Assembly: GCF_016900875.1 (NCBI RefSeq)
Contig: NZ_JAFEUM010000001.1
Coordinates: forward strand, 235,241-275,240
From: Vibrio ulleungensis
GTDB lineage: Bacteria > Pseudomonadota > Gammaproteobacteria > Enterobacterales > Vibrionaceae
DNA length: 40,000 nucleotides
Direction: 5' to 3'
The position numbers were made by a program, and so were the translations under genes. The notes below the pieces were generated by a model. That model searched no databases. It saw only the letters and a program-made list of their open reading frames with translations, and was not told the origin of the DNA. Position 1 is the stretch's first letter. Each line of letters begins with the position of its first letter. This document shows positions 1 to 40,000 of the stretch, one piece after another.

Positions 1-1281
1 AATTAGGTTAGGGATGGCCATTAATCCGTTAACGATGTCGGCGATGATCCAAATCATATCCAATTTCATCACAGACCCAAGCGCCACCAATACGATGAAT
101 AGCACTTTAAAAGGCAGAACTGCTTTTTGGCCAAACAAGTAAACCACACAGCGCTCACCGTAGTAGTTCCAACCCAAAATAGTGGTAAAGGCAAAAAAGA
201 TAAGACCCACAGACACTAGCATTGGACCTAAGGTGTCAGAGTTGAGCCCCGTTGCAAAGGCATGCGTTGTCATCGCAGCACCGGCAAAGTCTGTTTGCCA
301 TGCACCCGTTAGGATCAGAGCCAAACCCGTCATCGTACAGATGATGATGGTATCGAAAAACGTCCCCGTCATTGAGATTAGGCCCTGCTTAACGCACGAG
401 TCGGTTTTCGCCGCTGCCGCTGCCATTGGAGCACTACCCAGACCAGATTCGTTAGAAAACACCCCGCGCGCAATACCCGATTGGATGGCCAGCATAATGC
501 TCGCCCCTAAAAAGCCGCCGCTGGCTGCTGTTGGGGTAAAGGCAGACACCAATACCAGTTGCACCGCGTCGGCCAGTTTATCGGCATTAAGCACAATCAC
601 ACTTAAACACGCCACTACATAGACAATGGCCATGGTAGGCACCACTTTAGTCGCGACTTTTGAAATAGATTGAATCCCGCCTAAGGTTACAAGCGCAACC
701 AGTAGGGTTAGCACAACCGCTGAGCCAGTGCGAGGAAGTGAGAACGTGATGCTGGCTGCATCCAAAATGGCGTTAACTTGCGGGAATGTACCAATACCAA
801 AACACGCCACACCAATAGTGAATAGAGCAAACAGGTTTGCGAGCCATTTAGAACCAACACCATCGCGCAGATAGTACATTGGCCCGCCTAGCATTTCGCC
901 TTTGCTGTCGGTTTTGCGGTACTTAACCGCGAGCAAACACTCGGCGTACTTGGTCGCCATACCAAATAAAGCGGCCAACCACATCCAAAATAGCGCACCT
1001 GGGCCACCGACTTTAATAGCGGTGGCAACACCAACGATGTTACCCGTACCAATGGTCGCCGATAATGCGGTACATAGTGCTGCGAAACTCGAGACATCAC
1101 CTTTGGCACTGCTGGAGCTAGATTTGCTAAAAACGAGTTTTAAAGCCGTAGGTAAATGGCGGATCTGAATAAGCCCAAGCTTAAACGTAAAATACGCGCC
1201 AGTGCCGACCAGTAGCAGAAGCAGGGGAGGTCCCCAAACAAAATTGTCAATTGCGAGCAGTATCGCGTGTGCATCAAGCAT
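1..1281 (-). CDS. alanine/glycine:cation symporter (AGCS family), N-terminal 427 codons; 3' end lies beyond the window start
   Basis: Absent from the ORF track because it runs off the window. Manual minus-strand translation from the ATG (complement of 1279-1281, GGAGA RBS at 1286-1290) reads MLDAHAILLAIDNFVWGPPLLLLLVGTGAYFTFKLGLIQIRHLP...ATIGTGNIVGVATAIKVGGPGALFWMWLAALFGMATKYAE, typical of AGCS transporters, and stays open to position 1. Confidence 0.9.
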   Translation of the reverse strand, partial: MLDAHAILLAIDNFVWGPPLLLLLVGTGAYFTFKLGLIQIRHLPTALKLVFSKSSSSSAKGDVSSFAALCTALSATIGTGNIVGVATAIKVGGPGALFWMWLAALFGMATKYAECLLAVKYRKTDSKGEMLGGPMYYLRDGVGSKWLANLFALFTIGVACFGIGTFPQVNAILDAASITFSLPRTGSAVVLTLLVALVTLGGIQSISKVATKVVPTMAIVYVVACLSVIVLNADKLADAVQLVLVSAFTPTAASGGFLGASIMLAIQSGIARGVFSNESGLGSAPMAAAAAKTDSCVKQGLISMTGTFFDTIIICTMTGLALILTGAWQTDFAGAAMTTHAFATGLNSDTLGPMLVSVGLIFFAFTTILGWNYYGERCVVYLFGQKAVLPFKVLFIVLVALGSVMKLDMIWIIADIVNGLMAIPNLI

Positions 1282-1429
1282 GATTTCTCCTTAAACAACT
1301 AAAAAATAAGGAGAAGAGAGAAAGGATTTACACTGTAAAGGGTAAATTTTATGGGTATTAACCTGCAGACCAGTAGATAGTACGTACAAAAATGTGTAGT
1401 AAAAACAATACTATAATATTGGTGCCTTT

Positions 1430-1660
1430 CGCTCCTCTGTCCTTTTGCCTGAGAGTTTCACTCTGCGATATGCGCAAAGCTTGCTCCTTCGGCGGCCGAT
1501 TTCTACCACTAAGTAGTGCGGCTCTCTCCAGAGGTTCCTCCAACGACAGTCCCCGCCCATTACTTGCGTAATAAAGCACCTGAAAGATTTACTTCTTCGG
1601 TAGGAAGCGCCAGTTCTTAATCATAAGCTGGACGTTTCCACTCTCCTGCGGTCTTCACCG
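1430..1660 (-). promoter_or_regulatory. tandem glycine riboswitch (two aptamers) in the leader of the symporter gene
   Basis: The minus strand reads ...GCAGGAGAGTGG...CTACCGAAGAAGTAA...CTTTCAGGTGC...GGGACTG (aptamer 1, about 1546-1652). It continues CTCTGGAGAGAGCCGC...GCCGCCGAAGGAGCAAGCTTTGCGCATATCGCAGAGTGAAACTCTCAGGCAAAAGGACAGAG (aptamer 2, 1436-1533). Both contain the GGAGAG / CCGAAGGAGCAA / CTCAGGCAAAAGGAC glycine-riboswitch cores. Confidence 0.9.
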
Positions 1661-1780
1661 GAACAATTATCGGGTTTCGATAATTGCGCGTATGGTAAGC
1701 AAATCTTATTTTTATGTCACGCACAAAATCGGCCGAAATTAACGGCTGGCTATTTTCTCGCCATGCTGGTTAATGGCCTG

Positions 1781-2137
1781 TTAATTGAGCGAGTGAAGTG
1801 ACACCTGTTCATTACGCCAAAGTGACAAAGTTTCTTTCACTTTGTTACATTCGCCAAACAGTATTTGGTATTGAGGCGTGTAATCTACCCCTAAATAGGT
1901 TGTCCTCACCATTTGTGATGTTTTGACATCCACTTGGGTCACCACACGACCTTTAAAATTCTGAAAAAGCGCAAATTGTTCGCTCTGAAAAACCAATTGC
2001 GACGGATAGAAAACGAAGTGATCTTGAGTCTCTTTAAGCTGACACTTTAAGCCAAAGTTTGCGGCCGCAAAGCTGCTCAACGACAGGCCGTAACATGCTA
2101 AGAAAATCAGGGTGGTTACCAAGGGGCGAATCTTCAT
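1781..2137 (-). CDS. small secreted protein of unknown function (118 aa)
   Basis: ORF track entry. The N-terminus MKIRPLVTTLIFLACYGLSLSSFAAANF looks like a signal peptide. No family recognised. Confidence 0.6.
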   Translation of the reverse strand: MKIRPLVTTLIFLACYGLSLSSFAAANFGLKCQLKETQDHFVFYPSQLVFQSEQFALFQNFKGRVVTQVDVKTSQMVRTTYLGVDYTPQYQILFGECNKVKETLSLWRNEQVSLHSLN

Positions 2138-2262
2138 AGTCTGTCCTTATGGTCAGTTTGATGCACTAAGTATAGACAGGAACAAAATAGCCCGCAGAAT
2201 CTGCGCTCAGAGGGTTGAAAATAGCTAGGGTCGACCACAACTGTATAGGTGAGAATGAGAAT

Positions 2263-2278
2263 TGTGATAAATATCAAA
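2263..2278. promoter_or_regulatory. candidate CRP-like site upstream of zwf
   Basis: TGTGA-TAAATA-TCAAA compared with the consensus TGTGA-N6-TCACA (9 of 10 core positions), about 170 bp upstream of the zwf start. Single-site match only. Confidence 0.3.
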
Positions 2279-2448
2279 TTATGTTTGACGATGTTGGCTT
2301 TGCCATATAGCCTTTTCGCAACAAGATAGACTCATCTTCTTTAACAAATTAGCCTTGGGATCGAAGCGACTTGGTCGACTCCTATCCGCATTACGTCGGG
2401 GAAAAAGGCATTAACGTGCAAACTGTGACTATTTCTCAAGGAAAGACC

Positions 2449-3951
2449 ATGGTAATACCTGAAAACAGTAGTATTGTGATTTTTGGTGCATCTGGTGACC
2501 TAACTTCCCGTAAGTTGATCCCTGCTCTTTATCACCTTTATGCCGCAGACAAACTGCCAAAATCCTTTGTTATTTTGGGCGTAAGCCGCACTGAATATAG
2601 CGATCAAAGCTATAGAGAAAAACTCAAAGAATCCCTTCACCAGTTAGAAAAAACCGAGCCCTCAAAGCTGGATGCGTTTTGTGATCATTTGCATTACCAA
2701 GCAGTGAACACCTCCGACTGCGAAGACTACGCGAAGTTAGTGACCCGTTTAGACGAGCTAGCCACACAATATAGCTTTGAGCATCGCAATACGTTGTTCT
2801 ATCTGGCAACGCCACCGAGCTTATACAGCGTGATCCCGGCAAGCCTTGGCTACCATGGACTTAACGACGAAAGTGACGGTTGGAAACGCCTCATTGTTGA
2901 AAAGCCATTTGGTTATGATCTGGAATCGGCAATCAAATTAGACACCGATATTCATCAGCATTTTGAAGAGCATCAGATCTACCGAATTGACCACTACCTA
3001 GGTAAAGAAACCGTTCAAAACCTACTGGTGTTTCGATTCTCTAACGCGATGTTTGAGCCACTATGGAATCGCAACTACATCGAGTATGTTGAGATCACCG
3101 GCGCCGAGTCGCTTGGTGTTGAAGAGCGCGGCGGCTATTACGATGGGTCGGGTGCGGTGCGCGATATGTTCCAAAACCACCTTCTGCAAGTGCTTGCGAT
3201 GGTGGGCATGGAGCCGCCAGCTCAAATCAACGCAGACTCAATGCGTGACGAAGTGGTTAAAGTGTTGCAGTGCTTAAAACCGCTGGATGAAAACGATTTA
3301 AAAGACAACCTCGTTCTAGGCCAATACACCGAATCGACCGTGCGCGGTAAATTCTTACCTAGCTATCGTGATGAAAACGGTGTCGCAGACGATTCGCGCA
3401 CCGAGACCTACGTAGGGGTAAAAGCGTGCATTAACAACTGGCGTTGGAACGGTGTGCCATTTTACATTCGCAGTGGTAAACGCCTACCAACGCGGGTCAC
3501 CGAGGTGGTGATCCACTTTAAGAACACGCCACACCCTGTGTTTGGCCAAAATGCACCAGAGAACAAATTGATCATCCGTATTCAGCCTGACGAAGGCATA
3601 CAGATGAGCTTTGGTCTAAAAGAGCCAGGGGCTGGCTTTAAAGCCAAGGAAGTGAAAATGAACTTCCACTACACCTCATTACAAGAAACCGGCATGTTGA
3701 CCGCTTACGAGAGACTGCTGCTCGATGCACTCAACGGCGATGCAACTCTATTTGCCCGTAGCGATGCGGTACGAGCGTGCTGGGAATATGTACAACCCAT
3801 ACTGGACTACAAGCAAGAGCCAAAAGCACTGTTTGGTTATGCCTGTGGTACGTGGGGACCAAAAGAAGCGGACGACCTGCTCGCACGTCGCGATCGCGCT
3901 TGGCGCTTCCCATGTAAAAACCTTACTGACACGGATTATTGCGAACTATGA
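2449..3951 (+). CDS. zwf: glucose-6-phosphate 1-dehydrogenase
   Basis: [30 protein letters not shown] (NADP-binding GxxGDLx motif), the RIDHYLGKE active-site motif, 500 aa. Start set to the first ATG at 2449 (AAGGAAAG RBS) rather than the TTG at 2371 in the track. Confidence 0.95.
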
Positions 3952-4661
3952 TCAATGCCAAGATCTTTGATTCAGCCGACAAGGTGGTCACACACCTTGC
4001 GCAAGAGCTAAAACAACTGAGCGAGCAGGGCACACCTGTTCACATATCTTTATCTGGTGGCAGCACGCCAAAAATGCTGTTCAATTTGCTGGCGCGTGAT
4101 TACGCCACCAGTATCAATTGGGCTAACTTGCATTTTTGGTGGGGTGACGAGCGATGTGTTGGGCCAACCGACGCCGAGAGCAACTACGGCGAAGCCAATA
4201 CACTGCTGTTTAGCCACATTGACATTCCTGCGCAAAATATTCACCGCATTTTAGGTGAAAACGAGCCAGAAGCCGAAGCCGAGCGATTTGCCAACGAAAT
4301 GGCCAGCGAGATTGACTGTGAAGACGGCGTGCCAGTGTTCGATTGGATCCTGCTAGGCGTTGGCGCCGATGGCCACACTGCATCACTGTTTCCAGGGCAA
4401 ACCGATTACGACGAGCCGCGACTAGGCATTACCGCCACACACCCAGAATCTGGGCAAGTGCGCGTATCTAAAAGTGCCAAAGTGTTGCAAGCGGCCAAAC
4501 GCATTAGCTACTTGGTGCTAGGCGCAGGCAAAGTTGACATAGTAGAAGAAATTCACACCACCGACGCGGCGAACCTGCCTTATCCGGCAGCAAAAATTCA
4601 CTCCACTAAGGGTGAAACCGAGTGGTTTTTAGATTTAGATGCAGCAGCGAAAATCGCCTGA
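3948..4661 (+). CDS. pgl: 6-phosphogluconolactonase
   Basis: [12 protein letters not shown] and [14 protein letters not shown] motifs. The ATG at 3948 overlaps the zwf stop (ATGA), indicating translational coupling. Confidence 0.9.
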
Positions 4662-4696
4662 TTTGACTGCTACCAAAACATATAGGGAAAGAGATA

Positions 4697-6145
4697 ATGA
4701 AAGGTGATATTGGTGTAATTGGTCTTGCTGTTATGGGGCAAAACCTAATATTGAACATGAACGACCACGGTTTTAAAGTGGTGGCTCATAACCGTACTGC
4801 TGCAAAAGTGGACGAGTTTTTGGAAGGCCCAGCAAAGGGCACCAACATTGTGGGTGCTTACTCACTGGAAGAGCTGGTAGAGAAACTAGAATCACCGCGT
4901 AAAGTGATGCTAATGGTACGTGCCGGTGACGTTGTCGATAAGTTCATCGACGCATTGGTACCGCTGCTGGACAAAGGCGACATCATTATTGATGGCGGTA
5001 ATACTAACTACCCAGACACCAACCGTCGCGTGGCAAGCCTTCGCGAAAAAGGCATCCACTTTATTGGTACTGGTGTATCGGGTGGTGAAGAAGGTGCGCG
5101 CTTTGGCCCGTCTATCATGCCAGGTGGCGCAGTTGAAGCTTGGGAAGCGGTTAAGCCAATCTTCCAAGGCATTTCTGCAAAGACAGACAACGGCGAGCCT
5201 TGCTGTGACTGGGTGGGCAACGATGGCGCTGGCCACTTCGTTAAAATGGTGCACAACGGCATCGAATACGGTGACATGCAGCTGATTACCGAAGCGTACC
5301 AGTTCATGAAAGACGGCCTAGGTATGAACGCCGACGAAATGCAAGCCGTGTTTGCCGACTGGAACACCACCGAACTAAACAGCTACCTTGTAGAAATCAC
5401 CGCCGACATCCTTGGCTACAAAGATGAAGATGGTGAAGCGCTGGTTGAAAAAATTCTCGACACCGCAGGCCAAAAAGGCACCGGTAAATGGACCGGCATT
5501 AACGCCCTAGATCTTGGCATTCCACTGACCTTGATCTCTGAGTCTGTGTTCTCTCGCTGCCTATCGGCACTTAAAGACCAACGTGTTGACGCCGAAAAAC
5601 TGTTTGGCAAAACCATTGCACCTGTTGAGGGTGACAAAAAAGAGTGGGTTGATGCCCTTCGCCAAGCACTGCTTGCGTCTAAGATCATCTCTTACGCACA
5701 AGGCTTTATGTTGATGCGTGAAGCGTCTAACGAGAACGGCTGGGATCTAAACTACGGCAACGTAGCGCTAATGTGGCGCGGCGGCTGTATTATCCGCTCG
5801 GCGTTCCTAGGCAATATCCGTGACGCCTACGAAAGCGATCCAGAGCTTGCTTTCCTTGGCTCAGACGCATACTTCAAAGGCATCCTAGACAACTGCCTTG
5901 GCGCGTGGCGTAAAGTTGCGGCTAAGTCGCTAGAAGTCGGCATTCCAATGCCTTGTACCACTTCAGCGCTTACGTTCCTAGACGGTTACACAACCGCTCG
6001 CTTGCCAGCAAACTTGCTGCAAGCACAGCGCGATTACTTTGGCGCACACACCTACGAGCGTATTGATCGTCCACGTGGTGAGTTCTTCCACACCAACTGG
6101 ACAGGAACAGGCGGCGATACCGCATCGACCACCTACGACGTGTAA
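4697..6145 (+). CDS. gnd: 6-phosphogluconate dehydrogenase, decarboxylating
   Basis: MKGDIGVIGLAVMGQNLILNM Rossmann N-terminus, GHFVKMVHNGIEYGDMQLI motif, 482 aa. Confidence 0.95.
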   Translation: MKGDIGVIGLAVMGQNLILNMNDHGFKVVAHNRTAAKVDEFLEGPAKGTNIVGAYSLEELVEKLESPRKVMLMVRAGDVVDKFIDALVPLLDKGDIIIDGGNTNYPDTNRRVASLREKGIHFIGTGVSGGEEGARFGPSIMPGGAVEAWEAVKPIFQGISAKTDNGEPCCDWVGNDGAGHFVKMVHNGIEYGDMQLITEAYQFMKDGLGMNADEMQAVFADWNTTELNSYLVEITADILGYKDEDGEALVEKILDTAGQKGTGKWTGINALDLGIPLTLISESVFSRCLSALKDQRVDAEKLFGKTIAPVEGDKKEWVDALRQALLASKIISYAQGFMLMREASNENGWDLNYGNVALMWRGGCIIRSAFLGNIRDAYESDPELAFLGSDAYFKGILDNCLGAWRKVAAKSLEVGIPMPCTTSALTFLDGYTTARLPANLLQAQRDYFGAHTYERIDRPRGEFFHTNWTGTGGDTASTTYDV

Positions 6146-6164
6146 GTCGCAGAAAATCACACTA

Positions 6165-6194
6165 AAAGCCTCGCAGTCGCGGGGCTTTATTTTA
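6165..6194. terminator. bidirectional rho-independent terminator shared by convergent gnd and intI
   Basis: Stem AAAGCCTCGC (6165-6174) pairs with GCGGGGCTTT (6179-6188) with one G-T wobble and loop AGTC. An A-run lies before and a T-rich run (ATTTTAT) after. The intI stop codon (6187-6189) lies inside the right arm. Confidence 0.7.
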
Positions 6195-7146
6195 TGTCGT
6201 CTAAAGGGCTTCTGGCGCCAGCAAAATGGGTACCCAGTACATGGGTATAAATTTGGGTAGTAGAAACATCGGTATGGCCTAACAATTCTTGCACCGTTCG
6301 AATATCTTTGCCATTTCTAAGTAACTCGGTCGCGAAGCTATGGCGAAAGGTATGACAATGGATCCGCTTGTGGCCAAACCCACAGGCATTCACCGCTTTC
6401 TTCAGTGCTTTTCTTGCCGCAGAGTCGCTGAGGTGGTGTCGGCATAAAACCCCTGTATAAGGGTGTAGACACAACCCAACAGATGGAAAAATATACATCC
6501 AACTTAGCTGCTTATATGCGTGTGGGTATTTTCGATCGAGCGCATAGGGAAGCGATGGTCCAACATTTTGTTTATTGTCTCTAATTTGTAGCGCTTTCGC
6601 TTGGGAAATCAATGCCGAAACCTCGGGTTCAAGATGCTGACTTAGTAGTGTTTTGCGATCTTTTTTCCCTTTTCCATCATGGACAGTAAGGGCGCAAGCC
6701 TCAAAATCAAAGTCCATCACCCTTAACCTAAGCCCCTCGTTCACCCGCAGTCCTGATCCATATAGCAAAGAAAAAAGCGTGCGAAATTTACCATCACTCG
6801 CCTCAATAAGTTGCTTTACCTCCATAGGAGTGAGGACACTCGGTATCTTCCTAGGCGATTTTGCATGATGAAAACCCAAATCTCCCAACGGCTTATTGAG
6901 GTGTTGGTTGTATAAATAGGCTAGCGCATTGAGAGCCAGTTTTTGAGTGCCAATGGCAACACATTTCTGATTGGCAAGGTACGATAGAAATGTTTCAACC
7001 TCTTTTGCGCCCATCTCACTGGGGTGTCGAAACTTGTGAAACCGAATAAAGTAGGTGATCCAATACAGATAGCTTTTTTCTGTTTTAAGCGCATACCCAC
7101 GCAGTCGCATTCCTTGCTTCACTTCACTTAGAAATTCGCTTGCCAT
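6187..7146 (-). CDS. intI: integron integrase (tyrosine recombinase, IntI family)
   Basis: 319 aa with RLRGYALKTEKSYLYWI at the N-terminus. Catalytic motifs SGLRVNEGLRLR, HTFRHSFAT and LGHTDVSTTQIYTHV are present. The IntI-specific insertion LPYALDRKYPHAYKQLSWMYIFPS is present. It is divergent from an array of attC-bounded cassettes. Confidence 0.95.
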   Translation of the reverse strand: MASEFLSEVKQGMRLRGYALKTEKSYLYWITYFIRFHKFRHPSEMGAKEVETFLSYLANQKCVAIGTQKLALNALAYLYNQHLNKPLGDLGFHHAKSPRKIPSVLTPMEVKQLIEASDGKFRTLFSLLYGSGLRVNEGLRLRVMDFDFEACALTVHDGKGKKDRKTLLSQHLEPEVSALISQAKALQIRDNKQNVGPSLPYALDRKYPHAYKQLSWMYIFPSVGLCLHPYTGVLCRHHLSDSAARKALKKAVNACGFGHKRIHCHTFRHSFATELLRNGKDIRTVQELLGHTDVSTTQIYTHVLGTHFAGARSPLDDIK

Positions 7147-7274
7147 ACGGCCGAGCCTACCCTCGCTGTTATAAAGCTATTAGCATATGTGATTGATCGA
7201 AAGGCCAGGGACTGAAAAAGGTGTGATTTTGAGATGAGTATTCCCGATTGGATCGCAATGAGGGATAAATGTGT

Positions 7275-7303
7275 TTGATTATTAATAGGTTAAAAACTAT
7301 CTT
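7275..7303 (+). promoter_or_regulatory. candidate cassette promoter (Pc-like)
   Basis: TTGATT (7275-7280), a 17-nt spacer, then TATCTT (7298-7303), reading toward the cassettes. The -10 is weak and there is no experimental anchor. Confidence 0.25.
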
Positions 7304-7392
7304 GATGAGTTAATAGGAAACCTATTAGCAGGCTATGAGTCCCGACGGTATCGTGTGGGTTAGTGGGAACGCCTACTAATAAGCTGTTATGG
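7283..7392 (+). other. attI region with putative crossover at G7386/TT
   Basis: GTTATGG at 7386-7392 is the first GTT-type core between intI and the first cassette ORF. Three TAATAGG motifs lie upstream (7283, 7311, and inverted at 7321). The exact extent is inferred. Confidence 0.5.
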
Positions 7393-7414
7393 CTCGCCTA
7401 ACCGTTTGCTAAGG

Positions 7415-7801
7415 ATGACTAACTTGGATTTAGAAAAACTGATCATTGAAAAAGAGCTTTCTCTATTAACCTTTGAGGTAAGGCATAGTGAAAGCGCGTT
7501 GAAATCATTGCTATCATCTGAGTTCTTAGAAGTTGGTGCATCAGGAGATTATTTCGGGTTACCAGAAGTATTGAACGAACTGCCGATTCAAAATAACTGG
7601 AAATGCCATGCACAAGATTTTAAGTTTCGAAAGTTGGATGAGAATATTGCTCAGTTAATTTTTAGAGCACATATTACAACTCGCGATAATGTGGTCGGGG
7701 CATATTCTCGTCGTACTTCAATTTGGAGACTAGAAGTGGACGGCTGGAAAATGGTTTATCATCAAGGAACTAAAGTAGATAAATTTGAGCTAAAGCCATA
7801 A
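7415..7801 (+). CDS. cassette 1: NTF2-like / DUF4440-like protein (128 aa)
   Basis: The pattern LSSEFLEVGASGDYF...SIWRLEVDGWKMVYHQGTKV resembles the SnoaL/NTF2 fold family. The first ATG is at 7415; the track starts at the TTG at 7406. No good RBS precedes either start. Confidence 0.65.
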   Translation: MTNLDLEKLIIEKELSLLTFEVRHSESALKSLLSSEFLEVGASGDYFGLPEVLNELPIQNNWKCHAQDFKFRKLDENIAQLIFRAHITTRDNVVGAYSRRTSIWRLEVDGWKMVYHQGTKVDKFELKP

Positions 7802-7893
7802 CAAGGCGCTCAAGACGGATTCGTAAACGCTGGCTGAACTCGCTTCGCTCAGACATAGCCAACGTTCACTCACCGCTTAGGTTAGCGTTATAT
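7798..7893 (+). repeat. attC 1 (96 bp)
   Basis: ATAACAAGGCGCTCAAGACGGATTCG...CTCACCGCTTAGGTTAGCGTTATAT. The R'' ATAAC overlaps the stop codon and the R' GTTATAT is at 7887-7893. The two arms are imperfectly complementary. Confidence 0.85.
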
Positions 7894-7959
7894 GCTCAAG
7901 AGTTAGAAGCTCTCACGGCATACTTAACTTAAGAGAATTGAAATTAGATTAAGATATAC

Positions 7960-8310
7960 ATGACAAGAAGGCACGATAAATACAGTGAATACTTTAGAGT
8001 TCAAACTAATGTTTTGTTCTTTTGCGCATTCCCTATGATTTTGGCTTTATTAGAGTACCCAGAAAGAGAAGGTGGTATTTCGCTGTTGCTTATGTCTATA
8101 TTTTGTATTGCATTTGGTTTTACATCTGAAATGCGACGGTTGTGGATTAAGCATAAAAAGTATAGGTATAAAGCCGTTATCTTAGTGACAATTGGAATTG
8201 TGCTATTTTATTCCACTAACTACTTAGTATCGTTTAGTTTCTTCATATTATCTTCTGTGTACTTGGGTTTAAATTCAGTGAAATGTACTAGGGAGTTAGA
8301 TGAAGAGTGA
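7960..8310 (+). CDS. cassette 2: small integral membrane protein (116 aa)
   Basis: Three to four hydrophobic segments (VLFFCAFPMILALL, ISLLLMSIFCIAFGF, AVILVTIGIVLFY, LVSFSFFILSSVYLGL). AT-rich. No family recognised. Confidence 0.6.
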   Translation: MTRRHDKYSEYFRVQTNVLFFCAFPMILALLEYPEREGGISLLLMSIFCIAFGFTSEMRRLWIKHKKYRYKAVILVTIGIVLFYSTNYLVSFSFFILSSVYLGLNSVKCTRELDEE

Positions 8311-8316
8311 ACGCAT

Positions 8317-8410
8317 ATAACAAAGCAATTAAGTCGGATTCCATACGCGTGCCGACTCGCTTACGCTCAAACATAGCACGCGTATGTCACCGCTTATTGC
8401 GGCGTTAGCT
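8317..8410 (+). repeat. attC 2 (94 bp)
   Basis: ATAACAAAGCAATTAAGTCGGATTCCATACGCGTGCCGACTCGCTTACGCTCAAACATAGCACGCGTATGTCACCGCTTATTGCGGCGTTAGCT. Confidence 0.9.
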
Positions 8411-8425
8411 GTCACGGAGAAGATA

Positions 8426-9061
8426 ATGCGTAATCTAATTGTACTAGTCTTATTGACGATTATCCCATGTATGGCTTTTTCACAGGCCGATTACGGTAGT
8501 TATGTAGGCACAGTAAAAACCGAATGGATGCGAGGTTCAGAATCTGAGCGTCGTATGGTTTTGTTAGAAGATTTTGTTTATATCGACCCCAAAGGAAAAA
8601 AATGGATAGCTCCTGCCGGAAGTAAGACTGATGGGGCAACAATTCCCAAAGTGGTCTGGACGTTTGTAGGTGGTCCATATGCTGGTCAATATCGTGAAGC
8701 TGCCGTAATTCACGATGTGTACTGCGATACAAAATCAGAACCTTATAGAGATGTCCATCGAATATTTTACTATGCAAATCGTGCTGCTGGAGTCTCTGAG
8801 AAGAAAGCAAAAATCCTATACGGAGGCGTAATGATAGGTGGCCCCAAATGGGGAAGTAAAGAATCAAATTGTTATAGCTGTCACAGTACCGGAAGCACAA
8901 AAATGGAAAAGGACAATAATGGGCAGCTAACAGCATTCCCCCCAGTAACAGAAGATGATGTAAAAATGCTCGCTGAGTTTGTCAACAGTAAGAACCCAAC
9001 GTTAGAACAGATAGATGCTTACATTGAAAAAGTGCATCCAGCTAGCAAATTTGGGCACTAG
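8426..9061 (+). CDS. cassette 3: secreted protein, DUF1353-like (211 aa)
   Basis: Signal peptide MRNLIVLVLLTIIPCMAFSQA. The core KWIAPAGSKTDGATIPKVVW...AAVIHDVYCD matches the TDG-x-S/T-IP plus HD pattern I associate with DUF1353. Start moved to the ATG at 8426 (GGAGA RBS); the track start at 8384 lies inside attC 2. Confidence 0.65.
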   Translation: MRNLIVLVLLTIIPCMAFSQADYGSYVGTVKTEWMRGSESERRMVLLEDFVYIDPKGKKWIAPAGSKTDGATIPKVVWTFVGGPYAGQYREAAVIHDVYCDTKSEPYRDVHRIFYYANRAAGVSEKKAKILYGGVMIGGPKWGSKESNCYSCHSTGSTKMEKDNNGQLTAFPPVTEDDVKMLAEFVNSKNPTLEQIDAYIEKVHPASKFGH

Positions 9062-9070
9062 ATGGAACAG

Positions 9071-9143
9071 CTAACAAGTCAATCAACTTCGCGCCTTCGG
9101 CGCCGGACACAGCAAAGCTGCGCCGGTTATTGAGGCGTTATAT
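9071..9143 (+). repeat. attC 3 (73 bp, short class)
   Basis: CTAACAAGTCAATCAACTTCGCGCCTTCGGCGCCGGACACAGCAAAGCTGCGCCGGTTATTGAGGCGTTATAT, with a central GCGCC/GGCGC hairpin. Confidence 0.8.
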
Positions 9144-9161
9144 GGTTCAAGGAGTAACCGT

Positions 9162-9737
9162 TTGAATAATTGGAATTCCGTAGCAAATACAGTGCAGTTT
9201 AACCTTGAAATATCCACTAAAGATCTAATGGATCATGCTCCAATTGGTTCAAATATCCTTGATTTCGGTTGTGGCTATGGGCGAATATCAAATCAATTGT
9301 ATTCTCTGGGCTATCGCAAAATTGTCGGTGTTGATAGTTCTGAAAAAATGATTAATCGAGGGAGTTTCGACTTTCCCCATTTGGATTTACGATTTTCAAA
9401 TGCGGATACCTTGCCATTTCCAGACGCTAAGTTCGATGTTGTTTTTACGTGTGCAGTTTTTACGTGTATTGACCAGTTAGAAAAAAGGCAGCGTATATTT
9501 GACGAACTAGTTCGTGTGACTAAACCAAATGGTATTATTTACATTGCTGAATTTAGCTCGCCACAAAGCTCCAAGTTTCTCTCCGGCCAAGGTGTGCCAA
9601 TGTGGCATAGTAGTCATCATGAACTTGAAGAACTTGCTAGCAATTTAGTAATTGAACTATCGCGGTTAACTGACACGAATACGATGACAGGGCATAAGAG
9701 TAGTGCAAGCCACATAATTGCGCGAAAAACCATATAA
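9162..9737 (+). CDS. cassette 4: class I SAM-dependent methyltransferase (191 aa)
   Basis: ILDFGCGYGR motif I and VVFTCAVFTCI...PNGIIYIAEF post-motifs. TTG start 7 nt after the AAGGAG at 9149-9154. Confidence 0.8.
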   Translation: MNNWNSVANTVQFNLEISTKDLMDHAPIGSNILDFGCGYGRISNQLYSLGYRKIVGVDSSEKMINRGSFDFPHLDLRFSNADTLPFPDAKFDVVFTCAVFTCIDQLEKRQRIFDELVRVTKPNGIIYIAEFSSPQSSKFLSGQGVPMWHSSHHELEELASNLVIELSRLTDTNTMTGHKSSASHIIARKTI

Positions 9738-9827
9738 CAAAAAGTTTAAGATGGATTCCATACGCGTGCCGACTCGCTTACGCTCAAACATGGCACACGT
9801 ATTTCACCACTTAACTTGGCGTTAGTT
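9734..9827 (+). repeat. attC 4 (94 bp)
   Basis: ATAACAAAAAGTTTAAGATGGATTCCATACGCGTGCCGACTCGCTTACGCTCAAACATGGCACACGTATTTCACCACTTAACTTGGCGTTAGTT. The central roughly 45 nt are nearly identical to attC 2. Confidence 0.9.
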
Positions 9828-9848
9828 GCTAATTGGAAAGGTTTCGAT

Positions 9849-10091
9849 ATGGATGATCTAATAAATGCAGTGCTTAGAATTTTTGGTGCTGCTATTAAAT
9901 TTGTTCTTGAGATAAGAGTCGTTGAACTTTTCTTCTATGGTGTTGGTTTTGTGGTATCCAAAACCTTTACGTTAGGAAAGTATCCTTCCAAAGAATCTGA
10001 CAAAATTAAGGTCAATTATATTGGATTAATTACCGTGGTATTTTGTCTCATTGCAATTGGTATTTTCAATACTTCGCAACGAATAACCTAA
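9849..10091 (+). CDS. cassette 5: small two-TM membrane protein (80 aa)
   Basis: The in-frame ATG at 9849 is the first start outside attC 4. Hydrophobic segments are VVELFFYGVGFVV and LITVVFCLIAIGIF. Confidence 0.5.
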   Translation: MDDLINAVLRIFGAAIKFVLEIRVVELFFYGVGFVVSKTFTLGKYPSKESDKIKVNYIGLITVVFCLIAIGIFNTSQRIT

Positions 10092-10099
10092 CTGCGCAA

Positions 10100-10196
10100 C
10101 TAACAAGGCGCTTAAGTCTGATTCGTGAACGCGTGCCATTTTCGCTTCGCTCTAATTCTGGAACACTTTCACTCACAGCTTAGCTTGGCGTTAGAA
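10100..10196 (+). repeat. attC 5 (97 bp)
   Basis: CTAACAAGGCGCTTAAGTCTGATTCGTGAACGCGTGCCATTTTCGCTTCGCTC...CTCACAGCTTAGCTTGGCGTTAGAA. Confidence 0.85.
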
Positions 10197-10210
10197 GTTA
10201 CCGAGGAGAT

Positions 10211-10663
10211 ATGGCTAACAGAAGAGAGCTTGGTAGCCTCGCAAGTGGAATCGTAGGCTCATTTAATAGCAGGAACAATGATGTCGACGGCTATTGGGGA
10301 ATAGGCAAACTCTATAAATTTGTCGAGTTCGCTCATGAGAAAGTGGTTGAGTTGGATCTTCTAGCGTCCTCTACAGCACCACCCACACATGAATTCGACA
10401 CAATGTTGGCGTTCTATCGCGATATGCTACTTAACCTGCTGAGGAAACGATCAATTCCTAAGGGCTGGGTAAAGTCCGCGAAGGTTGTCGTTCGCTTTGA
10501 GGCGAAGTTTCAGCAAGAGCACCATTTCTTCCGCTCTGCTATAGGTCAACCTTGCCAGGTTGAGTGTTACATAGTTGATGACTTTGGGAGTCGGCACATC
10601 GCATATGCCTATAACTATTGCCGTCCGCACGACCCGCAGGTGGAAACGAGGAGTTGCCGTTGA
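10211..10663 (+). CDS. cassette 6: orphan protein (150 aa)
   Basis: GAGGAG RBS at 10203-10208 and ATG at 10211. No motif recognised. The ORF fills the cassette. Confidence 0.6.
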   Translation: MANRRELGSLASGIVGSFNSRNNDVDGYWGIGKLYKFVEFAHEKVVELDLLASSTAPPTHEFDTMLAFYRDMLLNLLRKRSIPKGWVKSAKVVVRFEAKFQQEHHFFRSAIGQPCQVECYIVDDFGSRHIAYAYNYCRPHDPQVETRSCR

Positions 10664-10671
10664 AGCAACTT

Positions 10672-10752
10672 CTAACAAGGCGCTCAACCGGACGCCAAAA
10701 GTCGCGCTTCGCGCTACAGCACTTTTGCCGCCGGTTAGCTTAAGCGTTATGC
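10672..10752 (+). repeat. attC 6 (81 bp)
   Basis: CTAACAAGGCGCTCAACCGGACGCCAAAAGTCGCGCTTCGCGCTACAGCACTTTTGCCGCCGGTTAGCTTAAGCGTTATGC. Confidence 0.8.
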
Positions 10753-10759
10753 TACCTAT

Positions 10760-10788
10760 TTGATATCAGGACTAAAGTTAGGTAATTT
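10760..10788 (+). promoter_or_regulatory. candidate cassette-internal promoter for cassette 7
   Basis: TTGATA (10760-10765), a 17-nt spacer, then TAATTT (10783-10788), inside an unusually long 72-nt leader between attC 6 and the ATG at 10825. The -10 is weak. Confidence 0.3.
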
Positions 10789-10824
10789 AAAACATCATTT
10801 ATCGCAATATAGCAGGAGCTATTA

Positions 10825-11385
10825 ATGAAATTTGTGTTTGTGGACGCAGAGAACGTTGGAGTGAAAGGAATCGAGCGAGTAAAAGCTACGCTAGCTGATA
10901 AAGTTTTTGTTTTTTCCAAATCAAATAGTATTCAGCAACATTGTGAAAAAGAGCTTTTCCATCATCTTTCTGACTACCCTAGTGGTCAAAACCAAGCTGA
11001 TTTCTATATCATTTCATACCTATCACGTGTGCTTTCAACATTGGAGCAACAAGCTCTTGCTTCTGCTCACTTTGAGCTATTTAGCAATGATGAAAGCTTA
11101 ATTTCAGCTTTCGAGTTTCAATGTAAAAAGTTAGGAGCTAAGTTCAGAGTTGTAAGAATTAAAGATGAAGTTGTCGTGCCTATTGTTGTGAACGAAAAAT
11201 CTAACTTTATATCAGCTGAACAAAAGCTATATGCGGCGTTAAAGTCACCAAAAAATCTAGACCCTAGTTTTCAAGAACAGTTGGGCTTATCCCGTCAGGC
11301 ATTTACTAAAGCGGTGAATACACTTTCTAGTAGCAATAAGATCAGACGTTCTGATACAGATAAGAAACAGTGGGTTCAGTGCTAG
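10825..11385 (+). CDS. cassette 7: NYN/PIN-like domain protein with C-terminal HTH-like tail (186 aa)
   Basis: MKFVFVDAENVG, NQADFYIISYL and ELFSNDESLISAFEFQCKKLGAKFRVV reproduce the D-x-x-N, AD and S-x-D spacing of NYN (LabA-like) nucleases. The C-terminus QEQLGLSRQAFTKAVNTLSSSNKI looks like an HTH. The assignment is by eye only. Confidence 0.6.
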   Translation: MKFVFVDAENVGVKGIERVKATLADKVFVFSKSNSIQQHCEKELFHHLSDYPSGQNQADFYIISYLSRVLSTLEQQALASAHFELFSNDESLISAFEFQCKKLGAKFRVVRIKDEVVVPIVVNEKSNFISAEQKLYAALKSPKNLDPSFQEQLGLSRQAFTKAVNTLSSSNKIRRSDTDKKQWVQC

Positions 11386-11392
11386 CGATAGC

Positions 11393-11518
11393 ATAACAAA
11401 GCATTCAAGAGTGATTCCCAACGAATAGCATTTTTCATTCCATCGTTGGGTTTTGTGTCTATGGCGGCATGGTTAAGTTCCATGGTAGCGTTGCTCACCC
11501 CTTAATGCGGCGTTATAC
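11393..11518 (+). repeat. attC 7 (126 bp, long class)
   Basis: ATAACAAAGCATTCAAGAGTGATTCCCAACGAATAGCATTTTT...GTAGCGTTGCTCACCCCTTAATGCGGCGTTATAC. Confidence 0.9.
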
Positions 11519-11534
11519 ATATGGAAGGCTCAAG

Positions 11535-12041
11535 ATGAAAGATGAAATTGAAGGTTTGAAAAGGAAGAAACTTGAGATACTACTCTTGAGCGTAATTATC
11601 CCAATAATAGTGAGCGCTGTTACATATTGGGCTACTAAATTTTTAGAACGTCCGGAGTGTGCTGAGCAGTCGCCATTATCTCTTGAAGTGCAAAATAGTT
11701 TTAATAGGCTTAATTATCATGGTTTTGTACTTTCTGGGAATGAACAGAAATATGAGGATTTTTTTGCTTCGATGAGGATGTTCCAAGACAATTTAGGCGG
11801 GGAAAGCAAACATTTGCACAGTATTGCTGCGTATTTATCTAATGAGGTTAGTAAAGCTCGTATTTATATGGAAACTAATAATTCCTCGGAATTGACACCA
11901 GAGCAATTGCATATATTAAGCAAGGCTAGAATCGAGTTTGACGCTGTTGTCCAAGCTTTATCATGCGGATACTCAATTGGTAAGGATGAGTGTTCGATCT
12001 GTTTTGGGGTTGACCCATCAATAGATTACAGTCCCCGGTAG
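11535..12041 (+). CDS. cassette 8: N-terminally membrane-anchored protein (168 aa)
   Basis: The ATG at 11535 is the first start outside attC 7 (GGAAGG at 11523). There is a basic N-terminus, then the TM segment LEILLLSVIIPIIVSAVTYWATKFL, then a soluble helical-looking domain. No family recognised. Confidence 0.6.
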   Translation: MKDEIEGLKRKKLEILLLSVIIPIIVSAVTYWATKFLERPECAEQSPLSLEVQNSFNRLNYHGFVLSGNEQKYEDFFASMRMFQDNLGGESKHLHSIAAYLSNEVSKARIYMETNNSSELTPEQLHILSKARIEFDAVVQALSCGYSIGKDECSICFGVDPSIDYSPR

Positions 12042-12047
12042 ATATGT

Positions 12048-12170
12048 ATAACAAAATGTTTAAGAGGGATTCGCAACGCGTGGCATTTTTACTATGCGTT
12101 GATTTTTGTGTTTAAGGTGGTTGCGGCAACATCGGTATTGCGTTGCTCACCCCTTAACATGGCGTTATGT
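12048..12170 (+). repeat. attC 8 (123 bp, long class)
   Basis: ATAACAAAATGTTTAAGAGGGATTCGCAACGCGTGGCATTTTT...TTGCGTTGCTCACCCCTTAACATGGCGTTATGT. Confidence 0.9.
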
Positions 12171-12197
12171 GCTAGTGAGAAATTTGAGGATAGAAGT

Positions 12198-12551
12198 ATG
12201 AAATATGCCCCAATTAAAGATGAAATTACGTTTGATGACTTCTCTAAAATTGATATTCGAGTTGGTTTAATCGAAGAGGTATCTGAAGTAGCTAAATCTG
12301 ACAAACTAATGAAGTTAACAGTAGACTTTGGTGACCATAAGCGCTCGATTTTAGCTGGTATAAAACAAGAGCGTGAAAACCCGAAAGAGATAGAGGGTAA
12401 GCAAGCTTTGTTTGTGGTGAATTTGCCAGAAAGAAAAATGGTAGGTGAAGTATCTCAAGGTATGTTGTTCGACATTGGCTATGAAGATAAGTTACAACCA
12501 TGCTTAGCTTGCCCAGAATCAGAAATGCCTAATGGCGCTAGAGCTGGGTAG
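12198..12551 (+). CDS. cassette 9: tRNA-binding domain protein (CsaA/YgjH-like, 117 aa)
   Basis: FSKIDIRVGLIEEVSEVAKSDKLMKLTVDFG...ALFVVNLPERKMVGEVSQGML matches the OB-fold tRNA-binding (EMAP/CsaA) pattern. ATG at 12198 after the GAGGA at 12186. Confidence 0.8.
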   Translation: MKYAPIKDEITFDDFSKIDIRVGLIEEVSEVAKSDKLMKLTVDFGDHKRSILAGIKQERENPKEIEGKQALFVVNLPERKMVGEVSQGMLFDIGYEDKLQPCLACPESEMPNGARAG

Positions 12552-12556
12552 CGCAC

Positions 12557-12652
12557 ATAACAAAGCATTTAAGAGCGATTCCGTAACGTGTGCCGATTTC
12601 GCTTCGCTCAAGTGTGGCACACGTTACTCCACGCCTTAATGCGGCGTTAAAT
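12557..12652 (+). repeat. attC 9 (96 bp)
   Basis: ATAACAAAGCATTTAAGAGCGATTCCGTAACGTGTGCCGATTTCGCTTCGCTCAAGTGTGGCACACGTTACTCCACGCCTTAATGCGGCGTTAAAT. Confidence 0.9.
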
Positions 12653-12670
12653 TGCAATCGAGGATGGTGG

Positions 12671-13435
12671 ATTATTAAATTAGAAACATATGATGTGTTT
12701 GGTGGTGAGTCAGCTTCTGGTAACCCTTGTGGTGTATTAGAGCTTGATAATTGGCTTTCTGATGAAGAGTTACAGAAAATAACTTGTGAAGCAGGACTTC
12801 CAGTTACCTCTTTTGTTATTAAAATTAATGGACAGTTTCACATTCGCTGGTTTGCGCTGGATGGGGAAATTAACCTGTGTGGGCATGGTAGCTTAGGGGC
12901 TGGTGCTGCAATCATCTCTAAGAACAAACTCGATCGTGTACTTTTCAGTAGCAAATACGGAGACGTCTCAATTGCCAAAAAGAATGGTATTTATACTCTT
13001 GAGTTGCCTAGTTGGAAAGGTGAAACATGTGTCGTTCCACCAGAAATAGCGGATTTGGCTGTTGATGCTATTGATGTATTTTCAACTCGAGACTTAGTTA
13101 TAGTCTTGCCCTCAATAGAATCTGTAAGAGATTTTAAGCCTGATGATATGCGCTTTAAACAGCTTGATAATTACCATGCTTTAATCGTGACCGCAGCAAA
13201 TGGCGAAAATGGGTACGTATTAAGATATTTTGCGCCCAAAATTGGTATATCTGAAGATCTAGCGACAGGTTCCGCTCAATGCTCTTTAGCTCCATACTGG
13301 ATTGACAGGCTTAACTCAGATTCACTTCAGGTACACCAACTTTCGTCGTCAGGTGGTTATTTTGGCGTAAGGCGTATTTCAGCTGGCTCAATCGTGTTAT
13401 CAGCAAATGCAAAGCTACGGAAAATAGCAATTTAA
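12671..13435 (+). CDS. cassette 10: PhzF-family isomerase/epimerase (start codon uncertain)
   Basis: KLETYDVFGGESASGNPCGVLEL, NLCGHGSLGA and DLATGSAQCSLAPYW match PhzF-family motifs. No ATG/GTG/TTG lies between attC 9 and the conserved N-terminus. ATT at 12671 or 12674 follows the GAGGA at 12660-12664. The track start (GTG at 12590) is inside attC 9. Confidence 0.75.
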   Translation: MIKLETYDVFGGESASGNPCGVLELDNWLSDEELQKITCEAGLPVTSFVIKINGQFHIRWFALDGEINLCGHGSLGAGAAIISKNKLDRVLFSSKYGDVSIAKKNGIYTLELPSWKGETCVVPPEIADLAVDAIDVFSTRDLVIVLPSIESVRDFKPDDMRFKQLDNYHALIVTAANGENGYVLRYFAPKIGISEDLATGSAQCSLAPYWIDRLNSDSLQVHQLSSSGGYFGVRRISAGSIVLSANAKLRKIAI

Positions 13436-13526
13436 CAAAGCATTTAAGAGTGATTCGCAACGCTTGGCAGTTTCGCTTCGCTCAAGTATAGCCAAGCGCC
13501 GCTCACACCTTAATGCGGCGTTAGTT
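13432..13526 (+). repeat. attC 10 (95 bp)
   Basis: TTAACAAAGCATTTAAGAGTGATTCGCAACGCTTGGCAGTTTCGCTTCGCTCAAGTATAGCCAAGCGCCGCTCACACCTTAATGCGGCGTTAGTT. Confidence 0.9.
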
Positions 13527-13541
13527 GCCCAGCGGCTGAAA

Positions 13542-13820
13542 TTAGTTTGTCGGGAACTTCTGCTTTTGATGGAGTACACGCATGATACGAATGATCTCTA
13601 CCTCAACCCAGTACGAGACAACCATCGAAATTTCAGGAATGATCAGCAGCCTGCCTCGTATTCCATCTCGCTGAACTCCCATTAAAGGTTGCTCTAACAG
13701 GCACTCAACTTTTGACGCAATGAGGTCATCAGTTTTCTCGGCTGCTGCTGGGTTAAAGTCGTATAGAAATTCAAAAATCTTCTCACGATCATTTAGAGAT
13801 TCTTCTTCCCAGAAAATCAT
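13542..13820 (-). CDS. cassette 11: RelE/ParE-family type II toxin (92 aa)
   Basis: MIFWEEESLNDREKIFEFL...RLLIIPEISMVVSYWVEVEIIRIMRVLHQKQ follows the RelE/ParE fold pattern. There is a 4-nt ATGA overlap with the upstream antitoxin gene. The module is inverted relative to the array. Confidence 0.85.
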   Translation of the reverse strand: MIFWEEESLNDREKIFEFLYDFNPAAAEKTDDLIASKVECLLEQPLMGVQRDGIRGRLLIIPEISMVVSYWVEVEIIRIMRVLHQKQKFPTN

Positions 13821-14101
13821 TGGTTGCCACGGTCACGAATTCTTGCTTTACGCTCTGCCATTCGAGACTTTGCTGTATTGTGGTCAATAAAAACGGCTTT
13901 CCCTGAGTCATACTTCTCAAATGCTAGGTTTACCTGTTCTGTTAACCAAGCATCATGCGATAATGATTTTCTTTGTTGTTCAGCTAGTTGCTCTGTGAGT
14001 TCCCGGCAAGCATCACTAAGTGTTCGGCCTTGGCTCTCAGCCATTTGCTGTGCTAGGCGTTTGGTTTCCTCGTCAACACGAAATTGAATTCTAGTGTCCA
14101 T
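13817..14101 (-). CDS. cassette 11: RelB/DinJ-family antitoxin (94 aa)
   Basis: MDTRIQFRVDEETKRLAQQMAESQGRTLSDACRELTEQLA is a ribbon-helix-helix DinJ/RelB-type N-terminus. Start set to the ATG at 14101 (GAGGA RBS) rather than the track start at 14185. Confidence 0.8.
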   Translation of the reverse strand: MDTRIQFRVDEETKRLAQQMAESQGRTLSDACRELTEQLAEQQRKSLSHDAWLTEQVNLAFEKYDSGKAVFIDHNTAKSRMAERKARIRDRGNQ

Positions 14102-14156
14102 AATGCATTCCTCTTGTGTGTGTACAAATGTTAGCACTACGCATTGGGTCGGGCAA

Positions 14157-14266
14157 CTAACAAATTGCTTAAGAGTGACGGCCAACCTTGGGCATTTTCG
14201 GTTCGGTTGGCTTTAGTGTTTACGGTGGCATTGTTTGGGTTTCGTGGTGTTAGCAAAGCGTTAGTT
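14157..14266 (+). repeat. attC 11 (110 bp, long class)
   Basis: CTAACAAATTGCTTAAGAGTGACGGCCAACCTTGGGCATTTTCGG...GGTGTTAGCAAAGCGTTAGTT. Confidence 0.85.
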
Positions 14267-14296
14267 GCCTTATCAATATCGCATGTTCAATTTACT

Positions 14297-14329
14297 GTAC
14301 AAGTATATGAGTGAAGACTATACTTGTAC
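14297..14329. promoter_or_regulatory. yefM-yoeB operator: perfect 11-bp inverted repeat containing GTAC cores
   Basis: GTACAAGTATA (14297-14307) and TATACTTGTAC (14319-14329) are separated by 11 nt, 27 nt upstream of the yefM ATG. A further GTAC lies at 14338-14341. YefM-YoeB operators in E. coli are built on TGTACA palindromes. Confidence 0.6.
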
Positions 14330-14355
14330 CATTAAACGTACATGTTGAGGTTCTT

Positions 14356-14610
14356 ATGAGAATCGTATCTTTTACTGAAGCTAGGAATGGTCTTAAAGCT
14401 GTTTTAGACGATGTAGTTAATGACGCAGACACGACAGTCATTACACGTCGTGACTCTGAAGATGCTGTGGTTATGTCTTTAGACTACTACAACAGTCTTA
14501 TGGAGACAGTGCACTTACTACGCTCTCCTCAAAATGCTGAACACTTAAACCGCTCTATAGCGCAGTACCGTGCTGGTCAAGCAACCGCACGAGAGTTAAT
14601 TGATGAGTAG
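14356..14610 (+). CDS. yefM: cassette 12: YefM/Phd-family antitoxin (84 aa)
   Basis: MRIVSFTEARNGLKAVLDDVVNDADTTVITRRDSEDAVVMSLDYYNSLMETVHLLRSPQNAEHL is a canonical YefM sequence. ATG at 14356 after GAGG. Confidence 0.9.
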   Translation: MRIVSFTEARNGLKAVLDDVVNDADTTVITRRDSEDAVVMSLDYYNSLMETVHLLRSPQNAEHLNRSIAQYRAGQATARELIDE

Positions 14611-14872
14611 TAACCAACGTTTACTATCGTGGACTGATGAGGCTTGGGGTGACTATTTGTATTGGCAAACCCAAGATAAGAAAACACTCAAGCGCATTAA
14701 TAAGCTCATCAATGATGTTAAGCGTTCGCCTTTTGAGGGTATTGGCAAACCAGAGCCGTTAAAAGAGAACTTATCTGGTTTTTGGTCTCGCCGCATTGAC
14801 GACACTAATAGACTTGTTTACGCAGTCGATGATCAAGCGATAACAATAATTTCATGTCGCTACCACTACTAA
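14603..14872 (+). CDS. yoeB: cassette 12: YoeB-family toxin (89 aa)
   Basis: LSWTDEAWGDYLYWQTQDKKTLKRINKLINDVKRSPFEGIGKPEPLKENLSGFWSRRIDDTNRLVY...CRYHY is a canonical YoeB sequence. It overlaps the yefM 3' end by 8 nt. Confidence 0.9.
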   Translation: MSSNQRLLSWTDEAWGDYLYWQTQDKKTLKRINKLINDVKRSPFEGIGKPEPLKENLSGFWSRRIDDTNRLVYAVDDQAITIISCRYHY

Positions 14873-14894
14873 ATTAAGTTAAGCGGTCGGGCAT

Positions 14895-14925
14895 CTAACA
14901 AACGACTATGGCGTCAGTAGCCAAT
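14895..14925 (+). repeat. truncated attC-like left half at the end of the intact array
   Basis: CTAACAAACGACTATGGCGTCAG resembles the R''/L'' start of the other attCs. No GCGTTA-type R' follows before the next ORF. Confidence 0.3.
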
Positions 14926-14999
14926 CCATCGCGATATTCCCAACCCCTAGCTCGGTCTAATTCAGGTATACTACCCAATTGACCACCAGACCAAGCCTT

Positions 15000-15293
15000 A
15001 TGAATATCCCCACCAAAACTCTATCAACCCTCGAAGTATCCTGCTCAAATTGCAAAGCGTGTTGTTGCCGCTTAGAGGTTATGATTCTCACCGATACTGG
15101 CGTGCCGGAAGAGCATATAAAGCGTGATAGATGGGGCGGTGAAACCATGCTTAGGCTATCGGATGGTTGGTGCTCTGCGTTAGACCGCGAACTCTACACA
15201 TGCACAATTTATGAAAATCGCCCTTTAATTTGTAGAGAGTTTGAAATGGGCTCATACGAATGCAAGGATGAACGAGCAGAATACAATTTATAA
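15000..15293 (+). CDS. YkgJ-family cysteine-cluster protein (97 aa)
   Basis: CSNCKACCC (CxxCxxCC) and YENRPLICREF motifs typical of the YkgJ/UPF0153 family. First ATG at 15000. Confidence 0.75.
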   Translation: MNIPTKTLSTLEVSCSNCKACCCRLEVMILTDTGVPEEHIKRDRWGGETMLRLSDGWCSALDRELYTCTIYENRPLICREFEMGSYECKDERAEYNL

Positions 15294-15300
15294 TGTTGAC

Positions 15301-15432
15301 ATAACTCTTTAAAAGACAACTTAAGCGGGCAGTCACAATGTGGCGCTACTTATTTGGGCTTTAGGTGGGTGATCGCGGCGGTTCGTTCGACCCATGAGGT
15401 CGCGTTTTTCGCCTGTTTATTGGGCGTTGATA
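15301..15432 (+). repeat. degenerate attC-like element (candidate)
   Basis: It starts ATAAC 8 nt after the stop. It ends CCTGTTTATTGGGCGTTGATA, which aligns to the consensus end CCTTAATGCGGCGTTA with R' changed to GTTG. Length is 132 bp, close to the long class, but the arms pair poorly. Confidence 0.3.
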
Positions 15433-15465
15433 GTTCTATTTTAAGATTTCAGTCGCGGAGGCTGT

Positions 15466-16233
15466 GTGGCTAAAAAATATTATGTTGTTTGGAAAGGACG
15501 TGAAACGGGCATTTTCACCACTTGGCCTAAGTGCAAGTCACTGGTTGATGGTTTTGCGGGTGCTCGGTATAAGTCGTTCCCAACTTTAGAAGAAGCCGAG
15601 TCTGCGTTTGGTGGTAGCTCGACTAATACCGCTGCGAGCAAAGCAATAAAGGGCGCAAGCAAGCCTAAAAAAGTAAAAGCAGCTCCGCTCACTCAGCAGC
15701 AAATTGATGCTATGGAGTATCAAGTTAAAGTCTTTACCGATGGCGCCTGCGATCCAAACCCAGGTGAAGCGGGGACTGGTCTGGCGGTGTATGACGACAA
15801 TGTATTGAGTGAGCTTTGGTATGGCCTTTACCAATCTATGGGCACAAATAATACCGCTGAGCTAAATGGTCTAAACCAAGCGCTGATCATCGCTAAAGAG
15901 AAGTTAAGCTCTGGCCAAACTGTGGGTATTTTTTGTGACTCTAAATACTCAATCGACTGCATTACCAAATGGGCCGCTGGTTGGGAGAAAAATGGTTGGA
16001 CGAAAGCGGGTGGTGAGATTAAAAACCTAGACATTATTCAACCTGCGTATGCGCTGTATCAGGAAATTGCTTCTAAGATCGCTATTCATCATGTCAACGG
16101 ACACGTGGGCATTGAGGGGAATGAGTTGGCTGACAGGATGTCTATTGTTGCTATTGATGCCAAGGACGAAAATCTGTCACGCTACCGAGAGATTGATGAT
16201 GTTCCTGCCATATTAGCGCTGCGTACGGGTTAA
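15466..16233 (+). CDS. ribonuclease H (type 1) with N-terminal hybrid-binding domain (255 aa)
   Basis: The N-terminus KKYYVVWKGRETGIFTTWPKCKSLVDGFAGARYKSFPTLEEAESAF is the HBD (dsRHbd) pattern. The catalytic DEDD set is in VFTDGAC, NNTAELNGL, IFCDSKY and GNELADRMS. GTG start after GGAGG. Confidence 0.9.
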   Translation: MAKKYYVVWKGRETGIFTTWPKCKSLVDGFAGARYKSFPTLEEAESAFGGSSTNTAASKAIKGASKPKKVKAAPLTQQQIDAMEYQVKVFTDGACDPNPGEAGTGLAVYDDNVLSELWYGLYQSMGTNNTAELNGLNQALIIAKEKLSSGQTVGIFCDSKYSIDCITKWAAGWEKNGWTKAGGEIKNLDIIQPAYALYQEIASKIAIHHVNGHVGIEGNELADRMSIVAIDAKDENLSRYREIDDVPAILALRTG

Positions 16234-16249
16234 TATTGATACGCCTATC

Positions 16250-16340
16250 GAGGTTATTTGAGTCGGCTTTATGAACGCGTGTAGACTCACTTTTGCTTAA
16301 CTAGGCTACGCGCCAGTTTCTCCTTAAAGTCGGTAAGCCA
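16250..16340 (+). repeat. attC relic (candidate)
   Basis: It contains GAACGCGTG (16273-16281, identical 9-mer in attC 5), a central inverted repeat CGCGTGTAG/CTACGCG, and an end CTCCTTAAAGTCGGTAAG resembling CACCTTAATGCGGCGTTAG. Confidence 0.3.
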
Positions 16341-16371
16341 CCACGATGATGTAATCGCGGTGGCTAAAAAA

Positions 16372-16713
16372 CTACTTGTCTACAAACATGTGATTAGCTT
16401 TAGTCACACCGCGATCGTAGGTGCAGAATGTATCGGTTGCGGCTTCAGTTTTACTGTGAATTTTGATGTTAGTGATCACTTCAAGAGCGCCCGCGTCATA
16501 ACAGGCTTGTTGGGCGTCTTTTACAATCTCGAGCAGATGGTTTAGCTCTCCTCTCATTGTTGTTTCCATCGCGCCTACCTGAAAGGGCACATCCGCCGCT
16601 TTTACCACCTCAATCGCTTTATCAACGACTTCAAAGTTATTCCCTTCTTTTAGTCTAGGGATAACTTGGAATGCGACGTATACGTCTTTGATGACTGGGT
16701 TTTGATTGGACAT
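16372..16713 (-). CDS. MTH1187/YkoF-like thiamine-binding-fold protein (113 aa)
   Basis: VAFQVIPRLKEGNNFEVVDKAIEVVKAADVPFQVGAMETTMRGELNHLLEIVKDA matches the DUF77/MTH1187 pattern. It is reversed relative to its neighbours. Confidence 0.7.
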   Translation of the reverse strand: MSNQNPVIKDVYVAFQVIPRLKEGNNFEVVDKAIEVVKAADVPFQVGAMETTMRGELNHLLEIVKDAQQACYDAGALEVITNIKIHSKTEAATDTFCTYDRGVTKANHMFVDK

Positions 16714-17003
16714 GGTTGTTTTATCTCATGATTTTTACAGATGCTGCATGTTACCATTTTTGCGGTTGTGGTGAAGTCGGTTGGCAATCCTCCCCATAAG
16801 CTATCGACCGATAGGTTTTGCTTTTTGACCTGTCTTAGTGTGAAAATCAACAGATAAAGTATTGGATACGAGACATATTTGTCATCGCAGTCTTGCTAAT
16901 GTTTGGTATGTATCTCATTGATTATCAATTGATTACTAAGCCTCGCAACACATTTAAGTTAGCATGCACAGTGTATTGGATATCGCGTAAAAAGGAATGA
17001 TTA

Positions 17004-17294
17004 ATGGCCAAGTATCAGTTCTTCTGCCAGCCAGGAAAAGAGCGACAAAACTTCACGTTTCTTGTCATGGGGACCGAGACCTTTTTAGAAGAAAAGGCTC
17101 AGCTATTGAACTCTGGGCTTGAAGTTGACGGTGACGTCATTTTTGCGTCCACCGATCGCGAAGCCATCGAGAAGTACACCTCCCACTTTACTCACCTGAC
17201 GGAAGAGATGAATAATTCTCACCCAGAAAGTGCAGCGGTTAATGCGTTTTTGCAAATCGCCAAGGCAATTAACCAACGTTGGTTCAAGCGCTAA
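17004..17294 (+). CDS. hypothetical protein (96 aa)
   Basis: ORF with AAAGGA RBS upstream. No family recognised. Confidence 0.5.
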   Translation: MAKYQFFCQPGKERQNFTFLVMGTETFLEEKAQLLNSGLEVDGDVIFASTDREAIEKYTSHFTHLTEEMNNSHPESAAVNAFLQIAKAINQRWFKR

Positions 17295-17308
17295 GCGTCC
17301 GTTTCTAC

Positions 17309-17385
17309 GAGTCAAAGCATGTATGATTGGAACGCAAGCGCGCATCGGTTTGCCCGTTGTCTAACCTTACTCAGATTTGTTAGGT
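17309..17385 (+). repeat. attC relic with mutated R''
   Basis: CAAAGCATGTATGATTGGAACGC (17313-17335) aligns to the consensus CAAAGCATTTAAGAGTGATTCGCAACGC. The end AACCTTACTCAGATTTGTTAGGT keeps L'-like ACCTTA and R' GTTAGGT (17379-17385). The position expected for ATAAC reads GAGTC. Confidence 0.4.
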
Positions 17386-17418
17386 GGTTTACGTCCACAA
17401 TTTATTGAGAAAGACACA

Positions 17419-18126
17419 ATGAAAAAAGTAATGGTTAGTTTACTGCTCGTCGTCGCGCTGGCAGCAGGCTTGTGGCAGCTTAGCAAAGCGAGAAGTTTCC
17501 AGCTGTTTGGCGACATTGTGTCACAGGTTGAGACGTCCGAGAAGCTTATTGCGCTGACATTTGATGATGGACCGTGGAATGCCGATATTACTGACCAAGT
17601 GTTAGACACCCTCAATCAGCATCAGGTGAAAGCAACCTTCTATTTGAATGGCAAAGGTATGGCGTCCAACCCTAATGCGACCAGCAGTATCATTGGTCAT
17701 GGACATGAGATTGGCAATCACAGTTACTCACACGACAGATTGGTGTTTAAAACTCCCACAGAAATAGCCTACGAAATTGAGACCACCAATCAATTAATTC
17801 GTTCGGCTGGGTATGAGGGCGACATTACCTTTCGGCCGCCTTACGGTAAAAAGCTGTTTGTATTGCCGCATTACTTGTCTCAGCAAGACATAGTCACTGT
17901 AATGTGGAGCATTGAGCCCGAGACCTATTCAGAGATAAATAAGAGCTCAGAATCCATCGCAGAGTTTGTTATCGAGCAGTCAAAGCCAGGGGCGATTATA
18001 TTGCTGCATGTTCTTGGCAGCAAAAACACTCACGCCAGAGACGCCTTACCCTCTATTATTGACGGATTAAAGCAAGACGGATTTGAATTTGTCACAGTGT
18101 CTGAGCTGCTTGAGAAAAAGTCTTAA
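17419..18126 (+). CDS. polysaccharide deacetylase (NodB-homology domain), secreted (235 aa)
   Basis: Signal peptide MKKVMVSLLLVVALAAG. NodB motifs TFDDGP, HEIGNHSYSH and RPPYG. Confidence 0.85.
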   Translation: MKKVMVSLLLVVALAAGLWQLSKARSFQLFGDIVSQVETSEKLIALTFDDGPWNADITDQVLDTLNQHQVKATFYLNGKGMASNPNATSSIIGHGHEIGNHSYSHDRLVFKTPTEIAYEIETTNQLIRSAGYEGDITFRPPYGKKLFVLPHYLSQQDIVTVMWSIEPETYSEINKSSESIAEFVIEQSKPGAIILLHVLGSKNTHARDALPSIIDGLKQDGFEFVTVSELLEKKS

Positions 18127-18245
18127 CAAAATGATAGGCTCAGATAATGTGTACCAGCCTTAAGAAGCTCACAAGTAAGTGACCATTCACTTACCCTGTA
18201 ACTCGACCTATTCTTTCACGGGATACCGAATCAAAAGGAAGCAAC

Positions 18246-18527
18246 ATGAATTTAGATAAAGCAAAAAAGCGAATCGCAAAACACGTTAAGAAAGGCTTCA
18301 ATGGTTACCCACAAATCACCTTAGCGTACTACGGCGATACCAAAGAGTGCGCAACAGAGGTGGTGCTTCAATTTAAGATGGCCGAGGGTGAAAGCGCCCA
18401 AGAGGAGCGGTTTTCTTGTGAGACCGAGATACGAGAAAATGAGCTTATTCAAACCACTGTGCTAAAGATTATTGAACGAGCGAACGTGAGTTCTGTGATT
18501 GAAGTTGAAGGTGTTGCGGTTCGTTGA
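18246..18527 (+). CDS. hypothetical protein (93 aa)
   Basis: AAAAGGAAG RBS followed by ATG. No family recognised. Confidence 0.5.
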   Translation: MNLDKAKKRIAKHVKKGFNGYPQITLAYYGDTKECATEVVLQFKMAEGESAQEERFSCETEIRENELIQTTVLKIIERANVSSVIEVEGVAVR

Positions 18528-18675
18528 TGAATGAACGGGCTAAATCAGTGCTCGAATTTCAATTAGCTGATTGATGAGTGTGACAGTCACTTTTAACTAA
18601 ACTAATTAAAGTAAAGGCTGAATTTACGATGCGAACTCGTATAAGCTTTGACTTTAATTATTGATGGAGGACTCA

Positions 18676-19014
18676 ATGCCGATTGCTCACTGCGTGCTCT
18701 CACCCTATGTTGCCAATCCAAGCAATGATTCAACACTGCTTATTGAAAAGTGGGGACGACATTCTGGATTAGACTCCTCAGAAATGACCATAACCATTGT
18801 ACAAGCGATAGACCAAGCGGGTAAATCGTACGACGCGACTTGCACCTTAACTTTACCCAACCTATGGTCACCTAAATCCGTGAGTTTGCTCCAATTGGGC
18901 TTGGCAAGCGCTCTCTCAGAGCATTTTGGGATCGAGCCGGATAAGGTTATTGTAATGACATCGCTTATTGAGTCTGGCCGCGTGGTTGACGGCGGAAACG
19001 AAATAAACTGGTAA
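18676..19014 (+). CDS. tautomerase/MIF-superfamily-like protein (112 aa), tentative
   Basis: Starts MP (Pro1 after Met removal) right after a GGAGG RBS. The C-terminal LSEHFGIEPDKVIVMTSLIESGRVVDGG resembles the MIF-type beta-alpha-beta repeat. The assignment is weak. Confidence 0.5.
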   Translation: MPIAHCVLSPYVANPSNDSTLLIEKWGRHSGLDSSEMTITIVQAIDQAGKSYDATCTLTLPNLWSPKSVSLLQLGLASALSEHFGIEPDKVIVMTSLIESGRVVDGGNEINW

Positions 19015-19020
19015 GGCGTT

Positions 19021-19085
19021 TTACAAGCCTATCGCTAAATTAGCGTAGAGTGATTGGCGCTGTGTAACACTTAAGCGCTTTGGCG
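19021..19085 (+). repeat. attC relic (candidate)
   Basis: TTACAAGCC resembles TAACAAGGC. A perfect palindrome CGCTAAATTAGCG lies at 19033-19045. AGAGTGATT (19047-19055) is identical to the attC 10 core. AACACTTAAGCG resembles CACCTTAATGCG. No intact R' is present. Confidence 0.35.
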
Positions 19086-19119
19086 CGTGCGGTGATGCGA
19101 AAGCGTGGGGAGATAGGAC

Positions 19120-19338
19120 ATGATCATCAAATTTAATGTCTTTGGCAAAGCGATGTCGGTGCATAGAAAAGAGCACCAGTGGCATTTGTACAATGAATCC
19201 GCGACTGGATTGCGCTCACGAGTTTATGATGTTGTTATACCTTCTGAATTGGAAGCCACAGAATTGGGCCGATATCTTGACGATATTTACCATGAGTACG
19301 CATCGGAAAAACACCCTAGCGTCGTTAAAGTTGGTTAA
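19120..19338 (+). CDS. conserved small hypothetical protein (72 aa)
   Basis: GGGGAGATAGG RBS region followed by ATG. The overlapping ORF 19136..19357 in another frame was rejected. Confidence 0.55.
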   Translation: MIIKFNVFGKAMSVHRKEHQWHLYNESATGLRSRVYDVVIPSELEATELGRYLDDIYHEYASEKHPSVVKVG

Positions 19339-19396
19339 CTCAATAACAGTTTTTTGAGGCGTTTTTGCCTTTCACGATGAACACATGGAGTGTGCA

Positions 19397-19993
19397 ATGA
19401 TCGTATACGGAGATATGCAGTCCGGTAACTGCTTAAAAGTGAAATTGTTACTGTCTTTACTCAATATTGAGCATCAATGGATGCACATCAATATTTTAGA
19501 AAAAGAAACACATACAGACGAATTCTTAGCACTAAACCCAAACGGTAAGATCCCGACCGTAGTTCTCGATGATCAACGCGTCCTTTGTGAATCTAATGCC
19601 ATATTGGGGTATTTTGCAGAAGGCACCGACTTTCTACCCACCGACACCTATCAAAAAGCCAAAGTGTACGAATGGCTGTTCTTTGAGCAGTATTCTCATG
19701 AACCATACATTGCGGTGGCGCGTTTTATTCAAAAATACCAAGGTATGCCATCCGAGCGTCTCGATGAATATCACTCGCTGCAGGCTGGTGGGCATAAAGC
19801 GCTGCGCATCATGGAGCAGCAGTTATCCAAATCAGCATTCTTGGTGGGTGACACTCTCACCATCGCCGATATTGCGCTGTACGCCTACACCCATGTGGCG
19901 GATGAGGGAGGCTTTAATCTAGAAAACTATCCCAACATTGCGCGCTGGATTCAGTCTATTGCGTCACTAGAAGGCTATGTAGGCATGTCTTAA
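19397..19993 (+). CDS. glutathione S-transferase (198 aa)
   Basis: N-terminal thioredoxin-like pattern SGNCLKVKLLL...NPNGKIPTVVLDD...ESNAILGYFAEG and an alpha-helical C-terminal domain. Confidence 0.85.
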   Translation: MIVYGDMQSGNCLKVKLLLSLLNIEHQWMHINILEKETHTDEFLALNPNGKIPTVVLDDQRVLCESNAILGYFAEGTDFLPTDTYQKAKVYEWLFFEQYSHEPYIAVARFIQKYQGMPSERLDEYHSLQAGGHKALRIMEQQLSKSAFLVGDTLTIADIALYAYTHVADEGGFNLENYPNIARWIQSIASLEGYVGMS

Positions 19994-20115
19994 GTCGCAG
20001 GTAGCACTCTCAGGTGGGAGGCGCTGCGAGTGGATTTGCTGTGTTAAAAGAAACCGCCCAATTGCGGATAATAACGTGATTGGCTGCGACAGTTTACAGA
20101 GTACAAGGAGTTACG

Positions 20116-20523
20116 ATGAATATTTCCATAGAGGTCATGGTCAATGCCCCTCTCAGCACTGTTTGGAGCGCGTGGACGTCGCCTACAGACATCACCCATT
20201 GGAATTTTGCCTCTGACGACTGGTGCTGCCCATCGGCCGATATTGATCTTACTGTTGGCGGGACATTCACCTACAGAATGGAAGCGAAAGACGGCTCGAT
20301 GGGGTTTGATTTTAGCGGTGAGTTTACAGCGATCGAACCAAGCTCAGCGATAGACTTTATCCTAGAAGACGGCAGAACAGTCACGGTAAGGTTTATTGAA
20401 ACGGCAACGGGTACTCAAGTGATTGAAACCTTTGATGCAGAGGACATTCACACAGGTGAAGAACAACGCCAAGGCTGGCTTAGCATTTTGAATAACTTCA
20501 AAAAGCATGCTGAGTCGCTCTGA
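20116..20523 (+). CDS. SRPBCC / AHSA1-domain protein (135 aa)
   Basis: IEVMVNAPLSTVWSAWTSPTDITHWNFASDDW...GTFTYRMEAKDGSMGFDFSGEF matches the Aha1/BPI-like START fold. AAGGAG RBS at 20104. Confidence 0.8.
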   Translation: MNISIEVMVNAPLSTVWSAWTSPTDITHWNFASDDWCCPSADIDLTVGGTFTYRMEAKDGSMGFDFSGEFTAIEPSSAIDFILEDGRTVTVRFIETATGTQVIETFDAEDIHTGEEQRQGWLSILNNFKKHAESL

Positions 20524-20806
20524 GTAGGCTAGGCCAGCAGTGTTCACATTAAGGGTGCTCTGTCCTTATCGTGCACTTTGCTCAGCTTGGGTACATTTAT
20601 TGGCACCATCACGTTTTGTACAGGTCCACGTTGTGTCACCAAACTCGATAGGTTTTGGGGCGTTGTCCAAGTTAAACACACAATACATTGGTACAGAATG
20701 GCTTTTGCAAGGATCTTGGCGAGTTGGTGCAATACGTGCAACGGCGCCGCAGGTTCCATCTTCATTGTACTAACGCAAAGCTGATGTGAGATCGAAAGGA
20801 CAAAAA

Positions 20807-21205
20807 ATGGAAAACCTTCATGGTAGTTGTCAATGTGGCCATGTTAAATTTGAAGTACTGGTAGAGATTAACCGAGTCGTTAATTGTCACTGTAATCGCT
20901 GCCGAAAAATGAACGGTGCGGCACTGTCTACTTACGGCGTTATTGCAGAAGACAAGCTTTCGATAATCAGTGGACAATTAAATAGCTATCGCTTTAAAGA
21001 GGGCGCGCATAAGCACTTTTGCGGCCACTGTGGGACAGCGATATACAATATAAACGCTCGTTATCCAGGGTTGGCAATGATCTATATTTGCACCTTAGAC
21101 AATGACGTTTTGCCTAAGCCTACCGTGAACATTTACTGTGATACCCAATTACACTGGCTGGAAAAAATAACCGCCATTCCTAGTTACCAGCAGCACTCTG
21201 GGTAA
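20807..21205 (+). CDS. GFA-family (CENP-V/glutathione-dependent formaldehyde-activating) protein (132 aa)
   Basis: Cysteine motifs CQCGHVKF, CHCNRCRK and CGHCGT. Confidence 0.85.
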   Translation: MENLHGSCQCGHVKFEVLVEINRVVNCHCNRCRKMNGAALSTYGVIAEDKLSIISGQLNSYRFKEGAHKHFCGHCGTAIYNINARYPGLAMIYICTLDNDVLPKPTVNIYCDTQLHWLEKITAIPSYQQHSG

Positions 21206-21342
21206 CGGCGGATCAATTTGTCACTTTTATTCAGCGCTGCTGCTTGAAGCCTATGTATAGTTACGACGGTATTGGCTTTGTAGGCAGTTAAAGGTAACGT
21301 TAAGAAACACTTACTAAAATAATCACAGGCTAGAATTCCAAC

Positions 21343-21555
21343 ATGGACAGTGAGATTGAATGTTGCAGCGTCGAATCGCCTTGCGTGCGAAATTGCTGCT
21401 TAGATGAGCACGATATTTGTGTGGGCTGTTTTCGTAGCATTGACGAAATTGTTGCTTGGTCGGGTGCATCAGACCAAGAAAAGAAAACCGTCCTGCATCA
21501 TTGCCATTCACGAAAACATGCGCGAAAACAAGCTCGTGGAAATAAGCCTTCGTAA
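21343..21555 (+). CDS. DUF1289-like small Cys-rich protein (70 aa)
   Basis: SPCVRNCCLDEHDICVGCFRSIDEIVAWS matches the DUF1289 pattern. Confidence 0.7.
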   Translation: MDSEIECCSVESPCVRNCCLDEHDICVGCFRSIDEIVAWSGASDQEKKTVLHHCHSRKHARKQARGNKPS

Positions 21556-21666
21556 CAGTTGAGACAGTGCTCACTCGGCAATCGCGTTGCACTTTTGATG
21601 TTCTAAGTAAACTTTGCTAATCGCAATTTGGGTTTTGTAGCGTAATTTACAAAGAGAGGGATTCTA

Positions 21667-22323
21667 GTGACGATTCGTATCGAAAAAGGCTGGGACATCA
21701 GGCATGCCACGCAAGTAGCCACACTGTATGAAGAGGCATTTGGCGCTAAGTTTCAACGAGCTATTCCCGATAAAAAGCAGCGTATTCTCGTTCTCTCTAA
21801 AAGCTTTGTTACCGAGTTTTCCTTTGTTGCGTACAGTGACGATAAAATTGTGGGATTGTCTGGGTTTAATGTGCGAGAAGGGTCGTTAACTGGGGGAATT
21901 GGCGCAAAAGGGCTCATTCATCAACTTGGTCTTTTTGCTGGCCTGTGGGCAAGTGCGGTGTTTAGCCTGTTTGAACGAACGCCCAAAAAAGGCGAATTGG
22001 TTATGGATGGTATAGCCGTAGACAGTGATTACCGAGGGCAAGGGATTGGCTCGCAACTGCTCGACCAAATTATTTTGCATGCTCAAGACAATGGGTTTAA
22101 CTCGGTGAGATTAGATGTGATTGACAGTAATCCGCGAGCCAAAAAACTGTATGAATCGAAAGGCTTTGTGGCAACAAAGGTCGAGAGCTTTCCCTACCTA
22201 AAATGGTTGGTGGGGTTTTCGGGATCTACGACCATGATATTGGATCTTAGTACCTTAAAGTCGCTCGCAAAAGCGATAAATAGTGCCGCTGGGGCTGTGT
22301 CACAAACACGTTTAGCCAACTAA
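21667..22323 (+). CDS. GNAT-family N-acetyltransferase (218 aa)
   Basis: VDSDYRGQGIGSQLLDQIILHAQDNGFNSVRLDV...AKKLYESKGF (motif A, Q/RxxGxG/A). GTG start after GAGAGGG. Confidence 0.8.
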   Translation: MTIRIEKGWDIRHATQVATLYEEAFGAKFQRAIPDKKQRILVLSKSFVTEFSFVAYSDDKIVGLSGFNVREGSLTGGIGAKGLIHQLGLFAGLWASAVFSLFERTPKKGELVMDGIAVDSDYRGQGIGSQLLDQIILHAQDNGFNSVRLDVIDSNPRAKKLYESKGFVATKVESFPYLKWLVGFSGSTTMILDLSTLKSLAKAINSAAGAVSQTRLAN

Positions 22324-22378
22324 ACTGATTGATAGCCAACGACCAACGCACCACCAAATAATACCAAGAGGCAGATCT

Positions 22379-22918
22379 ATGACGCATGAAGATGTGATGA
22401 CATTTTGGTTTTCTGAGCTAGAGCCAAAACAGTGGTGGGTGAAAGATCAGGCGCTCGACGAGCAAATTAAACACCGCTTTGGCGCGGTGCATCAACAAGC
22501 GCACTCTGGAGAGCATGCCTCTTGGCGAAATACTGCTCGCGGCAGCCTTGCCGAAGTCATTGTTCTTGACCAGTTCTCACGAAATATTTTCCGAGATGCT
22601 CCCGAGTCGTTTGCCAGCGATCCGCTAGCGTTGGCTCTGGCGCAAACCGCGATTTCAAAGGGCTTTGATCGTGAGCTTACTCAGACTGAGTGCGGGTTTT
22701 TATATATGCCGTTTATGCACAGCGAATCGCCACTCGTTCATTTGGAGGCGGTAAAACTTATCCAGCAATTAGATAACCCTGAGCAGTTGGACTTTGAATA
22801 TAAGCACAAGGCCATCATCGATAAGTTTGGGCGCTATCCACACCGCAATGCGATATTGGACCGAACTTCAACTGAAGAAGAGTTGGCTTTTTTGCAGCAG
22901 CCCAACTCGAGCTTTTAG
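22379..22918 (+). CDS. DUF924-family protein (179 aa)
   Basis: FWFSELEPKQWWVKDQALDEQIKHRFG...LDQFSRNIFR...FGRYPHRNAILDR is the characteristic DUF924 pattern. Confidence 0.8.
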   Translation: MTHEDVMTFWFSELEPKQWWVKDQALDEQIKHRFGAVHQQAHSGEHASWRNTARGSLAEVIVLDQFSRNIFRDAPESFASDPLALALAQTAISKGFDRELTQTECGFLYMPFMHSESPLVHLEAVKLIQQLDNPEQLDFEYKHKAIIDKFGRYPHRNAILDRTSTEEELAFLQQPNSSF

Positions 22919-23006
22919 TGCTGGTACTAAATAGTGCAGCTTAAACATCGAGGTGCACTACGACTCATCAATGAGCAACCAAACCTAAGCAAAAGACCAA
23001 AGCGAA

Positions 23007-23420
23007 ATGACAGACCAAATTAAAGATACCTGCAAGTACTTAGATGGCGAGTACCCGATACATACTGAAATGGGGATTCCGGTTGATCATCCTAGCATTG
23101 CGGTGTTAAGTGATGCCGAACTGGCAGAGGCAGACACCAGTGGTTGGTATCTTTCTACCGCGTGCTGGCGAAACTATGTGGCTCGGTGGGCGGTAAAAAA
23201 TGGTCAATTGTTTCTGGAACACATTGATGGGAAATATCAGCTCTTAGATAACGCACCACTTCTTGCCCACTGGTTTACTGGGGAGTTGGAGCTTCCCTAC
23301 GGCAAGTTTTTAGGATGCAATCTGGAACTTGGCTATCAACTTTGCTACAGCCACAAGGTGTCCCTGAACTTTGAGGCCGGTAAACTGGTGTCGAGTAGGG
23401 TGGCAGAGAATACACAGTAA
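23007..23420 (+). CDS. hypothetical protein (137 aa)
   Basis: ORF track entry. No family recognised. Confidence 0.55.
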   Translation: MTDQIKDTCKYLDGEYPIHTEMGIPVDHPSIAVLSDAELAEADTSGWYLSTACWRNYVARWAVKNGQLFLEHIDGKYQLLDNAPLLAHWFTGELELPYGKFLGCNLELGYQLCYSHKVSLNFEAGKLVSSRVAENTQ

Positions 23421-23723
23421 CAGGTTACAGTCATTGACCCTTTAAGTGCTTTTTTGTGATGGTTTTTTGCTGCAGGCTTATGTCGAGTGAGTCGCAAAGA
23501 ATGGCTATACACCCCTTTTCTAATTACGTCATACAGGCGGCTAAACTATTTTCTGGTTACCACCATTCGATGGATCGCTTCAAACACCTTACAGAGCCAA
23601 TTTGGCGCCTTCTATAGCCCATTTCGAGCGATTTTAACTTGTTGTTTTTATTGATTTTGTTTTTCTTGTGAAGTTAACACTACGTGGTAATCTTCAGCGC
23701 ATTAGAATGATGAGGAACTCGCA

Positions 23724-24380
23724 ATGGAAAAAACAGAACAGTCGTACGAGCACATGGACTTTTCTAGGCAGGATTTAAATGGCAGCGTATTTTCAAAATG
23801 CACTTTTGTCCGCTGTAACTTTAGCCGCGCAAACTTAAGAGACGTTCAGTTTGTAGATTGCACCTTCCTCGAACAAGGCAATTTAGACGGCTGTGACTTT
23901 TCTTACGCTGATCTACGCGATGCATCGTTCAAGCGTTGTCGACTTTCTTTGGCCACATTTAATGGTGCCAACCGCTTTGGTATTGAGATGAGAGAGTGCG
24001 ATCTCAAAGGAGCTAGCTTTATACAAACCAGTTTCGTGAATCAGGTGTCCAACAAAATGTACTTTTGTTCGGCTTACATTACCGGCTGTAATTTGTCGTA
24101 CGCAAACTTCGAAAAGCAGGTGATTGAAAAGTGCGATCTATTCGAAAATAGATGGATTGGAGCCAATTTAAGTGGCGCATCGTTTAAAGAATCCGATCTG
24201 AGCCGCGGTGTTTTTTCTGAAGAGTGTTGGTCGCAGTTTACTGTGCGCGGATGCGATTTGAGTCACTCAGAGCTTTATGGCTTAGATCCAAGAAGGGTCG
24301 ATCTTACTGGGGTGAAGATTTGTGCATGGCAACAAGAGCAGTTGTTGGAGCCGTTAGGGCTTATTGTGGTACCTGATTGA
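23724..24380 (+). CDS. qnr: Qnr-family pentapeptide-repeat protein (218 aa)
   Basis: Length and sequence are collinear with QnrA-type proteins: FSRQDL, FSYADLRDASFKRCRLSLA, ECDLKGA, NKMYFCSAYITGCNLSYANF, GVKICAWQQEQLLEPLGLIVVPD. GAGGA RBS at 23712. Confidence 0.92.
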   Translation: MEKTEQSYEHMDFSRQDLNGSVFSKCTFVRCNFSRANLRDVQFVDCTFLEQGNLDGCDFSYADLRDASFKRCRLSLATFNGANRFGIEMRECDLKGASFIQTSFVNQVSNKMYFCSAYITGCNLSYANFEKQVIEKCDLFENRWIGANLSGASFKESDLSRGVFSEECWSQFTVRGCDLSHSELYGLDPRRVDLTGVKICAWQQEQLLEPLGLIVVPD

Positions 24381-24608
24381 TTGGCGTGCGGCTCAACGTA
24401 ACTACGTTGGAGAAGATCGACTTAGTGCATTGAAAAGACTTAAGCGAAAGGCTTCACAGAAAAGCGGCACCGAAGCGCCAGAGTCCACGTGTTCTCTGGG
24501 TAGTGGCTGGATAGTATTAATAGGGGTTGAGGCGTAACTCTGCTAAAATCAACGTCTCTCCAGTGATCGTTCTGATTATGCTGGGTTTACCTAAGACTAG
24601 GATCTATT

Positions 24609-25091
24609 TTGACCAATAATGATATTTTGCGTCGTGTACGTTACACCTTTGATTTTAAAGATAATGAAGTCATCGAAATCTTCGCTCTGGCCGATGTGAG
24701 CGTTAATGCCGAACAAGTGACCAGCTGGCTTAAGAAAGATGAAGATGATGCCTTTATTACGCTGACCGATACAGAATTGGCCACATTTTTAAATGGATTG
24801 ATTAATCTTAAGCGCGGAAAGCGCGATGGTGAACAACCAACGCCGGAAGATAAGTTAAATAACAATATGGTGTTCCAGAAGCTGCGTATTGCCCTTAACT
24901 TAAAGGCCGAAGATATTCTAGAGATCTTAGATTTGGTTGATTTTCGTTTGAGTAAACACGAGCTGAGCGCATTTTTCCGCAAGCCTGGTAATAAGCATTA
25001 TCGCGAATGCAAAGATCAAATCTTGCGTAATTTCTTATTGGGTGTTCAGCGCCAGCTGCGTCCCAACTCTGCCGAGATGGATTCAGAATAA
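24609..25091 (+). CDS. DUF1456 (YehS-like) protein (160 aa)
   Basis: MTNNDILRRVRYTFDFKDNEVIEIF and a second repeat MVFQKLRIALNLKAEDILEIL match the tandem DUF1456 pattern. TTG start. Confidence 0.8.
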   Translation: MTNNDILRRVRYTFDFKDNEVIEIFALADVSVNAEQVTSWLKKDEDDAFITLTDTELATFLNGLINLKRGKRDGEQPTPEDKLNNNMVFQKLRIALNLKAEDILEILDLVDFRLSKHELSAFFRKPGNKHYRECKDQILRNFLLGVQRQLRPNSAEMDSE

Positions 25092-25124
25092 ACCTGAATA
25101 TGCAGTAAATACTAAATGGTGAAT

Positions 25125-25162
25125 AAAACGCCCAAAGCAGTGTGCTTTGGGCGTTTTTGTTT
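25125..25162 (+). terminator. rho-independent terminator
   Basis: AAAACGCCCAAAGCA (25125-25139) pairs with TGCTTTGGGCGTTTT (25143-25157) around a 3-nt loop, followed by TTTTTGTTT. Confidence 0.85.
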
Positions 25163-25351
25163 GCGTTGGTTCGGCTTAGTCATACCAACCAAAGCAATTA
25201 ACTGGTCATTCTTGCTTGTTAAAATAGCTAATAGCTGCGTTAAAGATTTTGTAGGTAGAACAACTATCTACGGCAATCTTTGCCTTGCTCTTAGCGATTT
25301 TACCGGCGCAATTTTCTGTCCAGTCAATTACTTCGATTGGTGTAAATAGCG

Positions 25352-25819
25352 CTATGAGTGGCTAGTAGGGCGGCTGTTGCTCATTAATTTGTCTAATGTC
25401 TTTTGAGCTTTTGTTGGGTTATTTAGGTCTACAACCTCAATCATTTCACACTCATCACGCACCATTTCGTCAATCAAACTTGGGTAGTGGCGACAATCTT
25501 CTGGCCTGTCGAGGTAGATGCTGCAGGTGTATTTGTCTTTTTCGTCTGGCCGAGCTTTAGCAGCAAGCTCTAAGAATGGGCAGCGGCGCAGAGGCTCTTT
25601 GGTGTTAGGGTCGTGCCAAATTTTACCGTTGTGGACATAGTCAAAAATATCGGGGTTAAACAGCTCCCAAAGGTCAATTTCTTCCTGTGTGGCTGCGAGA
25701 TCGCCGTCGCCATATTTAATGCAGCATTTACCGCACTGGTTACACTCTTTCATGGCCTCAATTAGGGTTAGGGAGAGTGGGACGAGTGTATCACCGAACA
25801 CTCGGATCCGTTTCATCAT
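25352..25819 (-). CDS. YkgJ-family cysteine-cluster protein (155 aa)
   Basis: CNQCGKCCIKYG (CxxCxxCC), RRCPFL and CSIYLDRPEDCRHYP. It is the second paralogue of this family in the window and the downstream gene of a reversed pair. Confidence 0.75.
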   Translation of the reverse strand: MMKRIRVFGDTLVPLSLTLIEAMKECNQCGKCCIKYGDGDLAATQEEIDLWELFNPDIFDYVHNGKIWHDPNTKEPLRRCPFLELAAKARPDEKDKYTCSIYLDRPEDCRHYPSLIDEMVRDECEMIEVVDLNNPTKAQKTLDKLMSNSRPTSHS

Positions 25820-25852
25820 AATTTCAACGAGAGTGAAAGCCGCTTACAGGCG

Positions 25853-26245
25853 TTACTTATAATGCTCAGGCAAATAAGCATGACCTTGCAGATCAGATAA
25901 GTAGTTCAGAGCGTCTATAACCCGAATCGGTGTGAGCAACGTGTCTTTATCACAGCTATCTAGTTCAAACGATAAATAGAGTTGGTTTGCTTCGAGTTTG
26001 AGAAACAGATTTCCTTGTGGCGCTCTTTCTTGCTCAAGTGCAAACACCCCGATGGCCAGAAAGTGTGAGCTGCTTTTGTTTGCGGTGGCGTAGATATCGC
26101 TTTTGAGCTTATGCGCGAGTGATAAAAAATCGAGCAACAAGTTGATTTGTTCATCCGAGACGTCATCAAGGGCCGTTATATGAGGCTGTTTGCAGTAACG
26201 CTCTAAATAGACCATCATTTCTTCAATTTCATTATCAAATAGCAT
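25853..26245 (-). CDS. hypothetical acidic protein (130 aa), upstream gene of reversed pair
   Basis: ORF track entry, 33 nt upstream of the YkgJ-like gene on the same strand. No family recognised. Confidence 0.55.
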   Translation of the reverse strand: MLFDNEIEEMMVYLERYCKQPHITALDDVSDEQINLLLDFLSLAHKLKSDIYATANKSSSHFLAIGVFALEQERAPQGNLFLKLEANQLYLSFELDSCDKDTLLTPIRVIDALNYLSDLQGHAYLPEHYK

Positions 26246-26395
26246 ATTTCGATTGCCTAGCCACGGGCTGTTGATGTCTTGGTTAGCGATTGTGCCTGTT
26301 GGGGAGTGACATCACAAGCGCTTAGAGTGGAAGTGAAGTGTTTACTGTTACTGTCGGTGTGGTGGGCAAATTAACATAGTTCAATTTAGGAGAAA

Positions 26396-26815
26396 ATGGA
26401 CATCGAATCGATAAATAGACGGCCCATAGGACTAGAAGAGCTAGTTCGTGAAAGCGAGTTAGAAGGCTTTCGTTTTTTAACTCGACTAAGCAATGAGTTA
26501 GACAGTAACGGTAAAGCTTTTGATCAACAGGGCGAAACGCTGATGGTGGTTCGAGATGCCGATCGCCTAATAGCGATTGGTGGCATTAGCAATTACGATG
26601 GCGTTGCCCGTTTGCGTCGCTTTTATGTGAAAAAAGCGTATCGCAAGTCAGGCGTAGGGACATTACTGCTGCAAAATTTAGAAATGTTTGCGTCTCAATA
26701 CTTTTCTCGTATTACCTTATTTACTGACACAGCGAGCGCGAGTAAATTTTATGAAGCGCGAGGCTACACTCCGGCTGCGGAATCTCGAGTGAGTCATCAA
26801 AAAATTATTAAGTGA
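26396..26815 (+). CDS. GNAT-family N-acetyltransferase (139 aa)
   Basis: LRRFYVKKAYRKSGVGTLLLQNLEMFA...ASKFYEARGY. Confidence 0.8.
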   Translation: MDIESINRRPIGLEELVRESELEGFRFLTRLSNELDSNGKAFDQQGETLMVVRDADRLIAIGGISNYDGVARLRRFYVKKAYRKSGVGTLLLQNLEMFASQYFSRITLFTDTASASKFYEARGYTPAAESRVSHQKIIK

Positions 26816-26899
26816 ATAGGGCGTATCATGTAAGCCTAAACGTTAATGTATGAAAATGTTTGGCAGGGCGCGTCAGCAATAAAGAAGCAAGGAAAACCG

Positions 26900-27244
26900 A
26901 TGACCAGTATTTCAGATCAGCTGTTTCGTTCATTAGGCACTCACGCACTAAAAGAGCTTTCAATGTCGTCAAACTCTATTGCGTTGGTCGTTGCGCCATG
27001 GAGTGACCTTGAAAATGAAGCTACTGCGGTGTTCGATGACGTGCAGGTTGAGTATTTTGATACCATTTTCGATTCGACAGCAGACAGCACCGATTTAGCC
27101 CTGCCTTGGGACATCATTCGATTTGATGTGAGCGATCGCGGCAATGATAGGTGGCAATTTGGCTTGTGTTGCAGCGACGTTCATTTGGGCTTTTCTGCAA
27201 ATGCACCCAAAATTACCTTCGTTAAGCCATCGAGTCATCTGTAG
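26900..27244 (+). CDS. hypothetical protein (114 aa)
   Basis: ATG at 26900 preceded by AAGGAAAA. No family recognised. Confidence 0.5.
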   Translation: MTSISDQLFRSLGTHALKELSMSSNSIALVVAPWSDLENEATAVFDDVQVEYFDTIFDSTADSTDLALPWDIIRFDVSDRGNDRWQFGLCCSDVHLGFSANAPKITFVKPSSHL

Positions 27245-27340
27245 GTAGTTGTCAAAGTTCGAGCTCGTAAAAGGTTTTAAATTGCGATGCTTATAAAGAG
27301 ATGATTTTAAGCAGTTGGTTATAAAGAAACGGAAGGGAAA

Positions 27341-27799
27341 ATGTACAAAATAGTCAATGTGCATCAGTACGCTAAGGGCTTTGCTGAGTGTGCACAGTAT
27401 ATTCACTCTAAGTGGGGATCTGAGGATAACTACGCTTATTTTGAAGATGCAATGCGCCATTCGGACAGACACGAACAGTCGGTACCTCAGTTTTATGTGC
27501 TTGTGCATGACGAGCGCATTGTAGGGTGCTTTGGGGTGATCATTAATGACTTCATTAGCCGTCACGACCTCTACCCATGGCTAAGTTCGGTGTTTGTTGA
27601 ACCCGAGCATCGCGGGCAAAGACTGAGTCAAACGATGTTTGATCATGCGTATCGTGTGGTCAAAAAAATGGGGTATTCGACGTTGTATCTCACTACAGAT
27701 CATGACGGTCTTTATGAAAAGTTTGGTTGGCAACGAATCGAAGATGGCTTTGAACCTTCGGGAGAGAAGACTCGAATTTACTGTAAAGAGATTGCTTAG
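27341..27799 (+). CDS. GNAT-family N-acetyltransferase (152 aa)
   Basis: VFVEPEHRGQRLSQTMFDHAYRVVKKMGYSTLYLTT...YEKFGW. Confidence 0.8.
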   Translation: MYKIVNVHQYAKGFAECAQYIHSKWGSEDNYAYFEDAMRHSDRHEQSVPQFYVLVHDERIVGCFGVIINDFISRHDLYPWLSSVFVEPEHRGQRLSQTMFDHAYRVVKKMGYSTLYLTTDHDGLYEKFGWQRIEDGFEPSGEKTRIYCKEIA

Positions 27800-27807
27800 G
27801 TTTATTA

Positions 27808-27878
27808 GCTAGTTACAAGGGTTATTGGGAATCCTTATTACCGCTGTGATCCTTGCGTACTCAATAACCGCGTTAAGC
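27808..27878 (+). repeat. attC-like hairpin element with near-intact cores (71 bp)
   Basis: The left arm AGCTAGTTACAAGGGTTATTGGGAATCC and right arm GATCCTTGCGTACTCAATAACCGCGTTAAGC are complementary (GGTTATTG pairs with CAATAACC). The R' GCGTTAAGC is like that of attC 9. The R'' reads TTAC instead of TAAC. Confidence 0.45.
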
Positions 27879-27918
27879 AAAAACGCATTGAACAAAAATG
27901 CCACCAAGGATAGATGTA

Positions 27919-28701
27919 ATGGAGTCTAAAGACCTTTCTCAAATGGGCAGAGCATCGGTTAAACTGGCCGAGCATGAAGGACGGCCTTGCGTCATAAAAA
28001 ATAACGCAGCCATTACGGAGGTTGCTTTCTATAAGCATACAGCGCCACGACTGAATGAGGTTGGTGTGGTCGTTCCCGAAGTTTATGAGATAAATGGAAA
28101 TACCCTAGTACTTGAGTATGTACCTCATGCCGTTTCTGTTGACGAGCTTTCTCGCTCTCCCCAAACCTTCGCTCAGCTTGCAGCAATACACGAATATAGC
28201 GAGCCAGCTACTCATAATATGCATTGCCATCATTGGCCGCTTAACGCGTCTTTGCGTGCCTTAGCATCGCTTAATCTCCCACAAGAATCACTGGATGCTT
28301 TTGAGCATATTTTCGCCGCGAAACACCTACTTTTTAATCACCAATCGGCTATTTCCGGTGACAGCAATGCTGGTAACTGGGCACGTAGGGCCAATGGGCA
28401 ATATGTGCAGTTTGATTGGGAGAGATTTGGTTATGGCTGTCCAACCATCGATCTAGCACCCTTGGTTAAAGGTATGGGCACATTGGACGATTTTGAACGA
28501 GTGATCGCTCATTACGCTAGGTTTGGCCACGCTAATTTACCTGCTAATCCACTGCGCAATCTTATCGTGGCTAAAACGTGGATCGTGGTTGAAGTTATTA
28601 ACCTGCTCGAGTTACGAAATAAACCTCAAAAAAACACCTATATAGAGTGGTACAACAAGGTACTACCTAGCTGGTTAAACAAAATGGCTCACGCTTTATA
28701 G
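27919..28701 (+). CDS. APH/choline-kinase-fold phosphotransferase (260 aa)
   Basis: ISGDSNAGNW (Brenner-type xGDxxxxN) followed by VQFDWERFGYG (DxE/DFG-like). Start at the ATG at 27919, 8 nt after AAGGA. Confidence 0.7.
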   Translation: MESKDLSQMGRASVKLAEHEGRPCVIKNNAAITEVAFYKHTAPRLNEVGVVVPEVYEINGNTLVLEYVPHAVSVDELSRSPQTFAQLAAIHEYSEPATHNMHCHHWPLNASLRALASLNLPQESLDAFEHIFAAKHLLFNHQSAISGDSNAGNWARRANGQYVQFDWERFGYGCPTIDLAPLVKGMGTLDDFERVIAHYARFGHANLPANPLRNLIVAKTWIVVEVINLLELRNKPQKNTYIEWYNKVLPSWLNKMAHAL

Positions 28702-28794
28702 CGTCCGAATCGTGGTTCACGCGATGAAGTGGGTTGAGTCGGCCACTGGACTTGTCTAGAATGCGGGCTCACTCTACAAATTTAGGTCAAAACA

Positions 28795-29043
28795 ATGAGC
28801 GACTCTAACACTAAGCCAGCACTTCCAGATCACCTATCAGGTAACCCACGCAGCCCTCACCACGTGGCAGAATGCTTTGAACATCCAATCGGTATTCGTC
28901 TTGATGGTAAAGAGCGTACAGACGTGGAAGAGTACTGCATCAGTGAAGGTTGGGTGAAGATCCCTTCACCAAAAGCGAAAGACCGTTGGGGTCAACCAAT
29001 GTTGATCAAACTAAAAGGTGCTGTTGAGGCTTATTACAAGTAA
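28795..29043 (+). CDS. DUF3297-like protein (82 aa)
   Basis: PRSPHHVAECFEHPIGIRLDGKERTDVEEYCISEGWVKI...LIKLKGAVEAYYK matches my recollection of DUF3297. Confidence 0.7.
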   Translation: MSDSNTKPALPDHLSGNPRSPHHVAECFEHPIGIRLDGKERTDVEEYCISEGWVKIPSPKAKDRWGQPMLIKLKGAVEAYYK

Positions 29044-29065
29044 GCCACTCACCAACAAAGTGATA

Positions 29066-29103
29066 CGAGATAGAGCGCGCTTCGCTCTGTCTCGACACTT
29101 TTT
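29066..29103 (+). terminator. rho-independent terminator (candidate)
   Basis: CGAGATAGAGCG (29066-29077) pairs with CGCTCTGTCTCG (29083-29094) with one wobble, then ACACTTTTT. Confidence 0.6.
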
Positions 29104-29180
29104 AGCTTCTCATTATTAATGACAACACTCGTTCTTTGAGGTGTTTTTTACTACCCTGCAATCAAGTTGCGATTATTGCT

Positions 29181-29687
29181 TTAGGCTGCGGTTAGCCGCT
29201 CTAACGTGTTGTCAGTAGGCAGTGCGTCGCCAATGACTTCCCCTGATGCTGTATAACAAGCCAGTCCACTCATCACTTTTTCAAACGCGCCTTTCATTAT
29301 CGGCCGCATCACAAAATGCCCTAGTAACCACCCTAATGGTCCCGCTTTTACCAAGAAATCGGTCGACATTGTGATTTCGCAAGACGTATCACTTAATGGG
29401 ATAACCGAAATGTCTGAATACATATATTTTAGCGGGAACGAATAGTCCGACAGCTCCATGCGATAGCCCTCTCCATCGTTGTACTCGATGATCGTTTCGA
29501 TCAAGCTCGAACCGTCCGCAAATCTGCACTGACGCTGTGCGCCAAGCCCTGTGTGAGTTTCGCCGATGATCGATGACGATTGAATGGTTGGCGCGTAATG
29601 TTCAATTCCACCAAAGTCGTCGAGTATTTTCCAAACTGCCGAAGCCGAAAGGTTGAATGTCATGGCTTTCTCAATGTGCTGTTTCAT
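29181..29687 (-). CDS. SRPBCC (START/polyketide-cyclase-like) protein (168 aa)
   Basis: FNLSASAVWKILDDFGGIEHYAPTIQSS...CEITMSTDFLVKAGPLGWLLG pattern. It lies downstream of the TetR gene on the same strand. Confidence 0.75.
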   Translation of the reverse strand: MKQHIEKAMTFNLSASAVWKILDDFGGIEHYAPTIQSSSIIGETHTGLGAQRQCRFADGSSLIETIIEYNDGEGYRMELSDYSFPLKYMYSDISVIPLSDTSCEITMSTDFLVKAGPLGWLLGHFVMRPIMKGAFEKVMSGLACYTASGEVIGDALPTDNTLERLTAA

Positions 29688-29735
29688 AGGTAAATCCTTT
29701 TTTGCCAGCGAGTGTCAAACAGTAGACAGTACGAC

Positions 29736-30383
29736 TTAGCCTACGCGTAGCCCTTTAACAATGATGCAAATAGAGTTAAAGAGGTCGTTGTTAAAATCGG
29801 GTTTTAGCATTTTGAATTCATCCAAGGCATAGACACTGTCTAAGACCGCATTGCGCGTGGCCCCTGCCCAATAATTGGATGTGGCTGCAAAGCTTAGAGA
29901 TAAGAATTGAAAAGCCTTGTCACCCTGTATGTCGGGATAAATTCGCGCTATGTCGAGTGTGAGCATGTAAAGCAGCTCTTTCGAACGACGCTTAAAGACG
30001 GTTAACTGTTCAAGTGAACTGTTGCGCTCTAAAGCAGTGAACAGCAGTGGAATGAGGTCTAAAAACTCGGGGTGAGCGAGATAGGCGTCCACCCAAAGTT
30101 GGGAAAATGTTTCTGTGGGAGAGTCGACCTCTAGTTTTTGTAAACGTGTTTGGGTGTCCGAAAACCAAACTTCAAACAGATCTTGAAATATGCCCAAAAA
30201 AATCTCTTCTTTAGAGCTGAAATAGCGGTACATATTTGATTTGGTAAATCCGGCTTGAGCAGCGATACCGTTAAAGCTAACGCCATCGTACCCATGAGCC
30301 TTAAACAGTGTGTAGGCAGCGTCGTAAATCGCAGCTTTTCTTTCATTCCGCTTGTCGTCTGTTCTTGCTCGTTTCCAACTCAT
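29736..30383 (-). CDS. TetR/AcrR-family transcriptional regulator (215 aa)
   Basis: N-terminal HTH RKAAIYDAAYTLFKAHGYDGVSFNGIAAQAGFTKSNMYRYFSSKEEIF. Confidence 0.9.
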   Translation of the reverse strand: MSWKRARTDDKRNERKAAIYDAAYTLFKAHGYDGVSFNGIAAQAGFTKSNMYRYFSSKEEIFLGIFQDLFEVWFSDTQTRLQKLEVDSPTETFSQLWVDAYLAHPEFLDLIPLLFTALERNSSLEQLTVFKRRSKELLYMLTLDIARIYPDIQGDKAFQFLSLSFAATSNYWAGATRNAVLDSVYALDEFKMLKPDFNNDLFNSICIIVKGLRVG

Positions 30384-30400
30384 ACCGTTAAGTGCCCACT

Positions 30401-30442
30401 GGTCTCTTATTGGCTTAAAGATTAAGAGACCGATGGTCTCTT
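30401..30442. promoter_or_regulatory. candidate TetR operator: three GGTCTCTT half-sites
   Basis: GGTCTCTTA (30401-30409), TAAGAGACC (30423-30431) and GGTCTCTT (30435-30442). The last two form a perfect 8-bp palindrome with a 3-nt spacer. The sites lie 18-60 nt upstream of the tetR start. Confidence 0.6.
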
Positions 30443-30717
30443 GTCAAGGAAAGGTACAAACTTTAGACAATAAACTTTGTGGTGCTGTCTATAAAGCCAT
30501 ATTAATCATTAGCTTAAGCATGGGCGATGGGTGGAGATATAATTTGAGCCTTGTTTCGTAAAGATTATTGAGAGAAGATCATCCTTCGCGGCTAAGTGTT
30601 TCATTGGCGAGTAACCTGCACGGCTCTAGGCAAAATACTTGAAAACTGATGCTTATCCGTACGGCAAGGACGCTGCAAAAAGTACCGCAATGGCGATGAT
30701 GGAATAGGAATGGAACG

Positions 30718-31218
30718 ATGCGAGATATCCCTTGTTTTAGTTGCAAAGGTTTATACCCAGATAGGGACGGGCCTACGCACGCCTATATGAGTTCATCGCC
30801 AGGTTGCTGGGCCGTTTACGGTGATGTATTGGCGAAAGAATACAGTGATAGACAATACTTTGATGTGCATCGGTTAACGGTCGATGCCTATGCTGTGCAG
30901 CATCCGGGCGGGCAGGATAGACAAAGTGTCCAGTCGGTTGGCGTACACCTAATTAGGCTGTGCTTGTTCCTAGAGCACAATCTAACCCCCGAGCAAGCAA
31001 ACGCGGCGATGTTGGAAGCGGGAAAAAACAAACACAGTTTTACCTACTTAGTACCACCGGCCAATCTGGGCGACATTACGGCCGCGGATGTGGCTAAAGC
31101 AACGTCCCCTAGTGAGCATAAACAGCGCGTAATAGCGTGGGCAAAGTGTGTTTGGCAGGCATGGAGTGAGCATCATTCAACCATTAGACAGTGGTTGCCA
31201 GAAAAATACGCCAGGTAG
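30718..31218 (+). CDS. conserved hypothetical protein (166 aa)
   Basis: ORF track entry with an N-terminal CFSC motif. Family not confidently recognised. Confidence 0.6.
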   Translation: MRDIPCFSCKGLYPDRDGPTHAYMSSSPGCWAVYGDVLAKEYSDRQYFDVHRLTVDAYAVQHPGGQDRQSVQSVGVHLIRLCLFLEHNLTPEQANAAMLEAGKNKHSFTYLVPPANLGDITAADVAKATSPSEHKQRVIAWAKCVWQAWSEHHSTIRQWLPEKYAR

Positions 31219-31303
31219 TTTCACAAGTAGACAGTCCATTTGCCTGTGTGCTGAGCAAACATGGTGTGGTGCTAAAACGGGTAAACGCAATCGGAGATAT
31301 TTT

Positions 31304-31327
31304 CACAAGGCCACAAGGCCACAAGGC
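31304..31327. repeat. perfect 8-bp tandem repeat x3 (CACAAGGC)
   Basis: CACAAGGCCACAAGGCCACAAGGC read directly, 37 nt upstream of the ATG at 31364. Confidence 0.9.
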
Positions 31328-31363
31328 TTGTGTACACTCACTATTTAATCTGGGGAAATCCTA

Positions 31364-31777
31364 ATGTCTGATCCTATTTCACAACACATCGGCAGCATTG
31401 CGCTGGTGGTCGAAGATTATGATGACGCTATCGAGTTCTATACGCAAAAACTGGCGTTTACCTTGGTGGAGGATACCGATCTTGGTGACGGAAAACGTTG
31501 GGTACTCGTCTCCCCTCCAAACTCCAATGGCACCCACTTGTTGCTGGCCAAAGCGAGTAATACTGCGCAGGCTAATGCAGTAGGAAACCAAACCGGCGGG
31601 CGTGTATTTTTGTTTTTGCACACCAACGACTTTTGGCGAGATTATCGTCAAATGGAAGCCAATGGCGTGGTGTTTAATGAAGAGCCAAGGGTTGAACCTT
31701 ATGGAACCGTTGTGGTTTTTCAGGATCTCTATGGAACCAAATGGGATCTGCTACAACTCAACTCAGCCTCTAATTAG
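31364..31777 (+). CDS. VOC/glyoxalase-family protein (137 aa)
   Basis: IGSIALVVEDYDDAIEFYTQKLAFTLVED...RVFLFLHTNDFWRDY...VVFQDLYGTKWDLL. Confidence 0.85.
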   Translation: MSDPISQHIGSIALVVEDYDDAIEFYTQKLAFTLVEDTDLGDGKRWVLVSPPNSNGTHLLLAKASNTAQANAVGNQTGGRVFLFLHTNDFWRDYRQMEANGVVFNEEPRVEPYGTVVVFQDLYGTKWDLLQLNSASN

Positions 31778-31944
31778 CTGCCTATCCTCCTATGTTATGC
31801 GTTGAAAATATTCAGTGCTTTAAAGTACCGAAAAGCGCTTCTGTTGGCATTTAAACAGCGCCTTTTAGATTCATCGTCTATGGTTTAAGTCGAGACTTTA
31901 CTTCAGTGTTTAACGTCAGGTTAACTCAACAAGCGGGAGACGAT

Positions 31945-32325
31945 ATGGCAAGAATAATGACATTGTGCATGGTAGTTTTGCTATCCTTTGGGTGTGGTAC
32001 TAGCGATACCGCGTTGAGGGAAGGTGGCCATGGCGACTCGTACATTATGGGGTTTCACGATGGTCGTCATAGTGGCATGCAGGAAACGGGTAATCACTAC
32101 GAGCAATTTATCAAAGATGAGCAGCGCTTTGCTACCGACCAAGAGTATCAGCAAGGTTGGTTGGCTGGGGAAGCTGAAGGTAAAAAGCTTCAATCTCAAG
32201 CGGCTACAGTAGGTCAAGGCTTAGCCAGCGGTTACTCAGCTCACAGTGCTACGCAAAGCACAGACGATGTTGCCAAAGAAGCGGTTAAAGGCGTGGATAC
32301 TTCAGGCTTAGAGGCGTTGGAGTAG
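31945..32325 (+). CDS. probable lipoprotein/secreted protein (126 aa)
   Basis: MARIMTLCMVVLLSFGCGTSD has a signal peptide with an imperfect lipobox. ATG at 31945 after GGGAGA. Confidence 0.6.
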   Translation: MARIMTLCMVVLLSFGCGTSDTALREGGHGDSYIMGFHDGRHSGMQETGNHYEQFIKDEQRFATDQEYQQGWLAGEAEGKKLQSQAATVGQGLASGYSAHSATQSTDDVAKEAVKGVDTSGLEALE

Positions 32326-32406
32326 GACACCACTTCAGTGATGTAGCGTTTTAGTGTCTGTCCGATTTAAGGCTCTGCCTCGTACTCAGCTAGCACAGGA
32401 TTTTAT

Positions 32407-32787
32407 ATGAAAGTGACTATCAGCATCGATGTATCCAATCTAGACATAGCCGAAACGTTCTATGTTCAAGCACTAGGATGCACTCTGACTCGACCGCAAA
32501 AAAACGGCATGAGCGTCGTCTCGGTCGAAAACTGCGCGATCTACTTACAGCTTAAAGGCGAGGGCAGTAAGGCAACGCCTAGCGGTGATATTGCGCGAAA
32601 TTACCAACGTCATTGGACGCCGGTTCATTTGGACTTTCTTACCGAAGACGTCGACAGTGTGGTTAAAAAAATTCTGCAGCTGGGTGGGCAACACGAAGGT
32701 GGCGAACGCGGTGACTGGGGCGCTATTGCTTACTGCGTCGATCCTTTTGGCAACGGGTTTTGTGTGCTGCATGAAAAACTAGTGTGA
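32407..32787 (+). CDS. VOC/glyoxalase-family protein (126 aa)
   Basis: KVTISIDVSNLDIAETFYVQALGCTL...VHLDFLTEDVD...AIAYCVDPFGNGFCV. Confidence 0.8.
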   Translation: MKVTISIDVSNLDIAETFYVQALGCTLTRPQKNGMSVVSVENCAIYLQLKGEGSKATPSGDIARNYQRHWTPVHLDFLTEDVDSVVKKILQLGGQHEGGERGDWGAIAYCVDPFGNGFCVLHEKLV

Positions 32788-32983
32788 TCTCTAGCGATGA
32801 TGGGATCCATCATAACCGAGTTAGGTACGGTGTGGTTTGCAGATACTATGTGGTTGTAGACTTAAAGGTATTTATGATTAGGTCTTAATCTAACTTTAAA
32901 TCAATAACTTAAAAGTTTTGTCTTCTGCCAGTCATTCGCGATTCATGACTGATGTGGATGCAAATGACCCACTAGGAATCTCA

Positions 32984-33409
32984 ATGAAAAATACATCACT
33001 ACTATTAGCCCTACTTGCCATAACCACTAGCACCGCCATGGCGAACAATCTCAGCGATGAAAAAATTGAATTTGAACACGACATGGCAGGCCTTTCTAGC
33101 GAAGTGGCCGAAGAAGTGTTTGCGCAAGTAGAAGTTTCCCCAAGCTTTGAAGAAGTGGAATACCAAAGCTACATCGTTGAACACTACAATAAAATATACG
33201 TGACTCGTCATGAAGCAAAAGAGCTTGGCTTAGAAAGAGTGGCCAAATTTCATGTGTTTGACAAAACGACCTTAGATAAAGTCAGCGATGAAATTAAAGT
33301 GCGCATTGAGAAAGAGCAACCAGACTATTTTTCGGTTGATCTATTTCGCGAGTTTCACAGCGATACCCACACATTTCGTTACTTTGCCCGTGTGATTGAA
33401 TACAAATAA
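32984..33409 (+). CDS. secreted hypothetical protein (141 aa)
   Basis: Signal peptide MKNTSLLLALLAITTSTAMA. Start at the in-frame ATG at 32984. Confidence 0.6.
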   Translation: MKNTSLLLALLAITTSTAMANNLSDEKIEFEHDMAGLSSEVAEEVFAQVEVSPSFEEVEYQSYIVEHYNKIYVTRHEAKELGLERVAKFHVFDKTTLDKVSDEIKVRIEKEQPDYFSVDLFREFHSDTHTFRYFARVIEYK

Positions 33410-33437
33410 AGACTGCTTAAGCACCAAAGAGTTAAAT

Positions 33438-33462
33438 AACCTGCTGACTAGCAGGTTTTTTT
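33438..33462 (+). terminator. rho-independent terminator
   Basis: AACCTGCT (33438-33445), loop GACT, AGCAGGTT (33450-33457), then TTTTT. Confidence 0.8.
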
Positions 33463-33520
33463 CGTTGTGGCAAAAAACGTGTATTCTTTGAGCAAATGGA
33501 TACGCGTTAGACTTTCGAAT

Positions 33521-34090
33521 ATGGACATCATCATACTAAACGGAGCAAGTAGCTCAGGGAAAAGCTCGCTGGCTAAAGAACTACAAAACCAGTTATCTCA
33601 ACCTTACTTACACATCGGCATCGATACGTTTATAGCCATGATGCCGGACAAATGTAACGCCCTTGATGGCTCAAAGCGTATCAGTGATGGCTTTTACTGG
33701 GCATCGACAAGGCAAGATGAGCAACCAATGCTCACCATACAGCGCGGCGCTTATGGCCATAAAATCAATCAACTTTATCGCTCAACGGTGAAGCATTTTG
33801 CCGATACTGGTTTTAACGTCATTGTCGATGACGTCATGAATGGTCAGCAAGAGCAGGCTCAATGGCAACAAGCGCTTGAGGATCACCAAGTGACGTATGT
33901 TGGCGTGTTTTGTGATGAAGACGTTTTGAATGAGCGCGAAAAAAACCGCGAAGATCGTCAATGCGGAACCGCCATAGAACAAGCGCGGCGAGTCCATGTT
34001 GGCGTTGGTTATGATGTTACTGTCGATACATCTCAATCAAGCGCTAACGAGTGCGCCCACCGTATTGTATTGTCGATGCAACAGGTTTAA
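33521..34090 (+). CDS. chloramphenicol-phosphotransferase-like (CPT-family) P-loop kinase (189 aa)
   Basis: MDIIILNGASSSGKSSLAKELQ...YLHIGIDTFIAMMP parallels the CPT N-terminus (ILNGxSSxGKS...GVDxxIxxMP). Start at the ATG at 33521. Confidence 0.8.
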   Translation: MDIIILNGASSSGKSSLAKELQNQLSQPYLHIGIDTFIAMMPDKCNALDGSKRISDGFYWASTRQDEQPMLTIQRGAYGHKINQLYRSTVKHFADTGFNVIVDDVMNGQQEQAQWQQALEDHQVTYVGVFCDEDVLNEREKNREDRQCGTAIEQARRVHVGVGYDVTVDTSQSSANECAHRIVLSMQQV

Positions 34091-34129
34091 ATTTTAGTTG
34101 CAGTGCATTCGTTACTATAAGAGCCAAAA

Positions 34130-34597
34130 ATGATCACCCTATCCAAACTAACACAGTCCGATATTACGCCACTAAAGGCTGTCCAGCTTGCACCTGAGCA
34201 GGTAAAGTTTGCCGCAACGGCGGAGGAGTTTTTGGCCGATACGGTCGATACCACACACTTACACGTTATCAAGTGGCAGGGGGATGTGGTGGGCTTTTTT
34301 AAGCTCGATGTCGCTTACGCTGAATACTATGAATTCTGTCCATCGGATGGGGTGGGACTGCGAAGCTTCGCGCTGGATTCGCGCCAACAAGGAAAAGGGA
34401 TAGGGACAAAAAGCGTAGTGGCGCTGATTAGCTATTTACGCAGCCAATATTCACACTACCGGTATGTGTACTTGACCGTGAATTGTCAAAATCCGGCAGC
34501 GATTTCCTGTTACTTAAACGCCGGCTTTGAAGACACGTTAGAGCTATACCACGGCGGAGCAGCAGGGCCACAGCACATTATGCGTAAACAGTTGTAG
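34130..34597 (+). CDS. GNAT-family N-acetyltransferase (155 aa)
   Basis: LRSFALDSRQQGKGIGTKSVVALISYL...AISCYLNAGF. Confidence 0.8.
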   Translation: MITLSKLTQSDITPLKAVQLAPEQVKFAATAEEFLADTVDTTHLHVIKWQGDVVGFFKLDVAYAEYYEFCPSDGVGLRSFALDSRQQGKGIGTKSVVALISYLRSQYSHYRYVYLTVNCQNPAAISCYLNAGFEDTLELYHGGAAGPQHIMRKQL

Positions 34598-34832
34598 AGT
34601 ATTGATTGGAACGATCACTGATTAGTTGGCTAAGATTTACATTGTAAAGAAGGGCTTAATTACAGGGCAAGATCATGAACGTTTTGTGAGCTCAATTTGG
34701 TGTGTGACTGGAGCAAACCTACACGGCATGGACGCCGTGGTGGAGCCATCAGGGATGATCTCACGGCGCTTTGCGGCAGTCATACACCAAATTGTGCGGT
34801 TTTTGCATACTCATGCGCTCGCCCTGGGCTTA

Positions 34833-34856
34833 GATACGTGCTGTGATACGTGCTGT
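34833..34856. repeat. perfect 12-bp tandem duplication (GATACGTGCTGT x2)
   Basis: Read directly, inside a 337-bp gap with no convincing gene. Confidence 0.9.
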
Positions 34857-34934
34857 TTATCGTCAAGCTGATAAAATAGTCCACATAAGTACCCAAATCA
34901 ATTCAGCTACTTTTGATTCGCAAGGATGTGCAAC

Positions 34935-35540
34935 ATGAACCCAAAACAGATTGGCCAAGCTTACGATCAAATTACAGGTTTGTGGGAGAAGCCTGAATTT
35001 AATCTAAACAATGGCATAGATGCGCATGTCAAAGCGATTGAGCTTACCCAGTCACGTGGGTTGGCGTTGGATATTGGCTGTGGGTTAACTGGACGATTTA
35101 TACACCTGTTGAAGCAACAAGGTTTTACGCCAAGCGGTCTGGATGTGTCGAAGAAAATGCTGGATATTGCTCGACATCGGATGCCAGAAATCTCATTTAT
35201 TGAAGCGGATATCTGCACTTATTCCATGCAAGAAGAGTACGACTTTATTAGCGCATGGGACAGCATTTGGCATATTCCGTTAAGTGAGCAAAAAGCGGTA
35301 CTGACAAAGATTGTGGATAGCCTAAATCCTAATGGAGTGTTTATTTTGTCTTTTGGTGGAGTAGATGAAGCAGGCGATCACGTTGATGACTTTATGGGGC
35401 CACAAGTCTATTACTCCTCCTTGGGTACAAGCGGTTTTTTGTCGCTGTTTATTGAATTGAACTGCCAAATAAAGCATTTGGAATTTGATCAATACCCAGA
35501 GCTTCATGCTTATATGATTGTACAAAAGCAGGCAGTGTGA
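34935..35540 (+). CDS. class I SAM-dependent methyltransferase (201 aa)
   Basis: ALDIGCGLTGRF motif I, then DFISAWDSIWHIP and PNGVFILSFGG. Confidence 0.8.
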   Translation: MNPKQIGQAYDQITGLWEKPEFNLNNGIDAHVKAIELTQSRGLALDIGCGLTGRFIHLLKQQGFTPSGLDVSKKMLDIARHRMPEISFIEADICTYSMQEEYDFISAWDSIWHIPLSEQKAVLTKIVDSLNPNGVFILSFGGVDEAGDHVDDFMGPQVYYSSLGTSGFLSLFIELNCQIKHLEFDQYPELHAYMIVQKQAV

Positions 35541-35708
35541 ATCTCTACAGATCCTAATGCACCCCCAGCTATGGTTGGCTGTCACCAGGCCGTTGATTTA
35601 ACCAAGCCGTTTACTTCACCAACCTATTAAATATCCTAATACTTACTCATTGGGATGTTTCTAATTGTAAGATTATATTTCGATCTCGCGTACTAATGAG
35701 ATCAGACT

Positions 35709-36863
35709 ATGCTTAATAAAATCAAAACACATCGGCCCTTGCAAGCCTATGTGCTATTGCTCGGGATTGTGTTACCTCTTATTTCGAATGCCGGTGCATT
35801 AGACCAATTTATCGACCCTGCCGATGGAAAGCTCGATGCCAGCCAATACATTTTAGATAATGCCACAGGTTTTTTACCTGTACCGGTTGTTGTGACCGAT
35901 CCCGCGGTGGGTATTGGCGGTGGTGCGGCGCTGCTGTTTTTCCATGAGTCGGACGATCGTAAACAAAAACGTAAAGCGGGAGAAGAAGTGGCGGATATCC
36001 CAGCCAGCGTTTCGGGCTTAGTCGGCATTGCTACCAACAACGGCACCAAAATCTACGGTGGGTTTCATTCTGGAAACTGGAAGAATGACAATATTCGATA
36101 TCTTGGTGGCTTGTTTGGCGCAGAAATTAACATGAACTTCTATGCAGACAACAATCCCATTAAGTTCGAATCTAAAGCTATGCACCTCTTTCAAGACATT
36201 GATTTTCGTCTTGGAAACTCTAACTTTTTTGCTGGTGCGAGTTATACATTCACAGATTCAGACACGGCTTTCGATATTTCGTCGATAATCTCTGGATTAG
36301 GCCCGACTCCAGCGGTTGAAGTACGCGACGGCGCATTGGCGTTAAAGCTCACTTATGACAGTAGAAATAACCAGTTTTCGCCAACAACGGGCACCAAAGC
36401 GGGCGTTAAAGCATCTGCCCACTCGAAGGCTTTTGGCTCGCAAAGCGAGTATAAACTGTGGCACGCGTTCGCCCAACATCACCTTCGCCTTGCCAGTAAA
36501 TGGGGTCTCGGCTTACGTGCCGACGCAAAGTCATTAGATGGCGACAAATATAGCCCCTTTTATGCCGCGCCCTCTATAGATATGCGTGGTATCGCAATGA
36601 TGCGCTATCAGGGTGATAACACCGGCGTACTAGAGGCTGAATTGAGTTATGACATTGATGACCGCTGGACAGTGCTAGGGTTTGCAGGTGCGGGCACAGC
36701 GTTTAACCATGACCAACAGTTGTCCAATGCAAAAGTTTATAACATGCAAGGTGCAGGTTTCCGCTATCTTGTCGCTCGCCAATTAGGTTTGACCACGGGG
36801 ATAGATATTGCGGTAGGTCCAGAAGAAACGACCACGTACATTCAGTTTGGAGGGGCGTGGTAA
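35709..36863 (+). CDS. Omp85/BamA-family outer-membrane beta-barrel without POTRA domains (384 aa)
   Basis: Signal peptide. Alternating beta-strand pattern. DSRNNQFSPTTG and RGI...YQGD motifs as in the bacterial surface antigen (D15) domain. The C-terminus YIQFGGAW ends in an aromatic residue. Confidence 0.75.
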   Translation: MLNKIKTHRPLQAYVLLLGIVLPLISNAGALDQFIDPADGKLDASQYILDNATGFLPVPVVVTDPAVGIGGGAALLFFHESDDRKQKRKAGEEVADIPASVSGLVGIATNNGTKIYGGFHSGNWKNDNIRYLGGLFGAEINMNFYADNNPIKFESKAMHLFQDIDFRLGNSNFFAGASYTFTDSDTAFDISSIISGLGPTPAVEVRDGALALKLTYDSRNNQFSPTTGTKAGVKASAHSKAFGSQSEYKLWHAFAQHHLRLASKWGLGLRADAKSLDGDKYSPFYAAPSIDMRGIAMMRYQGDNTGVLEAELSYDIDDRWTVLGFAGAGTAFNHDQQLSNAKVYNMQGAGFRYLVARQLGLTTGIDIAVGPEETTTYIQFGGAW

Positions 36864-36905
36864 GAGGCTGTCCGTGTGTGATTATGGGCCAAAGGGCTAG
36901 TGCTA

Positions 36906-36925
36906 GTTATGGGGCTCGCCAACCG
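36906..36925 (+). repeat. copy of the attI/cassette-1 junction sequence
   Basis: GTTATGGGGCTCGCCAACCG (36906-36925) compared with GTTATGGCTCGCCTAACCG at 7386-7404. The two are identical apart from one extra G and one missing T. Confidence 0.6.
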
Positions 36926-37062
36926 CGCGAGTGATTATATTGTGCTAGCTTATAGTGATGTTGCATTGAAGAGCAGTATCAACGTGGTAACGCTACTAAT
37001 TCGTGCTTCGTGTATTGCCCTTATCATTAACATATTGTTTTTCCAACGTTAAAGGAGAAGCC

Positions 37063-37524
37063 ATGGCCATCAATTATGTTCAACTTAACGGAGATCACCT
37101 TGAGTGGATGAAGCAGCTTATGGATTGCTTTGGAACCGTTTTTGAAGAACCGGAGAATTACGGCCACAAACGACCCACGGACGCTTATTTAACAGAGCGA
37201 TTGAATGATCCGTCATTTATCGCACTGGTGGCGTTAGAGGGTGATCAAGTGGTGGCAGGGCTGGTGGCCTATGAGCTGAAAAAGTTCGAGCAGGCTCGCA
37301 GTGAAGTGTACATCTACGATCTGGGGGTATATGAACGCTTTCGAAGACAAGGGATCGCAACCGGACTGATTAACGCATTGAAGCCTATCGCAAAGAACAT
37401 GGGCGCTTGGGTGATTTTTGTGCAAGCTGATTATGTCGATGAACCTGCTATAAAGCTTTATGACTCTTTGGGTGAGAAAGAAGAAGTACTGCATTTTGAT
37501 ATCCCTGTTCAATGGAAGCCATAA
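37063..37524 (+). CDS. AAC(3)-I-like aminoglycoside N-acetyltransferase (GNAT, 153 aa)
   Basis: FIALVALEGDQVVAGLVAYELKKFEQARSEVYIYDLGVYERFRRQGIATGLINALK...GAWVIFVQADYVDEPAIKLYDSLGEKEEVLHFDI is collinear with AAC(3)-Ia (KFEQPRSEIYIYDLAV...RRQGIATALI...YVQADYGDDPAVALY...EEVMHFDI). AAAGGAG RBS. Confidence 0.85.
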   Translation: MAINYVQLNGDHLEWMKQLMDCFGTVFEEPENYGHKRPTDAYLTERLNDPSFIALVALEGDQVVAGLVAYELKKFEQARSEVYIYDLGVYERFRRQGIATGLINALKPIAKNMGAWVIFVQADYVDEPAIKLYDSLGEKEEVLHFDIPVQWKP

Positions 37525-37548
37525 CCAGAAATCCGGAGACTCTGATTC

Positions 37549-37866
37549 ATGAAATTTAACCATTTAGGGATCCCTACCACCGAGCGTTTTGAGGGTGAAA
37601 TCGATCTTCCACACCTAAAAATGACCGTATCGGATCATCAAAGTAACCCTTATGGGATCCAGTGGCAGCGATATTGGGATGATGCACCCTATCCCGAATT
37701 GGTTAAATCCGTGCCGCACGTTGCCTTTGAAGTTGAGGATCTCCACGCCGAATTGCAGGGCAAAAACGTGATTATTAAGCCAAACTCACCCAGTGAAGGG
37801 CTGATTGTGGCATTTATTGAAGTTGATGGTGCCCCTGTTGAGTTGATGCAGTATTTGAAATCCTAA
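37549..37866 (+). CDS. VOC-fold-like small protein (105 aa)
   Basis: MKFNHLGIPT...VPHVAFEVEDLHAEL...VAFIEVDGAPVELMQ. It starts only 24 nt after the aac(3)-like stop. Confidence 0.6.
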   Translation: MKFNHLGIPTTERFEGEIDLPHLKMTVSDHQSNPYGIQWQRYWDDAPYPELVKSVPHVAFEVEDLHAELQGKNVIIKPNSPSEGLIVAFIEVDGAPVELMQYLKS

Positions 37867-38017
37867 ATCATCGTTGCCGATAAACAGTATTTGGTTGCCC
37901 TAAATCAGTAAGCTTGGTTGTTTTTTGTACTACTCTGGCAGCCATAAGGTGGCGGTGCGATGAACAGGCGGACACTTTTCTGAGCCGTCTGTGCGCATGA
38001 TGATGAGGAGTATCACT

Positions 38018-38554
38018 ATGGCCAGGCCAAAGACTAAGCAAGAACTGATAGAACAATCGCAGGTTAACTTCGATAAGCTTTGGCAAGTTATCGATAGTAT
38101 GTCAACGCGAGCGCTAGAGACGGAGTTCGATTTTGACTCTGACCCCAAAAAGAAAGAAGCTCACTGGCAAAGAGACAAAAACCTTCGCGATATACTTATC
38201 CATCTCTATGAGTGGCATCAACTGTTACTTAACTGGGTCAATGGTAATTTGTGTGGAAAAAACACCCCTTTCTTACCCCCTCCATACAATTGGAAAACCT
38301 ATGGAGAGTTGAATATTCAATTTTGGGATAAGCATCAGTCGACTCAATTGCAACAAGCTAAAAAGATGCTTAGGCAAAGTCATGCAGAGGCCCTAGATCT
38401 TGTTACGACGTTTAGCAATGACGAGCTCTTCACCAAACAGTTTTATGACTGGACAGGCACTACAACCCTAGGCAGTTACTGTGTGTCTGCATTACCGAGC
38501 CATTATGATTGGGCAACGAAGAAATTGCGTGCGCACATTAAACAGGTATCCTAA
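38018..38554 (+). CDS. ClbS/DfsB-family four-helix-bundle protein (178 aa)
   Basis: MARPKTKQELIEQSQVNFDKLWQVIDSMS...ILIHLYEWHQLLLNW...PPYNWKTYGELN matches the ClbS/DUF1706 pattern. GAGGAG RBS before the ATG at 38018. Confidence 0.8.
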   Translation: MARPKTKQELIEQSQVNFDKLWQVIDSMSTRALETEFDFDSDPKKKEAHWQRDKNLRDILIHLYEWHQLLLNWVNGNLCGKNTPFLPPPYNWKTYGELNIQFWDKHQSTQLQQAKKMLRQSHAEALDLVTTFSNDELFTKQFYDWTGTTTLGSYCVSALPSHYDWATKKLRAHIKQVS

Positions 38555-38589
38555 CGTTGCAATGAATCTTTTTTGAAGAGCCTTTTACT

Positions 38590-39051
38590 TTGAACGTTAA
38601 GCCGTATACCACAGAGTATCAGTCCCAATGTTTGGCGATATTTGACAGTAATGTTGGGGTCTATTTTGACCCATCAGAGCGTAACGATTTTGTCGCTTAT
38701 CTAGAAGATGCAAATGCAGTGCAACACTACTTTGTGTTTGAGGAGCAAGGAACCGTTGTAGCCTGTGGTGGGTATTTCGCCAATCAAAACACAGGCTCTC
38801 TGGCTTGGGGAATGGTACATCGCCTCTACCATAGGCGAGGATTTGGCGCTGAGATAACTGATTTTCGCATGGCGCAGATCAAACGTATTTCCAGCATAGA
38901 CAGGATTAAGATTGAAACGTCACAACTTACGCAAGGCTTTTATGCCAAGCGAGGTTTTGAGGTAACAGACATTGTTGAAAATGGATATGGCCAAGGCATT
39001 GATTATGTGTCGATGACATTCCATTGTGGTGATTATCAAACCAGCGAATAA
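38590..39051 (+). CDS. GNAT-family N-acetyltransferase (153 aa)
   Basis: VHRLYHRRGFGAEITDFRMAQI...FYAKRGFEV. TTG start with no strong RBS. Confidence 0.7.
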   Translation: MNVKPYTTEYQSQCLAIFDSNVGVYFDPSERNDFVAYLEDANAVQHYFVFEEQGTVVACGGYFANQNTGSLAWGMVHRLYHRRGFGAEITDFRMAQIKRISSIDRIKIETSQLTQGFYAKRGFEVTDIVENGYGQGIDYVSMTFHCGDYQTSE

Positions 39052-39078
39052 CTGAACAGCCAAGCGTAAGGAGACGCG

Positions 39079-39654
39079 ATGAACATAGGGATATATATCT
39101 ACGATGATGCAGAGGTGCTCGACTTTTCAGGTCCATTTGAAGTATTTAGCACCGCCAAGCGTCTAGCCTCTAATCACTGGAATGTCTTTTTAGTTGCTGA
39201 GCACAATGAGCCCGTTGTTGCCAGAGGTGGTTATCAAGTGCTCCCTCACTATAGTATGTCGAACCATCCTGAGATTGATCTACTGGTTGTGGTTGGTGGC
39301 GTTCATACCGCCGAGCTTGAGAAGCCAGCAGTGATCGATTGGATTGCACGAGTCGACAAGCAGGCTACTCATGTCATTTCTGTTTGTACCGGAGCCTTTT
39401 TGTTGGCTAAGGCTGGGGTTATTGATGGTAAAGCTGTGACAACCCATTGGGAAGATATTGGCGATTTGCGAGATGGCTTTCCTCAATTAGAGGTCGTTGA
39501 GGGTAGGCGCTGGGTCGATACTGGAAAGTACGTGACCAGCGGCGGAATATCAGCGGGCATCGATATGAGTTTGCATATGGTCTCGCGTTTAACTAACTAT
39601 CTATTTGCTCAATCGGTGGCTCGTCAAATGGATTACCAATGGCAACAAAGGTAG
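39079..39654 (+). CDS. DJ-1/PfpI-family (class I glutamine amidotransferase-like) protein (191 aa)
   Basis: LLVVVGG...VISVCTGAFLLAKAGVIDGKAVTTHW nucleophile-elbow cysteine motif. Confidence 0.85.
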   Translation: MNIGIYIYDDAEVLDFSGPFEVFSTAKRLASNHWNVFLVAEHNEPVVARGGYQVLPHYSMSNHPEIDLLVVVGGVHTAELEKPAVIDWIARVDKQATHVISVCTGAFLLAKAGVIDGKAVTTHWEDIGDLRDGFPQLEVVEGRRWVDTGKYVTSGGISAGIDMSLHMVSRLTNYLFAQSVARQMDYQWQQR

Positions 39655-39661
39655 CGCCCAG

Positions 39662-40000
39662 ATGATTAAGTTCTCTACCGAGCGGCTTATGATCACAGAG
39701 CTCAGTCGCGCCGATCTGCAAAAGCCGTTTATGGACTCTCTGTGTGTGCGGATCCCAACTCTATTAACCGCAAAAGTTGTCGAAAATCTGCCACCCTATT
39801 TTCACAATATTGCGAGTCGGCAAGATGCGCGCCAGTGGTTAGAGATTTTGCTCGCAGAGAGTGTGCTGCTTATGGTTGAGTCGAGAGACAGTGAAGAGGT
39901 GGTTGGTTTTTTGTTTGCGTCTCCTTGTGATGACGGTGCGCATATCGGTTATTTACTTGCTGAGTCGCACTGGGGCAAGGGGTTGGCCAGCGAATTACTG
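39662..40000 (+). CDS. GNAT-family N-acetyltransferase, 5' partial (runs off window end)
   Basis: Manual translation from the ATG at 39662 gives MIKFSTERLMITELSRADL...VVGFLFASPCDDGAHIGYLLAESHWGKGLASELL (RimJ/RimL-like motif A). The frame is open to position 40000. Not in the ORF track. Confidence 0.7.
   Translation, partial: MIKFSTERLMITELSRADLQKPFMDSLCVRIPTLLTAKVVENLPPYFHNIASRQDARQWLEILLAESVLLMVESRDSEEVVGFLFASPCDDGAHIGYLLAESHWGKGLASELL

Follow-up and report, generated by a model that had tools for sequence, protein, structure and literature searches.

A single-gene integron cassette of Vibrio ulleungensis encodes a predicted NYN-type nuclease domain joined to a winged helix

Here, we describe the seventh cassette of a Vibrio integron, whose only gene encodes a protein in two parts: an N-terminal domain modeled as a minimal NYN-type PIN-like fold, and a C-terminal winged helix. 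Our reading, to which we give a probability of roughly 0.55, is that cassette 7 amounts to a mobile gene complete in itself and encodes a two-domain enzyme of nucleic acids, in which a predicted metal-dependent endonuclease is paired with a winged-helix grip. The cassettes of chromosomal integrons mostly have no known function, and recent work indicates that many of them are compact defense genes. In the present case, a catalytic-looking NYN domain and a nucleic-acid-binding tail are contained within only 186 residues, with no partner gene. Should the protein be active, it would provide the first assigned function for the bacterial PIN_7/NYN branch, as well as a very small and tractable model of how a nuclease can be targeted or restrained within a single chain. 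Were a phage or toxicity phenotype to be found, the defense catalogue would gain a new single-gene system; if the protein is only a regulator, the cassette carries an ordinary accessory gene.

RESULTS AND DISCUSSION

The gene is alone in a bona fide integron cassette

All positions given here are those of the window, the 40,000-nucleotide stretch of V. ulleungensis DNA that was analyzed, and the features of the cassette are collected in Table 1. Cassette 7 is the seventh after intI (6187–7146, minus strand) and has the attC boxes, the G/TT boundaries, the orientation (that of the array) and the position downstream of intI that characterize a true integron cassette. Its recombination points fall between 10746 and 10747 (G10746 and T10747 of the upstream R′ box) and between G11512 and T11513, and the unit defined by the G/TT crossover is 10747–11512. 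A preliminary description of this DNA had placed the limits at 10753 and 11518, counting from where the upstream R′ stops to where the R′ belonging to the cassette stops. The length of 766 nt is the same either way; it is the limits that shift, and the leader becomes 78 nt rather than 72. Homologous cassettes (L001–L005, L012 and L038) open with the same GTTATGC(T/C)AC, so that these boundaries are common to the homologues.

The attC site had been described as one of a long class, and it does measure about 122–128 nt. Of the array's sites that were measured in a scan with limits of 50–150 nt, it is among the two longest, the others being 69–92 nt. Its R″ (GCATAAC, 11391–11397) is paired with R′ (GTTATAC, 11512–11518) in the centroid of the single-strand fold, and a single extrahelical base remains when L″ (GCATT[C]AAG) is paired to L′ (CTTAATGC). 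A strict attC scan (RYYYAAC/GTTRRRY boxes, high thresholds) missed most sites of the array, which a relaxed, approximate version recovers. The view that the gene sits alone in its cassette is borne out as well: there is one open reading frame, an attC of repeat family D1, and no recurring partner. A search of 10600–11600 against Rfam returned no known RNA family.

Table 1. Features of cassette 7 in the window
Feature	Position	Strand	Basis and remarks
Upstream R′ box, GTTATGC	10746–10752	+	Sequence, arm-pairing scan; belongs to attC 10673–10749+
Leader, 78 nt	10747–10824	+	Sequence, homologous cassettes
Candidate −35, TTGATA	10760–10765	+	Sequence; TT invariant in leader alignment A2
Candidate −10, TAATTT	10783–10788	+	17 nt after −35; bases T1, A2 and T6 invariant in leader alignment A2
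Shine-Dalgarno, AGGAG	10814–10818	+	Sequence; 6 nt before ATG
CDS, 186 aa, stop included	10825–11385	+	ATG 10825, TAG 11383–11385
NYN-type PIN-like domain (predicted), aa 1–113	10825–11163	+	Fold searches, sub-threshold PIN_7, hhalign
Invariant Asp codons D7, D59, D89	10843–10845, 10999–11001, 11089–11091	+	53-sequence alignment
Flexible linker, aa 114–128	11164–11208	+	pLDDT <50 for residues 114–128
Basic winged helix-turn-helix, aa 129–186	11209–11382	+	DSSP topology, profile matches
attC of cassette 7	11391–11518	+	Repeat family D1, arm-pairing scan, single-strand fold, sequence

The encoded protein is 100% identical to a V. ulleungensis hypothetical protein, named in UniRef a 'PIN-like domain-containing protein'. 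It belongs to a small family, with 115 representatives among 1.84 billion proteins, and one that is under strong purifying selection (dN/dS 0.063 against L005, and 0.04–0.12 across the family). Searches of the literature brought up no experiments on either PIN_7 or the NYN-like plus winged-helix architecture.

A candidate promoter conserved in the Vibrio cassettes

The leader had been proposed to hold a promoter, TTGATA-17-TAATTT, and this proposal stands in part. The match to consensus is weak, at 8 of 12 positions overall and 3 of 6 to TATAAT for the −10 alone, and a consensus promoter scanner did not call the site in the window. Related cassettes nevertheless keep its key bases, and in the same place: over the nine related leaders of alignment A2, the columns without variation coincide with TT in the −35 and TA...T in the −10. 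In L001, the scanner does call the homologous site, TTGATA-17-TAAAGT (9 of 12). The leader is also better conserved than synonymous sites, with 85% identity to that of L005 against 67% when third codon positions are compared between the two genes. Such conservation suggests that, in the Vibrio cassette lineage, the gene carries its own weak sigma-70-type promoter, which would allow expression wherever the gene sits in the array. Related cassettes in other genera have leaders of 30 nt, too short for a promoter, so the promoter would be a feature of one lineage rather than of the whole family.

An automated search for operator-like inverted repeats found none in the leader of the window or in its closest relatives, and the 5′ UTR has no folding advantage over shuffled sequence (z = −1.1). 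Visual inspection shows TGATATCA overlapping the −35 in the window, but it is lost in L005. Dyad symmetry, GTTGATATC/GATATGCAAC, is seen in the leader of the subgroup found in tRNA islands; because that leader is a different one, autoregulation is a guess.

The N-terminal domain is modeled as a minimal NYN fold with an invariant acidic set

In the predicted structure, the N-terminal 113 residues fold as a minimal PIN-like domain of NYN type, with Pfam PIN_7 as a relative. The AF2 model (pLDDT 94.8, pTM 0.88) is built of beta-alpha repeats with five strands. When this domain alone was submitted to Foldseek, the top six PDB matches were all NYN domains, those of MARF1 at TMq 0.65–0.76 (PDB 5YAA, 6FDL; best match rmsd 3.2 Å, probability 1.0) and that of the LabA-like protein VPA0982 (PDB 2QIP), a member of the same fold group, at 0.64. 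Generic Rossmann and CARF folds rank below NYN (TMq ≤0.54), and, in a viral structure library, the top matches are giant-virus NYN+dsRBD proteins. PDB sequence searches with the protein and with a profile of the N-domain returned no nuclease; the link to NYN comes from fold comparison only.

Within Pfam, the only family matched is PIN_7 (PF18475; E 3e-6), at 28.2 bits against a gathering threshold of 34 bits and hence below it. Of 53 relatives, 26 match PIN_7 at E ≤1e-3, and none exceeds 28.2 bits. An hhalign comparison of A1 with a single sequence, the true PIN_7 member P0230 (74.4 bits), gave a probability of 96% and an E of 4.9e-9, with D7, D59 and D89 aligned to Asp residues of P0230. The alignment spans the N-terminal domain only and leaves the winged helix uncovered. 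A search seeded with P0230 for a PIN_7 alignment returned P0230 itself and nothing else, and Pfam NYN (PF01936, LabA-like) gave no match at E up to 10. The distant relative P0206 does match Pfam NYN, weakly (E 8e-4). Fold searches, the sub-threshold PIN_7 match and hhalign thus agree with the original assignment of this domain as NYN/PIN-like; a fold unlike PIN/NYN, named in the preliminary description as grounds for rejecting it, is not what the model shows.

Three acidic motifs had been picked out in this region, and all of them are there, FVDAEN at residues 5–10, QADFYI at 57–62 and SNDES at 87–91, with conservation far beyond chance among 53 sequences. Residues D7, E9, N10, G12, N56, Q57, A58, D59, F60 and D89 are invariant in that alignment, and N88 is kept in at least 90% of it. 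The G-x-K that was said to follow occurs as G103-A-K105 and lies outside the conserved columns. The carboxylates and amides D7-x-E9-N10, N56-Q-A-D59 and N88-D89 form an invariant set located where strands 1, 3 and 4 reach their C-terminal ends (D7, E9, D59 and D89 at the ends of E2–7, E46–48 with its loop, and E82–86), the positions at which PIN/NYN enzymes bind Mg2+ or Mn2+. Against a nuclease, it may be noted that there are only three invariant Asp residues and one Glu, and that the PIN_7 score is below its cut-off.

The acidic patch of MARF1 NYN, a Mn/Mg-dependent ssRNA endonuclease with four Asp residues in the patch (PMC6294520), lies at the same topological positions. The two proteins differ in other respects: identity is only 15–17%, with no match at the level of sequence, MARF1 is a large eukaryotic multidomain protein, and its Asp426-Asp427 pair is represented here by the single D59. 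PIN_7 is a bacterial family described as a 'minimized NYN variant' and scored '+/-', with 3–4 acidic residues (Matelska et al. 2017, PMC5499597).

A MarR-like winged helix follows a flexible linker

A flexible linker, which varies from 9 to 35 aa across the family, leads into a 58-residue basic winged helix of MarR-like type. This tail had been taken for a DNA-binding HTH, in line with what we find. In the model, its elements run helix, short strand, helix, helix, beta hairpin (H131–138, H147–153, H157–169, E173–175, E182–185), the topology of a winged helix, and profile searches retrieve the wHTH cores of MarR-family proteins (AdcR/ZitR) at E 4e-4 to 1e-3. Weaker matches are to the winged helices of Hop2 and CvfB and to Z-alpha (PKZ Z-alpha, E 0.1–0.6). 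The tail has a net charge of +5 (family mean +6.6, range +5 to +7); I173 and W183 are invariant, and R175 nearly so. Distant family members have two tandem copies of the wHTH. A full MarR-family regulator, comprising wHTH and dimerization helices, was considered and rejected: MarR_2 scores 12.9 bits, short of its cut-off of 27, and only the 58-aa wHTH core aligns, with AdcR residues ~37–88.

Joining a nuclease to winged-helix-type domains in one polypeptide is also seen in MARF1, which carries LOTUS domains; these were undetected in the cassette 7 protein by Pfam search, OST-HTH/LOTUS (PF12872) being absent among matches at E up to 10. Bacterial NYN-OST-HTH fusions likewise have a LOTUS tail, whereas the tail of the cassette 7 protein is MarR-like and the protein matches neither Pfam NYN nor OST-HTH. 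The combination of an NYN nuclease with an HTH-type binding domain was earlier predicted to be a stand-alone RNA-degradation system, as that prediction is cited in PMC5499597.

The winged helix is nearer to MarR cores, which bind dsDNA, than to the RNA-binding LOTUS and CvfB domains, so a DNA target or pure regulation fits this half of the protein at least as well as RNA targeting does. The protein could then be a transcription factor, its winged helix binding an operator and its PIN-like domain serving, without catalysis, in dimerization or ligand sensing, as in the CARF-wHTH protein Csa3. By sequence, the tail indeed finds its best PDB matches in MarR repressors that bind dsDNA, the gene tolerates a promoter of its own in the absence of an antitoxin, and the promoter region is conserved. 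Moreover, Csa3 (PDB 2WTE), in which an alpha/beta domain is likewise followed by a winged helix, is the top Foldseek match of the whole protein. That match has an rmsd of 18 Å, however, and with the N-domain alone Csa3 drops to rank 26 (TMq 0.51). The cassette 7 protein has no Pfam CARF match and no CRISPR context, and identity as a CARF-wHTH (Csa3-like) protein was rejected on the scores of Cam1 and Csa3, 0.51–0.54 compared with 0.76 for NYN. The invariant residues, furthermore, occupy the metal-ligand positions of PIN/NYN enzymes, which a sensor would have no reason to keep; there is no target gene inside the cassette, and no palindrome was found in the leader. Overall, a transcription factor seems unlikely to us.

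It is also conceivable that the winged helix recognizes duplex or structured DNA, which the PIN-like domain then nicks or cleaves, as a minimal restriction-like or structure-specific DNase would. The tail is closest to winged helices that bind dsDNA (AdcR, ZitR, Hop2), and DNases, the FEN-like group among them, are known within the PIN-like superfamily. The N-domain, however, is of the NYN group, whose characterized members MARF1 and Rae1/YacP have RNA as their substrate, as do the related MCPIP1 and PRORP (PMC5499597, PMC6294520), and neither a methyltransferase nor any other self-protection partner was found among the neighbors. A DNA-directed nuclease is, on these grounds, quite improbable.

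We consider it most likely that the protein acts as a metal-dependent endonuclease, with its own winged helix to position it. RNA would be the likelier substrate, since the characterized enzymes of the NYN group are all RNases. The grip on nucleic acid would come from the winged helix, which would select or position the substrate and may also bind DNA at the promoter of its own gene. One known system for comparison is Rae1/YacP of Bacillus subtilis (PDB 5MQ8, 5MQ9), a small bacterial NYN endoribonuclease of ~170 aa with a short extra domain at its C terminus, which cleaves mRNA in a ribosome-dependent manner. Rae1 ranks 50th in the fold search (TMq 0.51), its C-terminal extension does not have a winged-helix fold, and the 'GYN' directly after the first conserved Asp that defines NYN_YacP (PMC5499597) is absent from the cassette 7 protein, which has D7-A-E-N instead.

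The gene travels without a partner

Homologues are found in chromosomal integron arrays, in tRNA-Leu islands and on a few plasmids. The gene has moved horizontally among marine gammaproteobacteria, including populations of V. parahaemolyticus, V. vulnificus and V. harveyi. Flanking attC sites are present at about 31 of 83 loci, a fraction that is rough because the relaxed attC scan is approximate; one subgroup occupies tRNA-Leu(CAA) islands, and there are seven plasmid matches. In all of these settings the gene travels alone, accompanied by neither an antitoxin nor any other partner. When ORFs were clustered over 83–86 loci, taking those of 60 aa or more out to 4 kb and those of 25 aa or more out to 500 nt, no neighbor family appeared in more than 5 of 80 loci, and there was no conserved small ORF upstream or downstream. 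Recurrent small ORFs were rejected as partners, since they represent attC DNA, tRNA DNA or reading frames antisense to the gene. Even where the protein is identical in different genomes, its neighbors differ. With no neutralizing partner, a nuclease would be expected to be substrate-specific, or else to be restrained, whether inside its own chain or through low expression.

Distribution and architecture together hint at a possible role in genetic conflict, such as defense or addiction. The preliminary description had gone further, proposing a defense, abortive-infection or self-regulating toxin role, and none of these is supported by the present analysis; as a candidate, a toxin or phage-defense gene is reasonable but unproven. 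In a single-gene anti-phage (abortive-infection) system, the winged helix would sense a phage nucleic acid or protein and free the NYN nuclease to act on host or phage RNA. Integron arrays are rich in small single-gene defense systems (bioRxiv 10.1101/2024.07.02.601686), several genomes have two diverged copies of the gene, and no homologue was found in a collection of phage records. In the tRNA-linked islands, homologues adjoin Mrr-like type IV restriction genes and lie near dnd genes, and about 12 of 120 neighbors (about 10%) of non-cassette homologues match PADLOC models, a modest and uncorrected share. Against this, many neighbors are housekeeping genes, the protein itself matched none of the families of PADLOC-DB 2.0 at E up to 10, and the 16 integron systems of V. 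cholerae include none that is described as PIN or NYN (bioRxiv 10.1101/2024.07.02.601686). Our homologue searches turned up no V. cholerae member, so the family has probably never been screened. We hold an anti-phage system of this kind to be rather unlikely.

A related scheme, about as speculative, would make the family a novel type of immune or addiction module contained in one polypeptide: a minimal NYN RNase restrained or targeted by a MarR-like winged helix and fired by a nucleic-acid cue from phage or stress, with the private promoter keeping the Vibrio copies armed anywhere in the array.

A toxin might alternatively be fused to its own control, forming an addiction module that stabilizes the array, with the nuclease as the toxin and the winged helix as an attached antitoxin or autorepressor. 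Vibrio arrays typically contain PIN-like toxins, as well as toxin-antitoxin cassettes that have promoters of their own, and two classical pairs, RelB/ParE (13542–14185) and Phd-YoeB (14311–14872), lie within or adjoin the present one. The start codon is a weak TTG in 27 of 75 full-length homologues. VapC, the toxin of VapBC, shares with the cassette 7 protein both the PIN-like superfamily and residence in Vibrio array cassettes; unlike VapC, the protein falls in the NYN group, and in none of its contexts does an antitoxin gene lie next to it. A type II (VapBC-like) system was rejected, there being no conserved adjacent antitoxin gene among 80 loci. Addiction, moreover, requires an unstable antidote separate from a stable toxin, for which one polypeptide is not obviously sufficient, and neither the leader nor that of the closest relative has an operator-like inverted repeat. 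Taken together, these points make a fused toxin very unlikely in our estimation. One toxin-antitoxin-like layout does occur, in which a stand-alone copy of the family wHTH overlaps by 4 nt the start of a different predicted nuclease gene (DUF6998), on a single metagenomic contig of 1.2 kb.

Results

The domain assignments of the cassette 7 protein, an NYN-type domain joined by a linker to a winged helix (PIN_7-wHTH), are well supported. PIN_7 (PF18475) is the only Pfam family found for the N-terminal domain; the match spans aa 5-97 at E 3e-6, and its 28.2 bits fall short of the 34-bit cut-off. PIN_7 is also matched by 26 of 53 relatives, none of which outscores the cassette 7 protein. P0230, which turned up at the fringe of the family search, belongs to PIN_7 proper (74.4 bits), and hhalign matches the family to it with 96% probability, placing D7, D59 and D89 opposite its IDVEN, NAIDF and SSD motifs. 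PIN_7 has been defined as a bacterial family of unknown function in the NYN group, a 'minimized NYN variant' with 3-4 acidic residues (Matelska et al. 2017, PMC5499597).

In the full-length AF2 model (pLDDT 87.6), five beta-alpha units are followed by a disordered linker (114-128) and then the C-terminal domain; the N-domain alone reaches pLDDT 94.8 and pTM 0.88. Its six best PDB matches in Foldseek are all NYN domains. The best is that of MARF1 (mouse and human, TMq 0.65-0.76, rmsd 3.2-4.0 A), and LabA-like VPA0982 (2QIP) gives TMq 0.64. Next below NYN come generic Rossmann folds and the CARF proteins Cam1 and Csa3 (TMq 0.51-0.54), with Rae1/YacP at 0.51. In a viral structure library, giant-virus NYN+dsRBD proteins match best. 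The PDB matches and the P0230 alignment bear out the NYN/PIN-like domain proposed in the preliminary description; the 'G-x-K' motif listed there is not conserved in the family alignment. In MARF1, the NYN domain bears an Asp358/426/427/452 patch and acts as an ssRNA endonuclease stimulated by Mn2+/Mg2+ (PMC6294520). In the predicted model of the cassette 7 protein, D7, E9, D59 and D89 lie at the C-terminal ends of strands 1, 3 and 4, positions that would form the canonical NYN site.

The C-terminal domain is modelled as helix, strand, helix, helix and beta hairpin, with a net charge of +5 (family mean +6.6 over about 58 residues) and invariant Ile173 and Trp183 in the wing. Profile searches of PDB sequences match it to AdcR and ZitR, repressors of the MarR family, over their wHTH core (E 4e-4 to 1e-3) and, more weakly, to Hop2 WH, PKZ Z-alpha and the winged helix of CvfB; in Pfam, MarR_2 and CvfB_WH fall far under threshold. 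Topology and MarR-family matches agree with the earlier reading of an HTH-like tail, which is a winged helix, by sequence comparison nearest to dsDNA binders. A full MarR protein was rejected, only the wHTH core aligning, as was a LOTUS domain. Two distant family members, P0193 and P0223, carry the winged helix in two tandem copies.

A hypothetical protein of Vibrio ulleungensis, named 'PIN-like domain-containing protein' in UniRef, shares 100% identity with the product. The product is matched by 227 clusters (90% identity), nearly all full-length at 180-200 aa, and when 1.84 billion representatives were searched exhaustively by HMM, just 115 reached E 1e-3 or better, which makes this a small, isolated family. 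Among 53 aligned homologues, D7, E9, N10, G12, K26, F30, Y51, P52 and N56 are invariant, as are, further on, Q57, A58, D59, F60, L85, D89, L92, Q99, L139, I173 and W183. With dN/dS at 0.04-0.12 in 11 gene pairs, the gene is evidently functional and strongly constrained. C100 (11122-11124) is nearly invariant, and most members, like this one (C186, 11380-11382), have Cys as the last residue before the stop; a structural or redox role is possible for both.

Coordinates of features in the window, and of homologues linked to tRNA-Leu(CAA)
Feature	Position	Strand	Remarks
Integron tyrosine-recombinase gene	6187-7146	minus	Phage_integrase and SAM_4 domains
Cassette 4, SAM-methyltransferase	9162-9737		
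Upstream R' box	10746-10752		GTTATGC; 5' limit of cassette 7
Candidate -35	10760-10765	plus	TTGATA
Candidate -10	10783-10788	plus	TAATTT; 17 nt after -35
AGGAG			6 nt 5' of cassette 7 ATG
Cassette 7 ORF	ATG 10825 to TAG 11385	plus	186 aa
attC of cassette 7	R'' 11391-11397 to R' 11512-11518		R'' GCATAAC; member of the array's repeat family
Cassette 7 own R' box	11512-11518		GTTATAC
RelB-like/ParE type II toxin-antitoxin pair	13542-14185	minus	inside last cassette of array
Phd/YefM-YoeB type II toxin-antitoxin pair	14311-14872	plus	just past last attC
RNase H1-type protein	15466-16233	plus	Cauli_VI N-terminal domain and RNase_H; shortly after array
tRNA-Leu(CAA)-linked homologues, several Vibrio species	L008-L011, L013, L019, L020 (e.g. 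L009:3561-4000)		

The cassettes lie on the plus strand after the recombinase gene, spaced by a family of attC repeats. The attC scan found 11 attC-like sites in the window, all within about 7.4-14.3 kb (7357-14262), the last of the array near 14262, and no credible attC in 14300-40000, though small co-oriented ORFs go on there; the array in the window seems to hold only about 11 cassettes. Cassette 7 is the seventh. Its previously proposed limits, 10753-11518, give the right length but are R'-box ends; the G|TT crossover points delimit a mobile unit of 10747-11512, and from there the leader measures 78 nt instead of 72. In its attC, L'' GCATT[C]AAG is complementary to L' CTTAATGC with one bulged base. 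Homologous cassettes of other Vibrio genomes have the same start and end boxes (GTTATGC(T/C)AC ... TAGC..TAGCATAACAA), so cassette 7 is a genuine cassette, mobilised repeatedly. The cassette 6 attC (10673-10752) closes with a pair of R'-like boxes, GTTAGC at 10734 and, 12 nt further on, GTTATGC at 10746; arm alignment favours the second as functional.

The promoter candidate suggested earlier, TTGATA-17-TAATTT, stands as to sequence and spacing; it matches 8 of 12 consensus positions and was not called by the promoter scanner. Outside the R' box and start-codon region, nine aligned related leaders share invariant TT in the -35, T1, A2 and T6 in the -10, two spacer Ts and one T further downstream. 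At L001, a homologous locus, the scanner did call the corresponding site (TTGATA-17-TAAAGT), and a tRNA-island subgroup has TTGATA-16-TAATCT. The leader is 85% identical to that of the closest relative, L005, versus 67% at third codon positions (89% aa identity, dS 0.8). We put a private promoter at about even odds; it would be confined to the lineage of cassette 7, because the 30-nt leaders of other cassettes cannot hold one.

A scan of one genome per species gave 78 loci with a homologue, in Vibrio, Aliivibrio, Photobacterium, Shewanella, Pseudoalteromonas, Moritella, Marinomonas, Stutzerimonas, Pseudomonas and others. An approximate attC scan places about 31 of the 83 loci within arrays as cassettes, with 0.78 attC per kb at cassette loci versus 0.16 elsewhere and 0.09 in shuffled sequence. 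Several array cassettes have a leader of just 30 nt, a TTG start and a stop codon overlapping the R'' box. Another group is found some 500 bp downstream of tRNA-Leu(CAA); a P4-type integrase follows 2-3 kb further on, and the genes in between vary and include one for an Mrr-like restriction enzyme. There, a conserved non-coding stretch of ~300 nt, for which Rfam has no family, separates tRNA from homologue; it may represent what is left of an island attachment site, or else an unknown RNA. Seven plasmids carry relatives, and the phage record collection none. Two diverged copies occur in five genomes (L029/L035, L033/L034, L020/L022, L053/L068, L047/L082); in Aliivibrio sifiae both are in one array, 27 kb apart.

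Identical proteins are flanked by different neighbours from genome to genome. Clustering of all neighbouring ORFs yielded no family recurring in more than 5 of 80 loci, and no real small partner ORF was found beside homologues. Non-cassette copies sit among a housekeeping mix with about 10% PADLOC-positive genes (a raw, uncontrolled share), namely type IV restriction, PbeA, SoFic, AbiEii, DarG and PDC candidates, which is suggestive of a defence context. Homologues of the YoeB pair occur near PIN_7-wHTH homologues at L044 and L046. In three other genomes (L035, L053, L058; Aliivibrio, Parashewanella), cassette 4 homologues have a PIN_7-wHTH homologue no more than 4 kb away, which may be chance among common cassettes.

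Discussion

Judging from the predicted model and from characterised relatives, the N-domain is most likely a metal-dependent NYN endonuclease, for which the winged helix would provide nucleic-acid binding. RNA, on which all characterised NYN enzymes act, would by analogy be the default substrate; DNA targeting and autoregulation are also candidate readings, because the tail is MarR-like. A classical toxin-antitoxin module was rejected, since the gene has no partner, whereas the RelB/ParE and Phd-YoeB genes nearby form ordinary pairs.

PADLOC matched the protein to no known defence model. From the V. cholerae array 16 systems were recovered, none described as PIN/NYN (bioRxiv 10.1101/2024.07.02.601686). 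Our homologue searches returned zero V. cholerae homologues, and the family has thus probably escaped screening so far. Mobility and architecture make a role in defence, abortive infection or addiction a reasonable hypothesis, not a finding, and the gene is a good candidate for toxicity assays and phage screens.

The PIN_7/NYN fold family and the design of NYN plus an HTH-type binding domain are already known from computational work, and the features of cassette 7 so far would not surprise a specialist. Less familiar are the fusion of a sub-threshold PIN_7 branch with a MarR-like winged helix, and the travel of this fusion as a one-gene cassette with a conserved candidate private promoter.

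One metagenomic contig (L086:156-898) encodes a stand-alone 91-aa copy of the family's winged helix, P0222, whose gene shares 4 nt with the start of a 156-aa DUF6998 gene. A D...QxK motif in the latter recalls PD-(D/E)xK nucleases, and the layout resembles a toxin-antitoxin pair.

Follow-up and report, generated by a model that had tools for sequence, protein, structure and literature searches.

In Vibrio, the sedentary chromosomal integron (superintegron) is among the closest described systems to the locus presented here. The G+C content of Vibrio arrays lies 2.8-5.7% under that of the host, and pairs of Vibrio homologues are known in which one copy is a cassette and the other is not, with 70-76% identity, no 59-be traces and the direction of transfer left open (Boucher et al. 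2006, PMC1382264, section 7). According to the same study, insertion at a secondary site appears to leave a non-functional 59-be. Arrays that are frozen after inactivation of the integron platform have also been described (bioRxiv 10.1101/2025.06.18.660453), and the attC of qnrVC1 is 89% identical to the V. parahaemolyticus superintegron repeats (PMC2600354).

The window, a stretch of 40,000 nt from Vibrio ulleungensis, contains zwf-pgl-gnd, the integrase gene intI and eleven intact attC sites. Directly downstream of zwf-pgl-gnd, intI (6187-7146, minus strand) encodes an integron integrase of 319 aa (Pfam Phage_integrase and Phage_int_SAM_4), which is 44-47% identical to integrases adjoining qnrVC cassettes. 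The working cassette array (7796-14267, plus strand) was delimited by repeat families, by R''/L''...L'/R' folds and by two covariance models (R1 and R2), which were built from real attCs and run with the filters off. Its intact attCs, all on the plus strand, are located at 7796-7894, 8314-8411, 9069-9144, 9731-9828, 10096-10197, 10670-10754, 11390-11519, 12045-12171, 12554-12653, 13429-13527 and 14154-14267 and score 34.8-102 bits; the cassette genes have a GC3 of 0.36. A Phd/YefM-YoeB toxin-antitoxin cassette is found at 14311-14872 (plus strand; Pfam YoeB_toxin, 146 bits). With 12 cassettes, the V. ulleungensis array is unusually short.

The original prediction regarded the DNA from 14,873 onwards as a fossilised continuation of this array. 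A continuation exists for exactly one cassette, carrying a CxxCxxCC gene, but not for the rest of the tract. At approximately 14895-14920 (plus strand) the sequence indicates a probable truncated attC (TAACAAACGAC...), with only the R''/L'' half remaining. It is a weak covariance-model match (9.4 bits, E = 5), and alignment of its spacer to attCs gives z = 2.8, a value reached in 1 of 100 shuffles. Homology to the sister strain qd031 begins just past this half-site, which is joined to the backbone common to qd031. The CxxCxxCC gene (PF03692 by Pfam; 14979-15293, plus strand) is the last cassette of the array and has orthologues with 78-84% identity in V. agarivorans, with an attC after the gene, and in V. 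maerlii, where the gene lies in the attC-free zone. Next in the window comes a degenerate terminal attC of ~129 nt (15306-15434, plus strand), in which R'' reads TAAA instead of TAAC and R' reads GTTG instead of GTTA. Model R1 scores it with 21.7 bits (E 0.003) and model R2 with 20.7 bits for 15306-15367, while 15369-15411 matches the model centre. A homologous site is present in qd031 (L005:798-926; 38.5 bits, E 6e-7), and positional counterparts occur in V. agarivorans (31.6 bits, better preserved) and V. maerlii (35 bits). The covariance-model matches end at this site in the window and in the sister strain. The true distal end of the integron is this degenerate attC, at ~15,434, which closes the CxxCxxCC cassette.

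The predicted run of small genes is real. Between 14,873 and 40,000 there are 43 ORFs, 38 of them on the plus strand, with a median of 150 aa; the earlier figure was ~41 genes, 35 on the array strand. The spacers measure 2-334 nt. The attC-free part (15466-40000, plus strand) comprises 42 ORFs, 37 on the plus strand, and continues beyond the window. In qd031 it extends ~6.5 kb beyond the window end, as far as a convergent terminator that precedes an HD-GYP and alginate-lyase cluster; no terminal attC is present there. The whole tract of ~31 kb holds ~55 small genes (median 150 aa), 88% of them on the array strand. At 18 other chromosomal loci, none of which resembles the tract, the median ORF length is 190-390 aa; the architecture is an unusual outlier. 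Cassette-typical functions were confirmed by Pfam (GNAT x8, VOC x3, SRPBCC x2, GST, methyltransferase and many DUFs). The tract resembles a sedentary integron in adjoining intI, attI and the attC array on the same strand, in its small, dense genes (GNAT, VOC, toxin-like, DUF) and in a content that varies among close strains, but it differs in lacking attCs from 15,466, in its host-like GC3 and in random rather than cassette-precise deletions.

A composition nearer to the core genes than to the cassettes had been suspected and is borne out (Mann-Whitney p = 7e-6): GC and GC3 are 0.458 and 0.469 in the tract, 0.489 and 0.501 in zwf/pgl/gnd/intI and 0.401 and 0.359 in the cassettes, and the host-like GC3 of the tract is homogeneous. 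The tract genes are under purifying selection (pooled dN/dS = 0.10), and the divergence of the spacers (0.084) is lower than dS (0.17). Terminators of its own are present in the tract, as is a TetR unit: an SRPBCC and TetR pair (29181-30383, minus strand; Pfam) with a palindromic operator-like site in its 334-nt upstream spacer, which by its sequence is an ordinary self-regulated unit. This pair is missing from qd031 and partly deleted in two further strains (L044/L045). Additive flexible genomic islands of marine bacteria likewise occupy a fixed chromosomal spot at which small accessory genes are present or absent by strain. Unlike such islands, the tract itself carries no tRNA, integrase, IS element or repeat as a marker, and the integron is the only recombination machinery nearby.

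The claim of eroded attCs rested on attC-like strings in the spacers. Every one of these strings does occur at its position; as attC remnants they stay at chance level, without excess over a reversed-attC control beyond ~18 kb. In a low-threshold search with the attC models only 15306-15367 was found (E 0.003-0.008), all other matches having E >= 0.8. The proposed k-mer test showed no excess over reversed attCs either: attC 8-, 9- and 10-mers number 112, 39 and 14 in the spacers versus 93, 32 and 13 for reversed attCs, and the comparison with shuffled attCs gave p = 0.08, 0.03 and 0.02. PSSMs of the conserved 5' and 3' attC modules showed no excess over reversed PSSMs in the tract. The TAAC-N(2-14)-GTTA palindromes, interpreted as hairpin remnants, are as numerous as expected (10 versus 8.9 +/- 2.9), and no repeat is shared between tract spacers. 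In gapped alignment to attCs, just the six most proximal spacers (14.9-18.2 kb) exceed the reversed control, a split that was made post hoc. From RNase H1 (15466) onward no attC was detected, and since no recombination sites remain, the integrase cannot act on the tract genes.

These results bear on the reading of the tract as a fossil array, by which most genes from 15.4 kb to the tract end would be former cassettes inserted downstream of RNase H1, their attCs lost by hairpin deletion and then mutation while useful genes were retained, with the ancestral RNase H1 and DUF3297 embedded among them. In favour of this reading, the tract directly adjoins the array, on the same strand, with genes of cassette-like size, density and function, and the proximal spacers align better to attCs than to reversed attCs. 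In addition, attC quality declines toward the array end, in the window from 57.9 bits over the truncated site to ~21 bits and in the metagenome contig L051 along 65.7, 25.2 and 24.4 bits. However, no test gave an attC signal past ~18 kb or at the distal end, and ~40 attCs would have had to vanish independently and completely, in several cases leaving spacers of just 12-30 nt. Host-like GC3 together with attC-free synteny at 76-87% identity implies that any attC loss was old and traceless. Comparable decay over evolutionary time is seen in CALINs and inactivated integrons (e.g. Xanthomonas), but those arrays keep recognisable attCs and have a lost or broken integrase, whereas here the integrase gene and the proximal attCs look intact and the tract is without attCs. 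Off-target insertion at secondary sites ('attG') is a known route for cassettes outside att sites; it is expected to leave a nearly full-length attC at first, and none is detectable here, including the tract segments that differ between close strains. We consider a fossil array possible but doubtful.

The first gene of the attC-free tract, of RNase H1 type (Cauli_VI and RNase_H by Pfam; 15466-16233, plus strand), has homologues across the Vibrionaceae with 66-80% identity. V. parahaemolyticus (L042) and a metagenome contig (L050) carry it as a true cassette; in V. parahaemolyticus the attCs bound it tightly, separated from the gene by 32 nt on the upstream and 7 nt on the downstream side, and real cassettes flank it on both sides, as a fossil array would have it. 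In V. ulleungensis, V. maerlii and L051 the gene comes immediately after the last attC; in V. agarivorans and L052 it is found close to that site, and the copies in Photobacterium and a Splendidus-clade Vibrio have no integron in their vicinity. In the latter (L001) RNase H1 and an APH homologue are 6 kb apart, and an attC search with default filters gave no match at E <= 1. This distribution would also suit a tract that is a source of cassettes rather than a sink, a gene past the last attC becoming a cassette once a second attC lands downstream; the V. parahaemolyticus RNase H1, fully attC-bounded only in V. parahaemolyticus-like genomes, would be one such capture, and the homologue pairs of Boucher et al. 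2006 (PMC1382264, section 7), whose direction was left open, are compatible with it. An intermediate with a half-formed downstream attC was not found. The sole weak attC-like stretch after RNase H1 (TTGAGTCGGCTTTATGAACGCGTG...ACTCAC..GCTTAAC; 16255-16320, plus strand), 79% identical over 24 nt to attC5, is by itself not significant (spacer z = 1.7, 5 of 100 shuffles as high) and was missed by both covariance models. Such capture covers one or two genes and not the build-up of 50; we hold it to be very unlikely as an explanation of the tract.

Apart from RNase H1, several genes serve as conserved anchors. A second CxxCxxCC gene (25352-25819, minus strand) has orthologues of 81-87% that directly adjoin RNase H1 in V. 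maerlii and V. agarivorans. DUF3297 (28795-29043, plus strand), nucleotide-identical in qd031, is 86-87% identical in V. maerlii and P. rosenbergii, where it lies 1.4-2.8 kb from RNase H1, and a glyoxalase/VOC gene (31364-31777, plus strand) has a 79% orthologue in the V. maerlii tract. V. maerlii holds RNase H1, both CxxCxxCC genes, the glyoxalase, DUF924 and DUF3297 within 4 kb (63-87% identity). In P. rosenbergii, RNase H1 (74%), def, GFA, a 23-aa relic of the tract methyltransferase and DUF3297 (86%) occur together, without an attC within +/-10 kb; therefore at least the anchor genes represent an older chromosomal neighbourhood and not eroded cassettes. The ~45 genes between the anchors may once have been cassettes. 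A more distant RNase H1 homologue (47%, L079) also adjoins DUF3297. This backbone without integron in Photobacterium speaks against a fossil array, but the anchors are reordered between species with their orientation unchanged, which speaks for it. At the distal side, the order FAA hydrolase-MTase-DUF6693-x-GFA is preserved at 76% identity. The tract is not syntenic core across the family, in agreement with the original prediction, and judged by sequence matches several of its genes seem to be without close Vibrio orthologues: the next-best match of APH is 53%, and the matches listed for the distal MTase comprise two contigs at 76-77%, of which one shares synteny with the tract, and others at 55-61%, with no named Vibrio.

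Homology to bona fide cassettes, as had been anticipated, was found for RNase H1, Qnr, AAC(3)-I and a 117-aa ORF, all of which have attC-bounded homologues. The 117-aa ORF without family (18661-19014, plus strand) is 62% identical to a gene of the V. hepatarius array (L014) that is followed by an attC (300-429), and the similarity ends at the stop codon. A Qnr-family pentapeptide-repeat protein closest to QnrVC (23724-24380, plus strand) passes the NCBIfam Qnr model (376 bits, cutoff 240) and reaches 428 bits with the QnrVC model, under its cutoff of 460. The protein shares 78% identity with copies that all have an attC after the gene (L006-L014) and also with chromosomal copies lacking one (L015-L017). 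An AAC(3)-I family N-acetyltransferase homologue (37003-37524, plus strand; NCBIfam NF033083, 208.8 bits, cutoff 200) has a 49% relative that is the first cassette beside intI in another locus (L034), with an attC-like match at 2479-2589. Like the qnrVC and aac(3)-I cassettes of mobile integrons these genes belong to the same families, but the tract copies are attC-free and divergent (78% and 49%); they are relatives of the mobilised genes and not their immediate source. Conversely, a true cassette gene of the window has a 53% counterpart in an attC-free gene of V. agarivorans; like the cassette-borne homologues, this would fit a fossil array. Altogether at least 5 tract gene families are found in attC-bounded cassettes, within a very limited sampling.

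These links weigh against the possibility that the tract is an ordinary flexible region unlinked to the integron, its adjacency being coincidental and families such as GNAT, Qnr and RNase H being common everywhere. This possibility would account for the missing attCs, a composition like that of the host, purifying selection, the terminators and regulators of the tract and its turnover by deletion, and chromosomal Qnr loci in other genera are mostly not cassettes. But in three genomes the CxxCxxCC gene forms a cassette, whereas a fourth has it among the tract genes, its side of the last attC varying by species, and neither the RNase H1 positions at or between attCs nor the outlying architecture would be expected; we regard coincidence as improbable. 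The non-cassette homologues of Boucher et al. 2006 (PMC1382264) show the same pattern, a gene ~70-88% identical being a cassette in one Vibrio and not in another, with no 59-be trace beside the non-cassette copy and the direction unresolved. Here, in contrast, the non-cassette copies cluster in a single tract of ~31 kb, whose start coincides exactly with the last attC, and the CxxCxxCC gene shows both states at the same locus in sister species.

Whether the tract is fixed had been a further question. Its content differs among close strains by deletion and not by cassette-precise events: the deletions that distinguish four haplotypes have microhomologies of 3-13 nt and break within genes. Recent turnover was not attC-mediated, which speaks against a fossil array. 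The tract genes are individually dispensable, and they are lost via microhomology-mediated deletion.

The observation itself is partly confirmed, and at about even confidence we read the tract, for the most part, as an old chromosomal neighbourhood that changes fast and exchanges a few genes with the integron, and not as a decayed array. Everything from RNase H1 (15,466) on would be the distal chromosomal flank of the integron. Its backbone (RNase H1, a methyltransferase and DUF3297) would be an old Vibrionaceae neighbourhood, integron-free in Photobacterium, which in the ulleungensis lineage may have grown to ~31 kb as dozens of small accessory genes, most of them in one orientation, were added, some presumably by horizontal transfer. 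An ordinary flank does not alone account for the extreme architecture, and its start exactly at the last attC of a short array is unaccounted for. Reordering of anchors with orientation kept is what cassette shuffling would do, and an integron could once have been present at the Photobacterium locus and have left it. The tract genes without close Vibrio orthologues and the tract families found in cassettes likewise count against a plain flank. Flank and cassette array have exchanged genes, as RNase H1 is attC-bounded in V. parahaemolyticus, the CxxCxxCC gene occurs on either side of the last attC and cassette-borne relatives exist. For direction and mechanism, which we infer, one candidate would be that the integrase acted at the end of the array or at secondary sites and the attCs were lost afterwards, and a second the capture of flank genes between two attCs. 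Overall, the original prediction is partly supported: the array does continue past 14,873, by one cassette, and tract genes have attC-bounded homologues, but the tract is more probably the distal flank of the integron, exchanging genes with the array, than a fossil array.

The window comes from Vibrio ulleungensis, and one protein of the tract has 100% identity to an NCBI entry of this species. It carries the genes zwf-pgl-gnd (2371-6145, plus strand), the integrase gene intI (6187-7146, minus strand) and an integron cassette array that lies on the plus strand and reaches up to 15,434. Eleven attCs with classic R''-L''...L'-R' hairpin folds are located at 7,796-14,267. Two covariance models were used, R1, built from these eleven attCs, and the broader R2, based on 48 attCs from the window and five other genomes. 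RNAalifold on a MAFFT alignment gave only the R and L boxes; a 15-pair structure derived from six attCs of 95-100 nt was imposed on the alignment. With filters off, both models regained all eleven of these sites, with scores of 35-102 bits, and their E-values are rough, as the calibration was shortened. V. ulleungensis, V. agarivorans (L040:4994-5640) and V. maerlii (L041:1576-2225) all have an inverted ParE-type toxin-antitoxin cassette (13542-14185, minus strand, in the window) towards the distal end of their arrays, with an identity of 77-84% that is unusual for a cassette. The sole match of an Rfam search of the window, a database without an attC family, was a glycine riboswitch aptamer (RF00504, 70 bits) at 1427-1541 on the minus strand. 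It precedes small ORFs of the same strand and is located far from the integron.

Judged from the alignments, the last cassette of the array is the gene of a CxxCxxCC protein at 14979-15293, since the degenerate attC following it (15306-15434) aligns with a 129-nt attC (L005:798-926; R2 38.5 bits, E 6e-7) in Vibrio sp. qd031, a sister strain that is about 94% identical in nucleotide sequence. In the window, R'' now reads TAAA and R' reads GTTG, and 15306-15367 was the only match past the known sites with R1 and R2, filters off (about 21 bits, E 0.003-0.008). Past the known sites, only this unit, 14979-15434, carries an attC at its 3' end, in degenerate form. Upstream of the gene, a probable truncated attC is seen at ~14895-14920, and the homology to qd031 starts after it. 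In qd031 the cassette upstream is a different one, so that the array is variable and the backbone common to both strains. In V. agarivorans, too, an attC (31.6 bits) follows this CxxCxxCC gene, and in V. maerlii the last attC (35 bits) lies directly 5' of the gene for RNase H1, with which the attC-free tract of the window begins (15466).

The original prediction read 14873-40000 as a fossilised continuation of the array, with about 41 small genes, 35 of them on the array strand. The run is real: 43 ORFs lie within 14,873-40,000 (median 150 aa, spacers of 2-334 nt), 38 of them on the array strand. Beyond 15,434, 37 of 42 ORFs are on the plus strand, co-oriented with and contiguous to the intI platform. 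The median ORF size of the tract (150-152 aa) is to be compared with 140 aa for true cassettes and with 190-390 aa at eighteen other chromosomal loci, which show no comparable strand bias and make the tract an outlier in architecture. The cassette-typical functions that had been named were confirmed by Pfam; the content of the tract is eight GNAT, three VOC and two SRPBCC proteins, a GST, a GFA, a methyltransferase, Qnr, CPT-like and APH-like proteins and many DUFs. For this extreme architecture, and for the shortness of the live array, decay of an older array in place would still be the best account.

The composition was correctly predicted to be nearer to core genes than to the proximal cassettes. 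GC3 is 0.469 +/- 0.043 in the tract, homogeneous and host-like, as against 0.501 for zwf, pgl, gnd and intI and 0.359 for the cassettes. Vibrio arrays typically have a G+C content below the host average (PMC1382264), and the tract differs from them in this respect. Neither a tRNA nor flanking or shared repeats were found at the tract, and a domain search of its genes gave no transposase or integrase. It thus differs from a genomic island borne by a mobile element, having neither a tRNA, integrase, IS or direct-repeat boundary nor a deviant composition. It also differs from a CALIN, which is defined by at least two attC sites close together, as it holds no attC.

The attC-like strings quoted in the original prediction are all present at their positions in the sequence. 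However, the spacers as eroded attCs were not detectable by covariance models, k-mers, matrices, repeat or palindrome tests. A low-threshold search of 15,435-40,000 with R1 and R2, filters off, gave nothing better than E = 0.8. Compared with dinucleotide-shuffled spacers, attC k-mers seemed significantly enriched (p = 0.003-0.02; 112 versus 73 for k = 8), but reversed attCs, a control of equal composition without homology, give 93 8-mers, and the attC signal collapsed once reversed or shuffled attCs served as k-mer source. The asymmetry of k-mers between the strands is also seen with reversed attCs and is therefore due to composition. Searched with position-specific matrices, neither the conserved 5' module nor the 3' module gave more matches than with the matrix reversed. 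The best match to the 5' module in the tract, 23869-23893 (18.3 bits, TCGAACAAGGCAATTTAGACGGCTG), is located within the qnr coding sequence and was treated as chance; the reversed matrix also yields one match above 12 bits. Palindromes of the type TAAC-N(2-14)-GTTA, proposed to be hairpins with deleted interiors, occur ten times, with 8.9 +/- 2.9 expected, and no repeat common to the spacers of the tract was found.

A gapped alignment, in which a deleted hairpin interior is allowed, beats the reversed control only in six spacers at 14.9-18.2 kb, a split made post hoc, with isolated outliers at 29,038-29,180 and 34,866-34,925. Of 19 TAA stops counted by hand, 7 have a C as the next base (binomial p about 0.08, a rough hand estimate), and just one of these extends to TAACAAA. 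For genome scanning in general, short intergenic attC-consensus matches have no value unless a control of equal composition is run alongside; here, reversed attCs gave nearly the same counts as real ones. A fossil array would require about 40 attC losses without a trace, and we regard it as possible but rather doubtful.

Besides the window, the comparison of the locus covered qd031 and two Logan contigs. These four haplotypes have a common backbone at 92-96% identity and differ by at least a dozen gene-scale gaps, and the tract of V. ulleungensis is the most complete of the four. To the question whether the tract is fixed while 7.4-14.9 kb varies, the haplotypes show that the array does vary and that the tract differs by gene-scale deletions. 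At the gap junctions between the window and the other three, microhomologies of 3-13 nt are seen. Many of the breakpoints cut into genes, for example the APH gene, a GNAT gene, the SRPBCC gene, the CPT-like gene and, with a loss of 80 bp, 37549-37866. In contrast to cassette arrays, the strain differences of the tract are not whole cassettes at attC boundaries. In qd031 the tract extends about 6.5 kb past the window end with twelve more small plus-strand genes. A convergent terminator marks its end, followed by HD-GYP and alginate-lyase genes, and no attC was found there; the end in V. ulleungensis was inferred from this strain.

The common tract genes are under purifying selection (pooled dN/dS 0.10), and the divergence of aligned spacers (0.084) is lower than that of synonymous sites (0.17). 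Scans of the tract for consensus promoters and terminators revealed no enrichment. An autonomous expression of the tract genes, in contrast to promoterless cassette genes that depend on Pc, is suggested by the clear terminators, by a TetR unit whose palindrome resembles an operator and by the stronger conservation of spacers compared with synonymous sites. The DUF3297 gene (28795-29043) has 100% nucleotide identity to qd031, with dS = 0 over 81 codons versus a pooled dS of 0.17, and the identical protein is encoded in both Logan contigs. This suggests recent recombination or an unusual constraint on the DNA. Some details of the annotation were also revised. ORF 21323-21592 (minus strand) is spurious, and the real gene, annotated as such in qd031, is 21343-21555 (plus strand, 70 aa, DUF1289, 68.6 bits). 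ORF 25116-25349 (77 aa) is probably no gene and holds a bidirectional terminator with a 15-bp stem (25125-25157) between convergent genes. For the ORFan 32918-33409, a metagenome scan gave no relatives. A threefold tandem repeat of CACAAGGC (31304-31327) lies 5' of the glyoxalase gene, and V. maerlii has a (CTCTGCA)n tandem repeat between the last attC and RNase H1 (L041, ~2300-2335).

The comparison with other Vibrionaceae, where RNase H1 occurs with 66-80% identity, shows that the tract is not a syntenic core region of the family, as few genes recur and their order changes. After the last attC of V. maerlii follow RNase H1, CxxCxxCC proteins on the minus and plus strands, glyoxalase, DUF924, GNAT and DUF3297, and then ordinary large genes. 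Six tract genes recur there (RNase H1, the two CxxCxxCC genes, that on the minus strand being 25352-25819 in the window, glyoxalase, DUF924 and DUF3297), and three of these are also present in V. agarivorans in changed order. The block in V. maerlii comprises 4 kb and is 63-87% identical; its equivalents in the window are spread over 17 kb in a different order. Where the V. maerlii tract ends, a weak attC-like match (L041:6480-6567; 13.5 bits, E = 0.68) is not significant and has no counterpart at the tract end of qd031. The Qnr loci of 30 other taxa have essentially nothing in common with the tract.

In Photobacterium rosenbergii, RNase H1 (74%), def, GFA, a methyltransferase relic and DUF3297 (86%) are neighbours, so that two tract genes and a relic recur, and no attC was found within 10 kb on either side. 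The relic between GFA and DUF3297 (L129:11937-12005) comprises 23 aa with 78% identity to the tract methyltransferase (34926-35540). It looks like the remnant of a deletion at an ancestral locus that held more genes. In a Splendidus-clade Vibrio, 6 kb separate RNase H1 from the APH homologue, and default filters gave no attC match at E <= 1. Because of these integron-free counterparts and the synteny in V. maerlii, the backbone of the tract is, on comparative grounds, an old chromosomal neighbourhood rather than a set of eroded cassettes. One might go further and deny any link of the tract to the integron, which we consider improbable; several of its genes have relatives in the cassette pool.

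As had been asked of the tract genes, homologues in attC-bounded cassettes do exist, namely for RNase H1, the plus-strand CxxCxxCC gene, Qnr, AAC(3)-I and a 117-aa ORF; the loci were chosen by homology to tract genes, and their frequency is not readable as enrichment. The RNase H1 homologue of V. parahaemolyticus (75-76%) is a tight cassette within a long array, with an attC ending 32 nt 5' of its start and the next attC 7 nt 3' of its stop, and it is likewise attC-bounded on a metagenome contig (L050). An 'ulleungensis-type' attC at the V. parahaemolyticus cassette was rejected as a clue, since this 99-nt subtype is near-identical in V. parahaemolyticus, V. maerlii and the window and is therefore uninformative on origin. 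On another metagenome contig, which is not Vibrio-like, an attC array on the opposite strand (attCs at 3609-3710 and 4480-4579, minus strand) ends ~320 nt from a more distant RNase H1 homologue (L073:2501-3286, 49%), and the association of RNase H1 with integrons may reach beyond Vibrio. Three genomes have the plus-strand CxxCxxCC gene as a cassette; in V. maerlii it belongs to the tract and has no attC. For the 117-aa ORF (18661-19014), a homologue with 62% identity is located in a cassette of V. hepatarius; an attC remnant 3' of the ORF was dismissed, as the spacer, aligned with the attC of this cassette, shows no similarity past the stop codon. A true cassette gene of the window has an attC-free counterpart in V. 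agarivorans, with 53% identity.

The Qnr protein of the tract (23724-24380) is 78% identical to qnrVC copies that are each followed by an attC; it passes the NCBIfam Qnr equivalog cutoff (376 bits, cutoff 240) and stays under that of the QnrVC sub-family (428 bits, cutoff 460). Gene 37003-37524 encodes a predicted AAC(3)-I enzyme (NF033083, 208.8 bits, cutoff 200), whose 49% homologue is the first cassette beside an intI. Both relatives are chromosomal and attC-free and lie 13 kb apart; a CPT-like gene (33467-34090) and an APH-like gene (27898-28701) are also in the tract. Some tract genes look horizontally acquired. That the tract is purely a source, a 'nursery', seems to us very unlikely. 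In V. scophthalmi, V. ichthyoenteri and V. renipiscarius, a chromosomal qnr and zwf are divergently transcribed at a distance of ~1.3 kb, at loci that gave no intI homologue; by gene order, qnr is linked to zwf-pgl-gnd elsewhere too, on the other side. In Vibrio sp. MA40-2, a strong attC (10001-10087, 79 bits) lies ~1.5 kb from a 29-aa C-terminal qnr fragment (83%; L039:8410-8534, minus strand), which might represent a truncated qnr cassette.

Taken at about even odds, our reading is that the tract is the distal chromosomal flank of the integron, an old small-gene locus of fast turnover that exchanges genes with the array and is not itself an array decayed in place. Scattered pairs of cassette and non-cassette genes in Vibrio were described previously, where cassette generation and secondary-site insertion were indistinguishable (Boucher et al. 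2006, section 7; PMC1382264); specific literature on attC-less or fossil cassettes or on an RNase H cassette was not found. More tentatively, the zone past the last attC might act as a two-way door that connects chromosome and cassette pool, by which ~50 former cassettes would have been domesticated and flank genes mobilised. Cassettes losing their attC would pile up past the last attC as fixed, selected genes, and flank genes such as RNase H1 would turn mobile once an attC lands behind them. Chromosomal relatives of the resistance-cassette families QnrVC and AAC(3)-I are placed right beside a Vibrio integron. The origin and fate of integron cassettes are long-standing open questions. Related species have CxxCxxCC and RNase H1 at one and the same place in the chromosome, some with and some without an attC, and the direction of change is therefore answerable by phylogeny. 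If the two-way door is true, cassette birth and death could be read from this locus as a natural series across V. ulleungensis, qd031, V. maerlii, V. agarivorans and V. parahaemolyticus.
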